Shown here: one piece after another, positions 1 through 64,000 of the stretch | Layout of the letters: each line of letters begins with the position of its first letter | Numbering within the stretch: position 1 is the stretch's first letter | IMG/VR virus record: IMGVR_UViG_3300034102_003113 | Reading direction: 5' to 3' (one strand) | Length of the DNA stretch: 64,000 bases | Source of the DNA: a virus | Program-made: the position numbers and the translations under genes | Notes under the pieces: generated by a model | Databases searched by the model: none | The model's input: only the letters and a program-made list of their open reading frames with translations | What the model was told of the DNA's origin: nothing

Positions 1-498
1 GAGAGTTTGAATATCTACGTCATGAATAGAAACTCTATCCAAGAGACTATTTTGATTGATAGTAAGTTCTTGGATTTTTTCTCTTTCACTAGAGATATTA
101 CTCTGTAGATTTTCCTCAAGGGAATTTATATCATCCTCAAGGAGCTGAAATGCTGTCTCAAGATTAGAGATGGATGTGGAAGTAGCTTCGGAAAGAGCAG
201 ATTGGGCAGAAGCGATAGCGGTGGTAAAAATTCTTAGATCGCGAACTTTTGCGTATGTTCTGTCTCCGTAACGTACGTTAAGTACGCCCATTTCTGTAGT
301 AGGATCAACAGCCTCGACTAGACTAACACCAAGTTTGAGTCCGCTTTTAACTCCACTACCATCCTCTACAAAGATTGTTCCTTCTGTTGTAAGTCCGTCT
401 TGAGAGAGGACTTCTCCGGTTGTTGAGATTTCTTGCCTGGAGATGTTAAGCAGTCCCCCTGCATAATCCTCAATAAATCTAAAACGTAGGTCAGCCAT
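1..498 (-). CDS. Hypothetical structural/fibre-like protein, runs off the window edge
   Basis: Not in the ORF track. ATG at 498 overlaps the stop of 491..1306, and the frame stays open to position 1 (MADLRFRFIEDYAGGLLNISRQE...VEDGSGVKSGLKLG...). The distal part looks coiled-coil-like. Confidence 0.8.
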   Translation of the reverse strand, partial: MADLRFRFIEDYAGGLLNISRQEISTTGEVLSQDGLTTEGTIFVEDGSGVKSGLKLGVSLVEAVDPTTEMGVLNVRYGDRTYAKVRDLRIFTTAIASAQSALSEATSTSISNLETAFQLLEDDINSLEENLQSNISSEREKIQELTINQNSLLDRVSIHDVDIQTL

Positions 499-1306
499 AG
501 TATTCTTTAATCAGAGATTCTTCAAGATTGGTGGTAAAAAATGCGTACATTTGAGGAGGGATAATCGAAGCAGGAGGCGGATTGTCCCAAAGCACTAACC
601 AATTATTACATAATAACATTCTTATTTTTGAGGCAACTCTTCTATTCCCCCAATCGATCTCACTCCCTCTCATATCGAGAATCGTCTCATATTGCTTTCT
701 AAACATTGAAAATTGAGCGTTAGACGAAGCAGTGTATGTTGGCCTAAAGTCCCGAAGAAGCCGTTCTTGTAAAGCCGATGAGAGATTGCAATTTTTTGCA
801 ATAAGTGCTTTGATAGATCGATTGTTACCTAGATTAATAACATCTAATGCTTGACAGTTTGAGATATTAAGCACCTCAAGTTGAGGAGCATCATGGATAA
901 AAACTCCTCTCATGCTTTTATTACCTTCAAGGTTAATGTGCTTCAAACCATTTCTTGTTAGGTTGAAATTAGCATGAACTAATTTGTTTTTTTGCAAATT
1001 AATTCGCTCGATCTTGGGATCTATGAGTTTATTTGAGTTTGCATCAATCCAGTGATCCTCCCAGGTAAGAATATCCTGATTGGTTAGTTTTAGTTCTTTA
1101 AGTGGACCACTATATCTTCCGTCAATACCCACCTCTAACAGAAATGAGTCTGTCATCTGCTTGTAAAGTTTCGCCGAATTGTTTACATAAGACAAAGACG
1201 GGTCAGGTAAATCTAGATAATTGAAGTTTTCAGATAATTTTAGTCCGAAAGACAACGTTTTTACATCTTTTGATGCTACTTTAAAAAATGAGTGAAGTTT
1301 TTTCAT
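491..1306 (-). CDS. Leucine-rich-repeat-like protein
   Basis: Repeated LxxLxLxxN units (LKELKLTNQ, IERINLQKNKL, LKHINLEGNK, LEVLNISNC, IKALIAKNCNL). TAATG-coupled to the upstream gene. Confidence 0.7.
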   Translation of the reverse strand: MKKLHSFFKVASKDVKTLSFGLKLSENFNYLDLPDPSLSYVNNSAKLYKQMTDSFLLEVGIDGRYSGPLKELKLTNQDILTWEDHWIDANSNKLIDPKIERINLQKNKLVHANFNLTRNGLKHINLEGNKSMRGVFIHDAPQLEVLNISNCQALDVINLGNNRSIKALIAKNCNLSSALQERLLRDFRPTYTASSNAQFSMFRKQYETILDMRGSEIDWGNRRVASKIRMLLCNNWLVLWDNPPPASIIPPQMYAFFTTNLEESLIKEYYG

Positions 1307-4300
1307 TATTTTAACTTTCCTCCAGCGAGTGTCTTGGGACAGAAGTCTAAGGAATACTTACCCTCAAATGGCAGAGCAAATTTCTTACATTTAATGATAT
1401 TCATGCATATCTGATATTCAAATGGAGAGTCGAACATTGCACAATTAAACTCTGTATTTTTTTCTAATCTTGCTCTTATTCCTTCAATAACTCCAAATTC
1501 TGTATTATTATATTCGCTAAGTTCACCTCCTCCAGAATCAAAAACAAGAGGAGTGGAGAAGATCTGGGATGTTATTGGTTCGCCTTTGTTCCCAAATCCT
1601 TCTAGTTTCTGGCCAAGTAGCGATACGTAAGTAGAAGGCGTATTATATTGCGATGTAGAAACGAAAGATTTAGAAGGTTTGAAGTCTACAAAAGAACCTA
1701 GAGGTCTGTCTATAGAAATCGCGGTTGGTGAGACACCAGGAATTGATTTATACTCTTCTGGGAAGAGAGATTTATTTAGTTCTGTTACGCATCTCTCAGC
1801 AACTCCTTCATATAGTTCTTGGCAGTCATTTCCACCAAATCTCTGACAGGAAGTCACAGGATCGAATTGACCTAATAACTCTTGTGGTATTGGCGTTTCA
1901 AACGTACTTTGTTGCTTGTATGAAACTCCAAGGATATTAGAGGTGATCTTATCTGTCATTCCCTCTTCATCGAGGTAAATGCCAGGTACTTTGTATTCTA
2001 ACGAAGGGACTTTAATGTCAGTAGGTGGAGTCTCGTAGGCAGAAACAGGTTGCCATGAAGTCGTTTTATTAGATGCATTAATAAGACTAGAGGACTCATC
2101 TGTCTGATTTATTAAATTTATTAACTTATTCCCCTCGGCAAACTTTATAAAGTTATTGATTAGACTCGAGGTTGCATCTTTGGAGAGATTCTCGATAGTT
2201 GAGGTAGAGACTGTTCCTTGGGTAAATAAGACTCTATACTGTTCTGCAGTTATTGAGTTGGTTGCTGGAATCCTATTAGGTAGTCTGGAGTTTCCAATAC
2301 CCGGTGATTCTAGGATCGGAGCATTACCAGCAAACCCCTTAATTGCTATTAGATTTTCCTCATCGACAGAGGACAATAATTGAGATACAGTGTCGCTCAA
2401 TGACTCATATGTTTTATTCTGAGCATTTAAAAGTGTCTGTAATCTTTCATTTTTGTCCGATGTGTATGTATAGTCTAAGTTTGATTCAAAGATAATATTG
2501 ATGATATTAATAGCTTCTACAGCGCTCTCCAACCCCTCAAGTAGTGGCAAAATACCAAGTGATGGAGAAGTAGATTCTAACTTAAAATTATTTAATTGAG
2601 TGGAATTCTTATAATACCCAAGTTTTATCCCTAGGCCTGTTATGTTGGCATACTGAATAAATCTTGTAAAATTCCCCCCATTAAACCCATCTAACATCTG
2701 TCCCAATGGAGTTGTTGGCGAAGTTGTACCAAGAATTTGAAGCAACTCCTTTGCTGTCAGTCCAACGGACCGATCATAAAGACCTTTGATAAAATCCACA
2801 GATGGGATGTTACCTAAATTATCTCCAAGTAATTGCGTCCATTGCTTGAGGGCAATGGGAACAGTTTTATTTGTCTGTGGATAGGTCAGATCTGGTGATG
2901 AGAAAGGATCAAAGTAGTTACCTTGTATAATCTGATTGATGATTGGCTGAAGTAATTCAATGTTATCTCTAGACTTGATAATGCTATCTTGCCCAGATTC
3001 AAAGAGATACGTAATCGACTCAAGTAGAGTGAGATTATTTTGCCCAAGAATCTTTGTAAACTTTATGAGTTGATTTGGATCTATTGCATAAGTAAGTCCT
3101 ATGAGCAAACCAACTAACTTAGGATATTGACTGATCTGAACATAAGTAGCTTTAGATTTATCCTTTTGAGCGATGGAAAGTATATTGAGTAAACCATCAA
3201 TATCAGAGGTTGAGTATAGGAAAGACAGATAGGCGTTTATTCCGTCCTCTCCTCCTATTTCATAGATCAACTGAGATAACTCAAAGCCTTTTAAGAACGA
3301 CTTAAGGTCATCTGAGTCAGATAATGGTGCAAAAGACGATACCAACTCTGCAAAACTATTTGCTTGAAGAAGGTTGTTGATTTCCGAGTCTTTAAATCCT
3401 AGAGATCTAAGAAAACTAATAATTGATGTGTTCTGAGATTGGAAGGATTTATTTGAGATATTTGGTATATATGAGAACGAAGATATACTGAGCTTTTTAA
3501 TTGTATCTATTATGCTATTTATTTGCTCACTAATAGCGGATGAGACTTTTAAAATAAACTCTAGTGACTTGCCTGGTAATTGTGAATAGATAAATGTCTT
3601 AGAGAGACTTGAATACGACTCGAGTAGGAATTTAATGCTTCCAGACAACCCAGGAGCTACTCCTGGTCCTAGGTCATTTATGTAAGGACTTGGTGGAAAG
3701 ACTCTTTGCAACTCTTTGAGTTGTGGTTCTATAGAACCCAAACCATCGTACCCTTTAAGTTTTCCTCTATCATCTAGGGAGTCAAGCGTAGCTTTAACTA
3801 AATCTCCTAGATAAAGATATCTATTATATAGAGTCTCTAGGCTAGAGAGAAGAAGATCAAGTTCGGGTGTTAAAGTGTAACTATCTTTTTTAATTTTAGG
3901 GACATATCTATCCTTGACTCCGTTCTTGAACTGGGTGTAAACTGGGTTGTAATTGATCGTCTGTTTTGAAATGTCAATACCATCTCCAATCTGCTGACCA
4001 TGGACAAACGACTTGAGTTTTAAGAATCCCTTTAGGAAATTTAGACCAGGGATTCTATTTGTTGTTATTTTAGATACAAATAATATATCGAATCTTCCGA
4101 ATGATGTTTGATTGTTGATAATTTCAAACATATTACCTTCGTTTCTACCATAGGCGCATGCGAGTAGGTACTCTGAGTACTTTGTAATATATTCAATCCC
4201 GCCCACAATAGACCCTTCATATGATCCGAAGTAGTCCCCAAGCGCTTTTAGTCTCTTAATCGAACTAAAAAGTGCTTTACCCTCACCACCAAATGTTGTG

Positions 4301-5202
4301 GAGAGAAGGTCTTCATTTACAATAACTGGGACAGAATACTCCTCAACTTTTGAATCTGAAGAAATTGAGTTGATATCAAATCCATTTTCTAAAAACCCAA
4401 CATAATATTGCTCGATGTTTTTATTAAAAACTTCTTTGAATTTACTTAATGAATTAAGTCTCTTGGATGTGTATTTGGTCCACTGATCAGGTTCAAATGT
4501 CTCTCGTGAGGGAGAAGAAACATCAGAGTTTAATTTGTACAATTCGCCATTGTAGATGATTAAATCATCGTAGTTGATTGCTAAGCGATATGACGGTTTG
4601 CCAATGCGCCCTGCGACTCTATTATAACTCAGGGGTGAGTATGATGTTGTGTCTGAAAGTTGCTGAAAAGTTTCCCAATACCTCTCTTTAGGAAAAAGAG
4701 TATAGAGTTTTCTTTCATTCTCATCTACTTGCTTAGGTGAAAAGTAAAATTGATCTTCAGAATACTGGTATTGTTCTGGAGTCTGGAGGATATCAAAAAC
4801 AGATGACGCAGAGAAAAAATTAATATCTGAGACGGACTCTTTAATTAACCTACCATATTCCTTTATGCTTCTTAAGAACTCTGTGTATTCACCAGGAAGT
4901 TCTTGTGTATAAGTCTCTATTGTTTCAATAATCGACTCAAATAATTCCACAGGGTACGGTTGGCCGATACCCACCGCGAACAGTCCTTCAAGGATGATTA
5001 TTTTGAATGGGTCGATGGTAACAGGATCAGAGTTATCTATACGCTCAATGATCAGCGGAAATAATCTGCTAACAACCTTTTCCAGGTCTTTACGTTGTTT
5101 GTCTGTTTTAAACGTCCCATACTTTCTCTCATACAGGGAAAATCCCTGAGAGATAACCAAAGAGATCCTAGGACTCAGTATTTCTATCAGAGACGAACTC
5201 AT
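1306..5202 (-). CDS. Large hypothetical protein (1298 aa), possibly virion-associated
   Basis: Long ORF with a GTTTAAAG motif 22 nt upstream. Contains a short CBM5/12-like stretch (YDDLIIYNGELYKL...FEPDQW) and a Cys-rich C-terminus. Confidence 0.75.
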   Translation of the reverse strand: MSSSLIEILSPRISLVISQGFSLYERKYGTFKTDKQRKDLEKVVSRLFPLIIERIDNSDPVTIDPFKIIILEGLFAVGIGQPYPVELFESIIETIETYTQELPGEYTEFLRSIKEYGRLIKESVSDINFFSASSVFDILQTPEQYQYSEDQFYFSPKQVDENERKLYTLFPKERYWETFQQLSDTTSYSPLSYNRVAGRIGKPSYRLAINYDDLIIYNGELYKLNSDVSSPSRETFEPDQWTKYTSKRLNSLSKFKEVFNKNIEQYYVGFLENGFDINSISSDSKVEEYSVPVIVNEDLLSTTFGGEGKALFSSIKRLKALGDYFGSYEGSIVGGIEYITKYSEYLLACAYGRNEGNMFEIINNQTSFGRFDILFVSKITTNRIPGLNFLKGFLKLKSFVHGQQIGDGIDISKQTINYNPVYTQFKNGVKDRYVPKIKKDSYTLTPELDLLLSSLETLYNRYLYLGDLVKATLDSLDDRGKLKGYDGLGSIEPQLKELQRVFPPSPYINDLGPGVAPGLSGSIKFLLESYSSLSKTFIYSQLPGKSLEFILKVSSAISEQINSIIDTIKKLSISSFSYIPNISNKSFQSQNTSIISFLRSLGFKDSEINNLLQANSFAELVSSFAPLSDSDDLKSFLKGFELSQLIYEIGGEDGINAYLSFLYSTSDIDGLLNILSIAQKDKSKATYVQISQYPKLVGLLIGLTYAIDPNQLIKFTKILGQNNLTLLESITYLFESGQDSIIKSRDNIELLQPIINQIIQGNYFDPFSSPDLTYPQTNKTVPIALKQWTQLLGDNLGNIPSVDFIKGLYDRSVGLTAKELLQILGTTSPTTPLGQMLDGFNGGNFTRFIQYANITGLGIKLGYYKNSTQLNNFKLESTSPSLGILPLLEGLESAVEAINIINIIFESNLDYTYTSDKNERLQTLLNAQNKTYESLSDTVSQLLSSVDEENLIAIKGFAGNAPILESPGIGNSRLPNRIPATNSITAEQYRVLFTQGTVSTSTIENLSKDATSSLINNFIKFAEGNKLINLINQTDESSSLINASNKTTSWQPVSAYETPPTDIKVPSLEYKVPGIYLDEEGMTDKITSNILGVSYKQQSTFETPIPQELLGQFDPVTSCQRFGGNDCQELYEGVAERCVTELNKSLFPEEYKSIPGVSPTAISIDRPLGSFVDFKPSKSFVSTSQYNTPSTYVSLLGQKLEGFGNKGEPITSQIFSTPLVFDSGGGELSEYNNTEFGVIEGIRARLEKNTEFNCAMFDSPFEYQICMNIIKCKKFALPFEGKYSLDFCPKTLAGGKLK

Positions 5203-5224
5203 CTGCCGCGCTTACTTTTCTAAA

Positions 5225-5245
5225 CTTTAAACTTTAAGTTTAAAG
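5225..5245. promoter_or_regulatory. Back-to-back GTTTAAAG motifs (divergent putative late promoters)
   Basis: CTTTAAAC at 5225-5232 and GTTTAAAG at 5238-5245, each 22 nt from the ATG of its divergent gene. Confidence 0.7.
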
Positions 5246-5267
5246 CTATGGGACTTAAATCGATAAA

Positions 5268-5717
5268 ATGCAATCAAAAATTTCTGTGCTCCTCCTCAAA
5301 GGGAAGAATGTCGATGAGATGTCGGACATGAATAAGATGGCCGTGCATCTAGAGCAGGTGCTTACAGAAAAAGATGGTGTGGATCTAAAAACAAGGCAGG
5401 GATTAACCGATCCGGCTATCAAATCTTCAGATTTTATCGTGTTCTGCGGGTATGATTGTGGGATACTAGGAGAATTTTTTAAAGCTCTGAGCGTTATTGA
5501 GTCCCTAGACGGTAAAGAAGGCCCAGTGCTTTTCCTTTATGAAGAACCTGGTAATTCTATTTATGAGCATCTCAACCGAGTTTTAACGTCCGGCATGGAT
5601 CTTAAAAGAATTGAGTCTAAGGTTTTTGACAAAATCATCGACACTAACACCTATCGTGATATAATAGGCTATATCGACGTCTCTCTGCGTAAACTTGGAA
5701 CTTCAGCAGTTAATTAG
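5268..5717 (+). CDS. Hypothetical alpha/beta protein, possible degenerate LOG/SLOG fold
   Basis: SDFIVFCGYDCGILGEFFKAL...PVLFL resembles the LOG-family segment SDAFIxLPGGxGTLEELxE...KPxxL, but lacks PGGxGT. Confidence 0.45.
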   Translation: MQSKISVLLLKGKNVDEMSDMNKMAVHLEQVLTEKDGVDLKTRQGLTDPAIKSSDFIVFCGYDCGILGEFFKALSVIESLDGKEGPVLFLYEEPGNSIYEHLNRVLTSGMDLKRIESKVFDKIIDTNTYRDIIGYIDVSLRKLGTSAVN

Positions 5718-6672
5718 TATTGCTTCAGAGCTTAGGACAGAATCGGCCTACGAAACCATCTTAGACAAACTGATCGAGTATGATCGTTGGAAGACTGAAG
5801 CTACATTCATCCATGAATTAAAACTAGAGGAAATCAGACAAAGTTCCTCTGGACAACGTCGGTCTATTCCATCAAAACTTGAGTCGGAGTTCTCTGATGA
5901 AGATAAAAAGTTTAATATTATCAGTTCATATGGTGCCTGCGTTGATAAGCATCTAGGATTGATTTCTAAAACTAAAGTTTGGGAAGGTGCAAATGAACGT
6001 TCCTCGCGATTATTTGAAGATTGGTATTCCCACATCCAAGATAATAACATCATCCCACTCAAAGACCTTAAAGAAGGTAGAATTAAGACCTTACTCTTGG
6101 CCTTTTTATGGGCCTCGGGATGCGCGCATAGAGCCAATAAGTGGCCAGAAGCCTCTGATGCCCACTTCACAGAAGCGCTTAAAAAAGACCTAAACGAGAG
6201 ATTCTCTAAATTCAGTCGGCATAGCATTGTAGCAGCTTATGAATCCCTTAAAGTCTTCTGGAAAGAGATCAATGACTATGAGCAATGTCCATTCAACGTA
6301 ACGCTCATAGGCGATATTTTAGATGATGCGTATCAATATGTCTCGGAAAAAACTACAGAGGAGAATAAGCACGATATTAAAAACTCGCCATTATTCTCTG
6401 AATTTGAAAAAACTTTCTCCTATGTCCCTTTGGAAACATTGGAAAAATACTATACGAAGAATCGCAAGAACTTTGTAGCTGCGGGAGTGGGGGCCTTGCG
6501 AAAAGTCTTCACTACCCACCTACCAGAGGAGTTGGAGCATCGATACTCAACAACTGAGTGGCCAAAGAAATGGCATCTTCATATTGCCTCATTTGAAGAG
6601 AAGTGGCAACAACAACTTTATGATATTATGAACTCTATTCGCGAGGATCAAGAAAAATGGAAAAAGGCATAA
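5695..6672 (+). CDS. Hypothetical helical protein
   Basis: 325-aa ORF with TTG start that overlaps both neighbours. No motif recognised. Confidence 0.7.
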   Translation: MELQQLISIASELRTESAYETILDKLIEYDRWKTEATFIHELKLEEIRQSSSGQRRSIPSKLESEFSDEDKKFNIISSYGACVDKHLGLISKTKVWEGANERSSRLFEDWYSHIQDNNIIPLKDLKEGRIKTLLLAFLWASGCAHRANKWPEASDAHFTEALKKDLNERFSKFSRHSIVAAYESLKVFWKEINDYEQCPFNVTLIGDILDDAYQYVSEKTTEENKHDIKNSPLFSEFEKTFSYVPLETLEKYYTKNRKNFVAAGVGALRKVFTTHLPEELEHRYSTTEWPKKWHLHIASFEEKWQQQLYDIMNSIREDQEKWKKA

Positions 6673-6848
6673 ACATTCTAACATTGGGGCAAAATGTAAT
6701 CGTCGATGGAGCAGAAGAAGCCATCCAACGCTACGAGAATGGTGAGATCTCCGCCGAAGAACTCCGCGACATCATCCTTGATTTAGATGTAGTCTATATC
6801 GATCAGTCTAAGTTTAAAGATAGAAAAGATGATAAACCCTTAGAGTAG
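6657..6848 (+). CDS. Small hypothetical protein
   Basis: 63 aa, fills the gap before the portal. Contains a SHOCT-like YENGEISAEE stretch. Confidence 0.55.
   Translation: MEKGINILTLGQNVIVDGAEEAIQRYENGEISAEELRDIILDLDVVYIDQSKFKDRKDDKPLE
6812..6819 (+). promoter_or_regulatory. GTTTAAAG putative late promoter (portal)
   Basis: Exact motif 37 nt upstream of the portal ATG. Confidence 0.55.
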
Positions 6849-6856
6849 GTAAAAGA

Positions 6857-8791
6857 ATGGCCGACGACCGCCCTTCAATAACAAAACCAAAGACTGGATA
6901 TTATGACAGATACTTCGGTCTAGGAGTAGGTCAGGGTGGTCTTGCGGGGTATAAGGCCGATCCTTATGCCTTTGCTGGTAATGGATACATCACAGGTGGC
7001 ACAATCCTTCCTCGCCGTGATGATGTTCTAATTGAGGAAGGTGGTGGCGGGCCTCGAGCAATCGAGAAATACATGCGACTGTTTAACGACAGTCAAATTA
7101 TCTCTGCGTGGGAAAAACTAACCGGGGAGATTATTCAGCGGAAGTGGGAAGTTGATCCTGCGAGTCCCTCCGATCGTGATGAGGAGGTAGCAGAATTTGT
7201 CCGTCAAGTGCTTTACCGCATGGGGACTAATACTCGCCAAGCATATGGCAAGGAGATGCTTGTCAGTTCTAACTCTGCTTTTGATACGTTTATCAGAGGG
7301 TTATGTGAATCTCTGATTCTTGGTATCAGCATTGGTGAGATTTGCTGGATGCGCCAAGGAAACTACATTGTCCCATCGGAAGTAAAGATTCGTGACCCAC
7401 GTAGGTTCTTATTTGTCCTTAATGAGGATGGCACAATCTCCCCACGCCTTCTCACTGTGGAAAGTTCGGTAGAAGGGATTGCGTTACCCCTCCGCTCTAT
7501 GGTCATTCATAGACACTGGACCTATAGTAATTTTATGGATCCGTATGGCACGGGTCTTGGTCGCCAACTCTACAGTCTTGTGGAGTTCAGACGGACGCTA
7601 ATGTCCTTCTGGTTACAGTATGCTGATAAGCACACAACCCCTACCGCAGTTGGTAAATTCTCTCTTGGCACCCCAGAAGATGAGGTAAATTCACTCTTTA
7701 CTGCTCTCCAACGTCTTGGTCAAGAAACAGCAATTGTTATCCCAGACGAGATGGATATCAAGTGGCTAGAGAGCCAAGGTCGTTCTGAAGTATATGAAAA
7801 ACTTATTGACTACGTCGATCAGCAGATTAGTTTTGTAATCAACGGTGAGAATACAGTAGGCCAGGAGACAGGCAATGTCGGATCGTATGCTCGTGATCAG
7901 ATCTCTGATTCGGTTCGGATGCGTAAGGCTAAAGCGTTTTCGGAAGAACTTGACGAGACGCTTAATGCAACTCTTATTCGCTGGATTGTTGAACTTAACT
8001 ATCCAGGGGCACCGGTTCCTAGACTTCGTAGAAGCTTTGATGATCTAGAGCAACGCGAAGATCCAGTTAAGATCGTGCAAATGCTCACCCAGCTCCAGGC
8101 CATTGGGTACGAGGTCAAAGACCTTGATTGGGTAAGGGATAAGCTTGAGATTCCATCTCTGGCTAAGGTAGATATGAATCAGATGATGGGCGGAGCACCT
8201 GGTGGTATGCCTCCTGGAACTCAACAGGCACCAATGGCCGAGGATAAAAACCCAGAGGACGTTGAAAATGGTTCTATGGGAGCATTCGGAGCCGATCCTG
8301 GTGCCCATCTCGAGTTGTTTGACTTCTCCGAGTTTGATGAAGATAATGACCTTGATGACAAAACCAAGAAGGACAAGGTTGCTAAGATCATTGCCTCCAA
8401 ATTCGATGGTGGACTCGATGATGTTGGTTTCCAGAGAATTATCTCGACAGGGGATTCGGAAGCGGACGCCTCTAACTCCAGACTCCATATTGATGAGTAC
8501 ACTTCACCCGGTGAGATCGCCCACGGAGCCCGTAGACTCATCGAAGAGATTAAGAAAGTTCCTTACATTCTCCCAGAAGACTCCATGCTGAGTTCCTCAT
8601 TCGAGATGGAGTTGGCCTCTATTGAAGCCCAGGTGAGGGTGGATCGGATTAATGGGTGCGATGTTCAACGCCTTATTGACCTCTACAAGAAGATTTACCG
8701 TCTTGACCGCAAGGTGGTGTACAAAGAATGCGTTGTGGTGGATTGCCAAAAGGCCGGATATATGAAGTACTTCGCTCCATACTTTATGTAG
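6857..8791 (+). CDS. Portal protein, DUF935/Mu gp29-like, with C-terminal extension
   Basis: Motifs typical of this family: KWEVDPAS..D.EVAEFV, GISIGEICW, PYGTGLGRQLY, FWLQYADKHTTP, LIDYVDQQIS..ING, LIRWIVELNY. Confidence 0.85.
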   Translation: MADDRPSITKPKTGYYDRYFGLGVGQGGLAGYKADPYAFAGNGYITGGTILPRRDDVLIEEGGGGPRAIEKYMRLFNDSQIISAWEKLTGEIIQRKWEVDPASPSDRDEEVAEFVRQVLYRMGTNTRQAYGKEMLVSSNSAFDTFIRGLCESLILGISIGEICWMRQGNYIVPSEVKIRDPRRFLFVLNEDGTISPRLLTVESSVEGIALPLRSMVIHRHWTYSNFMDPYGTGLGRQLYSLVEFRRTLMSFWLQYADKHTTPTAVGKFSLGTPEDEVNSLFTALQRLGQETAIVIPDEMDIKWLESQGRSEVYEKLIDYVDQQISFVINGENTVGQETGNVGSYARDQISDSVRMRKAKAFSEELDETLNATLIRWIVELNYPGAPVPRLRRSFDDLEQREDPVKIVQMLTQLQAIGYEVKDLDWVRDKLEIPSLAKVDMNQMMGGAPGGMPPGTQQAPMAEDKNPEDVENGSMGAFGADPGAHLELFDFSEFDEDNDLDDKTKKDKVAKIIASKFDGGLDDVGFQRIISTGDSEADASNSRLHIDEYTSPGEIAHGARRLIEEIKKVPYILPEDSMLSSSFEMELASIEAQVRVDRINGCDVQRLIDLYKKIYRLDRKVVYKECVVVDCQKAGYMKYFAPYFM

Positions 8792-8800
8792 TAGGGCTTA

Positions 8801-8808
8801 GTTTAAAT
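8801..8808 (+). promoter_or_regulatory. GTTTAAAT variant of the putative late promoter
   Basis: 32 nt upstream of ATG 8841, followed 6 nt later by TAGA. Confidence 0.55.
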
Positions 8809-8840
8809 ATACATTAGATATAACGTTTAGTTATCCCATC

Positions 8841-9269
8841 ATGTTAAATTATAAGCCCGTAGCTCAATCACAATTTTGGATTCAGGCTTCTCCCTTCGCC
8901 CACTATTTCACAAATTTTAGTGGCATCAGAGACACTGCTGGAACCTCCCAATACGCTGACGGTGTAAGAGGCCGTATTTTCAACCTTCGCGGACCTCGCA
9001 CCCTCTCCGAAGTTACTCTTTCTGTACCTTTCGATCCCGAAAAGCACGCTGATATCGTCGACTTCTGGAAGGCCTATGGTTGTGAGTTCGTAACTCTAAC
9101 CATCACTCCCGTCTCTTGCGGTGAAGACCCTCAACCCCTCGGTCAACGCACCATCACCATTCCCGATGCTCAGATGACAAGTCTTAACTTCGGCGCCGCG
9201 GATCGTACCTCATCCAACCCTGCAACCATCGAACTTACGTTCGTAATGGACACATTCACTTATAACTGA
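8841..9269 (+). CDS. Tail tube protein (T4 gp19-like family)
   Basis: 142 aa with the contractile-tail tube pattern F..FSGI, Y.DG, G..TLSEVTL and a C-terminal D..S..ATIELTF. Confidence 0.65.
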   Translation: MLNYKPVAQSQFWIQASPFAHYFTNFSGIRDTAGTSQYADGVRGRIFNLRGPRTLSEVTLSVPFDPEKHADIVDFWKAYGCEFVTLTITPVSCGEDPQPLGQRTITIPDAQMTSLNFGAADRTSSNPATIELTFVMDTFTYN

Positions 9270-9291
9270 TCGCTATTTGAGAGGTTGAAGT

Positions 9292-10365
9292 ATGTCTCTC
9301 TCCAACCTCTACTTTCGCGGGTGCTTTGAGCAACCCTCTCAAGAGCAGATTGATGCCATTGAGGGGATAGATGGTGGGAACGTTGAAACAGGCGTAGTAG
9401 ATAGGTCTTGTGCCAGAGAAGACCTGAATACTTGTGGGATTAGTATTCAAGAGTTATTTGACACGTACTCTATCTACTCAACGCAGAAGGGGTTATATAA
9501 GACGTGGGGGGAGATTGAGTTTCCTTGGGAAATATCTGCCCTCACTCCAGATTTATTTTTTGAACTCACCGATGATAAATGGTCGGTGGGAACGTATCGT
9601 CGTATCACGGCTTACGCTGAAGGCGTAAGAGTCCTTCTCATAGAAGATGATGGGTATGAGGTAGGGTTATACCAGGCAAATCAGGATGTTGTTTCCATCT
9701 CTGGACCATTTGATTATTCAAAATGGGATAAGATCTGCGGAGTAAAAACAACCATTCCCGTAGGATTACCGACAGTAGAGGAGTTACGTGAGAGATACGC
9801 TCCATACGCCCTTGAGTATTTCTATGATGAGTGGGAGGAGGTAGATAGCGCTTGGTCGGAAGGTACGTACGAGTTATCTCTGCAAGATTGCCAGTCTCAA
9901 GGTGGGACTCTCGGAGATTTTGAGAAGTGCATGAGAGACTCCAGCTCAGATGTATGGAAAGACGCGCGTGTAAGAAGGGAATTCTTTTATAAACGTGGAG
10001 ATACTATCCTAGTTGAGGGAGAATGCGAAGATGCAATCTGTGTTTGGATTGCTATTCAAGACATGCCGGCTACTGAGACAATATATAATGAGTATGCCAA
10101 GTTTGCCCCTGGACCATATTGGCAGAAAATATATTGCGTAAATAGTAATAGAAATAAATGTCTCGAGTACCAGAGACAAAAAGAACCGGCTTTAGGCTAC
10201 GATGTTGTTCAAATCGGGTCATTGGGACATTACGTCGAGGTCCCTGTCCCCTATAGATTAAAACCCAACACCCCCAGTCTTGATGAGAGAGCGCAAACTC
10301 GCTCTGCTCCGGTGATCCTTACACAAGACCAAATCGACGCTCTTACCCAACCTACGGAGGAATAA
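9292..10365 (+). CDS. Acidic structural protein with two CBM5/12-like repeats
   Basis: Internal duplication: AYAEGVRVLL...LYQANQDV...WDKICGV and FYKRGDTILV...VWIAIQDM...WQKIYCV. Confidence 0.6.
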   Translation: MSLSNLYFRGCFEQPSQEQIDAIEGIDGGNVETGVVDRSCAREDLNTCGISIQELFDTYSIYSTQKGLYKTWGEIEFPWEISALTPDLFFELTDDKWSVGTYRRITAYAEGVRVLLIEDDGYEVGLYQANQDVVSISGPFDYSKWDKICGVKTTIPVGLPTVEELRERYAPYALEYFYDEWEEVDSAWSEGTYELSLQDCQSQGGTLGDFEKCMRDSSSDVWKDARVRREFFYKRGDTILVEGECEDAICVWIAIQDMPATETIYNEYAKFAPGPYWQKIYCVNSNRNKCLEYQRQKEPALGYDVVQIGSLGHYVEVPVPYRLKPNTPSLDERAQTRSAPVILTQDQIDALTQPTEE

Positions 10366-10371
10366 GATATA

Positions 10372-11208
10372 ATGGCAAATGTTTTTGGCGGAGGAGGCGG
10401 TAATTGTGGCACGGGTGGAGTCCAACGTGTCCTACCCACATCTCCTGATGCTACTCAGAGTAACGCTTCTCAGACATTTTCTACACAACCTAATGTCTAC
10501 GCCAAGCCCAAAGCTGGGACGGATGGGATAAATCTTCGTGATTTTTACACCAAGTCGGATATTAATAAGTTCCTTAAGACTAAGGCGGATATTGGTTCGG
10601 TATATGACAAGAGTGAGGTTGACAGTCTACTGGCGGCTTTGCAGGCCAGTGTAAACTCCTCTATCCTACCACTCGTTACAGAAGCAGAGTTGGCTTCTGC
10701 TTTGAGTTCTCTATCACAGACACTTCTAGCAGAGGTACAGAGTAACTACTATACCAAGGATGTTCTATATACAAAATATGAACTAGATATACTTTTTGCG
10801 GATGCAACAACTGACCCAGATGACTTTGTCTCTAAATCCCCAACGCTCCTTCTGCAAAATACAATCGATCCGGGTTCTTCCCAGGCGATTCCACTCACCC
10901 TTGTAGCATCGGAATCTACTCAGGTTGATGTAGTTCAGCAATGGATTGATCACGAGGCAAATTCTATAGGCCGGATTAGAAAATCTGGACAGGTGGAGTT
11001 CTATGGTAATCTGATCCTTGGCGAGAACATCGAGTCTTGGAGACCTGCTCTAGATGCAAGTGAGAGACGGATTGCCGGTGTCGCCGATCCTATTCACACC
11101 CTTGACGCCGTTAACAAGGGATTCATGGAGGATTACGTTACTGAAGTTATTGATAATGTAGTCCAAGGAGATGATAAGAACTATATCATCGACGCTTTAG
11201 TCTATTAA
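10372..11208 (+). CDS. Fibre/collar-like trimeric structural protein
   Basis: Y(T/D)KxxxD repeats (YTKSDIN, YDKSEVD, YTKYELD) and a YadA-neck-like RIAGVADP..LDAVNK motif. Confidence 0.65.
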   Translation: MANVFGGGGGNCGTGGVQRVLPTSPDATQSNASQTFSTQPNVYAKPKAGTDGINLRDFYTKSDINKFLKTKADIGSVYDKSEVDSLLAALQASVNSSILPLVTEAELASALSSLSQTLLAEVQSNYYTKDVLYTKYELDILFADATTDPDDFVSKSPTLLLQNTIDPGSSQAIPLTLVASESTQVDVVQQWIDHEANSIGRIRKSGQVEFYGNLILGENIESWRPALDASERRIAGVADPIHTLDAVNKGFMEDYVTEVIDNVVQGDDKNYIIDALVY

Positions 11209-11224
11209 AATATACCACAATCCC

Positions 11225-13225
11225 ATGGCAGAACTTAGAGACCGCATTTACCACCGTCGCTCACCTATCGTTTCAAAAAGACCACAACTTTTTGACATCG
11301 ATGACGGAGAGTTAGCGCTCAACTATAATACCAACGAGCCCGGTCTCTACTTCAAAGATCTTGCGGATGATGGCACAAGGCGGATTAGGAAGATTGGTCC
11401 GATTCACTTTGGACCTACTCCGCCAAATTATTACGCCGCATCCCAAGGATATCCCACTGAGTTATCAAATGGGGAATGTTGGATAGATACAAGTGGTGGA
11501 GTAGAAGAATATATTCTTAAAGTATGGAACGCAGCGTCTTCTCAGTGGATAGAAACATCAGCGATTTATGCCCGCAGAGATGAAAATCTTGACCAGTTTC
11601 TTGACGGTGAGGATGGAGATGACTTTATCCATACCGACGGGATAAGATTAAAAATCAATAATAAGACCGCATTAGCAGGATTCTCCACGGCCGACGGTGA
11701 TAAACTTATTATCAATGAGGACAATAAATTTGCTAATGGCGTAGAAGTAAATGGCACGTCATTCCTCCTCACGACTGAACAAATTGAGGCGATTGGTAAC
11801 GATATCATCCTCAAGCCCCATGAGGGCTATATGTTTACAACAGATAGTGCTACTGGAACGACTCAGACTATCTTTGGTTATAATTCCCATGGTCTTTTTA
11901 ACGGGGAAAGAATTTACGTCCAAGGTACCCTCATCAACGGAACTACGCCATCCCCTGTTGCTGCTGGGGAGTACTTTGTGGCCGATGCAACCACAAACAC
12001 ATTCCGTCTGAAGACAGCCGGTGGGGCATATGTAGGCTCAACAGGGAATATTTATATCTCCTACTCACCGGAAATAATTGTTGATAGGGACCGGAATGTT
12101 ATCCAGGCCGGTAATTTTGGTCTAAAGAGCATCGATGACATTATCAATCTCTCTTCAAATCAGATTTCTGAGCAGACTTGGGATGTGTTTCACAACCCTA
12201 CAAACGGAAATGTTCGCGTCTTTGCCAGAGTTGGTAATGAAGTAGAGCAGATCGAGACATCAATATTATCTATCGATGTGAAGAGCGCGGAGACATCCGA
12301 CTCTATTGAGATTGGCGATCCAGTCTACTACGTAGGAAAAGACTTTGCTACAGGTCTTACCAAGGTGGCCAGGGCAAAAGCCTCAGATAACACAAAAATG
12401 AGAGCGATTGGAGTGGCCCAGGCCGAGATTTCTCCCAACTCCAAAGGCTCTATTACTCTTCTCGGTGAAGTGAAAGGGTTCAATACAACTAATCTTGATG
12501 GGGCATTGCCAGGCGGCACTAGTAATGTCGGCAGAGTGGTATACGTGGCAGAGAATGGTGGCTTACGTCTCTCTCAGCCAAATACAGTTACCAATATCTC
12601 CCAGCAGATCGGCATTCTTATCCGTGAAGATGCTACTGACGGTGCCATCATGGTCAACCATCCCAGCTCCTTTGTATCTCTCCCCAACCTTTCAGAGAAT
12701 TACATGTGGGCGGGTATTACTAATGATATAGCAACTGCCCACTATCTACTCCCAACAACTTTTAAGCGGACATACAATAGCCTCACTGGAGTCTGGAGTA
12801 TTGGTCTTGCAGATAATATTGAGTTTGGTGGGTATAAGTTTGGGTCGGATGGAGCAACCGGGTCAGGAATCGAGACATTCATCGAGACGACATCAGTCCC
12901 TGCGCCAACTTACACCCCACTAGACGTTGAGAGATTTAGTACGTCGTATAGATCAGCAAAGTACATTGTCCAGGTGACAGGAGTTAGTGCCGATGGTACT
13001 GATTCCCCGGTGTACCAAGTTGGGGAGATTCTTATCATCCATAATGGGGTAGATGCATTTGTTGTAGAGTATGGCATGGTGAGTACATATGCCAATGAGA
13101 GACTGGGGCAGTTTGATGCATACATAGACGGAGGGGATTCAGAGGTTGTACTCACCTTCCAGAAGTTTCCACTCGTCACGGGATCAGTAGAAATTAAAGC
13201 AGTTCGTACCTCTATTTTAGTTTAA
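11225..13225 (+). CDS. Multidomain tail fibre/structural protein
   Basis: N-terminal DGELALNY...LYFKD anchor, an HGL..GE.I...YFV...TFRL domain, an IGDPVY...RAIGVA domain, and a C-terminal YRSAKYIVQV...EYG domain as seen in cyanomyophage structural proteins. Confidence 0.75.
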   Translation: MAELRDRIYHRRSPIVSKRPQLFDIDDGELALNYNTNEPGLYFKDLADDGTRRIRKIGPIHFGPTPPNYYAASQGYPTELSNGECWIDTSGGVEEYILKVWNAASSQWIETSAIYARRDENLDQFLDGEDGDDFIHTDGIRLKINNKTALAGFSTADGDKLIINEDNKFANGVEVNGTSFLLTTEQIEAIGNDIILKPHEGYMFTTDSATGTTQTIFGYNSHGLFNGERIYVQGTLINGTTPSPVAAGEYFVADATTNTFRLKTAGGAYVGSTGNIYISYSPEIIVDRDRNVIQAGNFGLKSIDDIINLSSNQISEQTWDVFHNPTNGNVRVFARVGNEVEQIETSILSIDVKSAETSDSIEIGDPVYYVGKDFATGLTKVARAKASDNTKMRAIGVAQAEISPNSKGSITLLGEVKGFNTTNLDGALPGGTSNVGRVVYVAENGGLRLSQPNTVTNISQQIGILIREDATDGAIMVNHPSSFVSLPNLSENYMWAGITNDIATAHYLLPTTFKRTYNSLTGVWSIGLADNIEFGGYKFGSDGATGSGIETFIETTSVPAPTYTPLDVERFSTSYRSAKYIVQVTGVSADGTDSPVYQVGEILIIHNGVDAFVVEYGMVSTYANERLGQFDAYIDGGDSEVVLTFQKFPLVTGSVEIKAVRTSILV

Positions 13226-13227
13226 AG
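13220..13227 (+). promoter_or_regulatory. GTTTAAAG putative late promoter
   Basis: Exact motif overlapping the upstream stop codon, 40 nt before ATG 13268. Confidence 0.6.
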
Positions 13228-13267
13228 CCATATAGATTCTATATGCTCGGGGGAGCTGTGAACCCGT

Positions 13268-13489
13268 ATGGCAAACAACAAAAAATTTAATGTCAGGCAC
13301 GGCCTGAGTTCTGGTGCTGGGGTCACTCAGCGTGATATTGTAAGCGATGTTGGTGAGGTGTTGGATGTTGGTGTGCTCACCAACCTTACTACTGTCACGA
13401 AGACAAATGTCGTAGCGGCCATCAATGAGATTAATGATGGTAACGCCAAGATCGACGATGTCATCGCCCTATCCATAGCACTGGGTTGA
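13268..13489 (+). CDS. Small fibre-associated protein
   Basis: LTTVTKTNVVAAINEI and a C-terminal IALSIALG, both common phage fibre-adaptor motifs. Confidence 0.7.
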   Translation: MANNKKFNVRHGLSSGAGVTQRDIVSDVGEVLDVGVLTNLTTVTKTNVVAAINEINDGNAKIDDVIALSIALG

Positions 13490-13500
13490 GAGACTGATCC

Positions 13501-13881
13501 ATGGCAAACACTTTTAAGGCCTATTCAAAAGCTTCCGTAGGCACTACTCCGACAACAGCATACCAGGTTGAGTTGGGTGCGGCTACGGGCAAAACGGCTA
13601 TTGTGATTGGTATCTCCCTGGCAAACAGAGCAGCGACTCCGATTAATGTTGATGTGCAGATCGATAGACCTGCGGCAGGCACTACTGCAGCTCCTCGGGA
13701 CGATGTCTACCTCGCCAAGGCTATCCCCATTCCCAGTGGGAGCACCCTGGAGGTTATGGCCGGGCAAAAACTCATCCTGGAGTATAATGGCACCGCGGCG
13801 GCAGGAGATAAAATTGTAGTTACATCAGACACCGCCTCGTCGCTTGATGTGATCGTAAACGCACTAGAAATCACCTCGTAG
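13501..13881 (+). CDS. Small beta-sandwich virion protein (paralog of 39690..40094)
   Basis: AN...V.V...Y...IP.G...EV..G.K.IL...D pattern shared with 39690..40094. Confidence 0.75.
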   Translation: MANTFKAYSKASVGTTPTTAYQVELGAATGKTAIVIGISLANRAATPINVDVQIDRPAAGTTAAPRDDVYLAKAIPIPSGSTLEVMAGQKLILEYNGTAAAGDKIVVTSDTASSLDVIVNALEITS

Positions 13882-13901
13882 GGTAAGGAGTAGCACTCAT
13901 T

Positions 13902-16712
13902 ATGGCGTATCTTGGCAACGATGTAGACTCGATTTTTATTCCAGGTAGTGTTAATACCTCAACAAGCCTGACGATTACAGGAGGAGGACTGACTCAGACA
14001 GGTGGTGATGTCAACTTTGATAGCGGGACATTATTCATCGATGAGGATCTTAATAGAGTTGGTATTGGAATTACCAGTCCATCTAACAATTTACACGTAT
14101 ATTCCTCTGCATCGACATCAACTCTCATAGAGTCTACAAATTCTTCTGGATATTCTACATTTGGGGTAAAATCTGGGGATATTGAGGCTCTATTATATGC
14201 AAGTTCTGCGGAAAACGCAATAATTTTAAGAAATAATAGCAATACAACTGCTGCCGCGTTGGCACTTGCAGCAACTAGGAGTAGTGGTGCTGATCTTACA
14301 ATTTTCAGAAGTACAAGAAACGTAGTTATTGGAAATAATCCAACAGAAGCATCTCAGACGGGGACTGCGGGTCAAAAATTACAAGTTCAAAGTGGTGCTT
14401 ACTTTTCTGGCAATGTAGGTATTGGCACTACCAATCCGGTATCAAAATTGGATGTTAATGGAAAGGTATCAATTACCCCGCCAACTTCTCTACCAACAAC
14501 ATTAGATACTGGTTTTAGTATTACAAATACTTCCACAAAAACCTATCCATCAACAACGCCCTTTCAGGTCACTCCTGGTTTGCACCAAGACATTCAGATC
14601 GGCACAAGCCAAACAATTCCATCTGGTGCTGGCGTTGGAACTATTCGTGGCATTTACAATAGACTTATAAAAAATGACGGAACCACCACAAACCTTTCTG
14701 GGGTAGGTGTTGTTGGTACAAGTAACATCATTGAATGGAGTGACGCAAACTTAGCAGCCAATTACTCGGGCATTCAAAATCTTTTAACTATATCTGGCAC
14801 AAATATTAGTGGCAATAGTACAAATTTAACTGGTGTAGTTAACAGTGTAAATGTCACAAATCCGAGTAATACTTCTATTGCCATAGGACTCTCAAACGGG
14901 ATTAGTTCAAATCTAAACTTAGGTACTTACGGATCGACTTCTCAAACAATATCTATTACCACTCATGCGGGAGTTGTTTCAGCAATACAAGCTCCACACA
15001 ACCAAGTTGGAAAGAACCTGAACATTGCGACAGTTTATGGCTTCAGATCATTTCTCTCTTTTGGTGGTAACTTTTCAGGATATGATGGCAGCAACTGTGT
15101 TACTACTATCAGCAATCTATATCATTTTGAAGGGACAGGGTATCTAGGATCGTTAGGCACTGGATCCACGACTACGATTACAAATCTATATGGACTATTC
15201 CTTGGCGCTCCAACAACACATGCTGGAACCACAATTACAAATAACTGGGGCATTTACCAGAACTGGGGTACTGCCAAAAACTACTTTGCTGGGAACGTTG
15301 GTATTGGGACGAATAACCCCCAGCAAGCCCTTCACGTTTTTCAATCCGGTGGTAATGGATTTGTTGGAGTCAGAGCCCAGAACAGCAATAGTGGTATAGG
15401 CACTGCTGGTATTGAATTTTCATCCGACGTAACGTACGCAAAAGCTGCAATAGCTCAGATTCGTGGTGATGCAAATGGCAAAGGCGACTTAGCGTTTTAC
15501 ATTGACTCAAGCAATGACGCCGCAAACTGGTCGACAGATGATGAAAAAGTCCGTATCGATAGCTCCGGCAGGTTGTTGGTGGGGACAACTCTTGCGCGTG
15601 CAAACTTCTATAATGGTGCTAATACTGCGCGGATTCAACTAGAGGGAACCAACTACCAAAACGCTGCTTTTGCCATCGTTTGCAACGCAAACTCTAATGA
15701 CAAAGGTTCCCTAATTCTTGCCAAGAATCGAGGCACAACCATTGGCTCAAATACAATCGTTCAAGATGGCGACGACTTGGGCTCAATTGAGTTTCAAGGG
15801 TCCGATGGTGCCGAGTTTGTTCAGGCTGCAAATATCAAGGCCGAAGTAGACGGCACCCCCGGCGCTAACGACATGCCGGGCCGTTTAGTGTTCTCCACTA
15901 CCGCCGATGGAGCGAGCAACCCGACTGAGCGGATGAGGATTACGTCGGGAGGAAATGTTGGCATAGGAACCACAAATCCAATAGCGTTTTCTGGTCAAAC
16001 ACATCATACCGTTAATTATTCTGGAGATGGAACACAGGTTTCTGGATATAATTTAATGGTGAATGGTACAAGATATGCTTCATTCATATCTTATCCAAGC
16101 AATTCGGAAGCGTTGAGGATTTCCTCTCATTCAACTAGTCTTCCGATGATTTTTCAGACGAATGACCAGACAAGAATTACAATTAAAGCAGATGGAAATG
16201 TCGGTATAGGAACCACAAATCCATCACAACCATTGCATGTTATAGGTAATGTAAGAATTGGTGCATCTTCTAGTGGTTCTCAATATTCAACTTTATCAGT
16301 TTTTGGGGACACTTCTATACAATCTGCTTCTCCTCTGTTAAACATGACAGTTGCAGATGGTTCTAATAGACTAGCATATATTTCTCATTCTGGGATAGGA
16401 AGTAATCTTTATATTTTAAATCAACAAAATAGTACTCTTAGATTTGGAACCAATAACCAAGAGTACTTGATTTTATCTACAACTGGAAACTTTACTCCAA
16501 GTTTCGATGCAACTCAAAATCTTGGTTCTCCCTCAGCCCGCTGGGCCAACATTTATTCTGCTGACCTTCAACTATCCAATGAAGGCTCCGACGGGAATGA
16601 TGTTGATGGGACATGGGGTGCCTATACCATCCAGGAGGGTGAGGAGAACTTATATCTCATTAACCGGCGATCTGGTAAGAAGTTTAAGTTTGTATTAGAA
16701 GAGGTTAAATAA
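13902..16712 (+). CDS. Tail fibre protein with GNVGIGT repeats
   Basis: MAYLGN start, five (G/R)xVGIGxxxP repeats, and a C-terminal DLQLSNE...VDGTWG.YTIQEGEENL domain typical of cyanophage fibres. Confidence 0.85.
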   Translation: MAYLGNDVDSIFIPGSVNTSTSLTITGGGLTQTGGDVNFDSGTLFIDEDLNRVGIGITSPSNNLHVYSSASTSTLIESTNSSGYSTFGVKSGDIEALLYASSAENAIILRNNSNTTAAALALAATRSSGADLTIFRSTRNVVIGNNPTEASQTGTAGQKLQVQSGAYFSGNVGIGTTNPVSKLDVNGKVSITPPTSLPTTLDTGFSITNTSTKTYPSTTPFQVTPGLHQDIQIGTSQTIPSGAGVGTIRGIYNRLIKNDGTTTNLSGVGVVGTSNIIEWSDANLAANYSGIQNLLTISGTNISGNSTNLTGVVNSVNVTNPSNTSIAIGLSNGISSNLNLGTYGSTSQTISITTHAGVVSAIQAPHNQVGKNLNIATVYGFRSFLSFGGNFSGYDGSNCVTTISNLYHFEGTGYLGSLGTGSTTTITNLYGLFLGAPTTHAGTTITNNWGIYQNWGTAKNYFAGNVGIGTNNPQQALHVFQSGGNGFVGVRAQNSNSGIGTAGIEFSSDVTYAKAAIAQIRGDANGKGDLAFYIDSSNDAANWSTDDEKVRIDSSGRLLVGTTLARANFYNGANTARIQLEGTNYQNAAFAIVCNANSNDKGSLILAKNRGTTIGSNTIVQDGDDLGSIEFQGSDGAEFVQAANIKAEVDGTPGANDMPGRLVFSTTADGASNPTERMRITSGGNVGIGTTNPIAFSGQTHHTVNYSGDGTQVSGYNLMVNGTRYASFISYPSNSEALRISSHSTSLPMIFQTNDQTRITIKADGNVGIGTTNPSQPLHVIGNVRIGASSSGSQYSTLSVFGDTSIQSASPLLNMTVADGSNRLAYISHSGIGSNLYILNQQNSTLRFGTNNQEYLILSTTGNFTPSFDATQNLGSPSARWANIYSADLQLSNEGSDGNDVDGTWGAYTIQEGEENLYLINRRSGKKFKFVLEEVK

Positions 16713-16715
16713 CCC

Positions 16716-18014
16716 ATGGCAATTTATGGTTCCCTTGGTGGGCAAGATTCAACATCTACTGGTTATCCATCTATTCGACCAACTCTTGATTTAAATTTTG
16801 CTCAGACTAAAACCCTAGATCCTAGAGTTACTTTCTATAGAGATTCTCTTGGAACTTATGTAGATTCTCAAGGAATTATTCGCACTGTTACAGCAAATGT
16901 TCCGAGGTTTGATCACAATCCCATCACTGGAGAAAGTTTAGGACTATTGATTGAAGAGAGTAGGACTAATTTAGAATTGAATTCTCAAGATTTTACGCAA
17001 TCAAATTGGACAAAAACTAATTGTAGTATCAATTCTATAAACAATACTATTGCTCCTGATGGAACTTTAACCGCTAATAAAATTGCAGAATCTACCGGGA
17101 CTATTACATCAGGTGGAGTAGTATATGCAATAACTGGAACAAACAATGGAATAACGTATACAATAAGTGTATATGCAAAAGCAGCAGGTAGAAATTACCT
17201 AGCTATTGATGGATATCTTGCACCTTATCAAACAGCAATTTTTAACTTATCAAATGGCACTGTGACTACTAGTGCTGGAGTATCTTGTTCTATAGTTTCA
17301 GTTGGAAATGGATGGTATAGATGCATTTTTGTTATCACATCTACTGGATACACTGGAGGTCCATCGTTCCGTTTTCAGAATGATGTAGCTTCAACTTCAT
17401 ACACTGGAGATGGAAATTCTGGAATTTATTTATGGGGAGCACAAGTAGAAGCAGGTTCTTTCCCAACTTCATATATTCCAACCTCAGGATCCGCAGTAAC
17501 TCGCAGTGCTGATACTGCATATATGGATGGAGTTAATTTAACAAGTTGGTATAGCATTTTAGAATCTACTATGTTCATACAAGCTTCAAATGATTATTTT
17601 GGTTCTTTTTCCTCACATGCTGGAAGTGGAATAGAACTGCATTCTGGAGTTTTTCAATCTCAAATGATTGCATTCGGTGGAAAACGGGACCATTTATATT
17701 ATCCCGCTGGACTGTTAGATATTTTTAGTTCTAGTGGTGCTTCTGTTTATGGAGGTGGTCCAGTTAATACCAGAACAAATGCAAGTATAGTTTATAAAAC
17801 TGCATATGCATATAAGTCTGGAAGCTTGGCAGTTTCTGCAGATGGATATAATGCTGGAACATCATCTAGCACATTTACTCATCCAACTATAACTAGGCTA
17901 CAATTTGGGTCAAATTTTTATGCTTATGATCCATTTAATGGAAAAATATCCAGATTAATGTATTACCCAAAAACCCTTACTGCTAGTCAACTTAAAAACC
18001 TAACGGCACTCTAA
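16716..18014 (+). CDS. Tail-associated lectin-like (ConA/CBM) protein
   Basis: LDLNF, PRFDH.P.TGE.LGLLIEESRTN, GNGWYRC and WGAQVEAGSFPTSYIPT motifs. Confidence 0.75.
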   Translation: MAIYGSLGGQDSTSTGYPSIRPTLDLNFAQTKTLDPRVTFYRDSLGTYVDSQGIIRTVTANVPRFDHNPITGESLGLLIEESRTNLELNSQDFTQSNWTKTNCSINSINNTIAPDGTLTANKIAESTGTITSGGVVYAITGTNNGITYTISVYAKAAGRNYLAIDGYLAPYQTAIFNLSNGTVTTSAGVSCSIVSVGNGWYRCIFVITSTGYTGGPSFRFQNDVASTSYTGDGNSGIYLWGAQVEAGSFPTSYIPTSGSAVTRSADTAYMDGVNLTSWYSILESTMFIQASNDYFGSFSSHAGSGIELHSGVFQSQMIAFGGKRDHLYYPAGLLDIFSSSGASVYGGGPVNTRTNASIVYKTAYAYKSGSLAVSADGYNAGTSSSTFTHPTITRLQFGSNFYAYDPFNGKISRLMYYPKTLTASQLKNLTAL

Positions 18015-18017
18015 ATA
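18011..18017 (+). promoter_or_regulatory. CTAAATA, T4-like late-promoter-type site
   Basis: 20 nt upstream of ATG 18038, followed by an AGGAG RBS. Resembles the T4-type TATAAATA box. Confidence 0.4.
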
Positions 18018-18037
18018 ATACAGGAGAATAATAAACA

Positions 18038-20422
18038 ATGCCTAATCTTATTGGAACTGGTAATAATCAAGTCCCAACAAATGGAATGTTGGGTGGATTG
18101 GCATACCAATCTCCTGATAATGCAGTCATCAAAACTCTAGAACTTACTAATTTATCGGGCCATAATTCAGTAATTCCAAGTAATGCTATAGATGTTTTTG
18201 TGTATGATACTCGCAAAGACTCTGATGGTGGGCAATGGCGCAAGCGCACACAACATACCTCTTGGTACAATGAAACACTAAATACCGAAATTCGTGGAAG
18301 TCGTAGAGATTTTCCTGCGGTTGCTGTGATTGTTGCTACTACTACCACCATAACGATTTATGACGGCGATGATCCTGATATGCCAATGTGGATCGTTATA
18401 GCCAGAAATCCTGGAACTCTATTTTTAACAGATGGATATTCATGTTTAATTTCATCTATAACTGCATTAAATGGCATAATAAGTGTTGGTATTTATGCCA
18501 CAAATGAAGTTGGATACTATGGCGGATTAATTACTTTAAATCTTGTAAAAGATATAGGATTTAAATATGGGGGGAATAGTATTTTCTATAGCGGTAGAGG
18601 TAGTTATGGAACAAAACTTCGTGATATTGTTAACCCAACTTGGTATCAATTATTTTTATCTCCTAGTACATTTAGTCTTGTAAGCGGATATACAAATGAC
18701 GTGGCAATGACAGTGCTTCCAAATGCACCCATTGATAGTACTACGGGTCTTCCAGTTCCTACGATTGTTGTTGCTACTACTAGTGGTGTTAATATCATCA
18801 AGGATGATGGGACCATTATAAGTTGGTTGACAACAGTTGGTAATGTTAGTCGAGTATCAATATCAAAAAATTATGAAATCTTTGCCGGTGGTGGGGGTGG
18901 TATTGCATTTTATGCCTGGTATAATAAAACAATTCCAACATTATCTTCAAATAATTCTGATGCTATTTTTGGAACATTATATTCTTCTACATCATTACCA
19001 AGACTAGGTTCTAATGGAAATAGTGTTGTAGGTGATAAAAGTATATTTTCAAATGATACCATATATTTTTCTGAATACGCAGGTATCTCAACAAATGACA
19101 AATTAATCATACTCAATCAAAATACTTCACATTTTGGAAATAGTTTGGTTGCGTATCTTACTTCATCTTATAACACAGGATGGATGTACGGAGACATCAA
19201 AGGTGCTTTTCTGTCTGATACAAGTACTGCAAGTGTGACTGGAACTGAACTCGTTACAAATGGAACTTTTATTAGTGATGCAAGTGGATGGACTACAACT
19301 GGGGTGAGTTCTTCAGTTTCAAGTGGCAGATTACGAATTACTAATACAACAGTAACAAATGGAGAAGTGTATCAAGGATTTGCAACTCAAGTAGGTAAAA
19401 AATATGTTTTAACATTAGAATGTTATAGCGGAACAAGTAATGCATCATTTTTTATATCAAATGCTGCTCCCGATAACTACTTAGGAGATTTGGGATATGT
19501 AAGTCCTGCATCTGGTTCCTATACTATGTACTTTACTGCGTCTGCAACTACAACCTATTTAAGATTAGAAAATGTTAATACTCCTATTGGCGCGTATTCG
19601 GAATATGACAATATTTCAGTCCGTCTTGTCGAACCAGACCGCAGTGTAAACAACAAAGGACTTGCAGTATACGGAACCATCACTAAGACTCCTGTTGCAA
19701 CTGGTTCAAATCTGGTTGCCTATAGTGGATGGTCCAACTCCAATTATTCGCTCAGACCGGCAGGTGTTACTGACTTAAATAATTCCTCAATGACATTTAT
19801 GAGTTGGTATAAAGGAGGTAGTTATGCTGGAGAAGAAGTTATCGTAAGTACTGGAGATTATGGTAGTGCAAGTGAAGTTAGAAGTATATATTTAACCCCT
19901 AGTGGAGTTCCTGGATTTGCCGGGTGGAGTAATGATTATAATCCAGGTAATAGTATTAGGGATAATACTTGGCATTTTATATGTGTAGTAATTCAATATG
20001 TATCAGGAACAACTTATAATATTTCTGTATATGTGGATGGAGTTCTAACGGGCACAACTAGTAAGTCTTTATCTACATTTACAAATACGGCAATAAATGT
20101 TGGTGGGGGGTCTATTCCAGGAACATATTTTGCCAATGGTTCTTTATCTTTAGTTAGAGTTTCAACAACAATTCCATCTCCAGAACAAATCAAAAAAATC
20201 TATGAGGACGAGAAGGCCCTCTTCCAATCAAATTCACAGGCCACCCTTTTTGGCTCTTCGGATATCGTCACGGCCCTGGCCTACGATGATACAACATCGC
20301 TACTTCACGTGGGCACATCGTCGGGCCGTTCTGAGTTTAAAGGACTGAAAAGAGTGGGTAATACCACAACCGCAGTGACCACATCCATCTCCGCCTCAAA
20401 TGGCCTTGTAGCAGAGCAATAA
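18038..20422 (+). CDS. Tail fibre/receptor-binding protein with CBM-like and LamG domains
   Basis: ELVTNGTF...W...YDNISV carbohydrate-binding-like domain, then a LamG pattern WHFICVV...VYVDG...EQIKKIY. Confidence 0.75.
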   Translation: MPNLIGTGNNQVPTNGMLGGLAYQSPDNAVIKTLELTNLSGHNSVIPSNAIDVFVYDTRKDSDGGQWRKRTQHTSWYNETLNTEIRGSRRDFPAVAVIVATTTTITIYDGDDPDMPMWIVIARNPGTLFLTDGYSCLISSITALNGIISVGIYATNEVGYYGGLITLNLVKDIGFKYGGNSIFYSGRGSYGTKLRDIVNPTWYQLFLSPSTFSLVSGYTNDVAMTVLPNAPIDSTTGLPVPTIVVATTSGVNIIKDDGTIISWLTTVGNVSRVSISKNYEIFAGGGGGIAFYAWYNKTIPTLSSNNSDAIFGTLYSSTSLPRLGSNGNSVVGDKSIFSNDTIYFSEYAGISTNDKLIILNQNTSHFGNSLVAYLTSSYNTGWMYGDIKGAFLSDTSTASVTGTELVTNGTFISDASGWTTTGVSSSVSSGRLRITNTTVTNGEVYQGFATQVGKKYVLTLECYSGTSNASFFISNAAPDNYLGDLGYVSPASGSYTMYFTASATTTYLRLENVNTPIGAYSEYDNISVRLVEPDRSVNNKGLAVYGTITKTPVATGSNLVAYSGWSNSNYSLRPAGVTDLNNSSMTFMSWYKGGSYAGEEVIVSTGDYGSASEVRSIYLTPSGVPGFAGWSNDYNPGNSIRDNTWHFICVVIQYVSGTTYNISVYVDGVLTGTTSKSLSTFTNTAINVGGGSIPGTYFANGSLSLVRVSTTIPSPEQIKKIYEDEKALFQSNSQATLFGSSDIVTALAYDDTTSLLHVGTSSGRSEFKGLKRVGNTTTAVTTSISASNGLVAEQ

Positions 20423-20425
20423 CCC

Positions 20426-21550
20426 ATGGCAGTACGCATACAAAAACCAACAGTTAACGTCAGAGAAAAGTTAGCAGAACTTGAGAGACCTATTGGGATA
20501 AATGGGGCCGCTTTGATGGCCACCAATACTCCTCAAGATGCATTTAGTTTGATTGGTGCTGGTAGAAAAAATATATTAATTAATGGCGGAATGCAAATAT
20601 GGCAAAGAGGAACATCTTTTTTAAATTTGCCAAATCAAGGAGCAACAAACTATACCGCAGATAGATGGAATGCAACTAGGTATTCATCTGGGGACCATGA
20701 TGTTACCAGACAAGAAGTTAATTATCTCGGATTTCAATATGCATTGAGATCTGAAAGAAGCACTGGAGATTCAAGTAATACATCTAGATATATAAATCAT
20801 CCTATAGAAAGTTCTATCTCTAGAACTCTTGCTGGAAAAAATGTAGTATTATCTTTTTATGCCAGAAGAGGTGCTGGTGCAGCAACAACTGCTGCAGTTA
20901 ATGGATCACATATAACTGCATATATAGTATATCATGTTGATAATAGTTTTTTGGATGATGGGATGTTTTACGTTGGATTTAAAAATGCATCCACATCAAC
21001 AGCAGCATTTAAAGCCATAATTTTGTCAACAGACTTTCAAAAATTTGAACTTACTGGATTTATTCCATCAAATGTTAGGCAAATTGGAATTGCTTTTGGA
21101 ACACCAGAAGGTATTCCAACTGCAGTTGCAAATGATTATTTTGATATTACTGGAGTTCAATTAGAAGAAGGCAGAGTTGCTACACCCTTTGAGCATCGTA
21201 GTATTGGTGAAGAACTTGCATTGTGTCAGAGGTATTTTTATACTTTAGAACAGCAGCAAAATTCTGGAGGAATAACAGGAACAGCTACAAATACTGTTAC
21301 TAGGTATCAATTTCCAGTTGAAATGAGAGTTGCACCGACTGCATCTATTATTACTGCAGGAAGCTGGATTCTTGGCAATGATTACAGTAGTAATTACACG
21401 GCATCCACAGCAAGTATTATAGCATCCTCATTAACAAAAAAAGGTGGAAGAATTGTAATTGGTGGATTTGCTGCCTTTAATACTAATTTTTTCGTAGCGG
21501 GTACAGATTCTTCTGGCACAGCTATTATTGGGTTAAATTCTGAACTATAA
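20426..21550 (+). CDS. Tail fibre protein with galactose-binding-like domain
   Basis: KNILINGGMQIWQRG, ADRW and TGVQLEEG..ATPFEHR...EL.LCQRY motifs. Confidence 0.8.
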   Translation: MAVRIQKPTVNVREKLAELERPIGINGAALMATNTPQDAFSLIGAGRKNILINGGMQIWQRGTSFLNLPNQGATNYTADRWNATRYSSGDHDVTRQEVNYLGFQYALRSERSTGDSSNTSRYINHPIESSISRTLAGKNVVLSFYARRGAGAATTAAVNGSHITAYIVYHVDNSFLDDGMFYVGFKNASTSTAAFKAIILSTDFQKFELTGFIPSNVRQIGIAFGTPEGIPTAVANDYFDITGVQLEEGRVATPFEHRSIGEELALCQRYFYTLEQQQNSGGITGTATNTVTRYQFPVEMRVAPTASIITAGSWILGNDYSSNYTASTASIIASSLTKKGGRIVIGGFAAFNTNFFVAGTDSSGTAIIGLNSEL

Positions 21551-21554
21551 AAAT

Positions 21555-22286
21555 ATGAAATATAAACTAACACAAAGCAATACGCATCGTCTTTCCGACA
21601 ACGCTTTTATTCCATCAGACCCAGCAAACTCGGACTACCAAAAATTCATCCAAGACGTTGCTGAGCAAGGAATACAAATCGTAGAAGGTCCAGACATTAT
21701 CGAACCTTCCTACGTTGAACTCAGACAACAAGAGTATCCTCCTCTACAAGAACAACAGGATATGCAGTACTGGGACCAAATCAATGGAACCACAATCTGG
21801 CAAGACACAATAACTGAAATCAAAGAACAGTATCCAAAGACTATCACGGGTGGGGTGACGATCGGTCCGGTGCCATCCTGGGTCCAGGAGGCCGCGGATA
21901 ACTGGATGTTTAATAAGCAACTCAGGGACTATGCTGGTGCCGTAGATCGCTTGGCCCAATACATCCTTGCGGAAGGCCGCCCCGAACTCACAGAAGAGAT
22001 CATAGTTGGCGAGGAGCCTATGCTCGATGAGAACGACCTCCCCACCCTTGACGAGGAGGGCAACCCTCTCACCATCCCCGTCACCCAGACCATCACCATC
22101 CAGATGGCAATCGATCCGCTACCGGAGTTTATCGAGGTGACCACCGGGTTTGACATCGAGACTGGCGATCCCATCACCGAGAAGGTCCGTAACCCCGATA
22201 TCGTCAGGGACGAGGAGGAGAGAGCCGCGGCTCAGCGTACTATCGACTCTACCCCTCAGGCCATAGTGGACGCTTTCTGGGGCTAG
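21555..22286 (+). CDS. Putative tail fibre assembly/chaperone protein (composite)
   Basis: D.AFIP.DPAN.DYQ and R..EYP...EQ.DM.YWD motifs, which are typical of small genes following phage fibres. Confidence 0.6.
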   Translation: MKYKLTQSNTHRLSDNAFIPSDPANSDYQKFIQDVAEQGIQIVEGPDIIEPSYVELRQQEYPPLQEQQDMQYWDQINGTTIWQDTITEIKEQYPKTITGGVTIGPVPSWVQEAADNWMFNKQLRDYAGAVDRLAQYILAEGRPELTEEIIVGEEPMLDENDLPTLDEEGNPLTIPVTQTITIQMAIDPLPEFIEVTTGFDIETGDPITEKVRNPDIVRDEEERAAAQRTIDSTPQAIVDAFWG

Positions 22287-22300
22287 TAGTGAGCCACTAA

Positions 22301-22308
22301 GTTTAAAG
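22301..22308 (+). promoter_or_regulatory. GTTTAAAG putative late promoter
   Basis: Exact intergenic motif 32 nt upstream of ATG 22341. Confidence 0.65.
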
Positions 22309-22340
22309 TCTATGAAGAAACGTAGGAAAGAGCGCAGCGC

Positions 22341-25300
22341 ATGGCCTATTTAGGAAGAAATCCGGCAATTGGAACGCAAAAGATGCTCGATTCGCTCGAG
22401 TCGCAGTTCAATGGCGTCCTTACCACCTTCAACCTAAGGTTCAACGCCCAACCAACCTACCCAACTCTCTCAGCCTCGCTCATAGTCTCCCTTGGAGGCG
22501 TCCTCCAGGAACCCGGGCAGGCCTATTATGTATCATCGGACACAATTGTGTTTTCCGAGGCGCCCGCCGCTGGGACGGATTGTTGGATCCTGCTCTATAG
22601 TGAGTATGGGGCTGGTATCATCCCCGACCAACAAGGGAATTTTGGCGCTGCTACTCTGACACTTACCGGGGAACTCCGTGGCCCCAGCACCTTCATCATC
22701 GATCCGGCGGTAGTGGGTGATGATACGGGGGACGTGGTTATTAAGGGTAACCTGACCGTCCAGGGTGCCACCACCACAATTAACTCCACAACGCTGACAG
22801 TTGACGATAAGAATATAGTCCTTGCTGATTCAGCCTCGCCGACCGACGCCCTAGCAGATGGAGGCGGCATAACGCTGAAAGGCACCACGGATAAAACGAT
22901 TAACTGGGTCGATGCCACAGACGCTTGGACAAGTAGTGAGCGATTTAGTTACCCTTTGGGTAGCGCTACTGCTCCGGCGCTAACTTTCACTGGCGATCCC
23001 AACACCGGCATCTATTCCCCTGGCGCAGACCAAGTAGCCATCTCGACTAATGGCACTGGGCGGTTGTTTGTTGATGCGAGTGGCAGGATTGGTATTGGGA
23101 CGACGAACCCTAATGGAACTTTAGAGGTCGCAAATGGTGATGCATACATTACCAAAAACTCTGGGGGTGATGCTGGGGGCGTCACGTCCCAGTCTCTTTA
23201 CATAAGAACGCAGAGCGGAAATCTTGCTCGCCTGTACTCAATTAGTTCTGGAAGTGGAGGTCCAAATGGTTTTGGGGGAACTCTTTATATTCAAACTAAG
23301 GTTGATAACGGAAGCCTTGCTGATCACGTTGTTATTACACAGGCTGGCTTGGTGGGTATTGGGACGACGAGTCCCAGCGAGAAGGTCACTATTGGGGCAG
23401 GCTTGGAGACAGGGAGGCAATATCTTCGTCTTAATTTTTCCAATACAGATACATACATCGGACAAAGTAACGGAACCATATTTGGTCTTACTTCTGGCAA
23501 TGGTAGTTTTATTGTCTCTGACGCTGGAGTACCTCTTGGTGTTGGCACAGTAACAAGTCAGTCTCTGATTCTAGGTACAAACGGCCTAGAACGCGCTCGC
23601 ATCGACAGCTCCGGCCGCGTTGGCATTGGCATTACTAACCCAAGCGAGTTACTACATGTAAATGGAAACCTTGCGTTAGATAACGCTGTGCTTAACACGC
23701 CCAAGTACATCAAGTTTAATGCAAACGCAATCGGAAATCCCTATGGAGGAATTACATGGTACAATTATCAATGGGACTCCACCAAGCGAGCCGAGATCTC
23801 TTCTGGTCCTGATGGTGCTGTAGCCGCTGGCTATCTTGCTTTTTCCACGGGGTCCGGTGGTATAACCGAACGCCTCCGCATCACCTCCGCTGGTAATGTT
23901 GGTATTGGCACAGATAATCCAACTGCAAAATTAGAAGTTTCAAATTCTTCTGGAACAACTGGAATTTTAATATCTAATAATGTCGCAATATCACTCAAAG
24001 ACTCAACTGGAGCTGCTAGAAGAACAGCTTTACTGAGTGATTCTAATAATTTTTATTATGGAGATGTAGATAATGCAACATCCGGTGGAAATTTATTTTT
24101 ACTATCAAAAGGAAATATAAATTTCTTTAATAATGGAACAAATAATGTAACATTTAGTTCAACCGGATTTGTCGGTATCGGAACGGCAAATCCAACTGCA
24201 AAATTAGATGTCAGAGGTCCTGCTTATTTTGTAGGATCAAATACAAACAGAAGCACTACAATTGACACTAGCGTTTATATCAAAGGTGAATTGGGTGGAT
24301 GGGTCGAAGGTTATTATTTCAGAGGTTCTAGTAATACCAACCTAGGCGGATTTGGTATATACGGAAACAATGACACAACCGCGTATTTTTGGATAGGACC
24401 ATCTTATTCTTCTCCGTCATTAGTAATAGCTTCAAATGGAAATGTTGGAATTGGAACAGCCAGCATTGCAGAAAAATTACATATACACAATCCAGATACC
24501 GGATTGGCTGCAATTAGATTATCTGGTTCAGCTGGTTCACAGACCCCGTATAACATCCGACAGGGTGTAGTCGGTGTTTCTAATGGGGGATTTAGTATTT
24601 GGGATGTTACTGCGGCGGCTACTAGATTTGCAATTGATTCTGCTGGAAATATTGGTATTGGTACTGATGCTCCAATAGATAAATTACATGTATCAGGCGG
24701 ACAAACTAGAATATCCTCTAGAGCAAAAACTCTAACTGGTGATATTTTAGTACTATCCACTACAGAATCGGCTAACCGCATGGAATTACTAATTTCACAT
24801 GCGGCAACTAATTACCATAGAATTCAATCTGTGCATCAGGGCGTGGCATATACTGCGCTATGTTTGCAAAATGATGGCGGAAATGTTGGAATCGGAGTAA
24901 CAAATCCGTCAGAAAAACTTGAAGTTAATGGAAATCTAAGGGTAACTTTAGATGCTGGAAGTCAAAAAAACGTTGCAAGGATAGTAGAATTAGGATACTC
25001 GGGAATTACTGGAGCAAAAAATTGGGCACTTAGGGGAGTTTATCAACATCCATCTGGTGTTAGTGTTAATGCAGATGGTGGAGATTTGGATCTTATCAAA
25101 TCTTTAAATGGAAATACCATCCTTGCAACAAAAACTGATGGAACTGCACTTGGTAATGTTGGCATAGGGACCACAAATCCAACTTCAGCTCTTCATGTAA
25201 TTGGCAGTGGCACTTTTACTGGATCGGTTTCTGCTGCAGGAACTAGTGGATTTTACAGTAGTACGTTTGCAAATAATGTAAGAAACCCCATCTGGAGATT

Positions 25301-27503
25301 TGCAAATGCTGATGGTTATGGACTTAGTTATTTCCAAGGTAGTGCAGGAGTAAGTCCGGCAGGGGGCGGAGATACTATTGGTTTCCATTTTGGAACTGCA
25401 ACTGCTGCGGCATCTCTTCTACAATTAAATAATGGCCATGGTGCAGTTGTTAATGGTAATTTTGCTGCAACTGGAAATGTTGGCATCGGTACAACAAATC
25501 CAAGTGAAAAATTATATGTAGTTGGCACTATCGTCGGGGCTAGTAATGACAATTATTTCGGCAATTTTTCATCTGGAGCATATGTAGACATTGGCAATTT
25601 AGCCACAACTGAGGCATGGATAGATACTAGAAGTTCTTCTCTTGCTACTGTTGATCTCAACATGCGAACTAAGGGAAATGGGCAGATAAAATTTATAACG
25701 GGTGTTGAAGAGCGTCTTAGAATTACTGGAGCTGGAAATGTCGGCATAGGAACCACAAATCCAGAAATGGCTCTTCATGTATTTACTCCATCTGACACTG
25801 TTCCAGTAAGAATTGCAAGCAATGGTGGAGATTCTTCCATCGGATTTAAAGCTGCAGCAGATGCATTAACCTACAATACGAGATGCGGTTCATATCAAGG
25901 TGCTGGATTTGGCATTTGGACTGCAAATACTCTTAGATTTGTGTTAAATAATAGTGGGTACGTTGGAATTGGAACCAATAACCCAACCGCAAAATTAGTT
26001 GTTGATGGAGGAGGGCCAAGTTCAATTGCTTTTAGAGACGACTCTATTGAAAACCATAAGTCCGACTCTGATTCAGCCGCATTAGTTCTCAATTACTATG
26101 GATTGAATGGAGGAACAAGTAGGTTTAGAGACGTTGCTATCTATAATGGTAAGGGTGGATTTATTTCTATTTTTGATGGATCCAGTGGTAATGTCGGTAT
26201 AGGAACCACAAATCCACTTTCTAAACTTCATATAACAGGTCAATTACAAACAGCAAACCCATCTACATATTCAGCAATTACAGGTATTGACTATGGAAAC
26301 AGTTATCCAATTTACTGCACTGAAGTAAATGCCGGTTCTGGTGGATTTACTCCTTTCATACTACAAAGAACGGTTGTTAATAGCGGATATAGACAAATTT
26401 TAAGCATTGGTTCTTATAGAGCAAATGGTGGTAGTTATACTGGAGGTGCTTATATTGCACCTGGAGGAGGAAGTGATTCTAGTCCGACTGATTATTTCTT
26501 ATTCTCATACCAAGGTTCTCTGAGTTACAGTGGAGGAACAATCTCTTTCCCTGGACAGATTCAATCGACCCAAGGAAACAATGCTGCAACTGGTGGTGGT
26601 CAAATATACCTGAATGGGTCAACAGGGAATAGAATTGACTTTAATACTAGCGGTGTTGCTCCACCGGCCCTTGTTGGGACTGGAGGTGCTACCCGAAGTG
26701 CTGGAACCAAGATCGTGTTATATCCTGGGGGTTCTCCTTCTTACGCTGATGCTGGATTTGGTATTGAAGATAATACTTTATGGTCCTCCATTTGGGGTAC
26801 AGCACATCAATTCAAATGGTACGCAGGGACTACTAATATCGCAACATTAACTGGTGGTGGTAACCTAACTGTTACTGGAGAAATTCAAGCAACACTCTTT
26901 AGAGATTATAATGATAATAACTATTACGTAAATCCTGCAGGTACAAGTAGATTAAATACTCTGAGAATTTTTTCTAACTCTAGCGCTGATTGGGACGCAA
27001 TACAAATCTCTACTGACGGAGTTAGTGGATTAATCCAGGGTCTTGGTGATGAAGTCGGATTGAAACTAAGGTCTGAGTTAGGTAATATCATTCTTGCCGA
27101 TGATAGAGGTAATGTTGGCATCGGAACCACGAACCCAGCGTACAAACTCGAAGTTAACGGGTCATTCGCCGCCACTACGAAGTCCTTTGTAATCCCCCAC
27201 CCGACTAAGGAGGGCTATCGCCTCCGCTACGGAAGCCTCGAAGGCCCTGAGAACGGCGTCTATGTTCGTGGCAGAAGCAAGGTTTCTGTTATCGAGTTAC
27301 CTGAGTACTGGACAAAGCTCGTGGACCCAGACTCCATCACGGTGAACCTTACCCCGATAGGCAAAACTCAGACGCTCTGGGTTGAAAGCATTGAGGAGAA
27401 TACGGTGTATGTTGGATCAGAGTGCTCCGAGGTGGAGTACTTTTATACGATATTTGCCGAACGAGCTGATGTAGATAGACTAGAAGTAGAACTGGAGGGA
27501 TGA
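22341..27503 (+). CDS. Long tail fibre protein (1720 aa) with 14 GxVGIGxxxP repeats
   Basis: N-terminal FNG..TTF.L...LGGVLQEP anchor, a repeat array, and a C-terminal TKSF.I.HP...L.Y.SLEGPE chaperone-like domain. Confidence 0.9.
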   Translation: MAYLGRNPAIGTQKMLDSLESQFNGVLTTFNLRFNAQPTYPTLSASLIVSLGGVLQEPGQAYYVSSDTIVFSEAPAAGTDCWILLYSEYGAGIIPDQQGNFGAATLTLTGELRGPSTFIIDPAVVGDDTGDVVIKGNLTVQGATTTINSTTLTVDDKNIVLADSASPTDALADGGGITLKGTTDKTINWVDATDAWTSSERFSYPLGSATAPALTFTGDPNTGIYSPGADQVAISTNGTGRLFVDASGRIGIGTTNPNGTLEVANGDAYITKNSGGDAGGVTSQSLYIRTQSGNLARLYSISSGSGGPNGFGGTLYIQTKVDNGSLADHVVITQAGLVGIGTTSPSEKVTIGAGLETGRQYLRLNFSNTDTYIGQSNGTIFGLTSGNGSFIVSDAGVPLGVGTVTSQSLILGTNGLERARIDSSGRVGIGITNPSELLHVNGNLALDNAVLNTPKYIKFNANAIGNPYGGITWYNYQWDSTKRAEISSGPDGAVAAGYLAFSTGSGGITERLRITSAGNVGIGTDNPTAKLEVSNSSGTTGILISNNVAISLKDSTGAARRTALLSDSNNFYYGDVDNATSGGNLFLLSKGNINFFNNGTNNVTFSSTGFVGIGTANPTAKLDVRGPAYFVGSNTNRSTTIDTSVYIKGELGGWVEGYYFRGSSNTNLGGFGIYGNNDTTAYFWIGPSYSSPSLVIASNGNVGIGTASIAEKLHIHNPDTGLAAIRLSGSAGSQTPYNIRQGVVGVSNGGFSIWDVTAAATRFAIDSAGNIGIGTDAPIDKLHVSGGQTRISSRAKTLTGDILVLSTTESANRMELLISHAATNYHRIQSVHQGVAYTALCLQNDGGNVGIGVTNPSEKLEVNGNLRVTLDAGSQKNVARIVELGYSGITGAKNWALRGVYQHPSGVSVNADGGDLDLIKSLNGNTILATKTDGTALGNVGIGTTNPTSALHVIGSGTFTGSVSAAGTSGFYSSTFANNVRNPIWRFANADGYGLSYFQGSAGVSPAGGGDTIGFHFGTATAAASLLQLNNGHGAVVNGNFAATGNVGIGTTNPSEKLYVVGTIVGASNDNYFGNFSSGAYVDIGNLATTEAWIDTRSSSLATVDLNMRTKGNGQIKFITGVEERLRITGAGNVGIGTTNPEMALHVFTPSDTVPVRIASNGGDSSIGFKAAADALTYNTRCGSYQGAGFGIWTANTLRFVLNNSGYVGIGTNNPTAKLVVDGGGPSSIAFRDDSIENHKSDSDSAALVLNYYGLNGGTSRFRDVAIYNGKGGFISIFDGSSGNVGIGTTNPLSKLHITGQLQTANPSTYSAITGIDYGNSYPIYCTEVNAGSGGFTPFILQRTVVNSGYRQILSIGSYRANGGSYTGGAYIAPGGGSDSSPTDYFLFSYQGSLSYSGGTISFPGQIQSTQGNNAATGGGQIYLNGSTGNRIDFNTSGVAPPALVGTGGATRSAGTKIVLYPGGSPSYADAGFGIEDNTLWSSIWGTAHQFKWYAGTTNIATLTGGGNLTVTGEIQATLFRDYNDNNYYVNPAGTSRLNTLRIFSNSSADWDAIQISTDGVSGLIQGLGDEVGLKLRSELGNIILADDRGNVGIGTTNPAYKLEVNGSFAATTKSFVIPHPTKEGYRLRYGSLEGPENGVYVRGRSKVSVIELPEYWTKLVDPDSITVNLTPIGKTQTLWVESIEENTVYVGSECSEVEYFYTIFAERADVDRLEVELEG
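23082..27137 (+). repeat. Array of about 30-nt in-frame repeats encoding GNVGIGTxNP
   Basis: Repeat starts at 23082, 23346, 23613, 23892, 24165, 24438, 24645, 24879, 25152, 25473, 25734, 25956, 26187 and 27108. Confidence 0.85.
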
Positions 27504-27507
27504 TCTC

Positions 27508-28755
27508 ATGTCACTAGGACACTCACCATCTATTGTTACCAACGGATTAGTTCTTTGCTTAGATGCTGCGAACTACAAGAGTTTTAAGGGTGTTAACGCA
27601 ACTAATGTTTTAAACTCTATAGCCTATACTCAAGGCAATGTCAATAACTCTTTATACAAATACATCCAAGGTTCTGAAAATGTTAATATACCATCAATTG
27701 GGTATGTAAATTGTCCCTATGTGGATATTTACAATGACTATAATGGCGGTTCTGGAAATTGTTGTCCTAACTTATTCTCGTATGGAACCTCACTATCAGT
27801 TTCTCCAAATACAACATACACATACTCAATAATTTATAAAACTACCACAGGGTACAGTAACCCAAACTACATGTATCGGTATGAATATACAAGTAGTGGT
27901 GCTTATGCTGGAGAAGCTGGAGTACATAGCACCAGCAACAGAACATCCCTAGGGGACGGTTGGTGGTTTGCTTGGGGTCAATTTACTACTGGTCCGTCAA
28001 CAGCGATTCTAAATACTTACCTATTTCATTATGAATATGCAACACAAAACCGAGTTTATGTCTATCGTGCCGCATTATACCAGGGAACATATATAATCCC
28101 ACCAGAGCATATGCTCAATGTTGGTCAGGTGAGAGGAACCACCGTGGCAACAGGCGGTGGTTGGGCAGATTTAACTGGTACTAGTAATCATGGTGAATTG
28201 GTAAATGGACCAACTTATAATAGTTCCAATGGTGGTTCTTTGGTTTTTGATGGAAGTAATGATATGATTATTATTCCCGAAAACTCAGCACTAAATACTC
28301 AGACACCATCAGTTGAAGTTTGGGTAAAAACAAATGCAACCACACAGAATGGATTTTGGTTTGAAAAGGGAACTGTAAACACTCAATACTCATTATTCCA
28401 AGAAGGTGGTGTTATACAATGGAGACAAAATTTTAGTGGTAGTGGTACTACTAACTTAAGTACAACAACTGCAACTTATATGAACACCTCAAATTGGTAT
28501 CAAGTTGTTGGAACTTTTACCTCTGGAGCAAGAAGATTATACATTAATGGCGTTTTAGTTAATTCAGACACTCAGGGCGGGACAATTACTACTAATGCGA
28601 ATGGTATGTCTATAGGTGTTTATGGGGGATTCAATGGTAGTAGAGGATATTATTATAATGGAAATATTTCTGCAGTAAAAATTTATAATAAAGAACTAAC
28701 AGCGGCAGAAGTTCAACAAAATTTTAATGCAACCAGAGGGAGGTTTGGAATCTAA
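27508..28755 (+). CDS. LamG/ConA-like protein with inserted domain
   Basis: GLVLCLDAAN...FDGSND...WYQVVGT...LYING...QQNFNA.RGRFG. Confidence 0.85.
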   Translation: MSLGHSPSIVTNGLVLCLDAANYKSFKGVNATNVLNSIAYTQGNVNNSLYKYIQGSENVNIPSIGYVNCPYVDIYNDYNGGSGNCCPNLFSYGTSLSVSPNTTYTYSIIYKTTTGYSNPNYMYRYEYTSSGAYAGEAGVHSTSNRTSLGDGWWFAWGQFTTGPSTAILNTYLFHYEYATQNRVYVYRAALYQGTYIIPPEHMLNVGQVRGTTVATGGGWADLTGTSNHGELVNGPTYNSSNGGSLVFDGSNDMIIIPENSALNTQTPSVEVWVKTNATTQNGFWFEKGTVNTQYSLFQEGGVIQWRQNFSGSGTTNLSTTTATYMNTSNWYQVVGTFTSGARRLYINGVLVNSDTQGGTITTNANGMSIGVYGGFNGSRGYYYNGNISAVKIYNKELTAAEVQQNFNATRGRFGI

Positions 28756-30512
28756 TGGCAGTAGCATATAACCCACAAACAGCAACAAACGGACTCGTAT
28801 TCTCATTTGATGCAGCGAATCAAAAGTGTATTTCTCCATTAGGTTGCACAGGATTCAATACTGCACCACAACTTGTAAAGAATTTGATGTCTCAGTCTGA
28901 TGCAATTAATTCTTACAATGGAGTTAAACTCGGTAACCTTAGTTACTATACCGCTTTTGCTATTAATTATCCCGAAAGTTCTTTTGGTGGTGATGCTGCA
29001 AGTAGAGAAGGAATAACTCCAGGATATAATGTTAGAAGTGGAACTAAACTTTTTGATTATGAAAGAGCATTGAACTACGCAGTTTATAATAATCCAACAC
29101 AATCTTGGGTAAAAACTACAGTTTATGATACATATCTATATGCCTCAGAAGTCGATAGATTTGTTACTGAGTATGCAACTGCTGTAGCTACGTACCCAGA
29201 TGCTGTTCATATTGTTGCTGGTTCACACAGAGATTCATATCATAATGCTGCACAATATAATATTTTAAGAGATTTAGGTGCTCCAAGTAATGTGGATTCA
29301 ATTATTGGATTTGCTTCTCCAGAATGGATTTTAGTTGGAAAACCTGGATTGGGTGCAGGAAATGCTTATGGGTGGGTATTTGAAAATTATTCTACAAATC
29401 CAACCGAAGTTGCTCACTTAAATTTTGGATTGCCGATTTATGGTGGTACTGGCAATTACTTAGAGTTTGATGGTGCGGATGATTTTATCACAACTTCAAA
29501 TACTACAATAGCTGGAAGTCAAACATTTTCTGTTTGGATGTCAGTTGGAACAACAACTCCAAATGCTCCCGCTGGAGTTCTTACTCAACATAACTATGCT
29601 TCCACTGCTAATTTTGGAATTAATCATGTTGCAGGAAATAGACTTGCTGCTTCAATTGGTTATACAAATGATACTAGAGAATATGATAATAAATATACAA
29701 CATTTACCCCTACAGTAAATACTATTTTTAACGCAGTTTTAGTATATAATGCAGGAGAAAATAAAATTTATTGGTACATAAATGGGTCTTTAGATTCATC
29801 ATATACATTACCAGCAACTCCAAAATCAACAAACTATCCAATTTGTCTTGGTAGATGGGATGCTGGATACGGTGCTTATTATTTTAATGGAAAAGTATAC
29901 TCGGCAACAATACATAATACAGCACTTACTGCAGACCAGATCAAACAGAACTTTAATGCATTAAAGGGTAGATTTACATATGAACAATTAACTTATATTA
30001 TAAGTGGAAATTTAACAGTAACTGGAAATGGAACTGCAAATGTAAATATATTTAAAACCTCTGGGTCGAGTTCTTGGGACAATCAAGCATATAGCACAAC
30101 CTCATTTACTGCACCTTGCACTATAGAGTTTAACAAACAAGCGGAATCTGCAGATTATGGTACAGCTTACGCTATGATTGGGTGGAATGAAGATCCAACT
30201 GCAAATGCAAGTTATGCTAGCATAGATTATGCTTCCTATCCTTATGCCACTAGTAATTACCAAGTATATCACAACGGATCTCTAGTTCAAAATGGAGGAA
30301 CCTGGAGTACATCAAATAGGTTCTATATTGTCTATGGAACTGATGGTTTCATAAGACATTATAATGGTTCTACATTACTTTATTCCGTTAATTATGGTAC
30401 AGGAAGAACTGTATATGTTGATAGTAGTTTTTATTCTGTTAATTCTACATTTGGTGGATTTTCCAATATTAAAGTAATTAGATCTACTTGGAACGGATCT
30501 TCTTATGTTTAA
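28755..30512 (+). CDS. LamG/ConA-like protein with ILEI-like insertion and extra C-terminal domain
   Basis: LamG frame as in its neighbours. The insert contains HIVAGSHRD...LRDLGA...WILVGKPG. Confidence 0.8.
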   Translation: MAVAYNPQTATNGLVFSFDAANQKCISPLGCTGFNTAPQLVKNLMSQSDAINSYNGVKLGNLSYYTAFAINYPESSFGGDAASREGITPGYNVRSGTKLFDYERALNYAVYNNPTQSWVKTTVYDTYLYASEVDRFVTEYATAVATYPDAVHIVAGSHRDSYHNAAQYNILRDLGAPSNVDSIIGFASPEWILVGKPGLGAGNAYGWVFENYSTNPTEVAHLNFGLPIYGGTGNYLEFDGADDFITTSNTTIAGSQTFSVWMSVGTTTPNAPAGVLTQHNYASTANFGINHVAGNRLAASIGYTNDTREYDNKYTTFTPTVNTIFNAVLVYNAGENKIYWYINGSLDSSYTLPATPKSTNYPICLGRWDAGYGAYYFNGKVYSATIHNTALTADQIKQNFNALKGRFTYEQLTYIISGNLTVTGNGTANVNIFKTSGSSSWDNQAYSTTSFTAPCTIEFNKQAESADYGTAYAMIGWNEDPTANASYASIDYASYPYATSNYQVYHNGSLVQNGGTWSTSNRFYIVYGTDGFIRHYNGSTLLYSVNYGTGRTVYVDSSFYSVNSTFGGFSNIKVIRSTWNGSSYV

Positions 30513-30515
30513 CAT

Positions 30516-30522
30516 CTAAATA
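30516..30522 (+). promoter_or_regulatory. CTAAATA, T4-like late-promoter-type site
   Basis: Intergenic, 11 nt upstream of ATG 30534. Confidence 0.4.
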
Positions 30523-30533
30523 CTTAAAAAACT

Positions 30534-30869
30534 ATGTACAAATCAAGAAATTTTATAATCTTCTCAGTAGAAGAAATCAACAAAATTGACTTTAATTCTG
30601 TTCTAGAAACGTCACCAGATACTTTGAGAAGATCTGCTGATGGGACTAAAACTTTTGTCAAATGGGATCAGGCACCATTTGATCCGACTCCATATACAAT
30701 TATAAATGCAGAGACAGGTGAGGAACAAACTATTATTCCACAAGAACCCACTCCACCAAGTTTTATAAATGATCTTCAAACAAAAGAAGGTCCTTATACA
30801 TATGAAGAAATGCTGGCGATTTTAAATGGTCCAGAATGGACTGCACCTATGCCAATGGGAGAGGAGTAA
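30534..30869 (+). CDS. Small phage protein accompanying LamG genes
   Basis: IDF..VLETS..TLRRS.DGTKTFVKW...YT.EE.L.IL..PEW pattern. Confidence 0.75.
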   Translation: MYKSRNFIIFSVEEINKIDFNSVLETSPDTLRRSADGTKTFVKWDQAPFDPTPYTIINAETGEEQTIIPQEPTPPSFINDLQTKEGPYTYEEMLAILNGPEWTAPMPMGEE

Positions 30870-30870
30870 A

Positions 30871-32466
30871 GTGGGAGTTTATTCAGGGCCTGATATAAAC
30901 GAAAATGGGTTAATTTTGGCATTTGATGGTGCCAACTATAAAAGTTTTAAAGGTGAAGGAACCATTAATTTAATTCCATCTCCAACAATTAATGCATATC
31001 CAACAACTGGAAATGGTTGGGGAAGTTATAATACAAATCAATATGGTTCAGGAACTTATTTTTCTATTGGAACTGTAAGTAATGTAACAAATAATATCAT
31101 TACGATGACATCTGCTCATTCGTTAAGAACCTATGATGTAATGCAACCACAAACAACTGGTGGTGGAGTAAATGCGGGAGTTAATTATTTTATAAAGAAA
31201 GTATCAAGTACTTCATTTACTCTTCATGCATATAATAGCTCTCAAGATGGTTCTCAAGGATACATAAGTTCATCCACAGGAACTCATAAAGTTTATGATA
31301 GTATTGCAAATGACGTAAGAGTACCAGTAAATTCCTCAAGTTTTCCTACGATGTGGTGGGGGTATCCTCACTTACCAAACTCTGGTCTTGTGAAAGAATT
31401 AAGATACGGTGAGTTTAATGCAATACCAAATCTTCCAGCAAATGATTGTATTCGTCTTCATTACATAAGAACCGACGGAGTTATGGATGGGATGTCATAT
31501 GGAGTAGATTGTTCAATAACCCCAGGTTCTCCGGTCACGGTATCTTTTTACACCAGAGCAGCAAATGCAAACGCTGTTGGTAAACAGATTCAGTATCAAA
31601 TTTATAATTATACTGGAGGAAGTGCTACTTGGTCTGCTTGGAATTTTACCTTAGGTGCGCTTGGGATGTGGGAAAGGCAAACTTTTACATACACTCCCGC
31701 ATACGCAAATATGATTTCTTACTGGTTTGCTGCGAGTGTCGGCGTGTATGCCTGGGATTGGTCTTGTATGCAGGTAGAGCAAAAGTCTTATTCTACTAGC
31801 TTTGTTGCTGGTACAAGAGGTACTACTATAGCAACAGGTGGTGGTTGGGCAAATTTAACTGGAAGTGGAAATAATGCAGAACTTATAAATGGAGTGAGAG
31901 AGAGCAATGATAAGTTGGGATCTTTAAGTTTTGATGGAATGGATGATTATGTGAATTGTGGGGCATTATCTGGGTCATTTTCCTCATTTACAATAATTAC
32001 TTGGTTCTATCCAACAGTGGTTGCCAACTACAATAATGTATTAGATTGCAATTCAGGTTATTATTCGTCTGGAAACGTAGGACCAAGATTGGAGATGAAT
32101 AGTTCAGGCACTCTTGGCTGGGTATATTCAAACAACACTGGAAACAATAGTGAATTTTATTCCCACAATGTGATAAATAGTGGATTAGCAGCAAATACTT
32201 GGCATTGCGCTGCGATAACATATAACGGAGGAGCAAATACTTCAACAACTTACTATAACGGAAATGCAACTGGAGTGACTAGAAGTACATCTGGAAGTCC
32301 AATTGGATTTGCCGGTACGTTTAATAATTTAAACATCGGAAGAGGGTTTTTTAATGGTAGGTATTTTCAGGGAAGAATATCTCAAACACAGATATATAAC
32401 AGAACATTGACAGCATCAGAAATCCAACAAAACTTCAACTCCCTCAGGGGGAGATTCGGTTTATAG
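30871..32466 (+). CDS. LamG/ConA-like protein with inserted domain (GTG start)
   Basis: GTG at 30871 follows a GAGGAG RBS and the upstream stop, and aligns with the N-termini of its paralogs. WHCAAITY and QQNFNSLRGRFG motifs. Confidence 0.85.
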   Translation: MGVYSGPDINENGLILAFDGANYKSFKGEGTINLIPSPTINAYPTTGNGWGSYNTNQYGSGTYFSIGTVSNVTNNIITMTSAHSLRTYDVMQPQTTGGGVNAGVNYFIKKVSSTSFTLHAYNSSQDGSQGYISSSTGTHKVYDSIANDVRVPVNSSSFPTMWWGYPHLPNSGLVKELRYGEFNAIPNLPANDCIRLHYIRTDGVMDGMSYGVDCSITPGSPVTVSFYTRAANANAVGKQIQYQIYNYTGGSATWSAWNFTLGALGMWERQTFTYTPAYANMISYWFAASVGVYAWDWSCMQVEQKSYSTSFVAGTRGTTIATGGGWANLTGSGNNAELINGVRESNDKLGSLSFDGMDDYVNCGALSGSFSSFTIITWFYPTVVANYNNVLDCNSGYYSSGNVGPRLEMNSSGTLGWVYSNNTGNNSEFYSHNVINSGLAANTWHCAAITYNGGANTSTTYYNGNATGVTRSTSGSPIGFAGTFNNLNIGRGFFNGRYFQGRISQTQIYNRTLTASEIQQNFNSLRGRFGL

Positions 32467-32489
32467 GTATATAAGATAGTGCTGGAAGA

Positions 32490-33170
32490 ATGGCGAATTC
32501 TGACAAGGATATTCTTATAACCGCGAATAGAGGATCCGCAACTGACGATCCCAAGATCGAGTTTAGGGGTGCCAGTTCTTCTTTAGGGCCGCAAACAATT
32601 ACTGTTAAAGCATATCCATTATCCAATGGTACCGTAAGTTTTGAAGGATCTGCTGGGCAACTTTTTTCTGTAACAAATAACCTCACCAGCGGGTCGATTT
32701 ACTCAGTTAATGATGTCTCTGGTATTCCAAGTATTGATGTAAATGCAGATGGAACTATTTCTCTTGCTCCATACACTGGAACAGTGGTTTTAAAACAAGT
32801 TACTGAAACAGTAGCAAATACTTTTACCACCACACTTGCTCCTTCTTCTGGTACGTTTACAGTTGATACATTGCTGGGAACTGTTATTCTTGGAGATCTC
32901 AATGCTTCTGTGACTACATGGGCATTCACTAATGTCCCAACAGCAAACAGCAGAGCAATAACAATAACTCTAATTATTGATGGTGATACAGCGCAAACCT
33001 ATGGTGATGCTTGTAGTGTAAATGGTAATGCTGTTTCTGGTGGAGTTAAGTGGTCTGGTGGTTCTGCTCCAACTGCAACAAACAACTTTGATATAATTAC
33101 ATTTACCATCGTAAGAGATAGTGCTGGAACTACTCACGTGTTTGGTTCAGGTAATACAAACTTTAGCTGA
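32490..33170 (+). CDS. Short fibre/adaptor protein
   Basis: SFEGSAGQLFSVT...VND.SGIPSI.V motif and a C-terminal VKWSGG.APT...DI..F domain. Confidence 0.7.
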   Translation: MANSDKDILITANRGSATDDPKIEFRGASSSLGPQTITVKAYPLSNGTVSFEGSAGQLFSVTNNLTSGSIYSVNDVSGIPSIDVNADGTISLAPYTGTVVLKQVTETVANTFTTTLAPSSGTFTVDTLLGTVILGDLNASVTTWAFTNVPTANSRAITITLIIDGDTAQTYGDACSVNGNAVSGGVKWSGGSAPTATNNFDIITFTIVRDSAGTTHVFGSGNTNFS

Positions 33171-33178
33171 GGTGCACT

Positions 33179-34105
33179 ATGAGCCCGATAGCATTTGGAT
33201 TAGGAAGTAGCAGAGCATTTGGCATAGGAAAAGCAACAATACTCCCAGCAGTTCCGTTGAATTGGGAAATGTTATTAGTTGGTGGTGGCGGAGGTTCTTA
33301 TGCTCCATGGTATGGTACAGCATTTGATGATAATTTGATTTGGCCAACTTATTCTGGAGGCGGCGGCGGTGGTGGCGTAAGAACCACTAGCGGAACTACA
33401 GCAAACGGAAGTTCTTTATATCTTACTATTGGTGCTGGTGGTGCTGGTGCCGACAACTCTACTGGTAAAGGAAGTTCTACATATTATGCTTTATCTTCTG
33501 GGGGTGCTGCTGTTTTTACATCATTAGGTGGCGGTTCTGGTGGAAGTTCTGGCACAGATAAAAATGGTAGTTCTGGTGGTGGTGGTACTTCTTCTAGGTC
33601 ATCTGGGTTTCCAACAGCAAGACTTACTGCGGGAACAGGAACTGCTGGTCAAGGTAATAATGGAGGTGGCGCAAATATCTTGGATTATGGTGGTGGCGGC
33701 GGTGGTGGATATGGAGGTGCTGGCACTACTAGTAGTGTGGGACCTTTTGGTGGTACTGGAGGCAATGGTGGTGCCGCATATAATTTAACATCATTTTCTA
33801 CTACTTCTGATAGTTATGTTGGATGGGGAGGCGGTGGAGCAGGTGAAGGTACTACTGGAGTTAATGGAGATCCAACAAATAATCCATTCACAACAAATGC
33901 CCCAGCAAATAGTGGCGGTGGTGCTCACGGAGTAACTGCTAATTTTTCAGCTTCTTCATCTAGTGGTGGTTCTGGGGTAGTTGTAATTCGATATCCTGGC
34001 ACTGTTGCTAAAGCAACTGGAGGAATCATTACATATGTTACAGTGGGTGGAACTGCTTACGTTATACATACTTTTACAGGTTCTAATACATTTACTGTTT
34101 TATAA
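33179..34105 (+). CDS. Glycine-rich domain virion protein
   Basis: LLVGGGGG, many GGG runs, and a terminal GGSGVVVIRY...HTFT motif. Confidence 0.8.
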   Translation: MSPIAFGLGSSRAFGIGKATILPAVPLNWEMLLVGGGGGSYAPWYGTAFDDNLIWPTYSGGGGGGGVRTTSGTTANGSSLYLTIGAGGAGADNSTGKGSSTYYALSSGGAAVFTSLGGGSGGSSGTDKNGSSGGGGTSSRSSGFPTARLTAGTGTAGQGNNGGGANILDYGGGGGGGYGGAGTTSSVGPFGGTGGNGGAAYNLTSFSTTSDSYVGWGGGGAGEGTTGVNGDPTNNPFTTNAPANSGGGAHGVTANFSASSSSGGSGVVVIRYPGTVAKATGGIITYVTVGGTAYVIHTFTGSNTFTVL

Positions 34106-34107
34106 GC

Positions 34108-34362
34108 ATGGCGCACTTTGCTAAATTAGACGAGAACAACAAAGTAGTCGAAGTTATTGTGGTATCTAACGATGATATCGTTGATGAAAATGGAGAAGAA
34201 AACGAAGAGATTGGTATTCAATTTTGTAGAAAGATTCAAGGAGAAAATACTAACTGGAAGCAAACCTCGTATAATGGAAACACTAGAGGAAGGTATGCTG
34301 GCATTGGAATGTATTACGATGAAATAATTGATGAGTTTGTTATTCTTGCCGGAGATGAATGA
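34108..34362 (+). CDS. Small partner protein of the Gly-rich fibre gene
   Basis: MAHFAKLDENN.V..VIVV...WKQTSYN...YAGIG..YD...D.F pattern. Confidence 0.75.
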   Translation: MAHFAKLDENNKVVEVIVVSNDDIVDENGEENEEIGIQFCRKIQGENTNWKQTSYNGNTRGRYAGIGMYYDEIIDEFVILAGDE

Positions 34363-34976
34363 ATATAAAATTACTCGATGATCCATTCCCTCATGTATTA
34401 ATTGAAAACTTTTATAGTGAAAAAGAGTTAGCATTAATACTAGAAGAAATTAAATTTTTATCCCATCCAAACAAATTATACAAACCAGGAGTTCATCACG
34501 CTAGTAATTCAGAACTTACTGAAAGCAGAGCACTACACCTGGAAAAAGCATATGCTATGCCAGAGTTATCTAATATTCTTCAAGTTACAAAGAAGACATT
34601 AGATACCCCATTCATATCAACAATCGTAAATAAATGGCCTCATTTATTACGTCTCAGATATGTTAATATGATTATCACAAAGTTAAGATACTACCACGAT
34701 GGAGAGGGATACCAACCTCATACAGATATTGGACATGAGTTTTTAACCTTCTCATATTTCCACACCACACCAAAAAAGTTTAGTGGTGGGGAATTGTATT
34801 TTCCGCAATACAATTACGAAATTGAGTGTTCACATAATACTCTCATTTTATTATCTGGATATGTAGAGCACGGTGTAAAAAAAGTATCTATAAATGATGA
34901 TGCTTATTGGAATGGTGATGGGAGATACTGTATATCTCAGTTTATGAGTGTAAAGAATAGTGATAATTATGTCTGA
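34359..34976 (+). CDS. 2OG-Fe(II) oxygenase (prolyl-4-hydroxylase-like)
   Basis: HTD...FSGGEL.F...HGV...R facial triad and 2OG-binding Arg. Confidence 0.85.
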   Translation: MNIKLLDDPFPHVLIENFYSEKELALILEEIKFLSHPNKLYKPGVHHASNSELTESRALHLEKAYAMPELSNILQVTKKTLDTPFISTIVNKWPHLLRLRYVNMIITKLRYYHDGEGYQPHTDIGHEFLTFSYFHTTPKKFSGGELYFPQYNYEIECSHNTLILLSGYVEHGVKKVSINDDAYWNGDGRYCISQFMSVKNSDNYV

Positions 34977-35700
34977 ACAAATACATCAAATCTATCACGT
35001 AGCAAGGTGCGGTTCTACACTAATGACCTCATTGCTATCTACAGTATGTAAAGCATATGCTGAACCATCCTGGGCAAAGTCTTTATTGATTGGAACCGAT
35101 CCATATAAAAACATAGAAAATTTCTATGGGTCTGTTGTTAAGTTTCCAAGCATGACTACTTGCTTTGAAACAAGCTTTCCTGGAAATAAAGTATTTCTAT
35201 ACAGACCTTTAGCACAACATCTGTGTAAAATTAAATCTGTTGATCCTATATGGATTAAACAAAGATTACCTAAGACAGATTATATTTTTAAAAATCATAA
35301 TCATCCAGCAATCACTTGGAACTCAGAAGATGACTTGGACAAAATAACATACGTGTGGTTGTGTAGCGTATTTCGTATGTTAGATAGTTCAAATGTTTTG
35401 TGGATAACTACAAATGATTTTCTACAAGATAAAAAAGAAACTTTGAGGAAGATATGTAACCACTTTAATTTACCAGAAGTAACTGACTTTTCTTTCTGTG
35501 ATATTGATGTAAAAAAGACAAGATTAAATGGAAGAGATGATACAGTTATCGATACATTTAATCAAACAAAACATATAGAATACACATTCCCCTCATATGG
35601 TTTGATAGAAACTAGCATGGCTTTATATGATCCAGATATAGAGAGAAGGGTGGAGATAATTGAAAAAATATTTCCTAAACTTAATAGGCTTTTGTATTAA
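34969..35700 (+). CDS. Sulfotransferase-like P-loop protein
   Basis: HVARCGSTL (5'-PSB-like), VFLYRP (3'-PB-like) and L.KIC.HF.L. ATG 34969 is preferred over GTG 34960. Confidence 0.6.
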   Translation: MSEQIHQIYHVARCGSTLMTSLLSTVCKAYAEPSWAKSLLIGTDPYKNIENFYGSVVKFPSMTTCFETSFPGNKVFLYRPLAQHLCKIKSVDPIWIKQRLPKTDYIFKNHNHPAITWNSEDDLDKITYVWLCSVFRMLDSSNVLWITTNDFLQDKKETLRKICNHFNLPEVTDFSFCDIDVKKTRLNGRDDTVIDTFNQTKHIEYTFPSYGLIETSMALYDPDIERRVEIIEKIFPKLNRLLY

Positions 35701-35750
35701 ATTGTTAAATATTCCACGTTATATGGGAGATAACCGCTCCGTGACTTTGA

Positions 35751-35758
35751 GTTTAAAG
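35751..35758 (+). promoter_or_regulatory. GTTTAAAG putative late promoter
   Basis: Exact intergenic motif 37 nt upstream of ATG 35796, with TAGA 6 nt downstream. Confidence 0.65.
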
Positions 35759-35795
35759 TGATACTAGAAATACAGCAGTAATCAGAGTTTGCTCC

Positions 35796-38120
35796 ATGGC
35801 CCTTACTCGTATCGATTCATACCTCGTCGACCTAGATTCACTCGGAGGGATTACCTTCGATGACCAGGCGGGGACCCCGACGTTTAAAGTCGATGCGGTT
35901 AACCATAGGGTGGGGATTGGGATTGCGAGTCCAATAACAAAATTAGATGTTAGGAATGGAGTAATCACTACTGGTTCTAATCAATCCACAGATGGGTCCG
36001 AACTTTTAAGAGGATATTATTCCGAGGGGGCACTAACAGTTATTGGATCTGAATATAGTAGTGGTGGCCCAGTTATTGGATACGCCGTAAAGCCATCTAC
36101 TTCTGCAAATGGGGCGTTCTTAAGTTCTACTTCTATTACGGTTGGTAGAGGTGCATATTCAATAGATGGCAATGCTCATCGTTGGTATGGGGGAAGTGTT
36201 CAGACTGTTGCTGAAAATAGTTCAGTGACCACAAACGAAGTGATGAGAATCTCTTCGAGCGGTAATGTTGGTATTGGTACTAACAATCCTACTCATAGGT
36301 TAGTAGTTTACGGAACGGCACAGGCCAATGAAATAAGATCGTCTGATGGCACAGTAACTTCCCAGTGGTATCAAGATAGTAGCGGATTTGGTGTATTCGG
36401 AACAACTAGCAACCATCATCAGATATTCAGGACTAATGGTTCTGAGAAAATGAGAATCAGTAGTGGTGGTTATGTTGGAATTGGAACGTCAGGACCACTC
36501 GATGCTTTACACGTACATGCGGCTGGATTCGATATTGTCGGTGGCAATGCCATCAATGGCCAGACTATGGCCGGGATTAAAGTAACAAATTCACAAAACA
36601 CCGATTCTTCTGTCGGGATATGGTTTGGTACTACAACAAGTCATTGGAGCGGGATAAGTGGCCAAAGGTCTAATTATCTCAGTAACTGGGGAACAGATTT
36701 AAGATTCTACACCCATGAAGATGCTACGAATGATCTGACTTATACAAGAGAGCGCGTTCGTATAACTTCAAGTGGTAATGTTGGCATAGGAATCACAAAC
36801 CCGGCAACTAAGTTAGAAACGTCTTTAATAGTTCAGGGGCAGGGAGCAGAAAGATACACTCCAGTAGATGTTTTATCTATCAGTGCAGATAACCCAGGGG
36901 CTACTGTATATGGTGGATTTGGTCAAGGACTTGTGTTTAGAGGAAGGTCTTATAACGCCTCGACATACAGACCCCTTGGAAGAATTCTTCATAGGATATG
37001 GGATGATTCTATTAACACAACTTTAGGAAGTAGTTTAGAATTTCAAACATCAAATAATGGTTCCGTTGCCGCTGAACCAACTACAAAAATGATTATTGGT
37101 TACAATGGAAATGTCGGTATAGGCACCACAAACCCTGGGGTGCCTCTAGATGTCAAAGGTATCGATAGTTTGATAAGGGCCTCGGAGGCGGGGAGTGGCA
37201 CAGCATGGAGGTCCCGAATCATCTCCCAAAACCCCGACGGCGCAGTTCAACGAGCATCATTCTTAGGAATCTATGGCACTAGTGCCGGAGTTTTTGCCCA
37301 TAACTCCACATTAAATGGCTGGGCGCCATTGTTTGTAAACACTACCAACGGATCGAGTGATGGCGATAATGTTATATTAGCCGGTTCTGGTAATGTCGGC
37401 ATTGGCACCGTAAACCCACAAGTCCCCCTGACTATTCGCTCTGTTCACGCCACCGCATCAGCTACGACTTACACAGGCGCCCTTCTCATCCACGACGAAC
37501 CTAACGGAGTCCAGCCACACCTAGGCGCTGGAGTATCCTATAATGGCGGGTTTCAGCACTCCTGGATTCAAAGCAACAGTGCTTCCGGCGTGTATCCTTT
37601 AGCATTAAATCCGGCCGGAGGCAATGTAGGTATAGGAACCACAAATCCAACATCAAAGTTACATGTGCAGGGAAATGCAGTAATAACTGAAAAACTCACA
37701 TATGGTTCAATGAATAGAGTATCTCTCTCTATTCAAACTATTCCTACATCGCCTAGCAATGTGCAGTATCTACATATCAGTAGGTTGTCAAATAACAGAG
37801 TTGCTGGAAAAGTCCAAATATGGATATACGGAGAATGGGGAGGACAACAAACTGGTAACGGATTTAACTACTATGAAGCAATGTGGATGAGTTTTAATTA
37901 TATAGGTCCAGGAGCTTATTCAAAAGAACTTCAAGCTAATATTGACGTTGGGGGTAATACAGGTACAGGAGTTACAGGAGTTACTGTCTCCACAACAGAA
38001 GATGAAATTATTTATGCAATAGCATGTAATTGGTACGGCGAGATTGCATGCATTATTGAATGGCATGGAAATGATAATCTTCAGTATGTTTTAAATTCGA
38101 CCTCTACTAATGTATTTTAA
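35796..38120 (+). CDS. Tail fibre protein with 7 GxVGIGxxxP repeats
   Basis: Repeats at about 35907, 36261, 36468, 36774, 37107, 37389 and 37620, followed by a unique C-terminal tip. Confidence 0.85.
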   Translation: MALTRIDSYLVDLDSLGGITFDDQAGTPTFKVDAVNHRVGIGIASPITKLDVRNGVITTGSNQSTDGSELLRGYYSEGALTVIGSEYSSGGPVIGYAVKPSTSANGAFLSSTSITVGRGAYSIDGNAHRWYGGSVQTVAENSSVTTNEVMRISSSGNVGIGTNNPTHRLVVYGTAQANEIRSSDGTVTSQWYQDSSGFGVFGTTSNHHQIFRTNGSEKMRISSGGYVGIGTSGPLDALHVHAAGFDIVGGNAINGQTMAGIKVTNSQNTDSSVGIWFGTTTSHWSGISGQRSNYLSNWGTDLRFYTHEDATNDLTYTRERVRITSSGNVGIGITNPATKLETSLIVQGQGAERYTPVDVLSISADNPGATVYGGFGQGLVFRGRSYNASTYRPLGRILHRIWDDSINTTLGSSLEFQTSNNGSVAAEPTTKMIIGYNGNVGIGTTNPGVPLDVKGIDSLIRASEAGSGTAWRSRIISQNPDGAVQRASFLGIYGTSAGVFAHNSTLNGWAPLFVNTTNGSSDGDNVILAGSGNVGIGTVNPQVPLTIRSVHATASATTYTGALLIHDEPNGVQPHLGAGVSYNGGFQHSWIQSNSASGVYPLALNPAGGNVGIGTTNPTSKLHVQGNAVITEKLTYGSMNRVSLSIQTIPTSPSNVQYLHISRLSNNRVAGKVQIWIYGEWGGQQTGNGFNYYEAMWMSFNYIGPGAYSKELQANIDVGGNTGTGVTGVTVSTTEDEIIYAIACNWYGEIACIIEWHGNDNLQYVLNSTSTNVF

Positions 38121-38123
38121 GTA

Positions 38124-38153
38124 TTGACAAAACCACCATTTATGGTTTAAAAT
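38124..38153 (+). promoter_or_regulatory. Sigma70-like promoter overlapping a GTTTAAAA motif
   Basis: TTGACA (38124-38129), 18-nt spacer, TAAAAT (38148-38153). GTTTAAAA at 38145-38152 lies 32 nt before ATG 38185. Confidence 0.5.
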
Positions 38154-38184
38154 AGATACGTATACATCACATAAACGTTTACGT

Positions 38185-38433
38185 ATGGAACCCACTGCAC
38201 TTAAGGAAAACTTCACTGCCCAACTGGAAAAGCTGGAGAAAGAAATCGGTCAACTCCGCACCGCCCTGGCCCAACGTCAAGAACTGGCCATCAAACTCCA
38301 AGGAGCCATCGAGGCAATGCAACTCCAACTCGGGGAAGAGCCCGGTCAAGGTGGCGCTGGTGGCGAAGGTGAAGTTGTCACCGAGGCCGTAGCCGAAGTG
38401 GTGCCAGGCGAAGTAACCACCGGCGCTGCTTGA
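38185..38433 (+). CDS. Small coiled-coil protein
   Basis: Heptad pattern ending in KLQGAIEAM, then an acidic Gly-rich tail. Confidence 0.75.
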   Translation: MEPTALKENFTAQLEKLEKEIGQLRTALAQRQELAIKLQGAIEAMQLQLGEEPGQGGAGGEGEVVTEAVAEVVPGEVTTGAA

Positions 38434-38434
38434 T

Positions 38435-38524
38435 AAAGGCGGGCTATACTCCTTCGGAGTACGCCCGAATCCAACTCATAAAGAAATAGCGGGGGAGGAA
38501 CAACGTTCCTCTGCCCGCCTTTTT
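38435..38524. terminator. Double-hairpin terminator region between convergent genes
   Basis: Hairpins at 38440-38467 and 38489-38518; the second is followed by TTTTT on the + strand. Confidence 0.7.
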
Positions 38525-38783
38525 ATTGTTTATAAATCAACTCAGGAGCGGAGTTTTTAGGGTTCCGTGTCCCCCCAGCCAGATCAATCCGACTAATTAT
38601 CATCCCCAAGTCATAATACTCATCAAAAATATCCACTCTCCGCCCCTTCACAATATCCACCATCACCCTATCCCCTTCCTCTTCTGAGTAGGAGATCACA
38701 TAACAATCATTAGTGAGATATTTAGTATCTACCTGAGGAAAATCTACGTCTTCCCCTATCACCTTTATTTTACTTTTTGACAT
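38523..38783 (-). CDS. Small hypothetical protein of a cyanophage-like family
   Basis: Y.ISY...DIV...VDIFD.YYD...G.RNPK pattern, recalled from cyanomyophage hypotheticals (not verified). Confidence 0.65.
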   Translation of the reverse strand: MSKSKIKVIGEDVDFPQVDTKYLTNDCYVISYSEEEGDRVMVDIVKGRRVDIFDEYYDLGMIISRIDLAGGTRNPKNSAPELIYKQ

Positions 38784-39112
38784 CTTTCAGCGACCTCCAT
38801 GACTCTATCGATGAACCTTTCGATAAGTTTTTGATCGGCAGGGACAATATCATCGGGTCCGTAGTCAGTGAAGATGCTCAGATCGAAGAGAGCAGGAAGG
38901 TCGAATTTAGCACTTGATGGGTCAGGCCATCCACTAGAGACATAATGGAGAAACTCTTCCCTCATGGCCCTAGGAATAAACCTCCCACCTATGAGTTGCC
39001 AAATCCCTCCATCATATGAAAAAATGTCTCCATTAGCCAAGACAACCACATCACCGGGTTCTTTTGACTCAGGGAATTGGGCATTACCGCCCCGCAACCT
39101 GGTAATAATCAT
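38765..39112 (-). CDS. Hypothetical protein
   Basis: 115 aa, TGATG-coupled. FP..KEPGD...NG..FSYDGGIW motif. Confidence 0.65.
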   Translation of the reverse strand: MIITRLRGGNAQFPESKEPGDVVVLANGDIFSYDGGIWQLIGGRFIPRAMREEFLHYVSSGWPDPSSAKFDLPALFDLSIFTDYGPDDIVPADQKLIERFIDRVMEVAERCQKVK

Positions 39113-39294
39113 CAGTACTCGTCAGATAGAGAAGGACCTTCTGATTCTACCATAGCCTCACCTTCACCCTCACCAAAGATCTGATTCAATGCCTGCTCGA
39201 GCTGGGCGATCATGGTCTGGACAAGGTACTTATTACCTGAGGACTTGGCATCAGCATACGAGTCGATTAGGATCGCTAGTTCTTTCTTTCCCAT
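39112..39294 (-). CDS. Small hypothetical protein
   Basis: 60 aa, first gene of a three-gene minus-strand unit. Confidence 0.6.
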   Translation of the reverse strand: MGKKELAILIDSYADAKSSGNKYLVQTMIAQLEQALNQIFGEGEGEAMVESEGPSLSDEY

Positions 39295-39315
39295 GGCTCT
39301 AATTTGCTATGTCTT

Positions 39316-39323
39316 GTTTAAAG
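39316..39323 (+). promoter_or_regulatory. GTTTAAAG putative late promoter
   Basis: Exact intergenic motif 42 nt upstream of ATG 39366, with TAGA 5 nt downstream. Confidence 0.6.
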
Positions 39324-39365
39324 TTACTTAGACCTATAAACTAATATTCCGAGGTTTATTACCTG

Positions 39366-39674
39366 ATGGCTCTCAATATTAAAGATTTTGAGATCTCGAA
39401 AACGTTTAATAACGTTGTTCTCACTACGGTAACTGGATCACCAGACACCGACGGAGTACCCACCATCTCCATCCCATCCCTACTCGAGGGATATACCCAA
39501 CTCCGTGCTCAGGGTCGCCTTCAAGATGGATTTGGCACGGCAATTCCTCTTGTCCTCTCCCGTAATCTCATTGAGGTAGAGGCCGATCCACTCTCCGCAA
39601 ACTCTGTAATGCGCCGTCGTGACATCCACGCTATCCGCGCTCAGCAATACATCCACAACCTAATCTGGAGCTAA
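39366..39674 (+). CDS. Small structural/adaptor protein
   Basis: The N-terminus and LQDGFG..IPL.L motif resemble the 1..498 product. Confidence 0.7.
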   Translation: MALNIKDFEISKTFNNVVLTTVTGSPDTDGVPTISIPSLLEGYTQLRAQGRLQDGFGTAIPLVLSRNLIEVEADPLSANSVMRRRDIHAIRAQQYIHNLIWS

Positions 39675-39689
39675 CTTCTCTTACCTCTC

Positions 39690-40094
39690 ATGGCAAACGT
39701 TCTTCTCCCCTCAAATATTTCCTCTAACGCCCTCCGTTCACCAACTAATGTTGAGAATGCTGAGGCTAATCGTCTTATCACCGTACCCGCGGCAACTAAC
39801 CCTCTCACAGAGGCCGAGCGTAACTTTGCCCTTGTTACCTCGTTGACAATCGCTAACAAGACACTCGGTGCTGTTGAGGTAAACGCAAAGATTGTAAACT
39901 CCACCTCATCTGCCTATATCCTCTATGGTGTAAGCATCCCCGCTGGAACAGCCTTCGAGGTCATCCAAGGCAATAAGTTTATCCTTAAGGAAGGAGATAG
40001 TCTTTACGTCTGGCACAATTCCACCTCGAGTAATGTAGTAGACGTAGTTGCATCCTACACCATCCACATTCCTAATACCCCATACACTGTCTGA
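39690..40094 (+). CDS. Small beta-sandwich virion protein (paralog of 13501..13881)
   Basis: IANKT...V...YIL..V.IPAG..FEV.QG.KFIL..GD pattern. Confidence 0.75.
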   Translation: MANVLLPSNISSNALRSPTNVENAEANRLITVPAATNPLTEAERNFALVTSLTIANKTLGAVEVNAKIVNSTSSAYILYGVSIPAGTAFEVIQGNKFILKEGDSLYVWHNSTSSNVVDVVASYTIHIPNTPYTV

Positions 40095-40297
40095 TGACTA
40101 ACGATCCTCTTAGTTCAGTGTATAAGATCGAGGGGATCTACGCTGATCCCTACGACGTAATTAAAGCAATCAAATCTACTCCTAAGGAGCAAAGACAGGA
40201 CATCATCGACGCAGTCAAGAGTGGACGACTCGATGCCAATCCAAATGTCCTTAGAGAAGTGCAAAAATTTGAGCATCAACGGGACATGTCATCCTGA
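40094..40297 (+). CDS. Small hypothetical protein
   Basis: 67 aa, TGATG-coupled to the upstream gene. Confidence 0.6.
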   Translation: MTNDPLSSVYKIEGIYADPYDVIKAIKSTPKEQRQDIIDAVKSGRLDANPNVLREVQKFEHQRDMSS

Positions 40298-40302
40298 AAG
40301 GA

Positions 40303-40310
40303 GTTTAAAG
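40303..40310 (+). promoter_or_regulatory. GTTTAAAG putative late promoter
   Basis: Exact intergenic motif 22 nt upstream of ATG 40333. Confidence 0.65.
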
Positions 40311-40332
40311 TAACTAAGACTAGCTCTTAGAC

Positions 40333-42666
40333 ATGAGATACATACCTGATACAGGAAAGCAATTTGTCCTTCAGGTTCCCGAGGATAAAAATTCTTACAT
40401 CAACGTAAAAAATTACGATGCCAGGGGACTCTCCACAGTTTTCACTGGGAGCATTTTTTCTGGGTTACAGGACGAGTTGTCCATCGGATCGATCAATGAT
40501 GGCGAAGGTGGTACTCTTCAGCAGTACTTCGACATCCTTTCCGTTGGCATTGAACTCCAGGCCCATATCTATCGCGGTGTAGGCGGCGGTGGTGGTGAAA
40601 CGCCTATTATTTCTGTATCGGGTGTAAATCTACAAGGTGTGGATTTCTCCAGTTCAGCGGTAAGTTCGAATCTTATCCAGCCTCTTAAGTATTATATCTT
40701 CGGTTATGATACCTCGACGGGTAAGATGCCTAATGCCGTGCAGATTGTTGGCTCAGCAGGACAATACTCCAAAGTCTTAGATCCAGATAAATGGAACCAA
40801 GATCAGTATGTTGATATTAATTTTACAAAGACTGGACAATATGTAGTTCCCATTGTCTATAGAGTATGGGGGACGAGAGTAGAGTTCCTTGGGATGATCG
40901 GAAACGCTAAGATTGGCTTCCCAGGAGCTTCTGTATTAACCTTTAGAGACTATGGTCTCAAGGAAATTCCAAGTTGGAATAATAATCCAGATTACTGGAC
41001 ACCTGACTTCTTGGATGGTGTAATCTCCATCCTTGGTGGAGTTCCTACTCAGCTTAAGAAGATTGTAGGCAAAGAACATCTTAAGATCATGCCTAGGATC
41101 GAGGGATCTCAACCTAACTATATTCAATGTGAAGCAGTACCCGACGGCCCTCTAGCTAATCCTGAAGATTATCAGTTTGGTGATGAAGTTAAGTTTGTTA
41201 TTGATGATACCCAACCCATCCGTAATGCTATTAACCTAGCGGCCCAAGGTAACATTAAAGAGATCTTTTTCCCGGCCGGTGTCTACAACTTTAGAAACTC
41301 ATCATTTACAAATACTAACTCTGCAAACTATAGCAATATCTCATTCAGGGGAGTTGGTGAAGGTTCAATGATCAAGCGCCTTCAAGCAAGTATCTCTGGC
41401 TCTATTAACCCCGGGCTGATTAACTTTTCTGGTGAGAGAGAATCCGTTCGAGTTGAAGGTATTCGGTTTAGATCCATTGTCTTCGATGGCAATAGGTCCT
41501 CTACTGCTTCTTTGGTCGGACCTATCTCTGGGTCAGTAGATCCTTCGAGATATGTAGCAGAAACCCTGGTTTTTTTAAAGTTTGCAGATAATGTATCACT
41601 AACCGAATGTAGATTTGTAGATGCTGGTGGAGCCGGCGTTCATACAGAATCTTGCTCAGCGGTTCTGATGACAAACAATATCTTCAGCAGACTTGGAAGA
41701 TCTTACGAGCCTGAAGTTCGTCCTATCGAGGTCTATGAGACATCTAACTCTATTGTCCAAGGTAATATCTTCGAGTTTTGCACCTCCAGCCCATACTTCT
41801 TTAACGTAGACTTCTCAACGATTAATAATAACATCATCCGCTCTTGTGGAGATCAAGGAGTTGTTCTTGAAACCTCGTATCAGTGGAATGCTTCTAACAA
41901 CCTAGCTTATTCCGATACTGACTCTCTCATCCGCTCTGTAGATCAGTACAATAACGAGTACTCTAAAGCGGCGATTGAGATCCGCAGAAACACTGCCCTC
42001 GAGCCTATTTACTTCACAGTAACAAATGGCGGCGAGACAATTGGCATCAAGAAAGACTCGATTATTGCAGATATCTACGGCCTGGACTCTCTTGGTCGCA
42101 AAAATGCTGCTAATAAAATCGGGTCTTTTAAAGTCATTCAAACTGCTGACCAACTTGAAGCGGGTATCTTCTCCGTCACTCTTCCCGGCCTTCAGTCGGC
42201 AACCATCGATGGAAACACAGTTCCTGCCACATCAGATTTTGCCCTTCTAGACCCTGCAAGTGGGCAATACGGTTATATGTATGAGATTGCAGGAACAGTA
42301 AGACTAGGTTCTTCTGGCCGGGGGTATGTCCCAGTGAATATCCGCGAAGCCAATATCGGAGGGACAGATTATCTGGCTATCCAACTCAGAAACTCTTCTG
42401 AGCTTCTCTCTTTCCTTATCTTTGACGCAGATAACCCTGAGAACGACTATATCATCATCGAGGGATTCTCTAACACCGACCTCGATGGATGGGATCAGAA
42501 TTCCGCATATAGAGTTATTGGCGTGGATATTAACACTAACTCTCTCTTACTTGACACAATCCCTAGCCTTTCGCCAGGGACATCTGGAATTGACTTCTTA
42601 GGAGGCCAACTATATATCCAGCGCACCAACTACCAAATTGCCGACGGCAACATCATCGTAAACTGA
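40333..42666 (+). CDS. Tailspike-like protein with pectate-lyase-like right-handed beta-helix
   Basis: DDTQPIRNAIN...IFFPAGVY, ISFRGVG, IVFDGN and repeated I.NN.F/I rungs. Confidence 0.8.
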   Translation: MRYIPDTGKQFVLQVPEDKNSYINVKNYDARGLSTVFTGSIFSGLQDELSIGSINDGEGGTLQQYFDILSVGIELQAHIYRGVGGGGGETPIISVSGVNLQGVDFSSSAVSSNLIQPLKYYIFGYDTSTGKMPNAVQIVGSAGQYSKVLDPDKWNQDQYVDINFTKTGQYVVPIVYRVWGTRVEFLGMIGNAKIGFPGASVLTFRDYGLKEIPSWNNNPDYWTPDFLDGVISILGGVPTQLKKIVGKEHLKIMPRIEGSQPNYIQCEAVPDGPLANPEDYQFGDEVKFVIDDTQPIRNAINLAAQGNIKEIFFPAGVYNFRNSSFTNTNSANYSNISFRGVGEGSMIKRLQASISGSINPGLINFSGERESVRVEGIRFRSIVFDGNRSSTASLVGPISGSVDPSRYVAETLVFLKFADNVSLTECRFVDAGGAGVHTESCSAVLMTNNIFSRLGRSYEPEVRPIEVYETSNSIVQGNIFEFCTSSPYFFNVDFSTINNNIIRSCGDQGVVLETSYQWNASNNLAYSDTDSLIRSVDQYNNEYSKAAIEIRRNTALEPIYFTVTNGGETIGIKKDSIIADIYGLDSLGRKNAANKIGSFKVIQTADQLEAGIFSVTLPGLQSATIDGNTVPATSDFALLDPASGQYGYMYEIAGTVRLGSSGRGYVPVNIREANIGGTDYLAIQLRNSSELLSFLIFDADNPENDYIIIEGFSNTDLDGWDQNSAYRVIGVDINTNSLLLDTIPSLSPGTSGIDFLGGQLYIQRTNYQIADGNIIVN

Positions 42667-42686
42667 TTAACTAACTCCTCTCTACC

Positions 42687-45600
42687 ATGGCAAACAAAAA
42701 GACTATTATCGGAAAAACAGCTCCGGTGCCTCTTGGCCAACAGAAAGCTGTCAACTCTCTCCCAGTTGTTTTTGCTGAGGACCAGCCTCCTATTCCTGTT
42801 GAAGAGCAGAATAAAATTCAGTCGGAAGTTGCCCTTAGCCTTCTTGGTATTCCTAGAGCTGAAGTTGCCCTAGGTATCTTCGCTGACGTAAACACTTATG
42901 ATATCAACCCATCTGAATGGTCTCAGTTCCCAATTGAGAACGAGATCGATGGAGATGGGAACACAACAACCGGACTCAACCACCTTGCTGAGGAGGCAGG
43001 AGCCGAGTTAGTTGCACAGACCGGTAAAACAACCATCCTCACCTCTAAGCGTTTCTTCAGATACCAGCCTGGTCGTGTTTCATCCTCCACTATGGGTGTG
43101 AAGATGAATAAGACTGCATCTACCTACGATGCATCTACACCCAATCGTGATGAGATGAAGGGTGCTCCCACCATCAAAAAGTGGGGTATTTTTGATAAGT
43201 TTGACGGATATTACTTTGAAATTGTAAACGGTGGTGATAAGAATGACTTCCGGTGTATAAGAAGAACCCAGGCCCTTACTTACGACCAACCTGCCGGCAT
43301 TGAGACAACAGGCGATGGTTGGAATAAGATCGCCACATCTGCTACTGGCTCAAGCAATATTAAAGCTGGTAACTGGGGAGTTGTTGGAGAGGACCCCGTA
43401 ATTTTTAGAAATGGTCTAGCCTACGTTGCCGCTGCCATTTATGACCCTAGCCTATGTTATAGTCCAGATGATGTTCTCGCCATTGAAAACGGAGCAGATC
43501 TTAATGACTATGAGTTTGAAGAAGGGTACGCTGTTAGACTAGCATACAGGAACGCTGCTAATACTTTTGTTGAGCATCTTACAGGTCGTCAATTCCAGTT
43601 CCCCTTCGACCAAAAGAACATAGACAAGGCCAGCGCCGATTATCTCAACTGGAAGCAGAATGATCTATTCCTTAAACCTGCTTCTGAGTATATTCGCCTA
43701 GACGCCCACTGTAAATGGCAAGATATCATCACTAACTTAAGCCGTGGTGGTGGTAGCGCATTTAGTACAGAGATTGGTATTTCTGGAGATGCAATTCTTG
43801 CTAATACTACTGATGCAAGATTTGGACTTGACACTGACCCCTCTGAAGTAAACAGCGGAGTTAAGATTTGGAACCTTCTCGTGAGTGTTCAAGGTAGTAC
43901 TCAGGTAACTCAGACTCAATTCCGTAATAGATTTGGTGTTGATTCTCACCGCTCCTCCGCAAAAGAATACGATCCTGGAACTGGTATTTCTGATGCCGGT
44001 AAGAAGAATATCACTCTCAAGGAATGGTTTAAGCTTTGTGTTCCCAAGCAATATCGCATGGTGTATGAGTGGAGACCAGTGAGAGCTATGTTCTCAGGCG
44101 ACCAACTCAACGGACAAAATAACGTTGTTCGCTGGAGTGACACCTCAACTGCTAACGTAGATCCAACAGATATCTCGGTAAAACGCCCTGGTGATCCTGT
44201 GATCCTTGATGGTTCAACACTTACTGACCAGTCAGTGTATAACATTGACTTCACCAAGGTAACCATGTGGAAGATCGAGTTCTCATGGTACGGAGCTGTT
44301 GGTGCTCTGTTCCTAGTTTACGTTCCTGTGGCCAATGGCGAAGCAAGATGGGTAAGGGTTCATCACATGAGAGCCTCTAACCAACTTGACGTGGCGTCAC
44401 TTGGTAATGCTACACTGCCTATCACATACATGACCCACGCTGGTAGGGCCAATAACCTCCCAGAGGGAAGTCGCCTTGTTAAGTACGGAGCTTCGTACTA
44501 CATCGATGGTGGCGATAAAGGAACAGTTAGATTGCTTTCTAAGGCAACAGATTATCCAAAGAGCTCTAAGTATGGCGCACTAGGTGCTACTGTGGCAACA
44601 GTGCCATCCTCAAACTCATTTGAGATCACATTTAACCAGAATCTAAGAGATCAGTTAATTGGATCATATCTAAAATCCGATACAACTACCAAAGTGATCT
44701 GGGTAGAGAACAGTTCAACTGCTGGCCGAGTAGTTCTATACTTCAATCGTAATGTATCTACCTTCCTGTCACTAAGTGATGATGTTGAGATCATCATCCC
44801 ACGTCGTCAGAGAGCGATGATGGCGCTTAGAGCAAAAGATAATGTAATCAATACGTCTGGAGTAGGTGTAAGAAACCGTATTCAACTCTATCCCATTAAG
44901 TATGGTCTAGGTGTAACTGATTCGTCAGGAGAGGATAATGTGCTCTCTATCAACTTCATTAAGAATCCGCTTCTGATTACAAATAACCTAAATAACCTCG
45001 GTTTAGCGGCAACCTTAACTACTCCGATTTATACCAATTCGGCGGAAACTGCTAAGGGATTCGAACTTGGATCTGGCACTGTTCCTAAAAAGATCCTGTC
45101 TGGAACAAACATCTCATCGGGTAACTACACGACTCTGAGTGCGGTATTAAACGCAGATGGTAAGTATTTCTATGCTTACATGCGCTCTAAGCCCACCAAT
45201 GATGTAGGAAGTGGATTCTCAACAAACCCAGGTACTGATGAGAGCGAGATGCTCGTTAGATTCTTTAATAAGGCGGGGATTCTCTACATCCAAAATTATG
45301 AAGCTCAGGCTACTGACGTTAGCGTATATGGCAATCTAATGTACGCTAAGATGTATACCTTTAGTGCTGATGGAGATATCCAACTCTTCACAGGCACAAT
45401 CGGCTCTAGTAGTCCAACAGGAAACCATAGCAAGTACGAAAATCAGAAGAAGTGGGATGCTGCTGAGGTAGGAACATGGGAATCTATTGCCTCCCTCTCA
45501 GGAGCTAAAATCTCCCAAGATTTTAAACTCGCCCCTGTTGCCAATACTGGAAACAATATCTTCTCTATTTATGCAAATAGAGGTGGTGATCAGTACGACC

Positions 45601-45761
45601 TAGCAGATTACTTCTCATATAATAAAGAATATATCTCTTTCCCATTAACAAATGAGGTAGATATTCTTGGAATCTATGCCTTCTGGGAATCCACATCGGC
45701 AAGTACTCCACCCACCTCGGCCATCAATATCGTTAATTCTCTAACTTGGGAGGAGCAGTGA
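42687..45761 (+). CDS. Large virion structural protein (paralog of 45763..49818)
   Basis: FRYQPGR, WG.FD..DGYYF, MWKIEFSWYGAVG and YGASYYIDG blocks. Confidence 0.75.
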   Translation: MANKKTIIGKTAPVPLGQQKAVNSLPVVFAEDQPPIPVEEQNKIQSEVALSLLGIPRAEVALGIFADVNTYDINPSEWSQFPIENEIDGDGNTTTGLNHLAEEAGAELVAQTGKTTILTSKRFFRYQPGRVSSSTMGVKMNKTASTYDASTPNRDEMKGAPTIKKWGIFDKFDGYYFEIVNGGDKNDFRCIRRTQALTYDQPAGIETTGDGWNKIATSATGSSNIKAGNWGVVGEDPVIFRNGLAYVAAAIYDPSLCYSPDDVLAIENGADLNDYEFEEGYAVRLAYRNAANTFVEHLTGRQFQFPFDQKNIDKASADYLNWKQNDLFLKPASEYIRLDAHCKWQDIITNLSRGGGSAFSTEIGISGDAILANTTDARFGLDTDPSEVNSGVKIWNLLVSVQGSTQVTQTQFRNRFGVDSHRSSAKEYDPGTGISDAGKKNITLKEWFKLCVPKQYRMVYEWRPVRAMFSGDQLNGQNNVVRWSDTSTANVDPTDISVKRPGDPVILDGSTLTDQSVYNIDFTKVTMWKIEFSWYGAVGALFLVYVPVANGEARWVRVHHMRASNQLDVASLGNATLPITYMTHAGRANNLPEGSRLVKYGASYYIDGGDKGTVRLLSKATDYPKSSKYGALGATVATVPSSNSFEITFNQNLRDQLIGSYLKSDTTTKVIWVENSSTAGRVVLYFNRNVSTFLSLSDDVEIIIPRRQRAMMALRAKDNVINTSGVGVRNRIQLYPIKYGLGVTDSSGEDNVLSINFIKNPLLITNNLNNLGLAATLTTPIYTNSAETAKGFELGSGTVPKKILSGTNISSGNYTTLSAVLNADGKYFYAYMRSKPTNDVGSGFSTNPGTDESEMLVRFFNKAGILYIQNYEAQATDVSVYGNLMYAKMYTFSADGDIQLFTGTIGSSSPTGNHSKYENQKKWDAAEVGTWESIASLSGAKISQDFKLAPVANTGNNIFSIYANRGGDQYDLADYFSYNKEYISFPLTNEVDILGIYAFWESTSASTPPTSAINIVNSLTWEEQ

Positions 45762-45762
45762 T

Positions 45763-48700
45763 ATGCCAGAGTATACTTCCGGTTCTTCTATAAGAGCGGA
45801 GGAAACTCCGCCTAGGAAGTCTATATCACGTAAGCAAATGGTGGACTTTAGGGGATTTCCCCTTTCCACCGAGGAAGGTAACCCTCTTACGACAGATAAA
45901 GAATCCTATCCAAAGAGTGAATATGGAGCTGCAAATGCTCCGTCTATTGTTCTTGACTCAGACTCGTATCTTAAGGATGGGATTAGTTCTGCCAATCAAT
46001 TTAGCAAAAGAAGTCCTGCTGCTCTGCCAATGGTCGAGCAGTTTGCTGATACATCTGAGGTCAGTCGTTCGCTGCTAGGTATTAATAGAGAGACGAGCCA
46101 ACAGGGTCTTTTTAGTAATGTTAGTACCTATGGCCTAGATGAAAAAGACTGGAGAGTTGATGGAACTGAATTTATACAACCAGAATTTTGGTATAATCGC
46201 CCATCTTCATCTGGAAATTACTTTTTTACAAAGTTCGAAGAGGATACAAAGAACTCTGCATTAGCCATCTCTGTATATCCTTCTCCATTCACTCCACCTG
46301 GCAAACCTTCACTCCAAGATCAGTTACTAAACCCTGGTGGTGCAGAAAGATACAGAGGTTGGGGACAATACCTCAATTCAATCATCGCTCAGTATCTCAT
46401 TGAGTACATGGTAAAGAATTTTACCAATGAGCAACTTGAAGAATTTAATCTCCTTTACCTATTAAATAAGTACCCGCCAAACATCCTCCCAGATGGATCA
46501 TATGAATTCAATCAACTCTACTGGGATAAGATTTGGTTGGATATTCAACAGACTCGTTTTGGTGCAGTATCTGATTACCCATTGATTCCTACCGGTAGAG
46601 CAATTAACTTTGTTCCAACTGATACTGACGAACTCCTTTTAACTCCGTTCAAGAGCGCCACATTATGGGGAGAGGATGCCGATCCTAGAGTGATAATCAC
46701 TCAGGCAGGGGCTGCTGTACCCAATACTTTAAGTTGTGCTTGGGACAGTTTCTTCTTTAGCACTACTCGAGTATATTACCCAGCTGGAAGTTCTGAGGAT
46801 CAAGGACATTATCGCATTAAAACAAATCCCACTCCAGAACTTTGGAGTAAATATTTTGGTCTAGACTGGGATTATATTCGCCAAGATCTTAAAGACTGGA
46901 ATTTTACAATCCACCAATCCTCGGCTACTGTAACCGATGTTGAAAAGGATCTTAAACTTCCACATTTTATTCTTGATTCGCCTATTGAAGCCAATCCTAC
47001 TAATATTTTTAGTGCTACTTGGCCAAATGAGCAGTTTGGTGAGGCCATCAATCTGCCTACCACTGAGAACAAGATCGGTGGATCTCCAGGTGTAAGTTCT
47101 GAGATTACTATTAAGTCTATTAGAGCTTTCCGTTATCAACCTGGTAGAATTAGCGGATTTACTTATGGTACTAAGGCTTCGGAAATTGGGGCAGGTCCCG
47201 GCACTACAATTGAGTGGGGAGTGGAGAATGACACTGATGGTTATTTCTTACGACTTCGTGATGGAGCAGACTTTACAATTATCCGTAGATCCATTATCCC
47301 ACTTGAGGAAACAACGTTCCTAGAAGGTTCTGGATACGCTGAGAATACACGTGAAATTTTCCGTAATGGCCGTAGACAATACGAAACGGTTATTGAACAA
47401 AAAAATATGAATGGCGATCCCCTTAATGGCGAGGGGAGTAGCGGGTATATTCTCAATCCAGATACAGTAACCATGTATAAGATTGAGTTTGGTTGGTATG
47501 GCGCCATTGGAGCAAGATTCTATGCCTATATTCCACAAGAAAATGGCGAATGTCGTTGGGTAATTATCCATACTCTGGTAATTGAAAACCAACTCGGTCA
47601 ACCCTGTCTAGGGGATCCATTCTTCTACTTTAAGTATAGACTCAATGTCTCTGACTCATCGACAATTAGAGTTGATCAATATCTGTATAAGTTTGGTGCG
47701 TCGTACTATATTGATGGGTATGATAAAGGCACTCTCTATTCGTCTTTTGCAAAATCTAAAAAGCGTGATCTTATAGACCCACAGTTTTCTGTATCTAAGA
47801 CCTATCTCAATGCAATTGACTGGACTGTGCTAATGGGTATTAAACCTAAACAGTATCTCTACAATCGCTTTGGATCAGAGGTCTATAATAAGAAAGAGAT
47901 TTTCCCCAAGAGTTTTTCTATCTTCTCACAAGAAGATTGCGAGATTAAGATTATCAGACAGAAGGCATGTCCAGAATTTGCTTATACTCACCAAGAAGGG
48001 TATTCATGGGCCCTACTTCCAGAATCTAGAAGGATAAAGGCTAAGTTTAGCGTTAATAACTTCAATATCAATGAGTCGACTCTTGGAATAACATTGGCTG
48101 ATGCCGCGTCTCATACCGCTACGTTGGCTTACGCTGGAACTCCAGATGGAACTTGGAGATCACCTAACAGTTCTGCTAATTATGCAGTAATTGGATCTGA
48201 AGTTATCAAAGTAGTTGGAGACGATCTATTCCAACTGGCAATGACGCAAAAGAACCTATCTGGTGTGAATAGTGTATTCAAACTTCAAAGAATCGCCGGT
48301 GGTGGGTATCTTTCCTCTAGAGCCCCAGAAGTTGAAGTAGAAAATGTATATCTTCCATTTACTTATGCTCCGGTAGGAGAGTATTCGAATGGTTATGAGG
48401 TAGAGTTCGATTATTATCGTAGAGATCAGGCACTCTTGTCATCCGTCAATGTTATCTCTGATGAGTTCTTTGTCTTCTGGACAGGTGGTAGTAGAGGTGG
48501 TATTGATTCTACTCACCGTTCAACCATAAGAATAGGATTTGTTTGGCCAGATGTCTCTAATCCATCGAGCCTAATCCACGTCTCCCGCGGAACAGATGAA
48601 TGGGGTATTCAAACTCCAGATGACGTCGGTGGAGATTTTGTTTCCTATGACGGACAAAAATTCTATGAGGGTATTCCAGTTGATTTTGTAAATGATTATC

Positions 48701-49818
48701 CAGAAAACACACTTTACGTTGAGACTAATACTGAATTAGATATTAATACATATAACCTAGAGACAAATGAGTACGACGATTTTGACGATTTCTGGGACCT
48801 AGGAGAAATTTCTGTTCCTGGAGTCGAAGGTGGAGAATGTCATGGGCTCGGATGCAAGGCCGGTAGAGAACTCCGCGAGGCCGAAATTGTTGTTTATGAA
48901 GAGGATCAAGGTGATGGTAACTTTGTTGATATCTATTACCTCCAAGATGTGTCTCCATGGCCATCCCTTGGAGAACCTTATTCCATCACAATCACTCAAG
49001 GCGCCAATGTAATAACCATTCAAGTAACTGATCCTGTTACTAAGATAGTTGGTGATGCTGTAGTATACCTCTTACCTATTGGTACGTCTCTACCCGTAGG
49101 ATTGACAACAGGTGGTATAGAAGCTACATATAATATTATTTATATTGCCACTATTGATAAGCAGTCTAAAGTCAGATCTATTTTGGCATCTAAAATTGCC
49201 CCAGGAGACTTGCCTTATGTAAGAGTCTTTATGCAAGGTAGACAAGGCACAAGCATGGGTGGAATGTGGATTGGACAAAAAACTCCGAGAGGTATTGTTC
49301 TAGACCCATTTACTCCGCATCGTTCCACTGTTAACATCAAGGACTCTGGGTCTGAAACTCATGGTGAGAGTTTCCCAACTCCTGAATCTGATGGAGCTGT
49401 GAAGGTTATTAATACCTACACCCAACTTGATGCTTTTGGAAGATCAACTGCCCCGACAAATGATATCGGAACAGATACTCTGGAGACTTATAAATCCATC
49501 CATTCCAACCCAAGAAAATGTGGAAGTTTCTTATCCGCGGGTGGAACTAATGCTGCTGGCATTCTCACTCCTACAGATTATCCAATCAGATGGCTAACTT
49601 CACAATCCTCTGGGCTTCCACTGGCTACGTTCTATGTCTCAAAGAACCAATCAGTTGAAATTTCATTAGAAGAGATTTTCAATGTCGATGCCGAATCCGT
49701 GGTGAATTCAGACGATGCCAATTTGGCTACTATGTTTATAGCAAGAAGTCTGAACAATCACACCCTGGCCGGGTCGGAAAAAGAAATCTATATGACACTT
49801 AACTACGACGAGCAGTAA
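45763..49818 (+). CDS. Large virion structural protein (paralog of 42687..45761)
   Basis: FRYQPGR, WG.END.DGYF, MYKIEFGWYGAIG and FGASYYIDG blocks. Confidence 0.75.
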   Translation: MPEYTSGSSIRAEETPPRKSISRKQMVDFRGFPLSTEEGNPLTTDKESYPKSEYGAANAPSIVLDSDSYLKDGISSANQFSKRSPAALPMVEQFADTSEVSRSLLGINRETSQQGLFSNVSTYGLDEKDWRVDGTEFIQPEFWYNRPSSSGNYFFTKFEEDTKNSALAISVYPSPFTPPGKPSLQDQLLNPGGAERYRGWGQYLNSIIAQYLIEYMVKNFTNEQLEEFNLLYLLNKYPPNILPDGSYEFNQLYWDKIWLDIQQTRFGAVSDYPLIPTGRAINFVPTDTDELLLTPFKSATLWGEDADPRVIITQAGAAVPNTLSCAWDSFFFSTTRVYYPAGSSEDQGHYRIKTNPTPELWSKYFGLDWDYIRQDLKDWNFTIHQSSATVTDVEKDLKLPHFILDSPIEANPTNIFSATWPNEQFGEAINLPTTENKIGGSPGVSSEITIKSIRAFRYQPGRISGFTYGTKASEIGAGPGTTIEWGVENDTDGYFLRLRDGADFTIIRRSIIPLEETTFLEGSGYAENTREIFRNGRRQYETVIEQKNMNGDPLNGEGSSGYILNPDTVTMYKIEFGWYGAIGARFYAYIPQENGECRWVIIHTLVIENQLGQPCLGDPFFYFKYRLNVSDSSTIRVDQYLYKFGASYYIDGYDKGTLYSSFAKSKKRDLIDPQFSVSKTYLNAIDWTVLMGIKPKQYLYNRFGSEVYNKKEIFPKSFSIFSQEDCEIKIIRQKACPEFAYTHQEGYSWALLPESRRIKAKFSVNNFNINESTLGITLADAASHTATLAYAGTPDGTWRSPNSSANYAVIGSEVIKVVGDDLFQLAMTQKNLSGVNSVFKLQRIAGGGYLSSRAPEVEVENVYLPFTYAPVGEYSNGYEVEFDYYRRDQALLSSVNVISDEFFVFWTGGSRGGIDSTHRSTIRIGFVWPDVSNPSSLIHVSRGTDEWGIQTPDDVGGDFVSYDGQKFYEGIPVDFVNDYPENTLYVETNTELDINTYNLETNEYDDFDDFWDLGEISVPGVEGGECHGLGCKAGRELREAEIVVYEEDQGDGNFVDIYYLQDVSPWPSLGEPYSITITQGANVITIQVTDPVTKIVGDAVVYLLPIGTSLPVGLTTGGIEATYNIIYIATIDKQSKVRSILASKIAPGDLPYVRVFMQGRQGTSMGGMWIGQKTPRGIVLDPFTPHRSTVNIKDSGSETHGESFPTPESDGAVKVINTYTQLDAFGRSTAPTNDIGTDTLETYKSIHSNPRKCGSFLSAGGTNAAGILTPTDYPIRWLTSQSSGLPLATFYVSKNQSVEISLEEIFNVDAESVVNSDDANLATMFIARSLNNHTLAGSEKEIYMTLNYDEQ

Positions 49819-49828
49819 GGAAACATCA

Positions 49829-52800
49829 ATGGCAGAATTTTTAGGATTCGGACAACTCACTCGCCCCGATATTGGTCTAATTGCTGACGGGGTGCAGAAC
49901 CTCGCCGAGATTTATACCTCGGATCAGCCTACTGCTCTGAGGAATATCCGCCTCAATCCAGAGATCCTAGATATTATCTATAAGCTCTCTAACACCATCT
50001 CCAGAGAAGATTTAAGGGCAGTAAGTGGATTATCATCCCTTTTGCTCCCTACTCTAGATCTTCAAGATGAGACATTTGAGCGGATCAATACGGCTCTTTA
50101 TGTCGATGAGAGTTACGTAAACTCCTCTAGGCAGATCGGTATTGACTCAAACCCCTCGCTTAGAGGGGACCTAGTCAAAGTGCCCAATGTTATTGTGTAC
50201 AATGGCTCGATTCAGTGCCAAGGTGTTCAGTACCGTACTAAGGTCCTTGGTGAGACTAGTCTATACTCTGGCGGAGAAAATAGACTAACGTCTGTCTCTA
50301 CGTCTAGAGCCAGTTTATTCAATTCAGAACAATTTGGCGAGAATGAGTCTAATACCGGGTATTTTAAATCTGCTTCTTATCCCTCGCTTATTCGCGTTCG
50401 TCGTAGATCACACGTAAATCGAATTACAATTAATAAATCTACTTTTATCCCTAGAGCACCGGTTAAAGAGAATCCCTCACATGAGATTCTTTGTTACATG
50501 GATAATGGGAACACTGGAACATCTCAGGCTCTCAAACTCCTATCGACAAAAAACTCACCACTAAGAATCCCATGCCGCATGGCATCAGGAAGTATTAAAT
50601 TTACCTTCACTGAGGTAGGAACGTTTTTCTTTGGATACCAGATCCAACCACTTCAATCAAGAGTTGTAGGTGAGCAACCCCAGTTCCTACCACTTACACC
50701 TATTTCTCAAACCGTTGCGTCTAACTCATTCACTCTTAACATAGATATCACAGCGACTGGTTATCAAAATTCCTACGATCTGTACCTTTATCTCTATTTA
50801 AATCCAGAAAAGATTCGTTCTATTGAGTTTAATGGGATAAATGTTTCTGAGTTTGTCGATGGTAAGGACATTGGCCTAGTTGGATTCAATAACCTTACAT
50901 CATTGGCACTTATCGGAACCTCAATAAAGATCCTTCCTATTTGGCTTAAAACGTTAAACACTAAACTTCAAGTACTTGACATAGCCTCTGATGGAGATAC
51001 TTATCGAAATGGGTTACTGAGATATTTTGATTACAGAAATGCTTCGGAATCACCGTCCACTTCCACGCCTCTATATACTGCTACAAGCTACCTCTCAATT
51101 CCTAAGAAAGGAGCCACCCTAAACGAAAATGGTAATGGTTGGAACGATACAATCTTCCAAAAATATATTACGTCCCAAGTCCCCACAACTACAAGTATTG
51201 ATAATGGTAGCGTGGTAACAAGGACCCCAGGCACTGACTTTAGAGTATTCAGTGCGATGAGAGTTCTTAATATCGGGGATAGGATGCTTGGTCGTAATCC
51301 TCGTCTTGATGATGTATTCCCAGGCTTAACAAGTCTTAACTGGAGAGGTTACGTTGGTAGAGGAGTATGGCCAATTTCTGGCACCCCTCCTAAAATCAAT
51401 AATCATGGCGGGGTCATTGACTCCTATATGATACACACGAGCGGAGCAAGTGGAAACATTACGGATATTGGCACATCAGAAGATATTGCTGACAATGTGG
51501 TAAATGGTCCGACACATATCTCTAAGTATAAAATTGATGCTATTGATATAGCCGGAGAGTATGGTTATGGGAAAATGAATATCTCTGGTGGCATCGCAAC
51601 ATCTAATTTTTCAGAGTGGTCAACGTGGTTCTCACAGACTAAGTCTATCAATATTTCTTGGAGTTATGTATCCATAGGTCTTCAACCAACAGGGTATGTA
51701 TGGGAAAATCTTCAAGGACTAGGGACAGAATACTCTGGAGGTATTGTATTTACACCCGCTTCAGGTACTGTCTCCAATCCAATTAAAGCCCCAAGAATCT
51801 CGTCCATTTCAGTCTATGGAACTTCGTCCACTGGGCCCATTCCATCATTAGGTACTGACCCTACTCAACACACATCTTCTATCACCTCCGTGCAATTTGG
51901 TGGGACGGAGTCTATGTCCACAGTGGCAGAGAACGGATATGCTTATATCTTACCTAGTAACTTTGCTCCAGATCGTCCGTCATCTCCACATAAACTCACC
52001 CTATTTGCAATTAACGACACTTCACGAGCAGGGAGATTTAGAGCCAATGACTTTAAGTATCTCTACGAGTTAAACAATCTTAATTTGCGTCGTGCTCCAG
52101 GAATGTGGGGTAAGTTTCCTATCTTCCCAACAAGAAAAAATCCAGAGACAGAGACTAAAAATATTTATATTGATATTGCTGACGGATGCAGGTTCTCTGA
52201 TCTAAGTACATTAGATATCACACCTTCTAATAGATACATTGCCCGTGACCTTATCTCATTAGATGCCTGGAATCAGAATATCGCAAGAGGTGGATGTAAG
52301 TTGCCTTCATTGGAAGGTATAGGAGGTTCGGATGCTACCCGAGTGCAATATATCCATTTGGGTAATTCACTGCGCTCTACCTATCCCTCTAACTGGATAG
52401 GGACTAATAAATCCCCTAACTCCTACGTATTTGATTCCGATATTTATTCGTCTGTGACTGGAATCACACCTGGCCGCCAGATTAACTCTGATGATGCAAT
52501 TTATTTTATAACAGGTGCTTCTGACTTTGATAGAAGAGTGCTTGTTAATGACTCTGTTCATTCCACCACTACAGGAGTAGAATTGGCCAGAGTCGTTAGT
52601 GTAGAGTTCGATAGAATCTATCTTGATAGAGATATTCCTGGTTCTTCCGCTGGAACATACTACTTCAAGCGCCATACTCAGTCAATTGATAATTGGTTCC
52701 AGGTAGGATTCACGGATATTAGCAAACTTAGACTCAACGGATGTAGATTGAGCGGGTCCATAAATATCCGTTCTGGATTTGGTAAAATTGTAGATGACAG

Positions 52801-53449
52801 TTATCCATGTTTTGATCTTTCAAATAACTGTCTAACCGGATATACCGCCGGCTTTGACAAAATCTTCTCTGGCAATAACAGAAAGATGACACTAGATCTT
52901 TCATATAATAACTTCTCTGCGTCAGTAATTAGAAAAATGCTTTCTGATCTCTTAGCCATTGAGGCCCAGAGCAAATTTACAAACGTAGAGATAAGACTAA
53001 ATAACACAAAGTTATCCACCTCTGACACGTATATCAACTATACCCAAGAAGATCTGTTCCCAACCACAATCTCCTCGGCCTCTAATCAAGTTATCTCTCT
53101 TACAAGAGTTGAAAGAGTCAAGATCTACACAGAAGTGACTACAGTAGATCAGAATGGTGTAGAAACTACAAACACAGTAGTAACAGGGTCCAAGAATATT
53201 ACTGTTCCTGGAGCGCTTATCGCTTCTCTTGGTGGGTATTATAAGACTCAGACAAATGGCAGACAACAAATTGTGGAAAATGAGTTAGGAGTTAAATTTA
53301 AAAATAATAGATATTGGGGATTTAATCTTGGTTTTACTTACCAATCACCTAATACCTCACCGACGGTTACATCCACATCTTACTCAAGCCCTACAACCCG
53401 TGCGGCGTCACTAGCCGAACTTGGTTATACCCTGGCAGACCTTGCCTGA
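49829..53449 (+). CDS. Large LRR-containing protein, probably virion-associated
   Basis: LRR units NLTSLALIGT, KLQVLDIAS, ELNNLNL...GKFP, KLRLNGCRLSGSI, FDLSNNCLTG and LDLSYNNFS. Confidence 0.7.
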   Translation: MAEFLGFGQLTRPDIGLIADGVQNLAEIYTSDQPTALRNIRLNPEILDIIYKLSNTISREDLRAVSGLSSLLLPTLDLQDETFERINTALYVDESYVNSSRQIGIDSNPSLRGDLVKVPNVIVYNGSIQCQGVQYRTKVLGETSLYSGGENRLTSVSTSRASLFNSEQFGENESNTGYFKSASYPSLIRVRRRSHVNRITINKSTFIPRAPVKENPSHEILCYMDNGNTGTSQALKLLSTKNSPLRIPCRMASGSIKFTFTEVGTFFFGYQIQPLQSRVVGEQPQFLPLTPISQTVASNSFTLNIDITATGYQNSYDLYLYLYLNPEKIRSIEFNGINVSEFVDGKDIGLVGFNNLTSLALIGTSIKILPIWLKTLNTKLQVLDIASDGDTYRNGLLRYFDYRNASESPSTSTPLYTATSYLSIPKKGATLNENGNGWNDTIFQKYITSQVPTTTSIDNGSVVTRTPGTDFRVFSAMRVLNIGDRMLGRNPRLDDVFPGLTSLNWRGYVGRGVWPISGTPPKINNHGGVIDSYMIHTSGASGNITDIGTSEDIADNVVNGPTHISKYKIDAIDIAGEYGYGKMNISGGIATSNFSEWSTWFSQTKSINISWSYVSIGLQPTGYVWENLQGLGTEYSGGIVFTPASGTVSNPIKAPRISSISVYGTSSTGPIPSLGTDPTQHTSSITSVQFGGTESMSTVAENGYAYILPSNFAPDRPSSPHKLTLFAINDTSRAGRFRANDFKYLYELNNLNLRRAPGMWGKFPIFPTRKNPETETKNIYIDIADGCRFSDLSTLDITPSNRYIARDLISLDAWNQNIARGGCKLPSLEGIGGSDATRVQYIHLGNSLRSTYPSNWIGTNKSPNSYVFDSDIYSSVTGITPGRQINSDDAIYFITGASDFDRRVLVNDSVHSTTTGVELARVVSVEFDRIYLDRDIPGSSAGTYYFKRHTQSIDNWFQVGFTDISKLRLNGCRLSGSINIRSGFGKIVDDSYPCFDLSNNCLTGYTAGFDKIFSGNNRKMTLDLSYNNFSASVIRKMLSDLLAIEAQSKFTNVEIRLNNTKLSTSDTYINYTQEDLFPTTISSASNQVISLTRVERVKIYTEVTTVDQNGVETTNTVVTGSKNITVPGALIASLGGYYKTQTNGRQQIVENELGVKFKNNRYWGFNLGFTYQSPNTSPTVTSTSYSSPTTRAASLAELGYTLADLA

Positions 53450-53455
53450 TTAAAG
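53448..53455 (+). promoter_or_regulatory. GATTAAAG variant of the putative late promoter
   Basis: One mismatch, 24 nt before ATG 53480, with TAGA 6 nt downstream. Confidence 0.45.
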
Positions 53456-53479
53456 TTTATTTAGAAATAAGAACATACT

Positions 53480-55249
53480 ATGGCCGGACTTTATAGTAAA
53501 AAGAATCTTGGAGAGGTTCAGTTAAATCTCAAGGACGCTTTACAAAAGCTCTATGCCCCAGGCATCCAAGAAGACCTAAGACTATTTGCTTTTTCCAATT
53601 CTCTTTATTCTGAGATCCGGTCTGGTATTACAAAGATAGATGCCAATACTAATGAGGAGATAGAGATCCCTAATGAGATTTATGGCTTTATCAATGAGCC
53701 ATTTACAGATGATAATGGTAACGTCATCAACCGTACAAAATTTATAACAAATAAACTCACCTTCTCTAGCAATAACAGGGTCTTTTTTAACAAAATTTCT
53801 AATGTTGCCTTTACTCTAGATCGCAGAACCAACCTTACCGAAGGTGCTCCTATTGTTGTATCCCAGAATGGCTCTATTGTTAATGTAGAGATTGTTGGTG
53901 CGGGATCACAATATCAGATTATCAACCCATCTGGGTCAGTAGTTACCCTTCCTGCATCTATCCAAGTGAATGTGAGAGGAAAGGAGTCTGGTGCCGAAAA
54001 TGCTATTGTAGAGATAACTATTCTTGCCAATGGTACAATTTCAAAAATAAATCCCCCAAATGTTATTTTTGGTGGTTCGGGATATTTTGAACAAGAGGAT
54101 CTCGAGTTAGTTACTCAATGTGGAGTTAATAGATTCGGTCAAGAAGAAACCCCAGTTCTCCATAAATGTAAAAATTATCCTACCACGGCAAATCGCCTTT
54201 ATCACAAGGAATTTAAATACACTATACCTAGTGCTGGACAGGACATTGACTATGACACTGTATCCTTAGGTTATAAAGCAACCTTACGTCAAACCAAGTA
54301 CTTCTATCAGACTAGAGATGCTGCTGAGGGCGGGTTTTTTCTATTCGATGAAAAGTCAAATAAGTGGATGTATCTAGGGGAGTTTTATGATAGCCAGTAC
54401 GCTATTGAACTCCGCACAGAACCATTGCTTACAATGAGAAGATATGACACGATTGCGTCTTTAAATCTTCTTAATCTTGATTCACTTGATTCTAACTCAT
54501 TCTTTTTCTCATACGACGAAGGGTTTAGTGTAGCAGATAACCTAGGCGCGCAGATTAGATCATTGAGTCAAAACGTTGAGAACATAAAAGACTCCTTTAA
54601 GTACCTCCTTCAAAATAACAAACGCCAAAGGTTGGTAACTGATGAAAAAAATACTCTAGGAACCCAGTATAATATTTTTGAAGGTAAAAACTTTGATAGT
54701 ACCTTCAGATTGATTATAAGAGACCCCGATGGAGTAGTGGATAGAAGCGATGTTGAGTTTACTGAATTAAGGACTTTGGAAGATCCAGAGCAAGTAGAAC
54801 TTACAGTTGGTGATCCTGGAGTAACTTATCATATCCCTGGCCTTTATCTCAATGTTGGTGGGGTCTATAAGAGAGCCTTTAGTACTGATGATAAACCATT
54901 CCTCAGTTCTAGAGACAAAAGTTTTATTAGTCCCCTTCTAGATAAAATTAGTGGATCTACTAACTATGCCACAGGAAGTTTTGTTCCTAGGGCCGAAAGT
55001 GGTGAAAATAAATATTCTATTTCTACAGCATATCTTCGCCCAGGTGGAGAGGTTCTAATCGGATTTAACACATTGATCGGATCGTTGGTACAAAACCTAT
55101 CCTCCACAGCAAGTAATGGAGGATTTGTGTTCCATAGAGCGCTAACAACCCCAACTATCAATGCTGGTCAGAATGTAAAAGGTTGGCCGATATTTGACTA
55201 TGAGCATCTGGGAGTTACATACTCCCCTGTAATCTTAGCCTATACCTGA
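53480..55249 (+). CDS. Virion structural protein
   Basis: GSI..V.I...GSQY and GGSGY beta repeats. N-terminal GL...NL.E...AL motif. Confidence 0.7.
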   Translation: MAGLYSKKNLGEVQLNLKDALQKLYAPGIQEDLRLFAFSNSLYSEIRSGITKIDANTNEEIEIPNEIYGFINEPFTDDNGNVINRTKFITNKLTFSSNNRVFFNKISNVAFTLDRRTNLTEGAPIVVSQNGSIVNVEIVGAGSQYQIINPSGSVVTLPASIQVNVRGKESGAENAIVEITILANGTISKINPPNVIFGGSGYFEQEDLELVTQCGVNRFGQEETPVLHKCKNYPTTANRLYHKEFKYTIPSAGQDIDYDTVSLGYKATLRQTKYFYQTRDAAEGGFFLFDEKSNKWMYLGEFYDSQYAIELRTEPLLTMRRYDTIASLNLLNLDSLDSNSFFFSYDEGFSVADNLGAQIRSLSQNVENIKDSFKYLLQNNKRQRLVTDEKNTLGTQYNIFEGKNFDSTFRLIIRDPDGVVDRSDVEFTELRTLEDPEQVELTVGDPGVTYHIPGLYLNVGGVYKRAFSTDDKPFLSSRDKSFISPLLDKISGSTNYATGSFVPRAESGENKYSISTAYLRPGGEVLIGFNTLIGSLVQNLSSTASNGGFVFHRALTTPTINAGQNVKGWPIFDYEHLGVTYSPVILAYT

Positions 55250-58200
55250 TAGTAAGGGAGAATTAGAAACCAAGGGATTCTGTCTTGCGTTAACAAACAG
55301 ATAATAGGTATCCTTTACCTTCTCTTGGTTTCCAATATGCTCGTACACGTCTTCATTAAATGGTGTTCCATCAGACTTAAAGATCGGCAATTCAACCTTA
55401 ATCCGATGTGTGTAGTCTGAGTCATTGAGCGATTTTGACGAGGTTGTGATAATGTTTGTCGGGTTATCTGTGATTGAGTAGGAGAACTCAATCTTCTCAG
55501 AAATATTTAACTTATTTCCACCAAGGTTGGATAGAGTGTGATCTCCCCAGAATACATCGTAGTTACCTGCGGGCGTAGAAGGGTTGTATAGATTAGCATC
55601 ACTAATTGCAATATTTGCAAGTAATACGTCCGAAATTACATACGGAGGATAACAAATACCACTTGTGTAATTTGATGGTTGATCATAGCCAAATGGCGTT
55701 ACTCTTTCCGAAGGCACCTTTGGAACCTCGCTTAATGAGGATACAAAATCCCCACTACCAGAACTGTAGGTAATCTTCAGGGTATCAGAGAAACTAATAG
55801 ACTCTCCTGTATCAACTTTTGCGAATTGGAAGGCAATATCTTTCTCTAGGAAATATTTGACGTATTTTCCATTTAAAGATGTTCTGGCAGGCACAAAAGG
55901 TGTACCAAATGCTAATAACCAAATCTCATTTGTTCCTAGTGGGAGTTGATTATTGACAAAGGTATCTGTTAAAGTGTTATACTTTACTCTCTCAACGCTT
56001 AATACAAGAGGAGCGACAAATCCTTGGACGTTAGTGGTAAAGGCAAGGTTATCTGCGTTAGCAATAGCATTTACAATTATCGGTTTGGCCCAGTCACTCT
56101 CACTTGTAAAGGTTGGGAAACCATATGTAGTTGGATTATCAGATACAGTAATGGCCGTGAGGCTGGAGTGTAGATAGAATCGACTTGTAACTGTCCCTTC
56201 CCAATACATGAGGACAATTCGCTCTGTGATATTCCCTGCCGCAACGGTCTGGTGATTAGGAGATCCGCCTAGATCATTGGCTCCCAATGCCTCTGTGGAG
56301 TTGAAAAGAGCGTTATTTACAGGAATTCCAGTAAACTTAACTAAACCCCCTTCACCGAGAAGGTTGGGGACTAGTCTCATGCCGATATAATTAGAGGACT
56401 GAGTATCACCGGAGTAGTTTGCCTCGCCAAGGATTAAGTTAGGACGCAAGGTATAGGTTCCTGTTCCATTACCATACTTACCTACACCAGCAGCATTTGA
56501 TTGAAGTGATGCTTTAAATAAGTTATTTACAAACCCATCTAGTGGATCATTAGTTTTAGAGATTGCCGTATCAAATAGGTATCTATTTCCTTCACTTACT
56601 TTCCACCAAGATGGACGGGCATCAAATTCATACTTGTAGATACTGGGCTCGAAGTTTGTATCAAGTAAATCAGCATAACCATTATACCCATCTTTAGGAG
56701 AGACGATTAGTGAACTCCAAAGAGTCACCGATGAATAATCACCTTTATTAGGAACCAATCGAAGTACATAATTTCCAGACCCATTAGCAGGAAGCGCATC
56801 TGCGTAGATAACGTTTGCTACTGTAGTTAACGTGATCTCTTCTGGAGTTGATAGGGGAATAGTAGTGGTAATTGTTTCCTCAATGGGATCACCATTTTCA
56901 TCCTCACCAATAATCCTAGTTATTGTCTCATCAAAAGCCACGAGTTGGTAGGTAACGGACGCTGTAGTATCTAATACTACGGCCTCAAGATCAATCTCAG
57001 CATCAGCATCTGGTGTAATGATGATATCTGGAGAGACCTCGGATACATTAACAATTAACTCACCTGAGTAGAACGTATCAACAGAATTAGGATCGGTTGA
57101 GGATTGAGCATATTTAATAAATATGTTAGGCTCTAGAGGCACTTCTAGTTCTTCGTTAGCAGTATCAGGCCCACCATTCCACATCCTAATTGAGATGGGT
57201 ACATATCTATATCCTGTGGTTCCTAGCGCATTAGTTTTATAGATAAATCTGCTGGGAAGATTATCTAGATTAAAACTCATCTTGGAGATATACCTATCAC
57301 CCTCTTCAATAAACTTAGCATTCTTTGTTTTGTCAAAAGAACTAAATACTTCTGTCCATGTAGGGGCAAGATTTGTACCTCCATTAACAACATCAACTTT
57401 TATAGAAGTATTTGTCTCGATCTCAAAGATATATTTTCTGTCAGTTCCGTCATTATCTATTCTTAAAAACCCATCCCATCTCACTCCCCAGTTATCTTGA
57501 TTATCTCTGAGTACTCTTGGTGGACGCGAGAAACGCATATTAGAGTCTTTAGTGATATTGTTCCCGTCATAGACATAACGATTTACAACTGGAATGCGAG
57601 TCTCTACATAAGCCCCAGAGTTAAAATACTCTTTTTCTGAATAAAGTTCAAATGATCCTTGTTTAAACTCCAAAAGACTTTGGGTTGTCGCCGGATCGAT
57701 ATCATCAGCACTATAAGGAATATTATTACCCGAGTCATTTGGCGATTCAAGAAACCATTGAGGCGGATTAAGAACAGAGTATTCTCTTGAAAATACGTAT
57801 TCTATGTCAAGAAAATCCGAACCAACAATACTCTTAAGTTCCTTTAGTTTTAGTCTTGAGTTTGTATCTGTTGATTGAAATTGTCTAACATAAATGGTTT
57901 GTCCGCCATCTACATAAGAACTAACTACAGTACCCTTAATACTAATCCCCGTACCAACTAACGACACTTCTTGAAGCGTAGAGGGATTAATATAAGATTT
58001 TAATGTCCAGACAAGGGTATTCGGAGTGGCAATCTGCTCCTCATATGATGATAGTTGATCTGGATTGATAGAGATATCAGCGGAGTTAATACTTATCGCG
58101 CCTGTATTCTCATTAAAGGATGTAAATGCTAATGTACCAAATTCTTGATCGATTCCTGCTCTTGCTCTATAGAATAGGGCCGTTGGACCTGCATGAAGGC

Positions 58201-58630
58201 CATTAAGTGTTCCTTTTCCTGTAAAAGAGTTAATTTGATCGATACGATCTTCAACCCTGATACGTGGTGTTGTGGATACTGTAGCCCCTGCAACTCCACC
58301 AGCAATACTAATATCAGCCAATGGAGTTAGGAAACTCTTTGTAATCTCATTTTCAACAAACTCTCTTGTGATTTCAAAATCTTCTGGCTTGTACGTGCCA
58401 TAGATCGAAATCTCATTAGCATCATCAATGCGGGTAATATACTCCAGAACGTTAGTAAGAGCCTCTCCAGGATCCTCAAGATCGGAGAGGGCATTGTTTC
58501 TCAGTAGACCAATATAGTTAATATCATTAAGCTTCCTACCGGCCCTGCGCATCAGATAAGATTGCAGAGCCGAGTAGTTATTAGCAATATCTAAATTCTG
58601 AGAAACCTTCTTGTCTATTCTGGTTGCCAT
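55235..58630 (-). CDS. Large structural protein with PA14-like domain
   Basis: DNWGVRWDGFLRI...KYIFEI...YVPISIR is a PA14 pattern. N-terminal GLLRNNALSDLED...ALTN motif. Confidence 0.7.
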   Translation of the reverse strand: MATRIDKKVSQNLDIANNYSALQSYLMRRAGRKLNDINYIGLLRNNALSDLEDPGEALTNVLEYITRIDDANEISIYGTYKPEDFEITREFVENEITKSFLTPLADISIAGGVAGATVSTTPRIRVEDRIDQINSFTGKGTLNGLHAGPTALFYRARAGIDQEFGTLAFTSFNENTGAISINSADISINPDQLSSYEEQIATPNTLVWTLKSYINPSTLQEVSLVGTGISIKGTVVSSYVDGGQTIYVRQFQSTDTNSRLKLKELKSIVGSDFLDIEYVFSREYSVLNPPQWFLESPNDSGNNIPYSADDIDPATTQSLLEFKQGSFELYSEKEYFNSGAYVETRIPVVNRYVYDGNNITKDSNMRFSRPPRVLRDNQDNWGVRWDGFLRIDNDGTDRKYIFEIETNTSIKVDVVNGGTNLAPTWTEVFSSFDKTKNAKFIEEGDRYISKMSFNLDNLPSRFIYKTNALGTTGYRYVPISIRMWNGGPDTANEELEVPLEPNIFIKYAQSSTDPNSVDTFYSGELIVNVSEVSPDIIITPDADAEIDLEAVVLDTTASVTYQLVAFDETITRIIGEDENGDPIEETITTTIPLSTPEEITLTTVANVIYADALPANGSGNYVLRLVPNKGDYSSVTLWSSLIVSPKDGYNGYADLLDTNFEPSIYKYEFDARPSWWKVSEGNRYLFDTAISKTNDPLDGFVNNLFKASLQSNAAGVGKYGNGTGTYTLRPNLILGEANYSGDTQSSNYIGMRLVPNLLGEGGLVKFTGIPVNNALFNSTEALGANDLGGSPNHQTVAAGNITERIVLMYWEGTVTSRFYLHSSLTAITVSDNPTTYGFPTFTSESDWAKPIIVNAIANADNLAFTTNVQGFVAPLVLSVERVKYNTLTDTFVNNQLPLGTNEIWLLAFGTPFVPARTSLNGKYVKYFLEKDIAFQFAKVDTGESISFSDTLKITYSSGSGDFVSSLSEVPKVPSERVTPFGYDQPSNYTSGICYPPYVISDVLLANIAISDANLYNPSTPAGNYDVFWGDHTLSNLGGNKLNISEKIEFSYSITDNPTNIITTSSKSLNDSDYTHRIKVELPIFKSDGTPFNEDVYEHIGNQEKVKDTYYLFVNARQNPLVSNSPLLSGIG

Positions 58631-58660
58631 AGCAGGGCACTAGGAGTATCTATAAAGATA

Positions 58661-58668
58661 CTTTAAAC
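58661..58668 (-). promoter_or_regulatory. GTTTAAAG putative late promoter
   Basis: CTTTAAAC on the + strand, 30 nt upstream of ATG 58630. Confidence 0.65.
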
Positions 58669-58671
58669 CTC

Positions 58672-59400
58672 TCAAGCCGGGGAATATAGATCGGAGTAAG
58701 CTCTAATGACAGACTTAACAAATCCAGAGCGGACAATCTCATCATAGCCAAAGTTAACATGGCCTACAGAATCATTAGAACTAAGTCTCCGAAGAGCATC
58801 GGAAAGACCGTCATTGCCATAGCGATTGGCAAGATCACGCTGAACCACGTCACCTAGAAGGGCGATGGAAGAACTATCACCGAGGCGGGTGAGGATTGTC
58901 ATTACGGAATGAGTAGTAGCGTTCTGCATCTCGTCGGCAATGATCATGCATCGGTGCAAAGAACGACCCCTGAGGTGTTCAATGGGCAAAAACTCAATAA
59001 CTTTTTTCTCTATGAGATAGTCTGCTTTACCTTTTTGCATAAATACTGCCAAGGAGTCACGGATTGGCATTATATGCGGAGCAATCTTCTCCTCAAGGTT
59101 ACCGGGCAAAAACCCTAACCCTTGTTCCCCAGGAGTGGAGACAATAGGCTTTACGTAATAAATCTTTTCAATCTCCCTCTTATGAAGTTTTTCGCAAGCT
59201 GCGTGGATCGAAAGGAGTGTTTTTGCTGTGCCAGGAGGCCCCGTGAGTATAGTCAGGGTCTTTGTCTTCAGGTACTTCATTGCATCAACCTGGGACGGAT
59301 TCATCGGAAGCAGAGGTTTATGCTCCTCGAATTTAGGATTTGATGCTTGAACCATGTCTCCTTGTTCGATTCTTTGACGTCTAGAGGATTTTCTTGCCAT
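58672..59400 (-). CDS. phoH: PhoH-family ATPase
   Basis: GPPGTAKT (Walker A variant), LGFLPG...EK..P, LRGRSL, IIADEMQN, LTRLG, GD..Q.D and IVRS. Confidence 0.95.
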   Translation of the reverse strand: MARKSSRRQRIEQGDMVQASNPKFEEHKPLLPMNPSQVDAMKYLKTKTLTILTGPPGTAKTLLSIHAACEKLHKREIEKIYYVKPIVSTPGEQGLGFLPGNLEEKIAPHIMPIRDSLAVFMQKGKADYLIEKKVIEFLPIEHLRGRSLHRCMIIADEMQNATTHSVMTILTRLGDSSSIALLGDVVQRDLANRYGNDGLSDALRRLSSNDSVGHVNFGYDEIVRSGFVKSVIRAYSDLYSPA

Positions 59401-59419
59401 TAGAGGTTAGGGTTTCCAT

Positions 59420-59505
59420 GATACGAAAAAAGACCCAGGGAGATAAGGGTCTCCGCCGGGTCTTATGGTCTGTATGTCTTGAGAGACATTTAATATCTTC
59501 GTATC
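59420..59505 (-). ncRNA. Candidate structured cis-regulatory RNA/attenuator in the phoH 5' leader
   Basis: A closing stem (GAUACGAA/UUCGUAUC) encloses two hairpins; the second hairpin is followed by a U-run. Confidence 0.5.
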
Positions 59506-59513
59506 CTGACAAA

Positions 59514-59521
59514 CTTTAAAC
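59514..59521 (-). promoter_or_regulatory. GTTTAAAG putative promoter upstream of the phoH leader
   Basis: Exact motif 113 nt upstream of the phoH ATG. Confidence 0.55.
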
Positions 59522-59524
59522 CAG

Positions 59525-59872
59525 TTAAGCAACTCTAACTTTTAATATGCTACCGGTCCTATACATTCCACCGACAGGGACAGGGGGCACTGCGGCAGCA
59601 GCGGCGGTATCATCGGCAAAAGCTCTCAGCCCAGTAAAATTAATTCTATTAAAACTTACAGGGACAGTTGATCTATCACCAAATCTTCTTACCACGCCAG
59701 TAGTATCAGCGTAATATACTTCGTCAAGAGGCTCGTTGATAAAGAGTTCCCCTCTATACATCGATTCCGAGTTGTTATCAAGGAGATCTTGTAAGTATTC
59801 TTTGTCGTGGGTAGAGTCGGCGGTGAATCTAACTCCCCAGCGATGGAAAGGTGGTTCTGGAGTAGCGGGCAT
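59525..59872 (-). CDS. Miniature fibre-like protein
   Basis: GELFINE...VYYAD anchor (compare 11225) plus a C-terminal FADDTAAA...VGGMYRTG..LKVR motif. Confidence 0.65.
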   Translation of the reverse strand: MPATPEPPFHRWGVRFTADSTHDKEYLQDLLDNNSESMYRGELFINEPLDEVYYADTTGVVRRFGDRSTVPVSFNRINFTGLRAFADDTAAAAAVPPVPVGGMYRTGSILKVRVA

Positions 59873-59900
59873 ATTCCTGCTCGGTGACTAATATAGTAGT

Positions 59901-59908
59901 CTTTAAAC
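59901..59908 (-). promoter_or_regulatory. GTTTAAAG putative late promoter
   Basis: 28 nt upstream of ATG 59872. Confidence 0.6.
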
Positions 59909-59988
59909 TCTGGAGTTAAAGCGAGCGCCCAGCGCCAGCGCCCGAAAGTAACTATTACTTTTTACTCTTACTTTTCACCAACCAACTA

Positions 59989-59997
59989 TGATATAAT
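59989..59997 (+). promoter_or_regulatory. Extended -10 sigma70-type promoter
   Basis: TGATATAAT (TGnTATAAT) 25 nt upstream of ATG 60023. Confidence 0.55.
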
Positions 59998-60022
59998 ATT
60001 TTTGTATAAATCTCAGAGAAGC

Positions 60023-60586
60023 ATGTTTCCTCAAACCATTGTAGTCCTTGGAGCCGATCGAGTTGGCAAATCCACCATCGTAGAAAACACCAAGAACGAT
60101 CTGATCTCTCGGGATATTTGCGTCCGCTCATTGCATTTCTCTGGTCCTCAGCCCCATCATCACACTCCTATTCAGCAATATATCGATCCGTTCCAATCTG
60201 CACTTGATCAAGAAGCCCAAGTAGTTATCTGTGATCGTGGGTTTTCAGAAGTATGTTTTTATGAGAAGTTTCGTCGTCATATCGAGATCTCCGAAGAATG
60301 GGCCAATTCCGCTGAGTCGTTCTTCTCGGCATATAGTCAGAGCATTAAAGTCTTTCTTGTAGAGCGGACTTGGGAATGGAGTCTTCCTTTCCATATTATC
60401 GAGATCAATACTCTCTATCCTGAGTGTTCAGATTATTATCTTGAGATGCAACTCAAAGCCCGCTATAAGGAACACGTAGAGTATTATGCCTATATGAGAG
60501 ACTATCTTGCAAATCGTTCCCTGCTTTCGGATATCCAGATCATTGCTCCTACCTCAAGGCATTTCTCTCTGGCAGATGTGGTTTAA
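60023..60586 (+). CDS. Thymidylate/dNMP kinase-like P-loop protein
   Basis: IVVLGADRVGKST Walker A and VICDRG motif. ATG 60023 is preferred over TTG 60002. Confidence 0.7.
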   Translation: MFPQTIVVLGADRVGKSTIVENTKNDLISRDICVRSLHFSGPQPHHHTPIQQYIDPFQSALDQEAQVVICDRGFSEVCFYEKFRRHIEISEEWANSAESFFSAYSQSIKVFLVERTWEWSLPFHIIEINTLYPECSDYYLEMQLKARYKEHVEYYAYMRDYLANRSLLSDIQIIAPTSRHFSLADVV

Positions 60587-60588
60587 AG
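60581..60588 (+). promoter_or_regulatory. GTTTAAAG putative late promoter
   Basis: Overlaps the kinase stop codon, 31 nt upstream of ATG 60620. Confidence 0.6.
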
Positions 60589-60619
60589 ATTATTGATTAG
60601 ATATAGGAATATTACCCCT

Positions 60620-61339
60620 ATGGCAACCGTACTTAACACCGGTCTTCACCGCAAGATCGGTATGGAGTTTGAATACAAAATCTCCTTTCAAGAGTTCCTA
60701 ACAGAAGCAATTGCTTCTCCGTTAGTATCTGCGTATAACTCAGGATCCAACACCCCGACTGCTCGTACAAACGCTAAAAACAAGTTCGTGGCCTGTGGTC
60801 CCTCGATGGGCTTTGAGGCTAAGAAATTTGCTTACGCTACCCTAGAGTTGGTTGTGGGTGCCCTGGCAGCCAATGCAAATGTCCCCGCTGCTGATAAGAC
60901 TGTTCTCAATGACCAACTTGTAAACATCACACGTTATGTGGGTATCGCGGGAGACGGAGACTTCCACTTCATGGTAGCTACCTTCAACCTTGCCGAAGCA
61001 ATCTCAGGCGTAGTTGCTGAAGTCGTCCCTGCTCCTCAGGCTCCTGTTGGCGCTATTGCAACCCTAGAACTCATTGATGAGGGCAGTGGTTATACCGATG
61101 GTACTGATGGTAATGGAACCATTAACGTTACGTTCCGTTCAACAGAGTCAACAAACCCTGCTGGATATACTAACGCAACTGGTACTGTCTCCATTGCAAC
61201 TGGTGAGGTTATCACAATCGATTCTATTGCCACTGGAGGCGTAGGATTCAAGGATGGTCAGATCGTATCTATTAACCCCGTCGCTCCTGGCACTAACGGT
61301 GGTACATTAGGCATGGCTGTCGTGCTTTCCGTCGCTTGA
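60620..61339 (+). CDS. Virion structural protein
   Basis: C-terminal GAI..L...GSGY and GEV...I..GG.GF..G repeats. ATG 60620 lies downstream of the promoter motif. Confidence 0.7.
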   Translation: MATVLNTGLHRKIGMEFEYKISFQEFLTEAIASPLVSAYNSGSNTPTARTNAKNKFVACGPSMGFEAKKFAYATLELVVGALAANANVPAADKTVLNDQLVNITRYVGIAGDGDFHFMVATFNLAEAISGVVAEVVPAPQAPVGAIATLELIDEGSGYTDGTDGNGTINVTFRSTESTNPAGYTNATGTVSIATGEVITIDSIATGGVGFKDGQIVSINPVAPGTNGGTLGMAVVLSVA

Positions 61340-61345
61340 TAAGAT

Positions 61346-64000
61346 GTGTCTAGTCTGTATCGTTGCCGAGCCAGAGTAGCTTATAAGCCTTTCAATTCTG
61401 AGAGGCTTATTGTCTTTGAGGAAAAACAGATCCAAGAGATGAGCGTAAAGCTCAAATGGAACAATACGTTCCCCTCAATGAACTCTCAGGGTACTAACTC
61501 AGCCGATGCCTACACATCTGGAATAAGTCAATCTACCTGCCAAGTAACCATCTCAGATCCTTATCTGACAGGGGCCGCTTGGCCAGCATTATTTGACGCT
61601 GCCTCAATGTGGTCGGCGTCTAATACCGCTCAGACAAATAACATTATTCTTCCTCCTTGTGGGGAGAACCAGGATCCTGTAAGAGATAAGTGCTTTCGTT
61701 ACGCTTCGATAGACGATAGCGCTCTTATCAACTCTGATGGTACCTCTAGAGAACTTTCTAGTACCTTCGCCCATATCATAATTTCATTATGGTACGAGGT
61801 TAATGGAACATCGTTCGGATCCGATTATTACTTCAGAGTAAATAGAATCAGTGTTAATCATGGGGCTAATTACCCCTCGGTTACGTTGGCCGGTACTGAA
61901 CCAAAAGCAGTTGTCTTCAATCAAAATCTTATCAATGTAAAATTTGATGAAGGAATGTCTGTTGAGGAAGCATTAAAGAAAATTGCTGAAGAAAGCGGAT
62001 ATAAAGCAAGTTTCTGTGTTCCACCTGGCGAAAAAACAACTGATCCATACATCCTCCCACGCTCAATTATCTATAAAGGCGTAACGCCTGATGAGGCGAT
62101 GAAAAAACTCATCGGAGCGACAGGAGGATCTATGCTCTCCCTCCCAGTCAAAGAATTTGGAAATCGAGTGAGCATATGTACTCGAGGCGAGATTACTCAG
62201 AGCTGCACTGTGTTCTATCTAGGTAAAGGACTCTATGAGTCATACCAGATTGATGGCGAACCGCCTGTCACGTTTGCTGCAAGAAACACTCAGAGTGGCG
62301 CAAGTATTAATAATGGCGATCCATACACCTCGGCAAGTTTTGCAGCGGAAAAATACTCTATAAAAGAAGTTATCAAAGAGAAAAGAATCAAAGCCCTAGA
62401 GCAGGTTAAAAAGGTAACTTTCCCAGATCTTTTTAAATCATGTGATAAGAGATGCCAAGGACCACTGTCCGATGGGTATGGATGGTCTGGCGCTGGTCCT
62501 AGTATTGAGAATAAAAGATACATTAAGACAAACTTTTATGGCATAGCACCTAACGGCACTCAGGCTATTTCCTATCTTCCTGGCAAGGTGGAGAGCGCAT
62601 CGGAGGATGAGGGGAAAGTTGTTATTAAGACAGAGTTCTGGTTTCAGGTGTGCAAAGAGGATAAATCAGAAAAATGCTTTGGCCGGTATATCTACCAAGA
62701 GTCGACAAACCTCTCCGATGTTAAAGTAAAGCGCGGAGATGAGGTTAAGATCTCTCAGGCTATCGGCTCATCTACAACAGATAAAAAAGAACTAACCAGG
62801 TTTTATATCCAAGGTCATAGTAATGAATTTACTACCATAGACCCACAGCTTATCTGGAATTGGGCATCACCTGCTGAAACTGCAGCGGATTTTCAAAATA
62901 AAGATGCTCCTTCCTCAACTCCTACTGGACAGACCCCACCACCATCAAACCAATCTACATCTGGAAGTTTATTAGTAGGCAGAGTAGGATCAACTGGGTC
63001 CTCAACTGGTCCTCATCTTCATGCAGAAAAATTTCCCCAAGGACAAACTGGAGGCCGTGGACAACGCATAGTATCTGCTGATGTAGACCCCTATGTATCC
63101 ATCGGTGGCACTCCAGCTAGTACTTGGGGAGTTTATTCTCCATATGGTCCTAGGTCTGGAGGAATGCATTATGGTATAGATTTTTCAGGACCGGGACCTG
63201 GAGGGAAGAACATAAATAGCCAACCAGTTACTGTAACTGGAGGCGCAAAGATACTAAAAACAGGATATGATGGGGGGTATGGTAACTTTGTTGAAATACG
63301 TACGCCTGCCGGATACGACTTACTTTTAGCCCACCTTCAAGACCAATCAATTCCTCCTAATTTACCTAGTTTGACTAGTTCCGACTCGGCGGGCAATACT
63401 GAGCCCACTATTGCAACGGCCCCGGCCAATAAGGCACTGACCATTGAAACTTCATTTAAGGGCGTACCACGTGCTCTTCGGATTACACCTGGTAGAACCA
63501 TTCTGTCTTTTATCACTGATTATGATAAGTGGGTGGAGAATGGCGGGCCACGTGGCCAGGATCCATCCACCGATCCCGGCGTATGGTTGCCTTCAAGGTT
63601 TAGGAACTGGTTTGTTGGAGAGGTCGAGTTTGTCTGGAGGCAAGGAGACCTTAGGGTTAATATTGAGGCAAATAACGCTTGGGGTAATAGCGTTATTTTT
63701 GCCCCCACTTTCCCCGATTATCTACAAGGACAGCAGGGCACTGGCGAGTTTGAAATTACAAAAGACTATTATGGGTATATAAGATCCATAGGTGATTTAT
63801 GCTTCCCAATAAAAAATAAAGATGGGAAGATGACTAACTCATGTAAAGAACTTTGCAAAGAGGCTCAGGAATTTTATAAGAAGTATGGTTCTGGGGAAGG
63901 AAGTACAGACACCACCACATCTGCCTCTGGAGATGGCGGAGCGGGGTCTCAGACGGGGTTCCCTGTTGCTAAATGTCAATACACAGGGACGAAATACGAC
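61346..64000 (+). CDS. Baseplate hub (late control D-like) protein with M23 peptidase domains, runs off the window edge
   Basis: Not in the ORF track. GTG 61346 opens a frame that is in register at every point I checked through to the window end. Hub-like CQVTISDP, EALKKIAEESGY and FKGVPRALRITPGRTI segments; M23 motifs GSTGSSTGPHLH, HYGID and GYGNFVEI...AHL. Confidence 0.75.
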   Translation, partial: MSSLYRCRARVAYKPFNSERLIVFEEKQIQEMSVKLKWNNTFPSMNSQGTNSADAYTSGISQSTCQVTISDPYLTGAAWPALFDAASMWSASNTAQTNNIILPPCGENQDPVRDKCFRYASIDDSALINSDGTSRELSSTFAHIIISLWYEVNGTSFGSDYYFRVNRISVNHGANYPSVTLAGTEPKAVVFNQNLINVKFDEGMSVEEALKKIAEESGYKASFCVPPGEKTTDPYILPRSIIYKGVTPDEAMKKLIGATGGSMLSLPVKEFGNRVSICTRGEITQSCTVFYLGKGLYESYQIDGEPPVTFAARNTQSGASINNGDPYTSASFAAEKYSIKEVIKEKRIKALEQVKKVTFPDLFKSCDKRCQGPLSDGYGWSGAGPSIENKRYIKTNFYGIAPNGTQAISYLPGKVESASEDEGKVVIKTEFWFQVCKEDKSEKCFGRYIYQESTNLSDVKVKRGDEVKISQAIGSSTTDKKELTRFYIQGHSNEFTTIDPQLIWNWASPAETAADFQNKDAPSSTPTGQTPPPSNQSTSGSLLVGRVGSTGSSTGPHLHAEKFPQGQTGGRGQRIVSADVDPYVSIGGTPASTWGVYSPYGPRSGGMHYGIDFSGPGPGGKNINSQPVTVTGGAKILKTGYDGGYGNFVEIRTPAGYDLLLAHLQDQSIPPNLPSLTSSDSAGNTEPTIATAPANKALTIETSFKGVPRALRITPGRTILSFITDYDKWVENGGPRGQDPSTDPGVWLPSRFRNWFVGEVEFVWRQGDLRVNIEANNAWGNSVIFAPTFPDYLQGQQGTGEFEITKDYYGYIRSIGDLCFPIKNKDGKMTNSCKELCKEAQEFYKKYGSGEGSTDTTTSASGDGGAGSQTGFPVAKCQYTGTKYD

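Follow-up and report, generated by a model that had tools for sequence, protein, structure and literature searches.

Tail fibres determine which cells a phage attacks, and how they come to be mosaic without loss of their trimeric fold is a long-standing question. It is raised here by three fibre genes (g1, g2 and g3) in a window of 64,000 nucleotides, the whole stretch of DNA that was analysed (IMG/VR record IMGVR_UViG_3300034102_003113), taken from the genome, about 149 kb long, of an uncultured and probably cyanobacterial phage. A preliminary description of the window took a short repeat shared by the three genes for a frame-preserving crossover site at which modules are added, lost or swapped. 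We asked what the repeat encodes, where the mosaic joins lie relative to it and which process best explains both.

Repeats and beads of the three fibre genes

Altogether, 26 copies of xx[VI]GIGxxxP were counted (5 in g1, 14 in g2 and 7 in g3; Table 1), in line with the earlier figure of about 26. All are in frame and all are direct, and a search of the minus strand for the repeat returned none besides one chance match. The repeat is 30 nt long with the consensus GNVGIGTxNP, mostly followed by xxKLxV. The finer details given previously are likewise correct: the g2 copies are spaced 207–321 nt apart with one gap of 921 nt, an exact 18-mer is present in all three genes (at 15963, 16206, 25746, 26199 and 37632), and the copies at 16194 and 26187 are identical over 27 of 30 nt (bases 4–30). 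With up to three mismatches allowed, the 18-mer has 11 matches, against 0.09 expected.

Table 1. Positions of the fibre genes, repeats, modules and conserved box in the window.
Feature	Position	Strand	Remarks
g1 fibre gene	13902..16712	+	936 aa; anchor at N terminus, 5 repeats; C-terminal domain resembles fibre gp28 of cyanophage P-SCSP1u
g2 fibre gene	22341..27503	+	1720 aa; anchor at N terminus, 14 repeats, tip at C terminus
g3 fibre gene	35796..38120	+	774 aa; 7 repeats
Repeat g1-1	14052..14081	+	NRVGIGITSP; L389 homology stops just past it
Repeat g1-2	14409..14438	+	
Repeat g1-3	15291..15320	+	GC-rich version; opens GC-rich module m3
GC-rich module g1 m3	15291..15950	+	GC3 0.48 vs 0.20–0.30 alongside; widespread fibre domain; model matches MAT and T5 pb1
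53-nt conserved DNA box	15888..15940	+	Codes for VFSTTADGASNPTERMR; differs from consensus at 2 positions; 10 nt 5' of g1-4
Repeat g1-4	15951..15980	+	Exact 18-mer; GC3 falls here (change point aa 683)
Repeat g1-5	16194..16223	+	Exact 18-mer; P0123 homology (96%) begins here
GC-rich block	21934..23890	+	End of upstream gene, g2 anchor, modules 1–3; no counterpart in close relative L388
Repeat g2-1	23082..23111	+	GC-rich version; N-terminal-domain homology to >40 viral contigs and L390 stops here
Repeat g2-2	23346..23375	+	
Repeat g2-3	23613..23642	+	
Repeat g2-4	23892..23921	+	Strongest GC3 change point (aa 517); 93% L388 block opens (23890)
Repeat g2-5	24165..24194	+	L388 block closes (24193); L390 block opens (24171)
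Repeat g2-6	24438..24467	+	L390 block closes (24457); L388 block opens (24426)
Repeat g2-7	24645..24674	+	L388 and L389 blocks close (24668, 24664)
Repeat g2-8	24879..24908	+	
Repeat g2-9	25152..25181	+	
Repeat g2-10	25473..25502	+	L388 block closes (25502)
Repeat g2-11	25734..25763	+	Exact 18-mer; L388 block opens (25732)
Repeat g2-12	25956..25985	+	
Repeat g2-13	26187..26216	+	Exact 18-mer; L388 block closes (26216), L390 block opens (26186)
Repeat g2-14	27108..27137	+	GC3 climbs (change point aa 1593); tip block common to L390, L082 and L083 opens
GC-rich g2 tip	27108..27503	+	GC3 0.57–0.66
Repeat g3-1	35904..35933	+	84% L392 block (35795–35920) stops inside
Repeat g3-2	36261..36290	+	P0215-type block (aa 152–341) opens
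Repeat g3-3	36468..36497	+	
Repeat g3-4	36774..36803	+	P0215-type block closes just past it
Repeat g3-5	37107..37136	+	Left edge of 97.7% L389 block
Module g3 m5	37107..37417	+	97.7% DNA identity to a module in the 1851-aa fibre of L389; random identity on both sides
Repeat g3-6	37389..37418	+	Right edge of 97.7% L389 block (37417)
Repeat g3-7	37620..37649	+	Exact 18-mer; GC3 drops nearby (change point aa 600)

Solved fibre structures give the repeat an identity. In the mosaic adhesive trimer (MAT) surface fibres of Bdellovibrio bacteriovorus (Bd2133, Bd1334, Bd2439 and Bd3182), the capping loop has the consensus V-G-G/N-pi-x-x-P-x-x-x-L according to PMC10769870, and the motif [VI]GIGxxxP of the 26 copies, placed at bead edges, fits it. 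Matches to solved fibres were obtained by phmmer for 8OND (E 9e-9, g2 aa 651–806), 8OJN (E 1.4e-5) and 8OML (E 4e-4), while g1 aa 844–935 matches 8I4M (E 2.9e-23), the P-SCSP1u gp28-like C-terminal domain. The beta-helix fold itself is modelled for one module type, g1 aa 456–700: the AlphaFold model has a pLDDT of 81–94 across its second half and matches 8OML (Bd1334; Foldseek E 1.3e-9), Bd2439, Bd3182 and the intertwined trimeric beta-helix of T5 pb1 (4UW7, E 6.5e-5), with a probability of 1.00 for 8OML, 8ONF, 8ONC and 4UW7. A single-sequence monomer model of g2 aa 600–790 reached a pLDDT of 37 and was not used. T5 pb1 and the K1F endosialidase stalk (3GW6), which has the same architecture, both end in a Peptidase_S74 chaperone; in contrast, the Pfam scan of g1, g2 and g3 found no family and no Peptidase_S74 domain. 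Among the database relatives of g1 and g2, many do carry this domain (PF13884).

Homology and the model identify the repeat as the capping loop of serial beta-helix fibre domains, which are predicted to be trimeric. It is primarily a structural element, and the view of it as a crossover site has to be corrected to that extent. The modules between the repeats had been called mutually unrelated, and this is true of their sequences, since motif-stripped interiors display no pairwise similarity (mean Smith–Waterman z 0.12, equal to the controls); it does not extend to the fold, as all would be serial beta-helix beads. Off-register BLAST matches, numerous because the motif is periodic, were rejected as a sign of module homology.

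Position of the mosaic junctions

The window was compared with three related contigs (L388, L389 and L390), of which L388 has the same backbone (87–93% in the flanking genes). Of 18 ends of DNA homology blocks, 16 lie inside a repeat or no more than 12 nt from one, against 2.7 expected and with none of 50000 randomisations as extreme, although the motif, which every module conserves, partly attracts alignment ends. The blocks shared with L388 span 23890–24193, 24426–24668, 25217–25502 and 25732–26216, and those shared with L390 span 22338–23083, 24171–24457, 26186–26878 and 27108–28277. Module 5 of g3 is bounded exactly by two repeats where it matches L389, and about 30 HSPs to viral contigs terminate at 15940–15973, around g1-4. 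A single-module replacement separates the contigs L390 and L392: over 11 kb, with identities of 99.97% and 99.8% on the two sides, they differ by one replaced module (333 vs 214 nt), whose left junction lies inside one repeat and whose right junction lies at the start of the next. Junctions off the repeats include the block ends at 25217 and 26878 and the right end of the difference between the relatives L081 and L082. Breakpoints are non-random with respect to the repeats, and the blocks end at short in-frame motifs, as in a mosaic joined at conserved boxes.

The shifts in base composition previously seen near 15290–15945 and past 27108 are real (GC-rich at about 15290–15950 and downstream of 27108), and further GC-rich stretches lie at 21700–23890 and 37107–37620. 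Six of twelve GC3 change points lie no further than 10 aa from a repeat (P = 0.0075), including g2 aa 517 and 1593 and g1 aa 683, beside repeats at aa 518, 1590 and 684; those at g1 aa 448 and 877 and at g2 aa 300, 320 and 1701 lie elsewhere. The block at 21934–23890 is shared in part with L390 and with podovirus-like contigs. The g2 tip has 93% amino acid identity to P0020 and P0024 and 66–72% to L082 and L083, is replaced in L081, and is found elsewhere under g1-type anchors.

The repeat is conserved as DNA and not only as peptide. From codon usage, any one IGTTNP copy should have the 18-mer with a probability of about 0.0016, but it was observed in 5 of 11; Thr-Thr is written ACC-ACA in 7 of 12 motif copies vs 13 of 132 occurrences elsewhere (P = 1.8e-4); and across 141 independent motif copies the second Gly is GGG in 45% vs 9% (p = 3e-48). 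Codon bias does not account for the DNA identity of the repeat, whose synonymous positions the preliminary description had called fixed. Overall, codon identity between copies of the motif exceeds expectation only modestly (0.44 within a genome and 0.465 between genomes; ~0.37 expected), and since the value within a genome does not exceed that between genomes, intragenomic gene conversion is not supported as the main cause of the 18-mer. The 53-nt box upstream of g1-4 is found exactly in at least 120 viral stretches, which represent at least 92 unique contexts. Its flanks have random identity, with one left flank joined to differing right flanks, and its codon identity to the consensus is 0.80 in a sample not ascertained by DNA. 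RNA structure was rejected as the reason why the DNA near the box and repeat is conserved (z = 0.41). A literature search for the string GNVGIGT returned no paper containing it, and the box peptide VFSTTADGASNPTERMR was not found among the papers searched.

These data bear on an explanation from structure alone, by which illegitimate recombination would strike anywhere, only joins at bead borders would fold, and the identity of the repeat DNA would be irrelevant. Selection for intact domains leaves border junctions under any mechanism, the repeat is a structural element, some junctions do lie at other domain borders, and the modest overall codon identity agrees with such a process. However, the L390/L392, L389 and L388 junctions lie within the few bases of the repeat, where the partners are identical, and not merely near a border; at synonymous positions, moreover, both the repeat and the 53-nt box are far more uniform than the codon usage of the same genes, beyond what protein structure can explain. 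We consider this explanation unlikely.

Gain, loss and circulation of modules

Relatives are not collinear with the window. Where the window has a fibre island of 24 kb, that of L389 measures 7.3 kb. Fibre 1 has 194, 215 and 807 aa in the backbone relatives L083, L082 and L081 vs 936 aa here, with 1, 1, 8 and 5 repeat motifs at the locus, and fibre 2 has 369, 887 and 1093 aa vs 1720 aa, with 1, 3, 7 and 14. Module order is permuted in P0006, P0027 and P0058, and modules of g1, g2 and g3 are joined under other anchors in P0041, P0051, P0215 and P0172. Single modules recur in other fibres at 66–100% amino acid identity, in other orders and under other anchors. The same segment is thus found with different partners on each side, in the module maps as well as in the flanks of the 53-nt box and the 18-mer. 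Regular beads had almost no matches among 387 loci, and the shared pool of modules, postulated before for genes and phages, emerged only from a search of 5.8 billion proteins.

Differences in module number would also be expected of an accordion: modules would multiply and disappear by tandem duplication and deletion within each gene, their interiors would then diverge rapidly, and there would be no intergenomic exchange. Direct repeats can indeed mediate slippage or unequal crossing over. Against this, the interiors have no similarity within or between the three genes, neighbouring modules differ sharply in GC3, and the same modules (80–100% in amino acids, 90–98% in DNA) are present in other backbones and orders, which makes the accordion very improbable.

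Slimmer still are the chances of a dedicated diversification system acting on the repeats, be it a shufflon or invertase, another site-specific recombinase or a retroelement. Many identical short sites resemble a shufflon at first sight, but no copy is inverted, and no recombinase or reverse transcriptase was found among the window proteins scanned (13 against Pfam and 13 against PHROGs), the former absence having been noted from the start; shufflons and invertible cassettes were rejected on these grounds. The same junction sequences are moreover present in hundreds of unrelated viral contigs. Variation consists of whole-module replacement and not of targeted mutation, and positions 13000–39000 contain no long near-identical repeat pairs of the template/variable type, so that a diversity-generating retroelement was rejected as well.

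Equally remote is an assembly artefact, in which reads of different phages were fused at shared repeats into chimeric fibre genes. All compared sequences are metagenome contigs and assemblers err at repeats, but the identical tracts between repeat copies (18–30 nt) fall short of the usual length of assembly k-mers and reads. In several samples, 6 contigs in all encode exactly the 1720-aa g2 protein; P0020 recurs on contigs of two samples, and P0024 lies on another. The box and repeats are also present in cultured Synechococcus phages, among them podoviruses of the S-CBP1, S-CBP3 and S-CBP4 types. The search for a cultured relative of the genome backbone found none.

Probable exchange at the capping loop and its precedents

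We think it probable that beads, anchors and tips are exchanged by general homologous recombination within the capping-loop repeats and a few other boxes. The three genes encode putative trimeric tail fibres whose shafts are strings of beta-helix beads, each closed by the capping loop GNVGIGTxNP and then xxKLxV. Being structurally required, held in constant codon phase and nearly uniform in DNA, this loop would provide a short homology tract between otherwise unrelated beads. During mixed infection, or with related DNA present in the host, homologous recombination could cross over in these tracts and the few other boxes and would insert, delete or replace whole beads, anchors and tips with frame and fold kept. 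The proposal that the repeats act as frame-preserving crossover sites is supported in this sense by the block ends, the L390/L392 pair and the varying module counts. The term "module-shuffling system" fits in part: there is shuffling at the repeats, but nothing indicates an enzyme of its own, and the pattern is an evolutionary one of general recombination. Since no dedicated enzyme is indicated, the process looks like passive homologous recombination, for which the DNA identity of the repeats may be the substrate and not a mere by-product.

Fibre mosaicism at conserved boxes is already known, and the bead-by-bead version at the capping loop is a new variant of it. The distal fibre locus of T-even phages (gp37/gp38) reportedly recombines at "His boxes" (Tetart, Desplats and Krisch 1998, J Mol Biol 282:543, cited in PMC1079782). 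There, as in g1–g3, short in-frame motifs flank variable segments that are swapped between phages. The T-even boxes are few and lie in the adhesin tip, whereas the motif here is a structural capping loop with up to 14 copies per gene, and exchange extends to single shaft beads, to anchors and to tips, at three loci and among podo-, myo- and sipho-type phages. The Gin, Cin and Min cassettes and shufflons need an invertase and inverted sites and act within one genome. They likewise join alternative fibre segments at short conserved sites, but the sites of g1–g3 are all direct and no invertase was found. The MAT fibres share sequence and fold homology, the capping loop and chimeric tips with g1–g3; they are bacterial surface fibres, and g1–g3 lack both a signal peptide domain and an S74 chaperone. 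In the passages of PMC10769870 consulted, chimerism is described at the protein level and for fibre tips, and none mentions exchange of shaft beads at capping loops in DNA. Exchange of fibre segments among P2, Mu, P1, lambda and T4 was reported by Haggard-Ljungquist et al. (1992, J Bacteriol 174:1462), as cited in PMC1079782. There too, fibre segments are common to unrelated phages of one host. We know of no description of a repeated junction motif or of bead-by-bead exchange for that system.

A bolder extension is possible, though we hold it doubtful: the uniform synonymous sites of the junctions, as seen in the population-specific DNA "dialects" of the capping-loop repeat and in the recurring 53-nt box, would be kept as a recombination substrate, co-circulating phages of different morphotypes with a host in common would make up an exchange community that uses one linker code, and each bead would be a separate glycan-binding unit. 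If the last were true, the fibre would recognise receptors as a combinatorial array, in place of an inert shaft that ends in a single tip.

For the question of how fibres can be mosaic and still fold, these genes offer a grammar at nucleotide resolution, in which one structural loop, present up to 14 times per gene, marks the joins of beads, anchors and tips. It also yields an annotation rule, as giant "hypothetical" fibres can be split into units at the repeats, and the repeats supply natural junctions, compatible with the fold, at which single beads can be delimited when their structure or binding is studied; the role of the repeats as junctions is now testable by experiment. Natural variants differ by exactly one bead, and phages whose virions are unrelated have the same beads in circulation, an exchange that may alter adsorption or host range.

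Fibre genes and the nature of the repeat

All three fibre genes are classed as tail fibre proteins in PHROGs (phrog_9942, phrog_18345), and Pfam returned no family for any of them. A frame-aware scan for xx[VI]GIGxxxP found 26 copies of the repeat (5 in g1, 14 in g2 and 7 in g3), all of them direct; the opposite strand held no copy except one chance match. With up to three mismatches allowed, the 18-mer inside the repeat matched 11 times against 0.09 expected. The repeat-and-cassette arrays of the preliminary description were confirmed, including the 18-mer at all five positions claimed, the 27 nt shared by the copies at 16194 and 26187, the g2 spacing of 207–321 nt with one gap of 921 nt, and the GC shifts. 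Three to five exact 18-mer copies also lie within one fibre region in each of five other viral loci (L180, L183, L188, L235, L255), so multi-copy identity at the junction is not unique to this genome. GC-rich stretches (0.50–0.56) without a large ORF flank g1 and g3 at 13300–13900 and 38200–38650, and 13217–14020 is retained at 69% in the backbone relative L083.

Coordinates of the fibre genes, the conserved box and neighbouring features
Feature	Position	Strand	Remark
Portal gene	6857–8791		within virion gene block
g1	13902–16712	+	large ORF in virion gene block
53-nt box	15888–15940		ten bases upstream of repeat g1-4; 2 bases off consensus
794-aa protein	18038–20422		between g1 and g2
g2	22341–27503	+	large ORF in virion gene block
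Three adjacent genes	27508–28755, 28755–30512, 30826–32466		common C-terminal domain; phrog_8510 (PHROGs)
g3	35796–38120	+	large ORF in virion gene block
PhoH-like gene	58672–59400	-	E 3.6e-54
Large protein	61346–64000	+	Peptidase_M23 domain

A phmmer search against solved structures matched g2 aa 651–806 to the Bdellovibrio fibre Bd2133 (8OND, E 9e-9), other fibre stretches to 8OJN and 8OML, and the g1 C-terminus to the fibre of cyanophage P-SCSP1u (8I4M, E 2.9e-23). The Bdellovibrio fibres are described as intertwined trimeric beta-helix domains, each closed by capping loops of consensus V-G-G/N-pi-x-x-P-x-x-x-L, and the same loops are pointed out in T5 pb1 and K1F endosialidase (PMC10769870). 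The window motif VGIGTxNPxxKL equals this consensus, and an AlphaFold model of g1 aa 456–700, built from 63 homologues (pLDDT 81–94 across the second half), matched Bd1334, Bd2439, Bd3182 and T5 pb1 with a Foldseek probability of 1.00. Taken together, these sequence matches and the model indicate that the repeat is a structural element first, and that the stretches between repeats are beads of one fold. The modules had been called mutually unrelated, which holds for their sequence (motif-stripped interiors show no pairwise similarity, z mean 0.12, the same as controls) but not for their structure. Midway through module m3 of g1 lies a degenerate form of the loop, IDSSGRLLVGT (15540–15575, aa about 548–558). 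Since 64 homologues keep it nearly unchanged, each of the large modules probably comprises two or more beads whose motifs have decayed.

Borders of shared blocks

The closest relative found, L388, has the same gene order and flanking genes 87–93% identical, and shares with g2 only the blocks 23890–24193, 24426–24668, 25217–25502 and 25732–26216; L390, on a different backbone, shares 22338–23083, 24171–24457, 26186–26878 and 27108–28277. L389 shares 37107–37417 of the window (97.7%), exactly one g3 bead, repeat to repeat, with >99% identity inside and random identity outside, and its homology upstream of g1 continues through the first g1 repeat and ends just past it. Sixteen of 18 informative block ends are inside a repeat or no more than 12 nt from one, where 2.7 would be expected (50,000 randomisations produced nothing as extreme), a count in which alignment ends are partly attracted to the motif, since every bead carries it. 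The strongest change points in a GC3 segmentation (g2 aa 517 and 1593, g1 aa 683) adjoin repeats at aa 518, 1590 and 684, and 6 of all 12 change points have a repeat no more than 10 aa away (P = 0.0075). Some junctions lie away from repeats, and whatever the mechanism, selection on folding would enrich for junctions at bead borders.

L390 and L392, from different samples, agree at 99.97% of positions over 7329 nt and at 99.8% over 3792 nt, and between these stretches a 333-nt bead is swapped for an unrelated 214-nt bead. The left junction lies within one repeat, after G-R-L-G-V-G-T-S, and the right junction coincides with the opening base of the following repeat (G-R-V-G-I-G-T-T-S-P). Among IMG/VR backbone relatives, the g1-locus and g2-locus fibres measure 194 and 369 aa in L083 (one motif each), 215 and 887 aa in L082 (1 and 3 motifs) and 807 and 1093 aa in L081 (8 and 7), and anchors of two types are paired variously with tips of at least two types. 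L081 and L082, the closest of these relatives, are themselves mosaic beyond the fibre genes, blocks of 94–96% alternating with blocks of 72–79%.

The stretch 14074–38123 behaves as a variable fibre island as a whole: L389 has conserved flanks (77% to 9392–14074 and to 38123–38787), between which it carries 7.3 kb (4683–11974) with one 1851-aa fibre, whereas in the window this interval spans 24 kb and encodes three fibres plus about 15 further genes. The three adjacent genes beside g2 look like further paralogous receptor-binding candidates; 28132–28209 and 31816–31893 share 78% DNA identity, and the L388 orthologues bear Laminin_G_3.

Codon choice and the 53-nt box

The DNA of the repeat departs from codon-usage expectation. 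Under window usage the 18-mer has a probability of ~0.0016 per IGTTNP copy and is carried by 5 of 11, and 7 of 12 motif copies encode Thr-Thr as ACC-ACA, versus 13 of 132 elsewhere (P = 1.8e-4). An independent sample of 141 copies of the motif, drawn from 96 other viral ORFs without regard to window DNA, deviates from its own genes' usage at every position tested, favouring another version (second Gly as GGG in 45% versus 9%, p = 3e-48). Codon identity among copies is not higher within genomes (0.44) than between them (0.465), which argues against simple intragenomic conversion as the cause.

The box consensus has exact matches in no fewer than 120 viral stretches, representing at least 92 unique contexts, with flanks decaying to random identity within 60–90 nt. 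Among the matches listed, the flanks form 83 left and 78 right clusters; in several cases one and the same left flank precedes differing right flanks, and the converse is seen too. Where loci were selected independently of DNA, 10 of 16 copies differ from the consensus by no more than 3 nt (codon identity to it 0.80), and no RNA fold signal was detected at the box. Among 50,697 cultured phage records the box region matched 24, all Synechococcus phages with small (35–47 kb) or large (167–209 kb) genomes, which is the best clue to the host. PhoH is frequent in marine and cyanobacterial phages. The 794-aa protein has no tblastn match in the same cultured records and 70 relatives in IMG/VR (29–53% identity), so the backbone belongs to an uncultured lineage.

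A shared pool of beads

Ordinary beads have no relatives among the 387 viral loci compared; theirs were found in a search of 5.8 billion proteins. P0004 carries g2 beads 4, 6, 9, 11 and 12 (80–100% aa) with other beads interspersed, P0006 has the order 6-13-9-12, and P0027 and P0058 have 9-6-tip. Beads are also combined across genes: P0041 couples the g1 anchor (93%) with g2 beads 7 and 9 and g3 bead 5, P0051 links g2 bead 6 with g3 bead 5 (98%), a g1-type anchor is followed by g3 beads 2 and 3 in P0215-type proteins, and P0172 and three others pair such an anchor with the g2 tip. The proposal that the repeats serve as crossover sites for module swapping is supported by the block ends, the L390/L392 junctions and this pool. 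No recombinase was seen among the window proteins scanned, as the preliminary description had noted. The principle of recombination at conserved junctions is already known from T-even fibres (via a reference in PMC1079782). In the literature searched, no description appears to exist of this scaffold, of resolution down to single beads or of so broad a pool. For the window fibres, the preferred reading is passive recombination at junctions that are conserved in structure and uniform in DNA, for which we infer the enzyme and the setting of exchange, over a dedicated system with machinery of its own.
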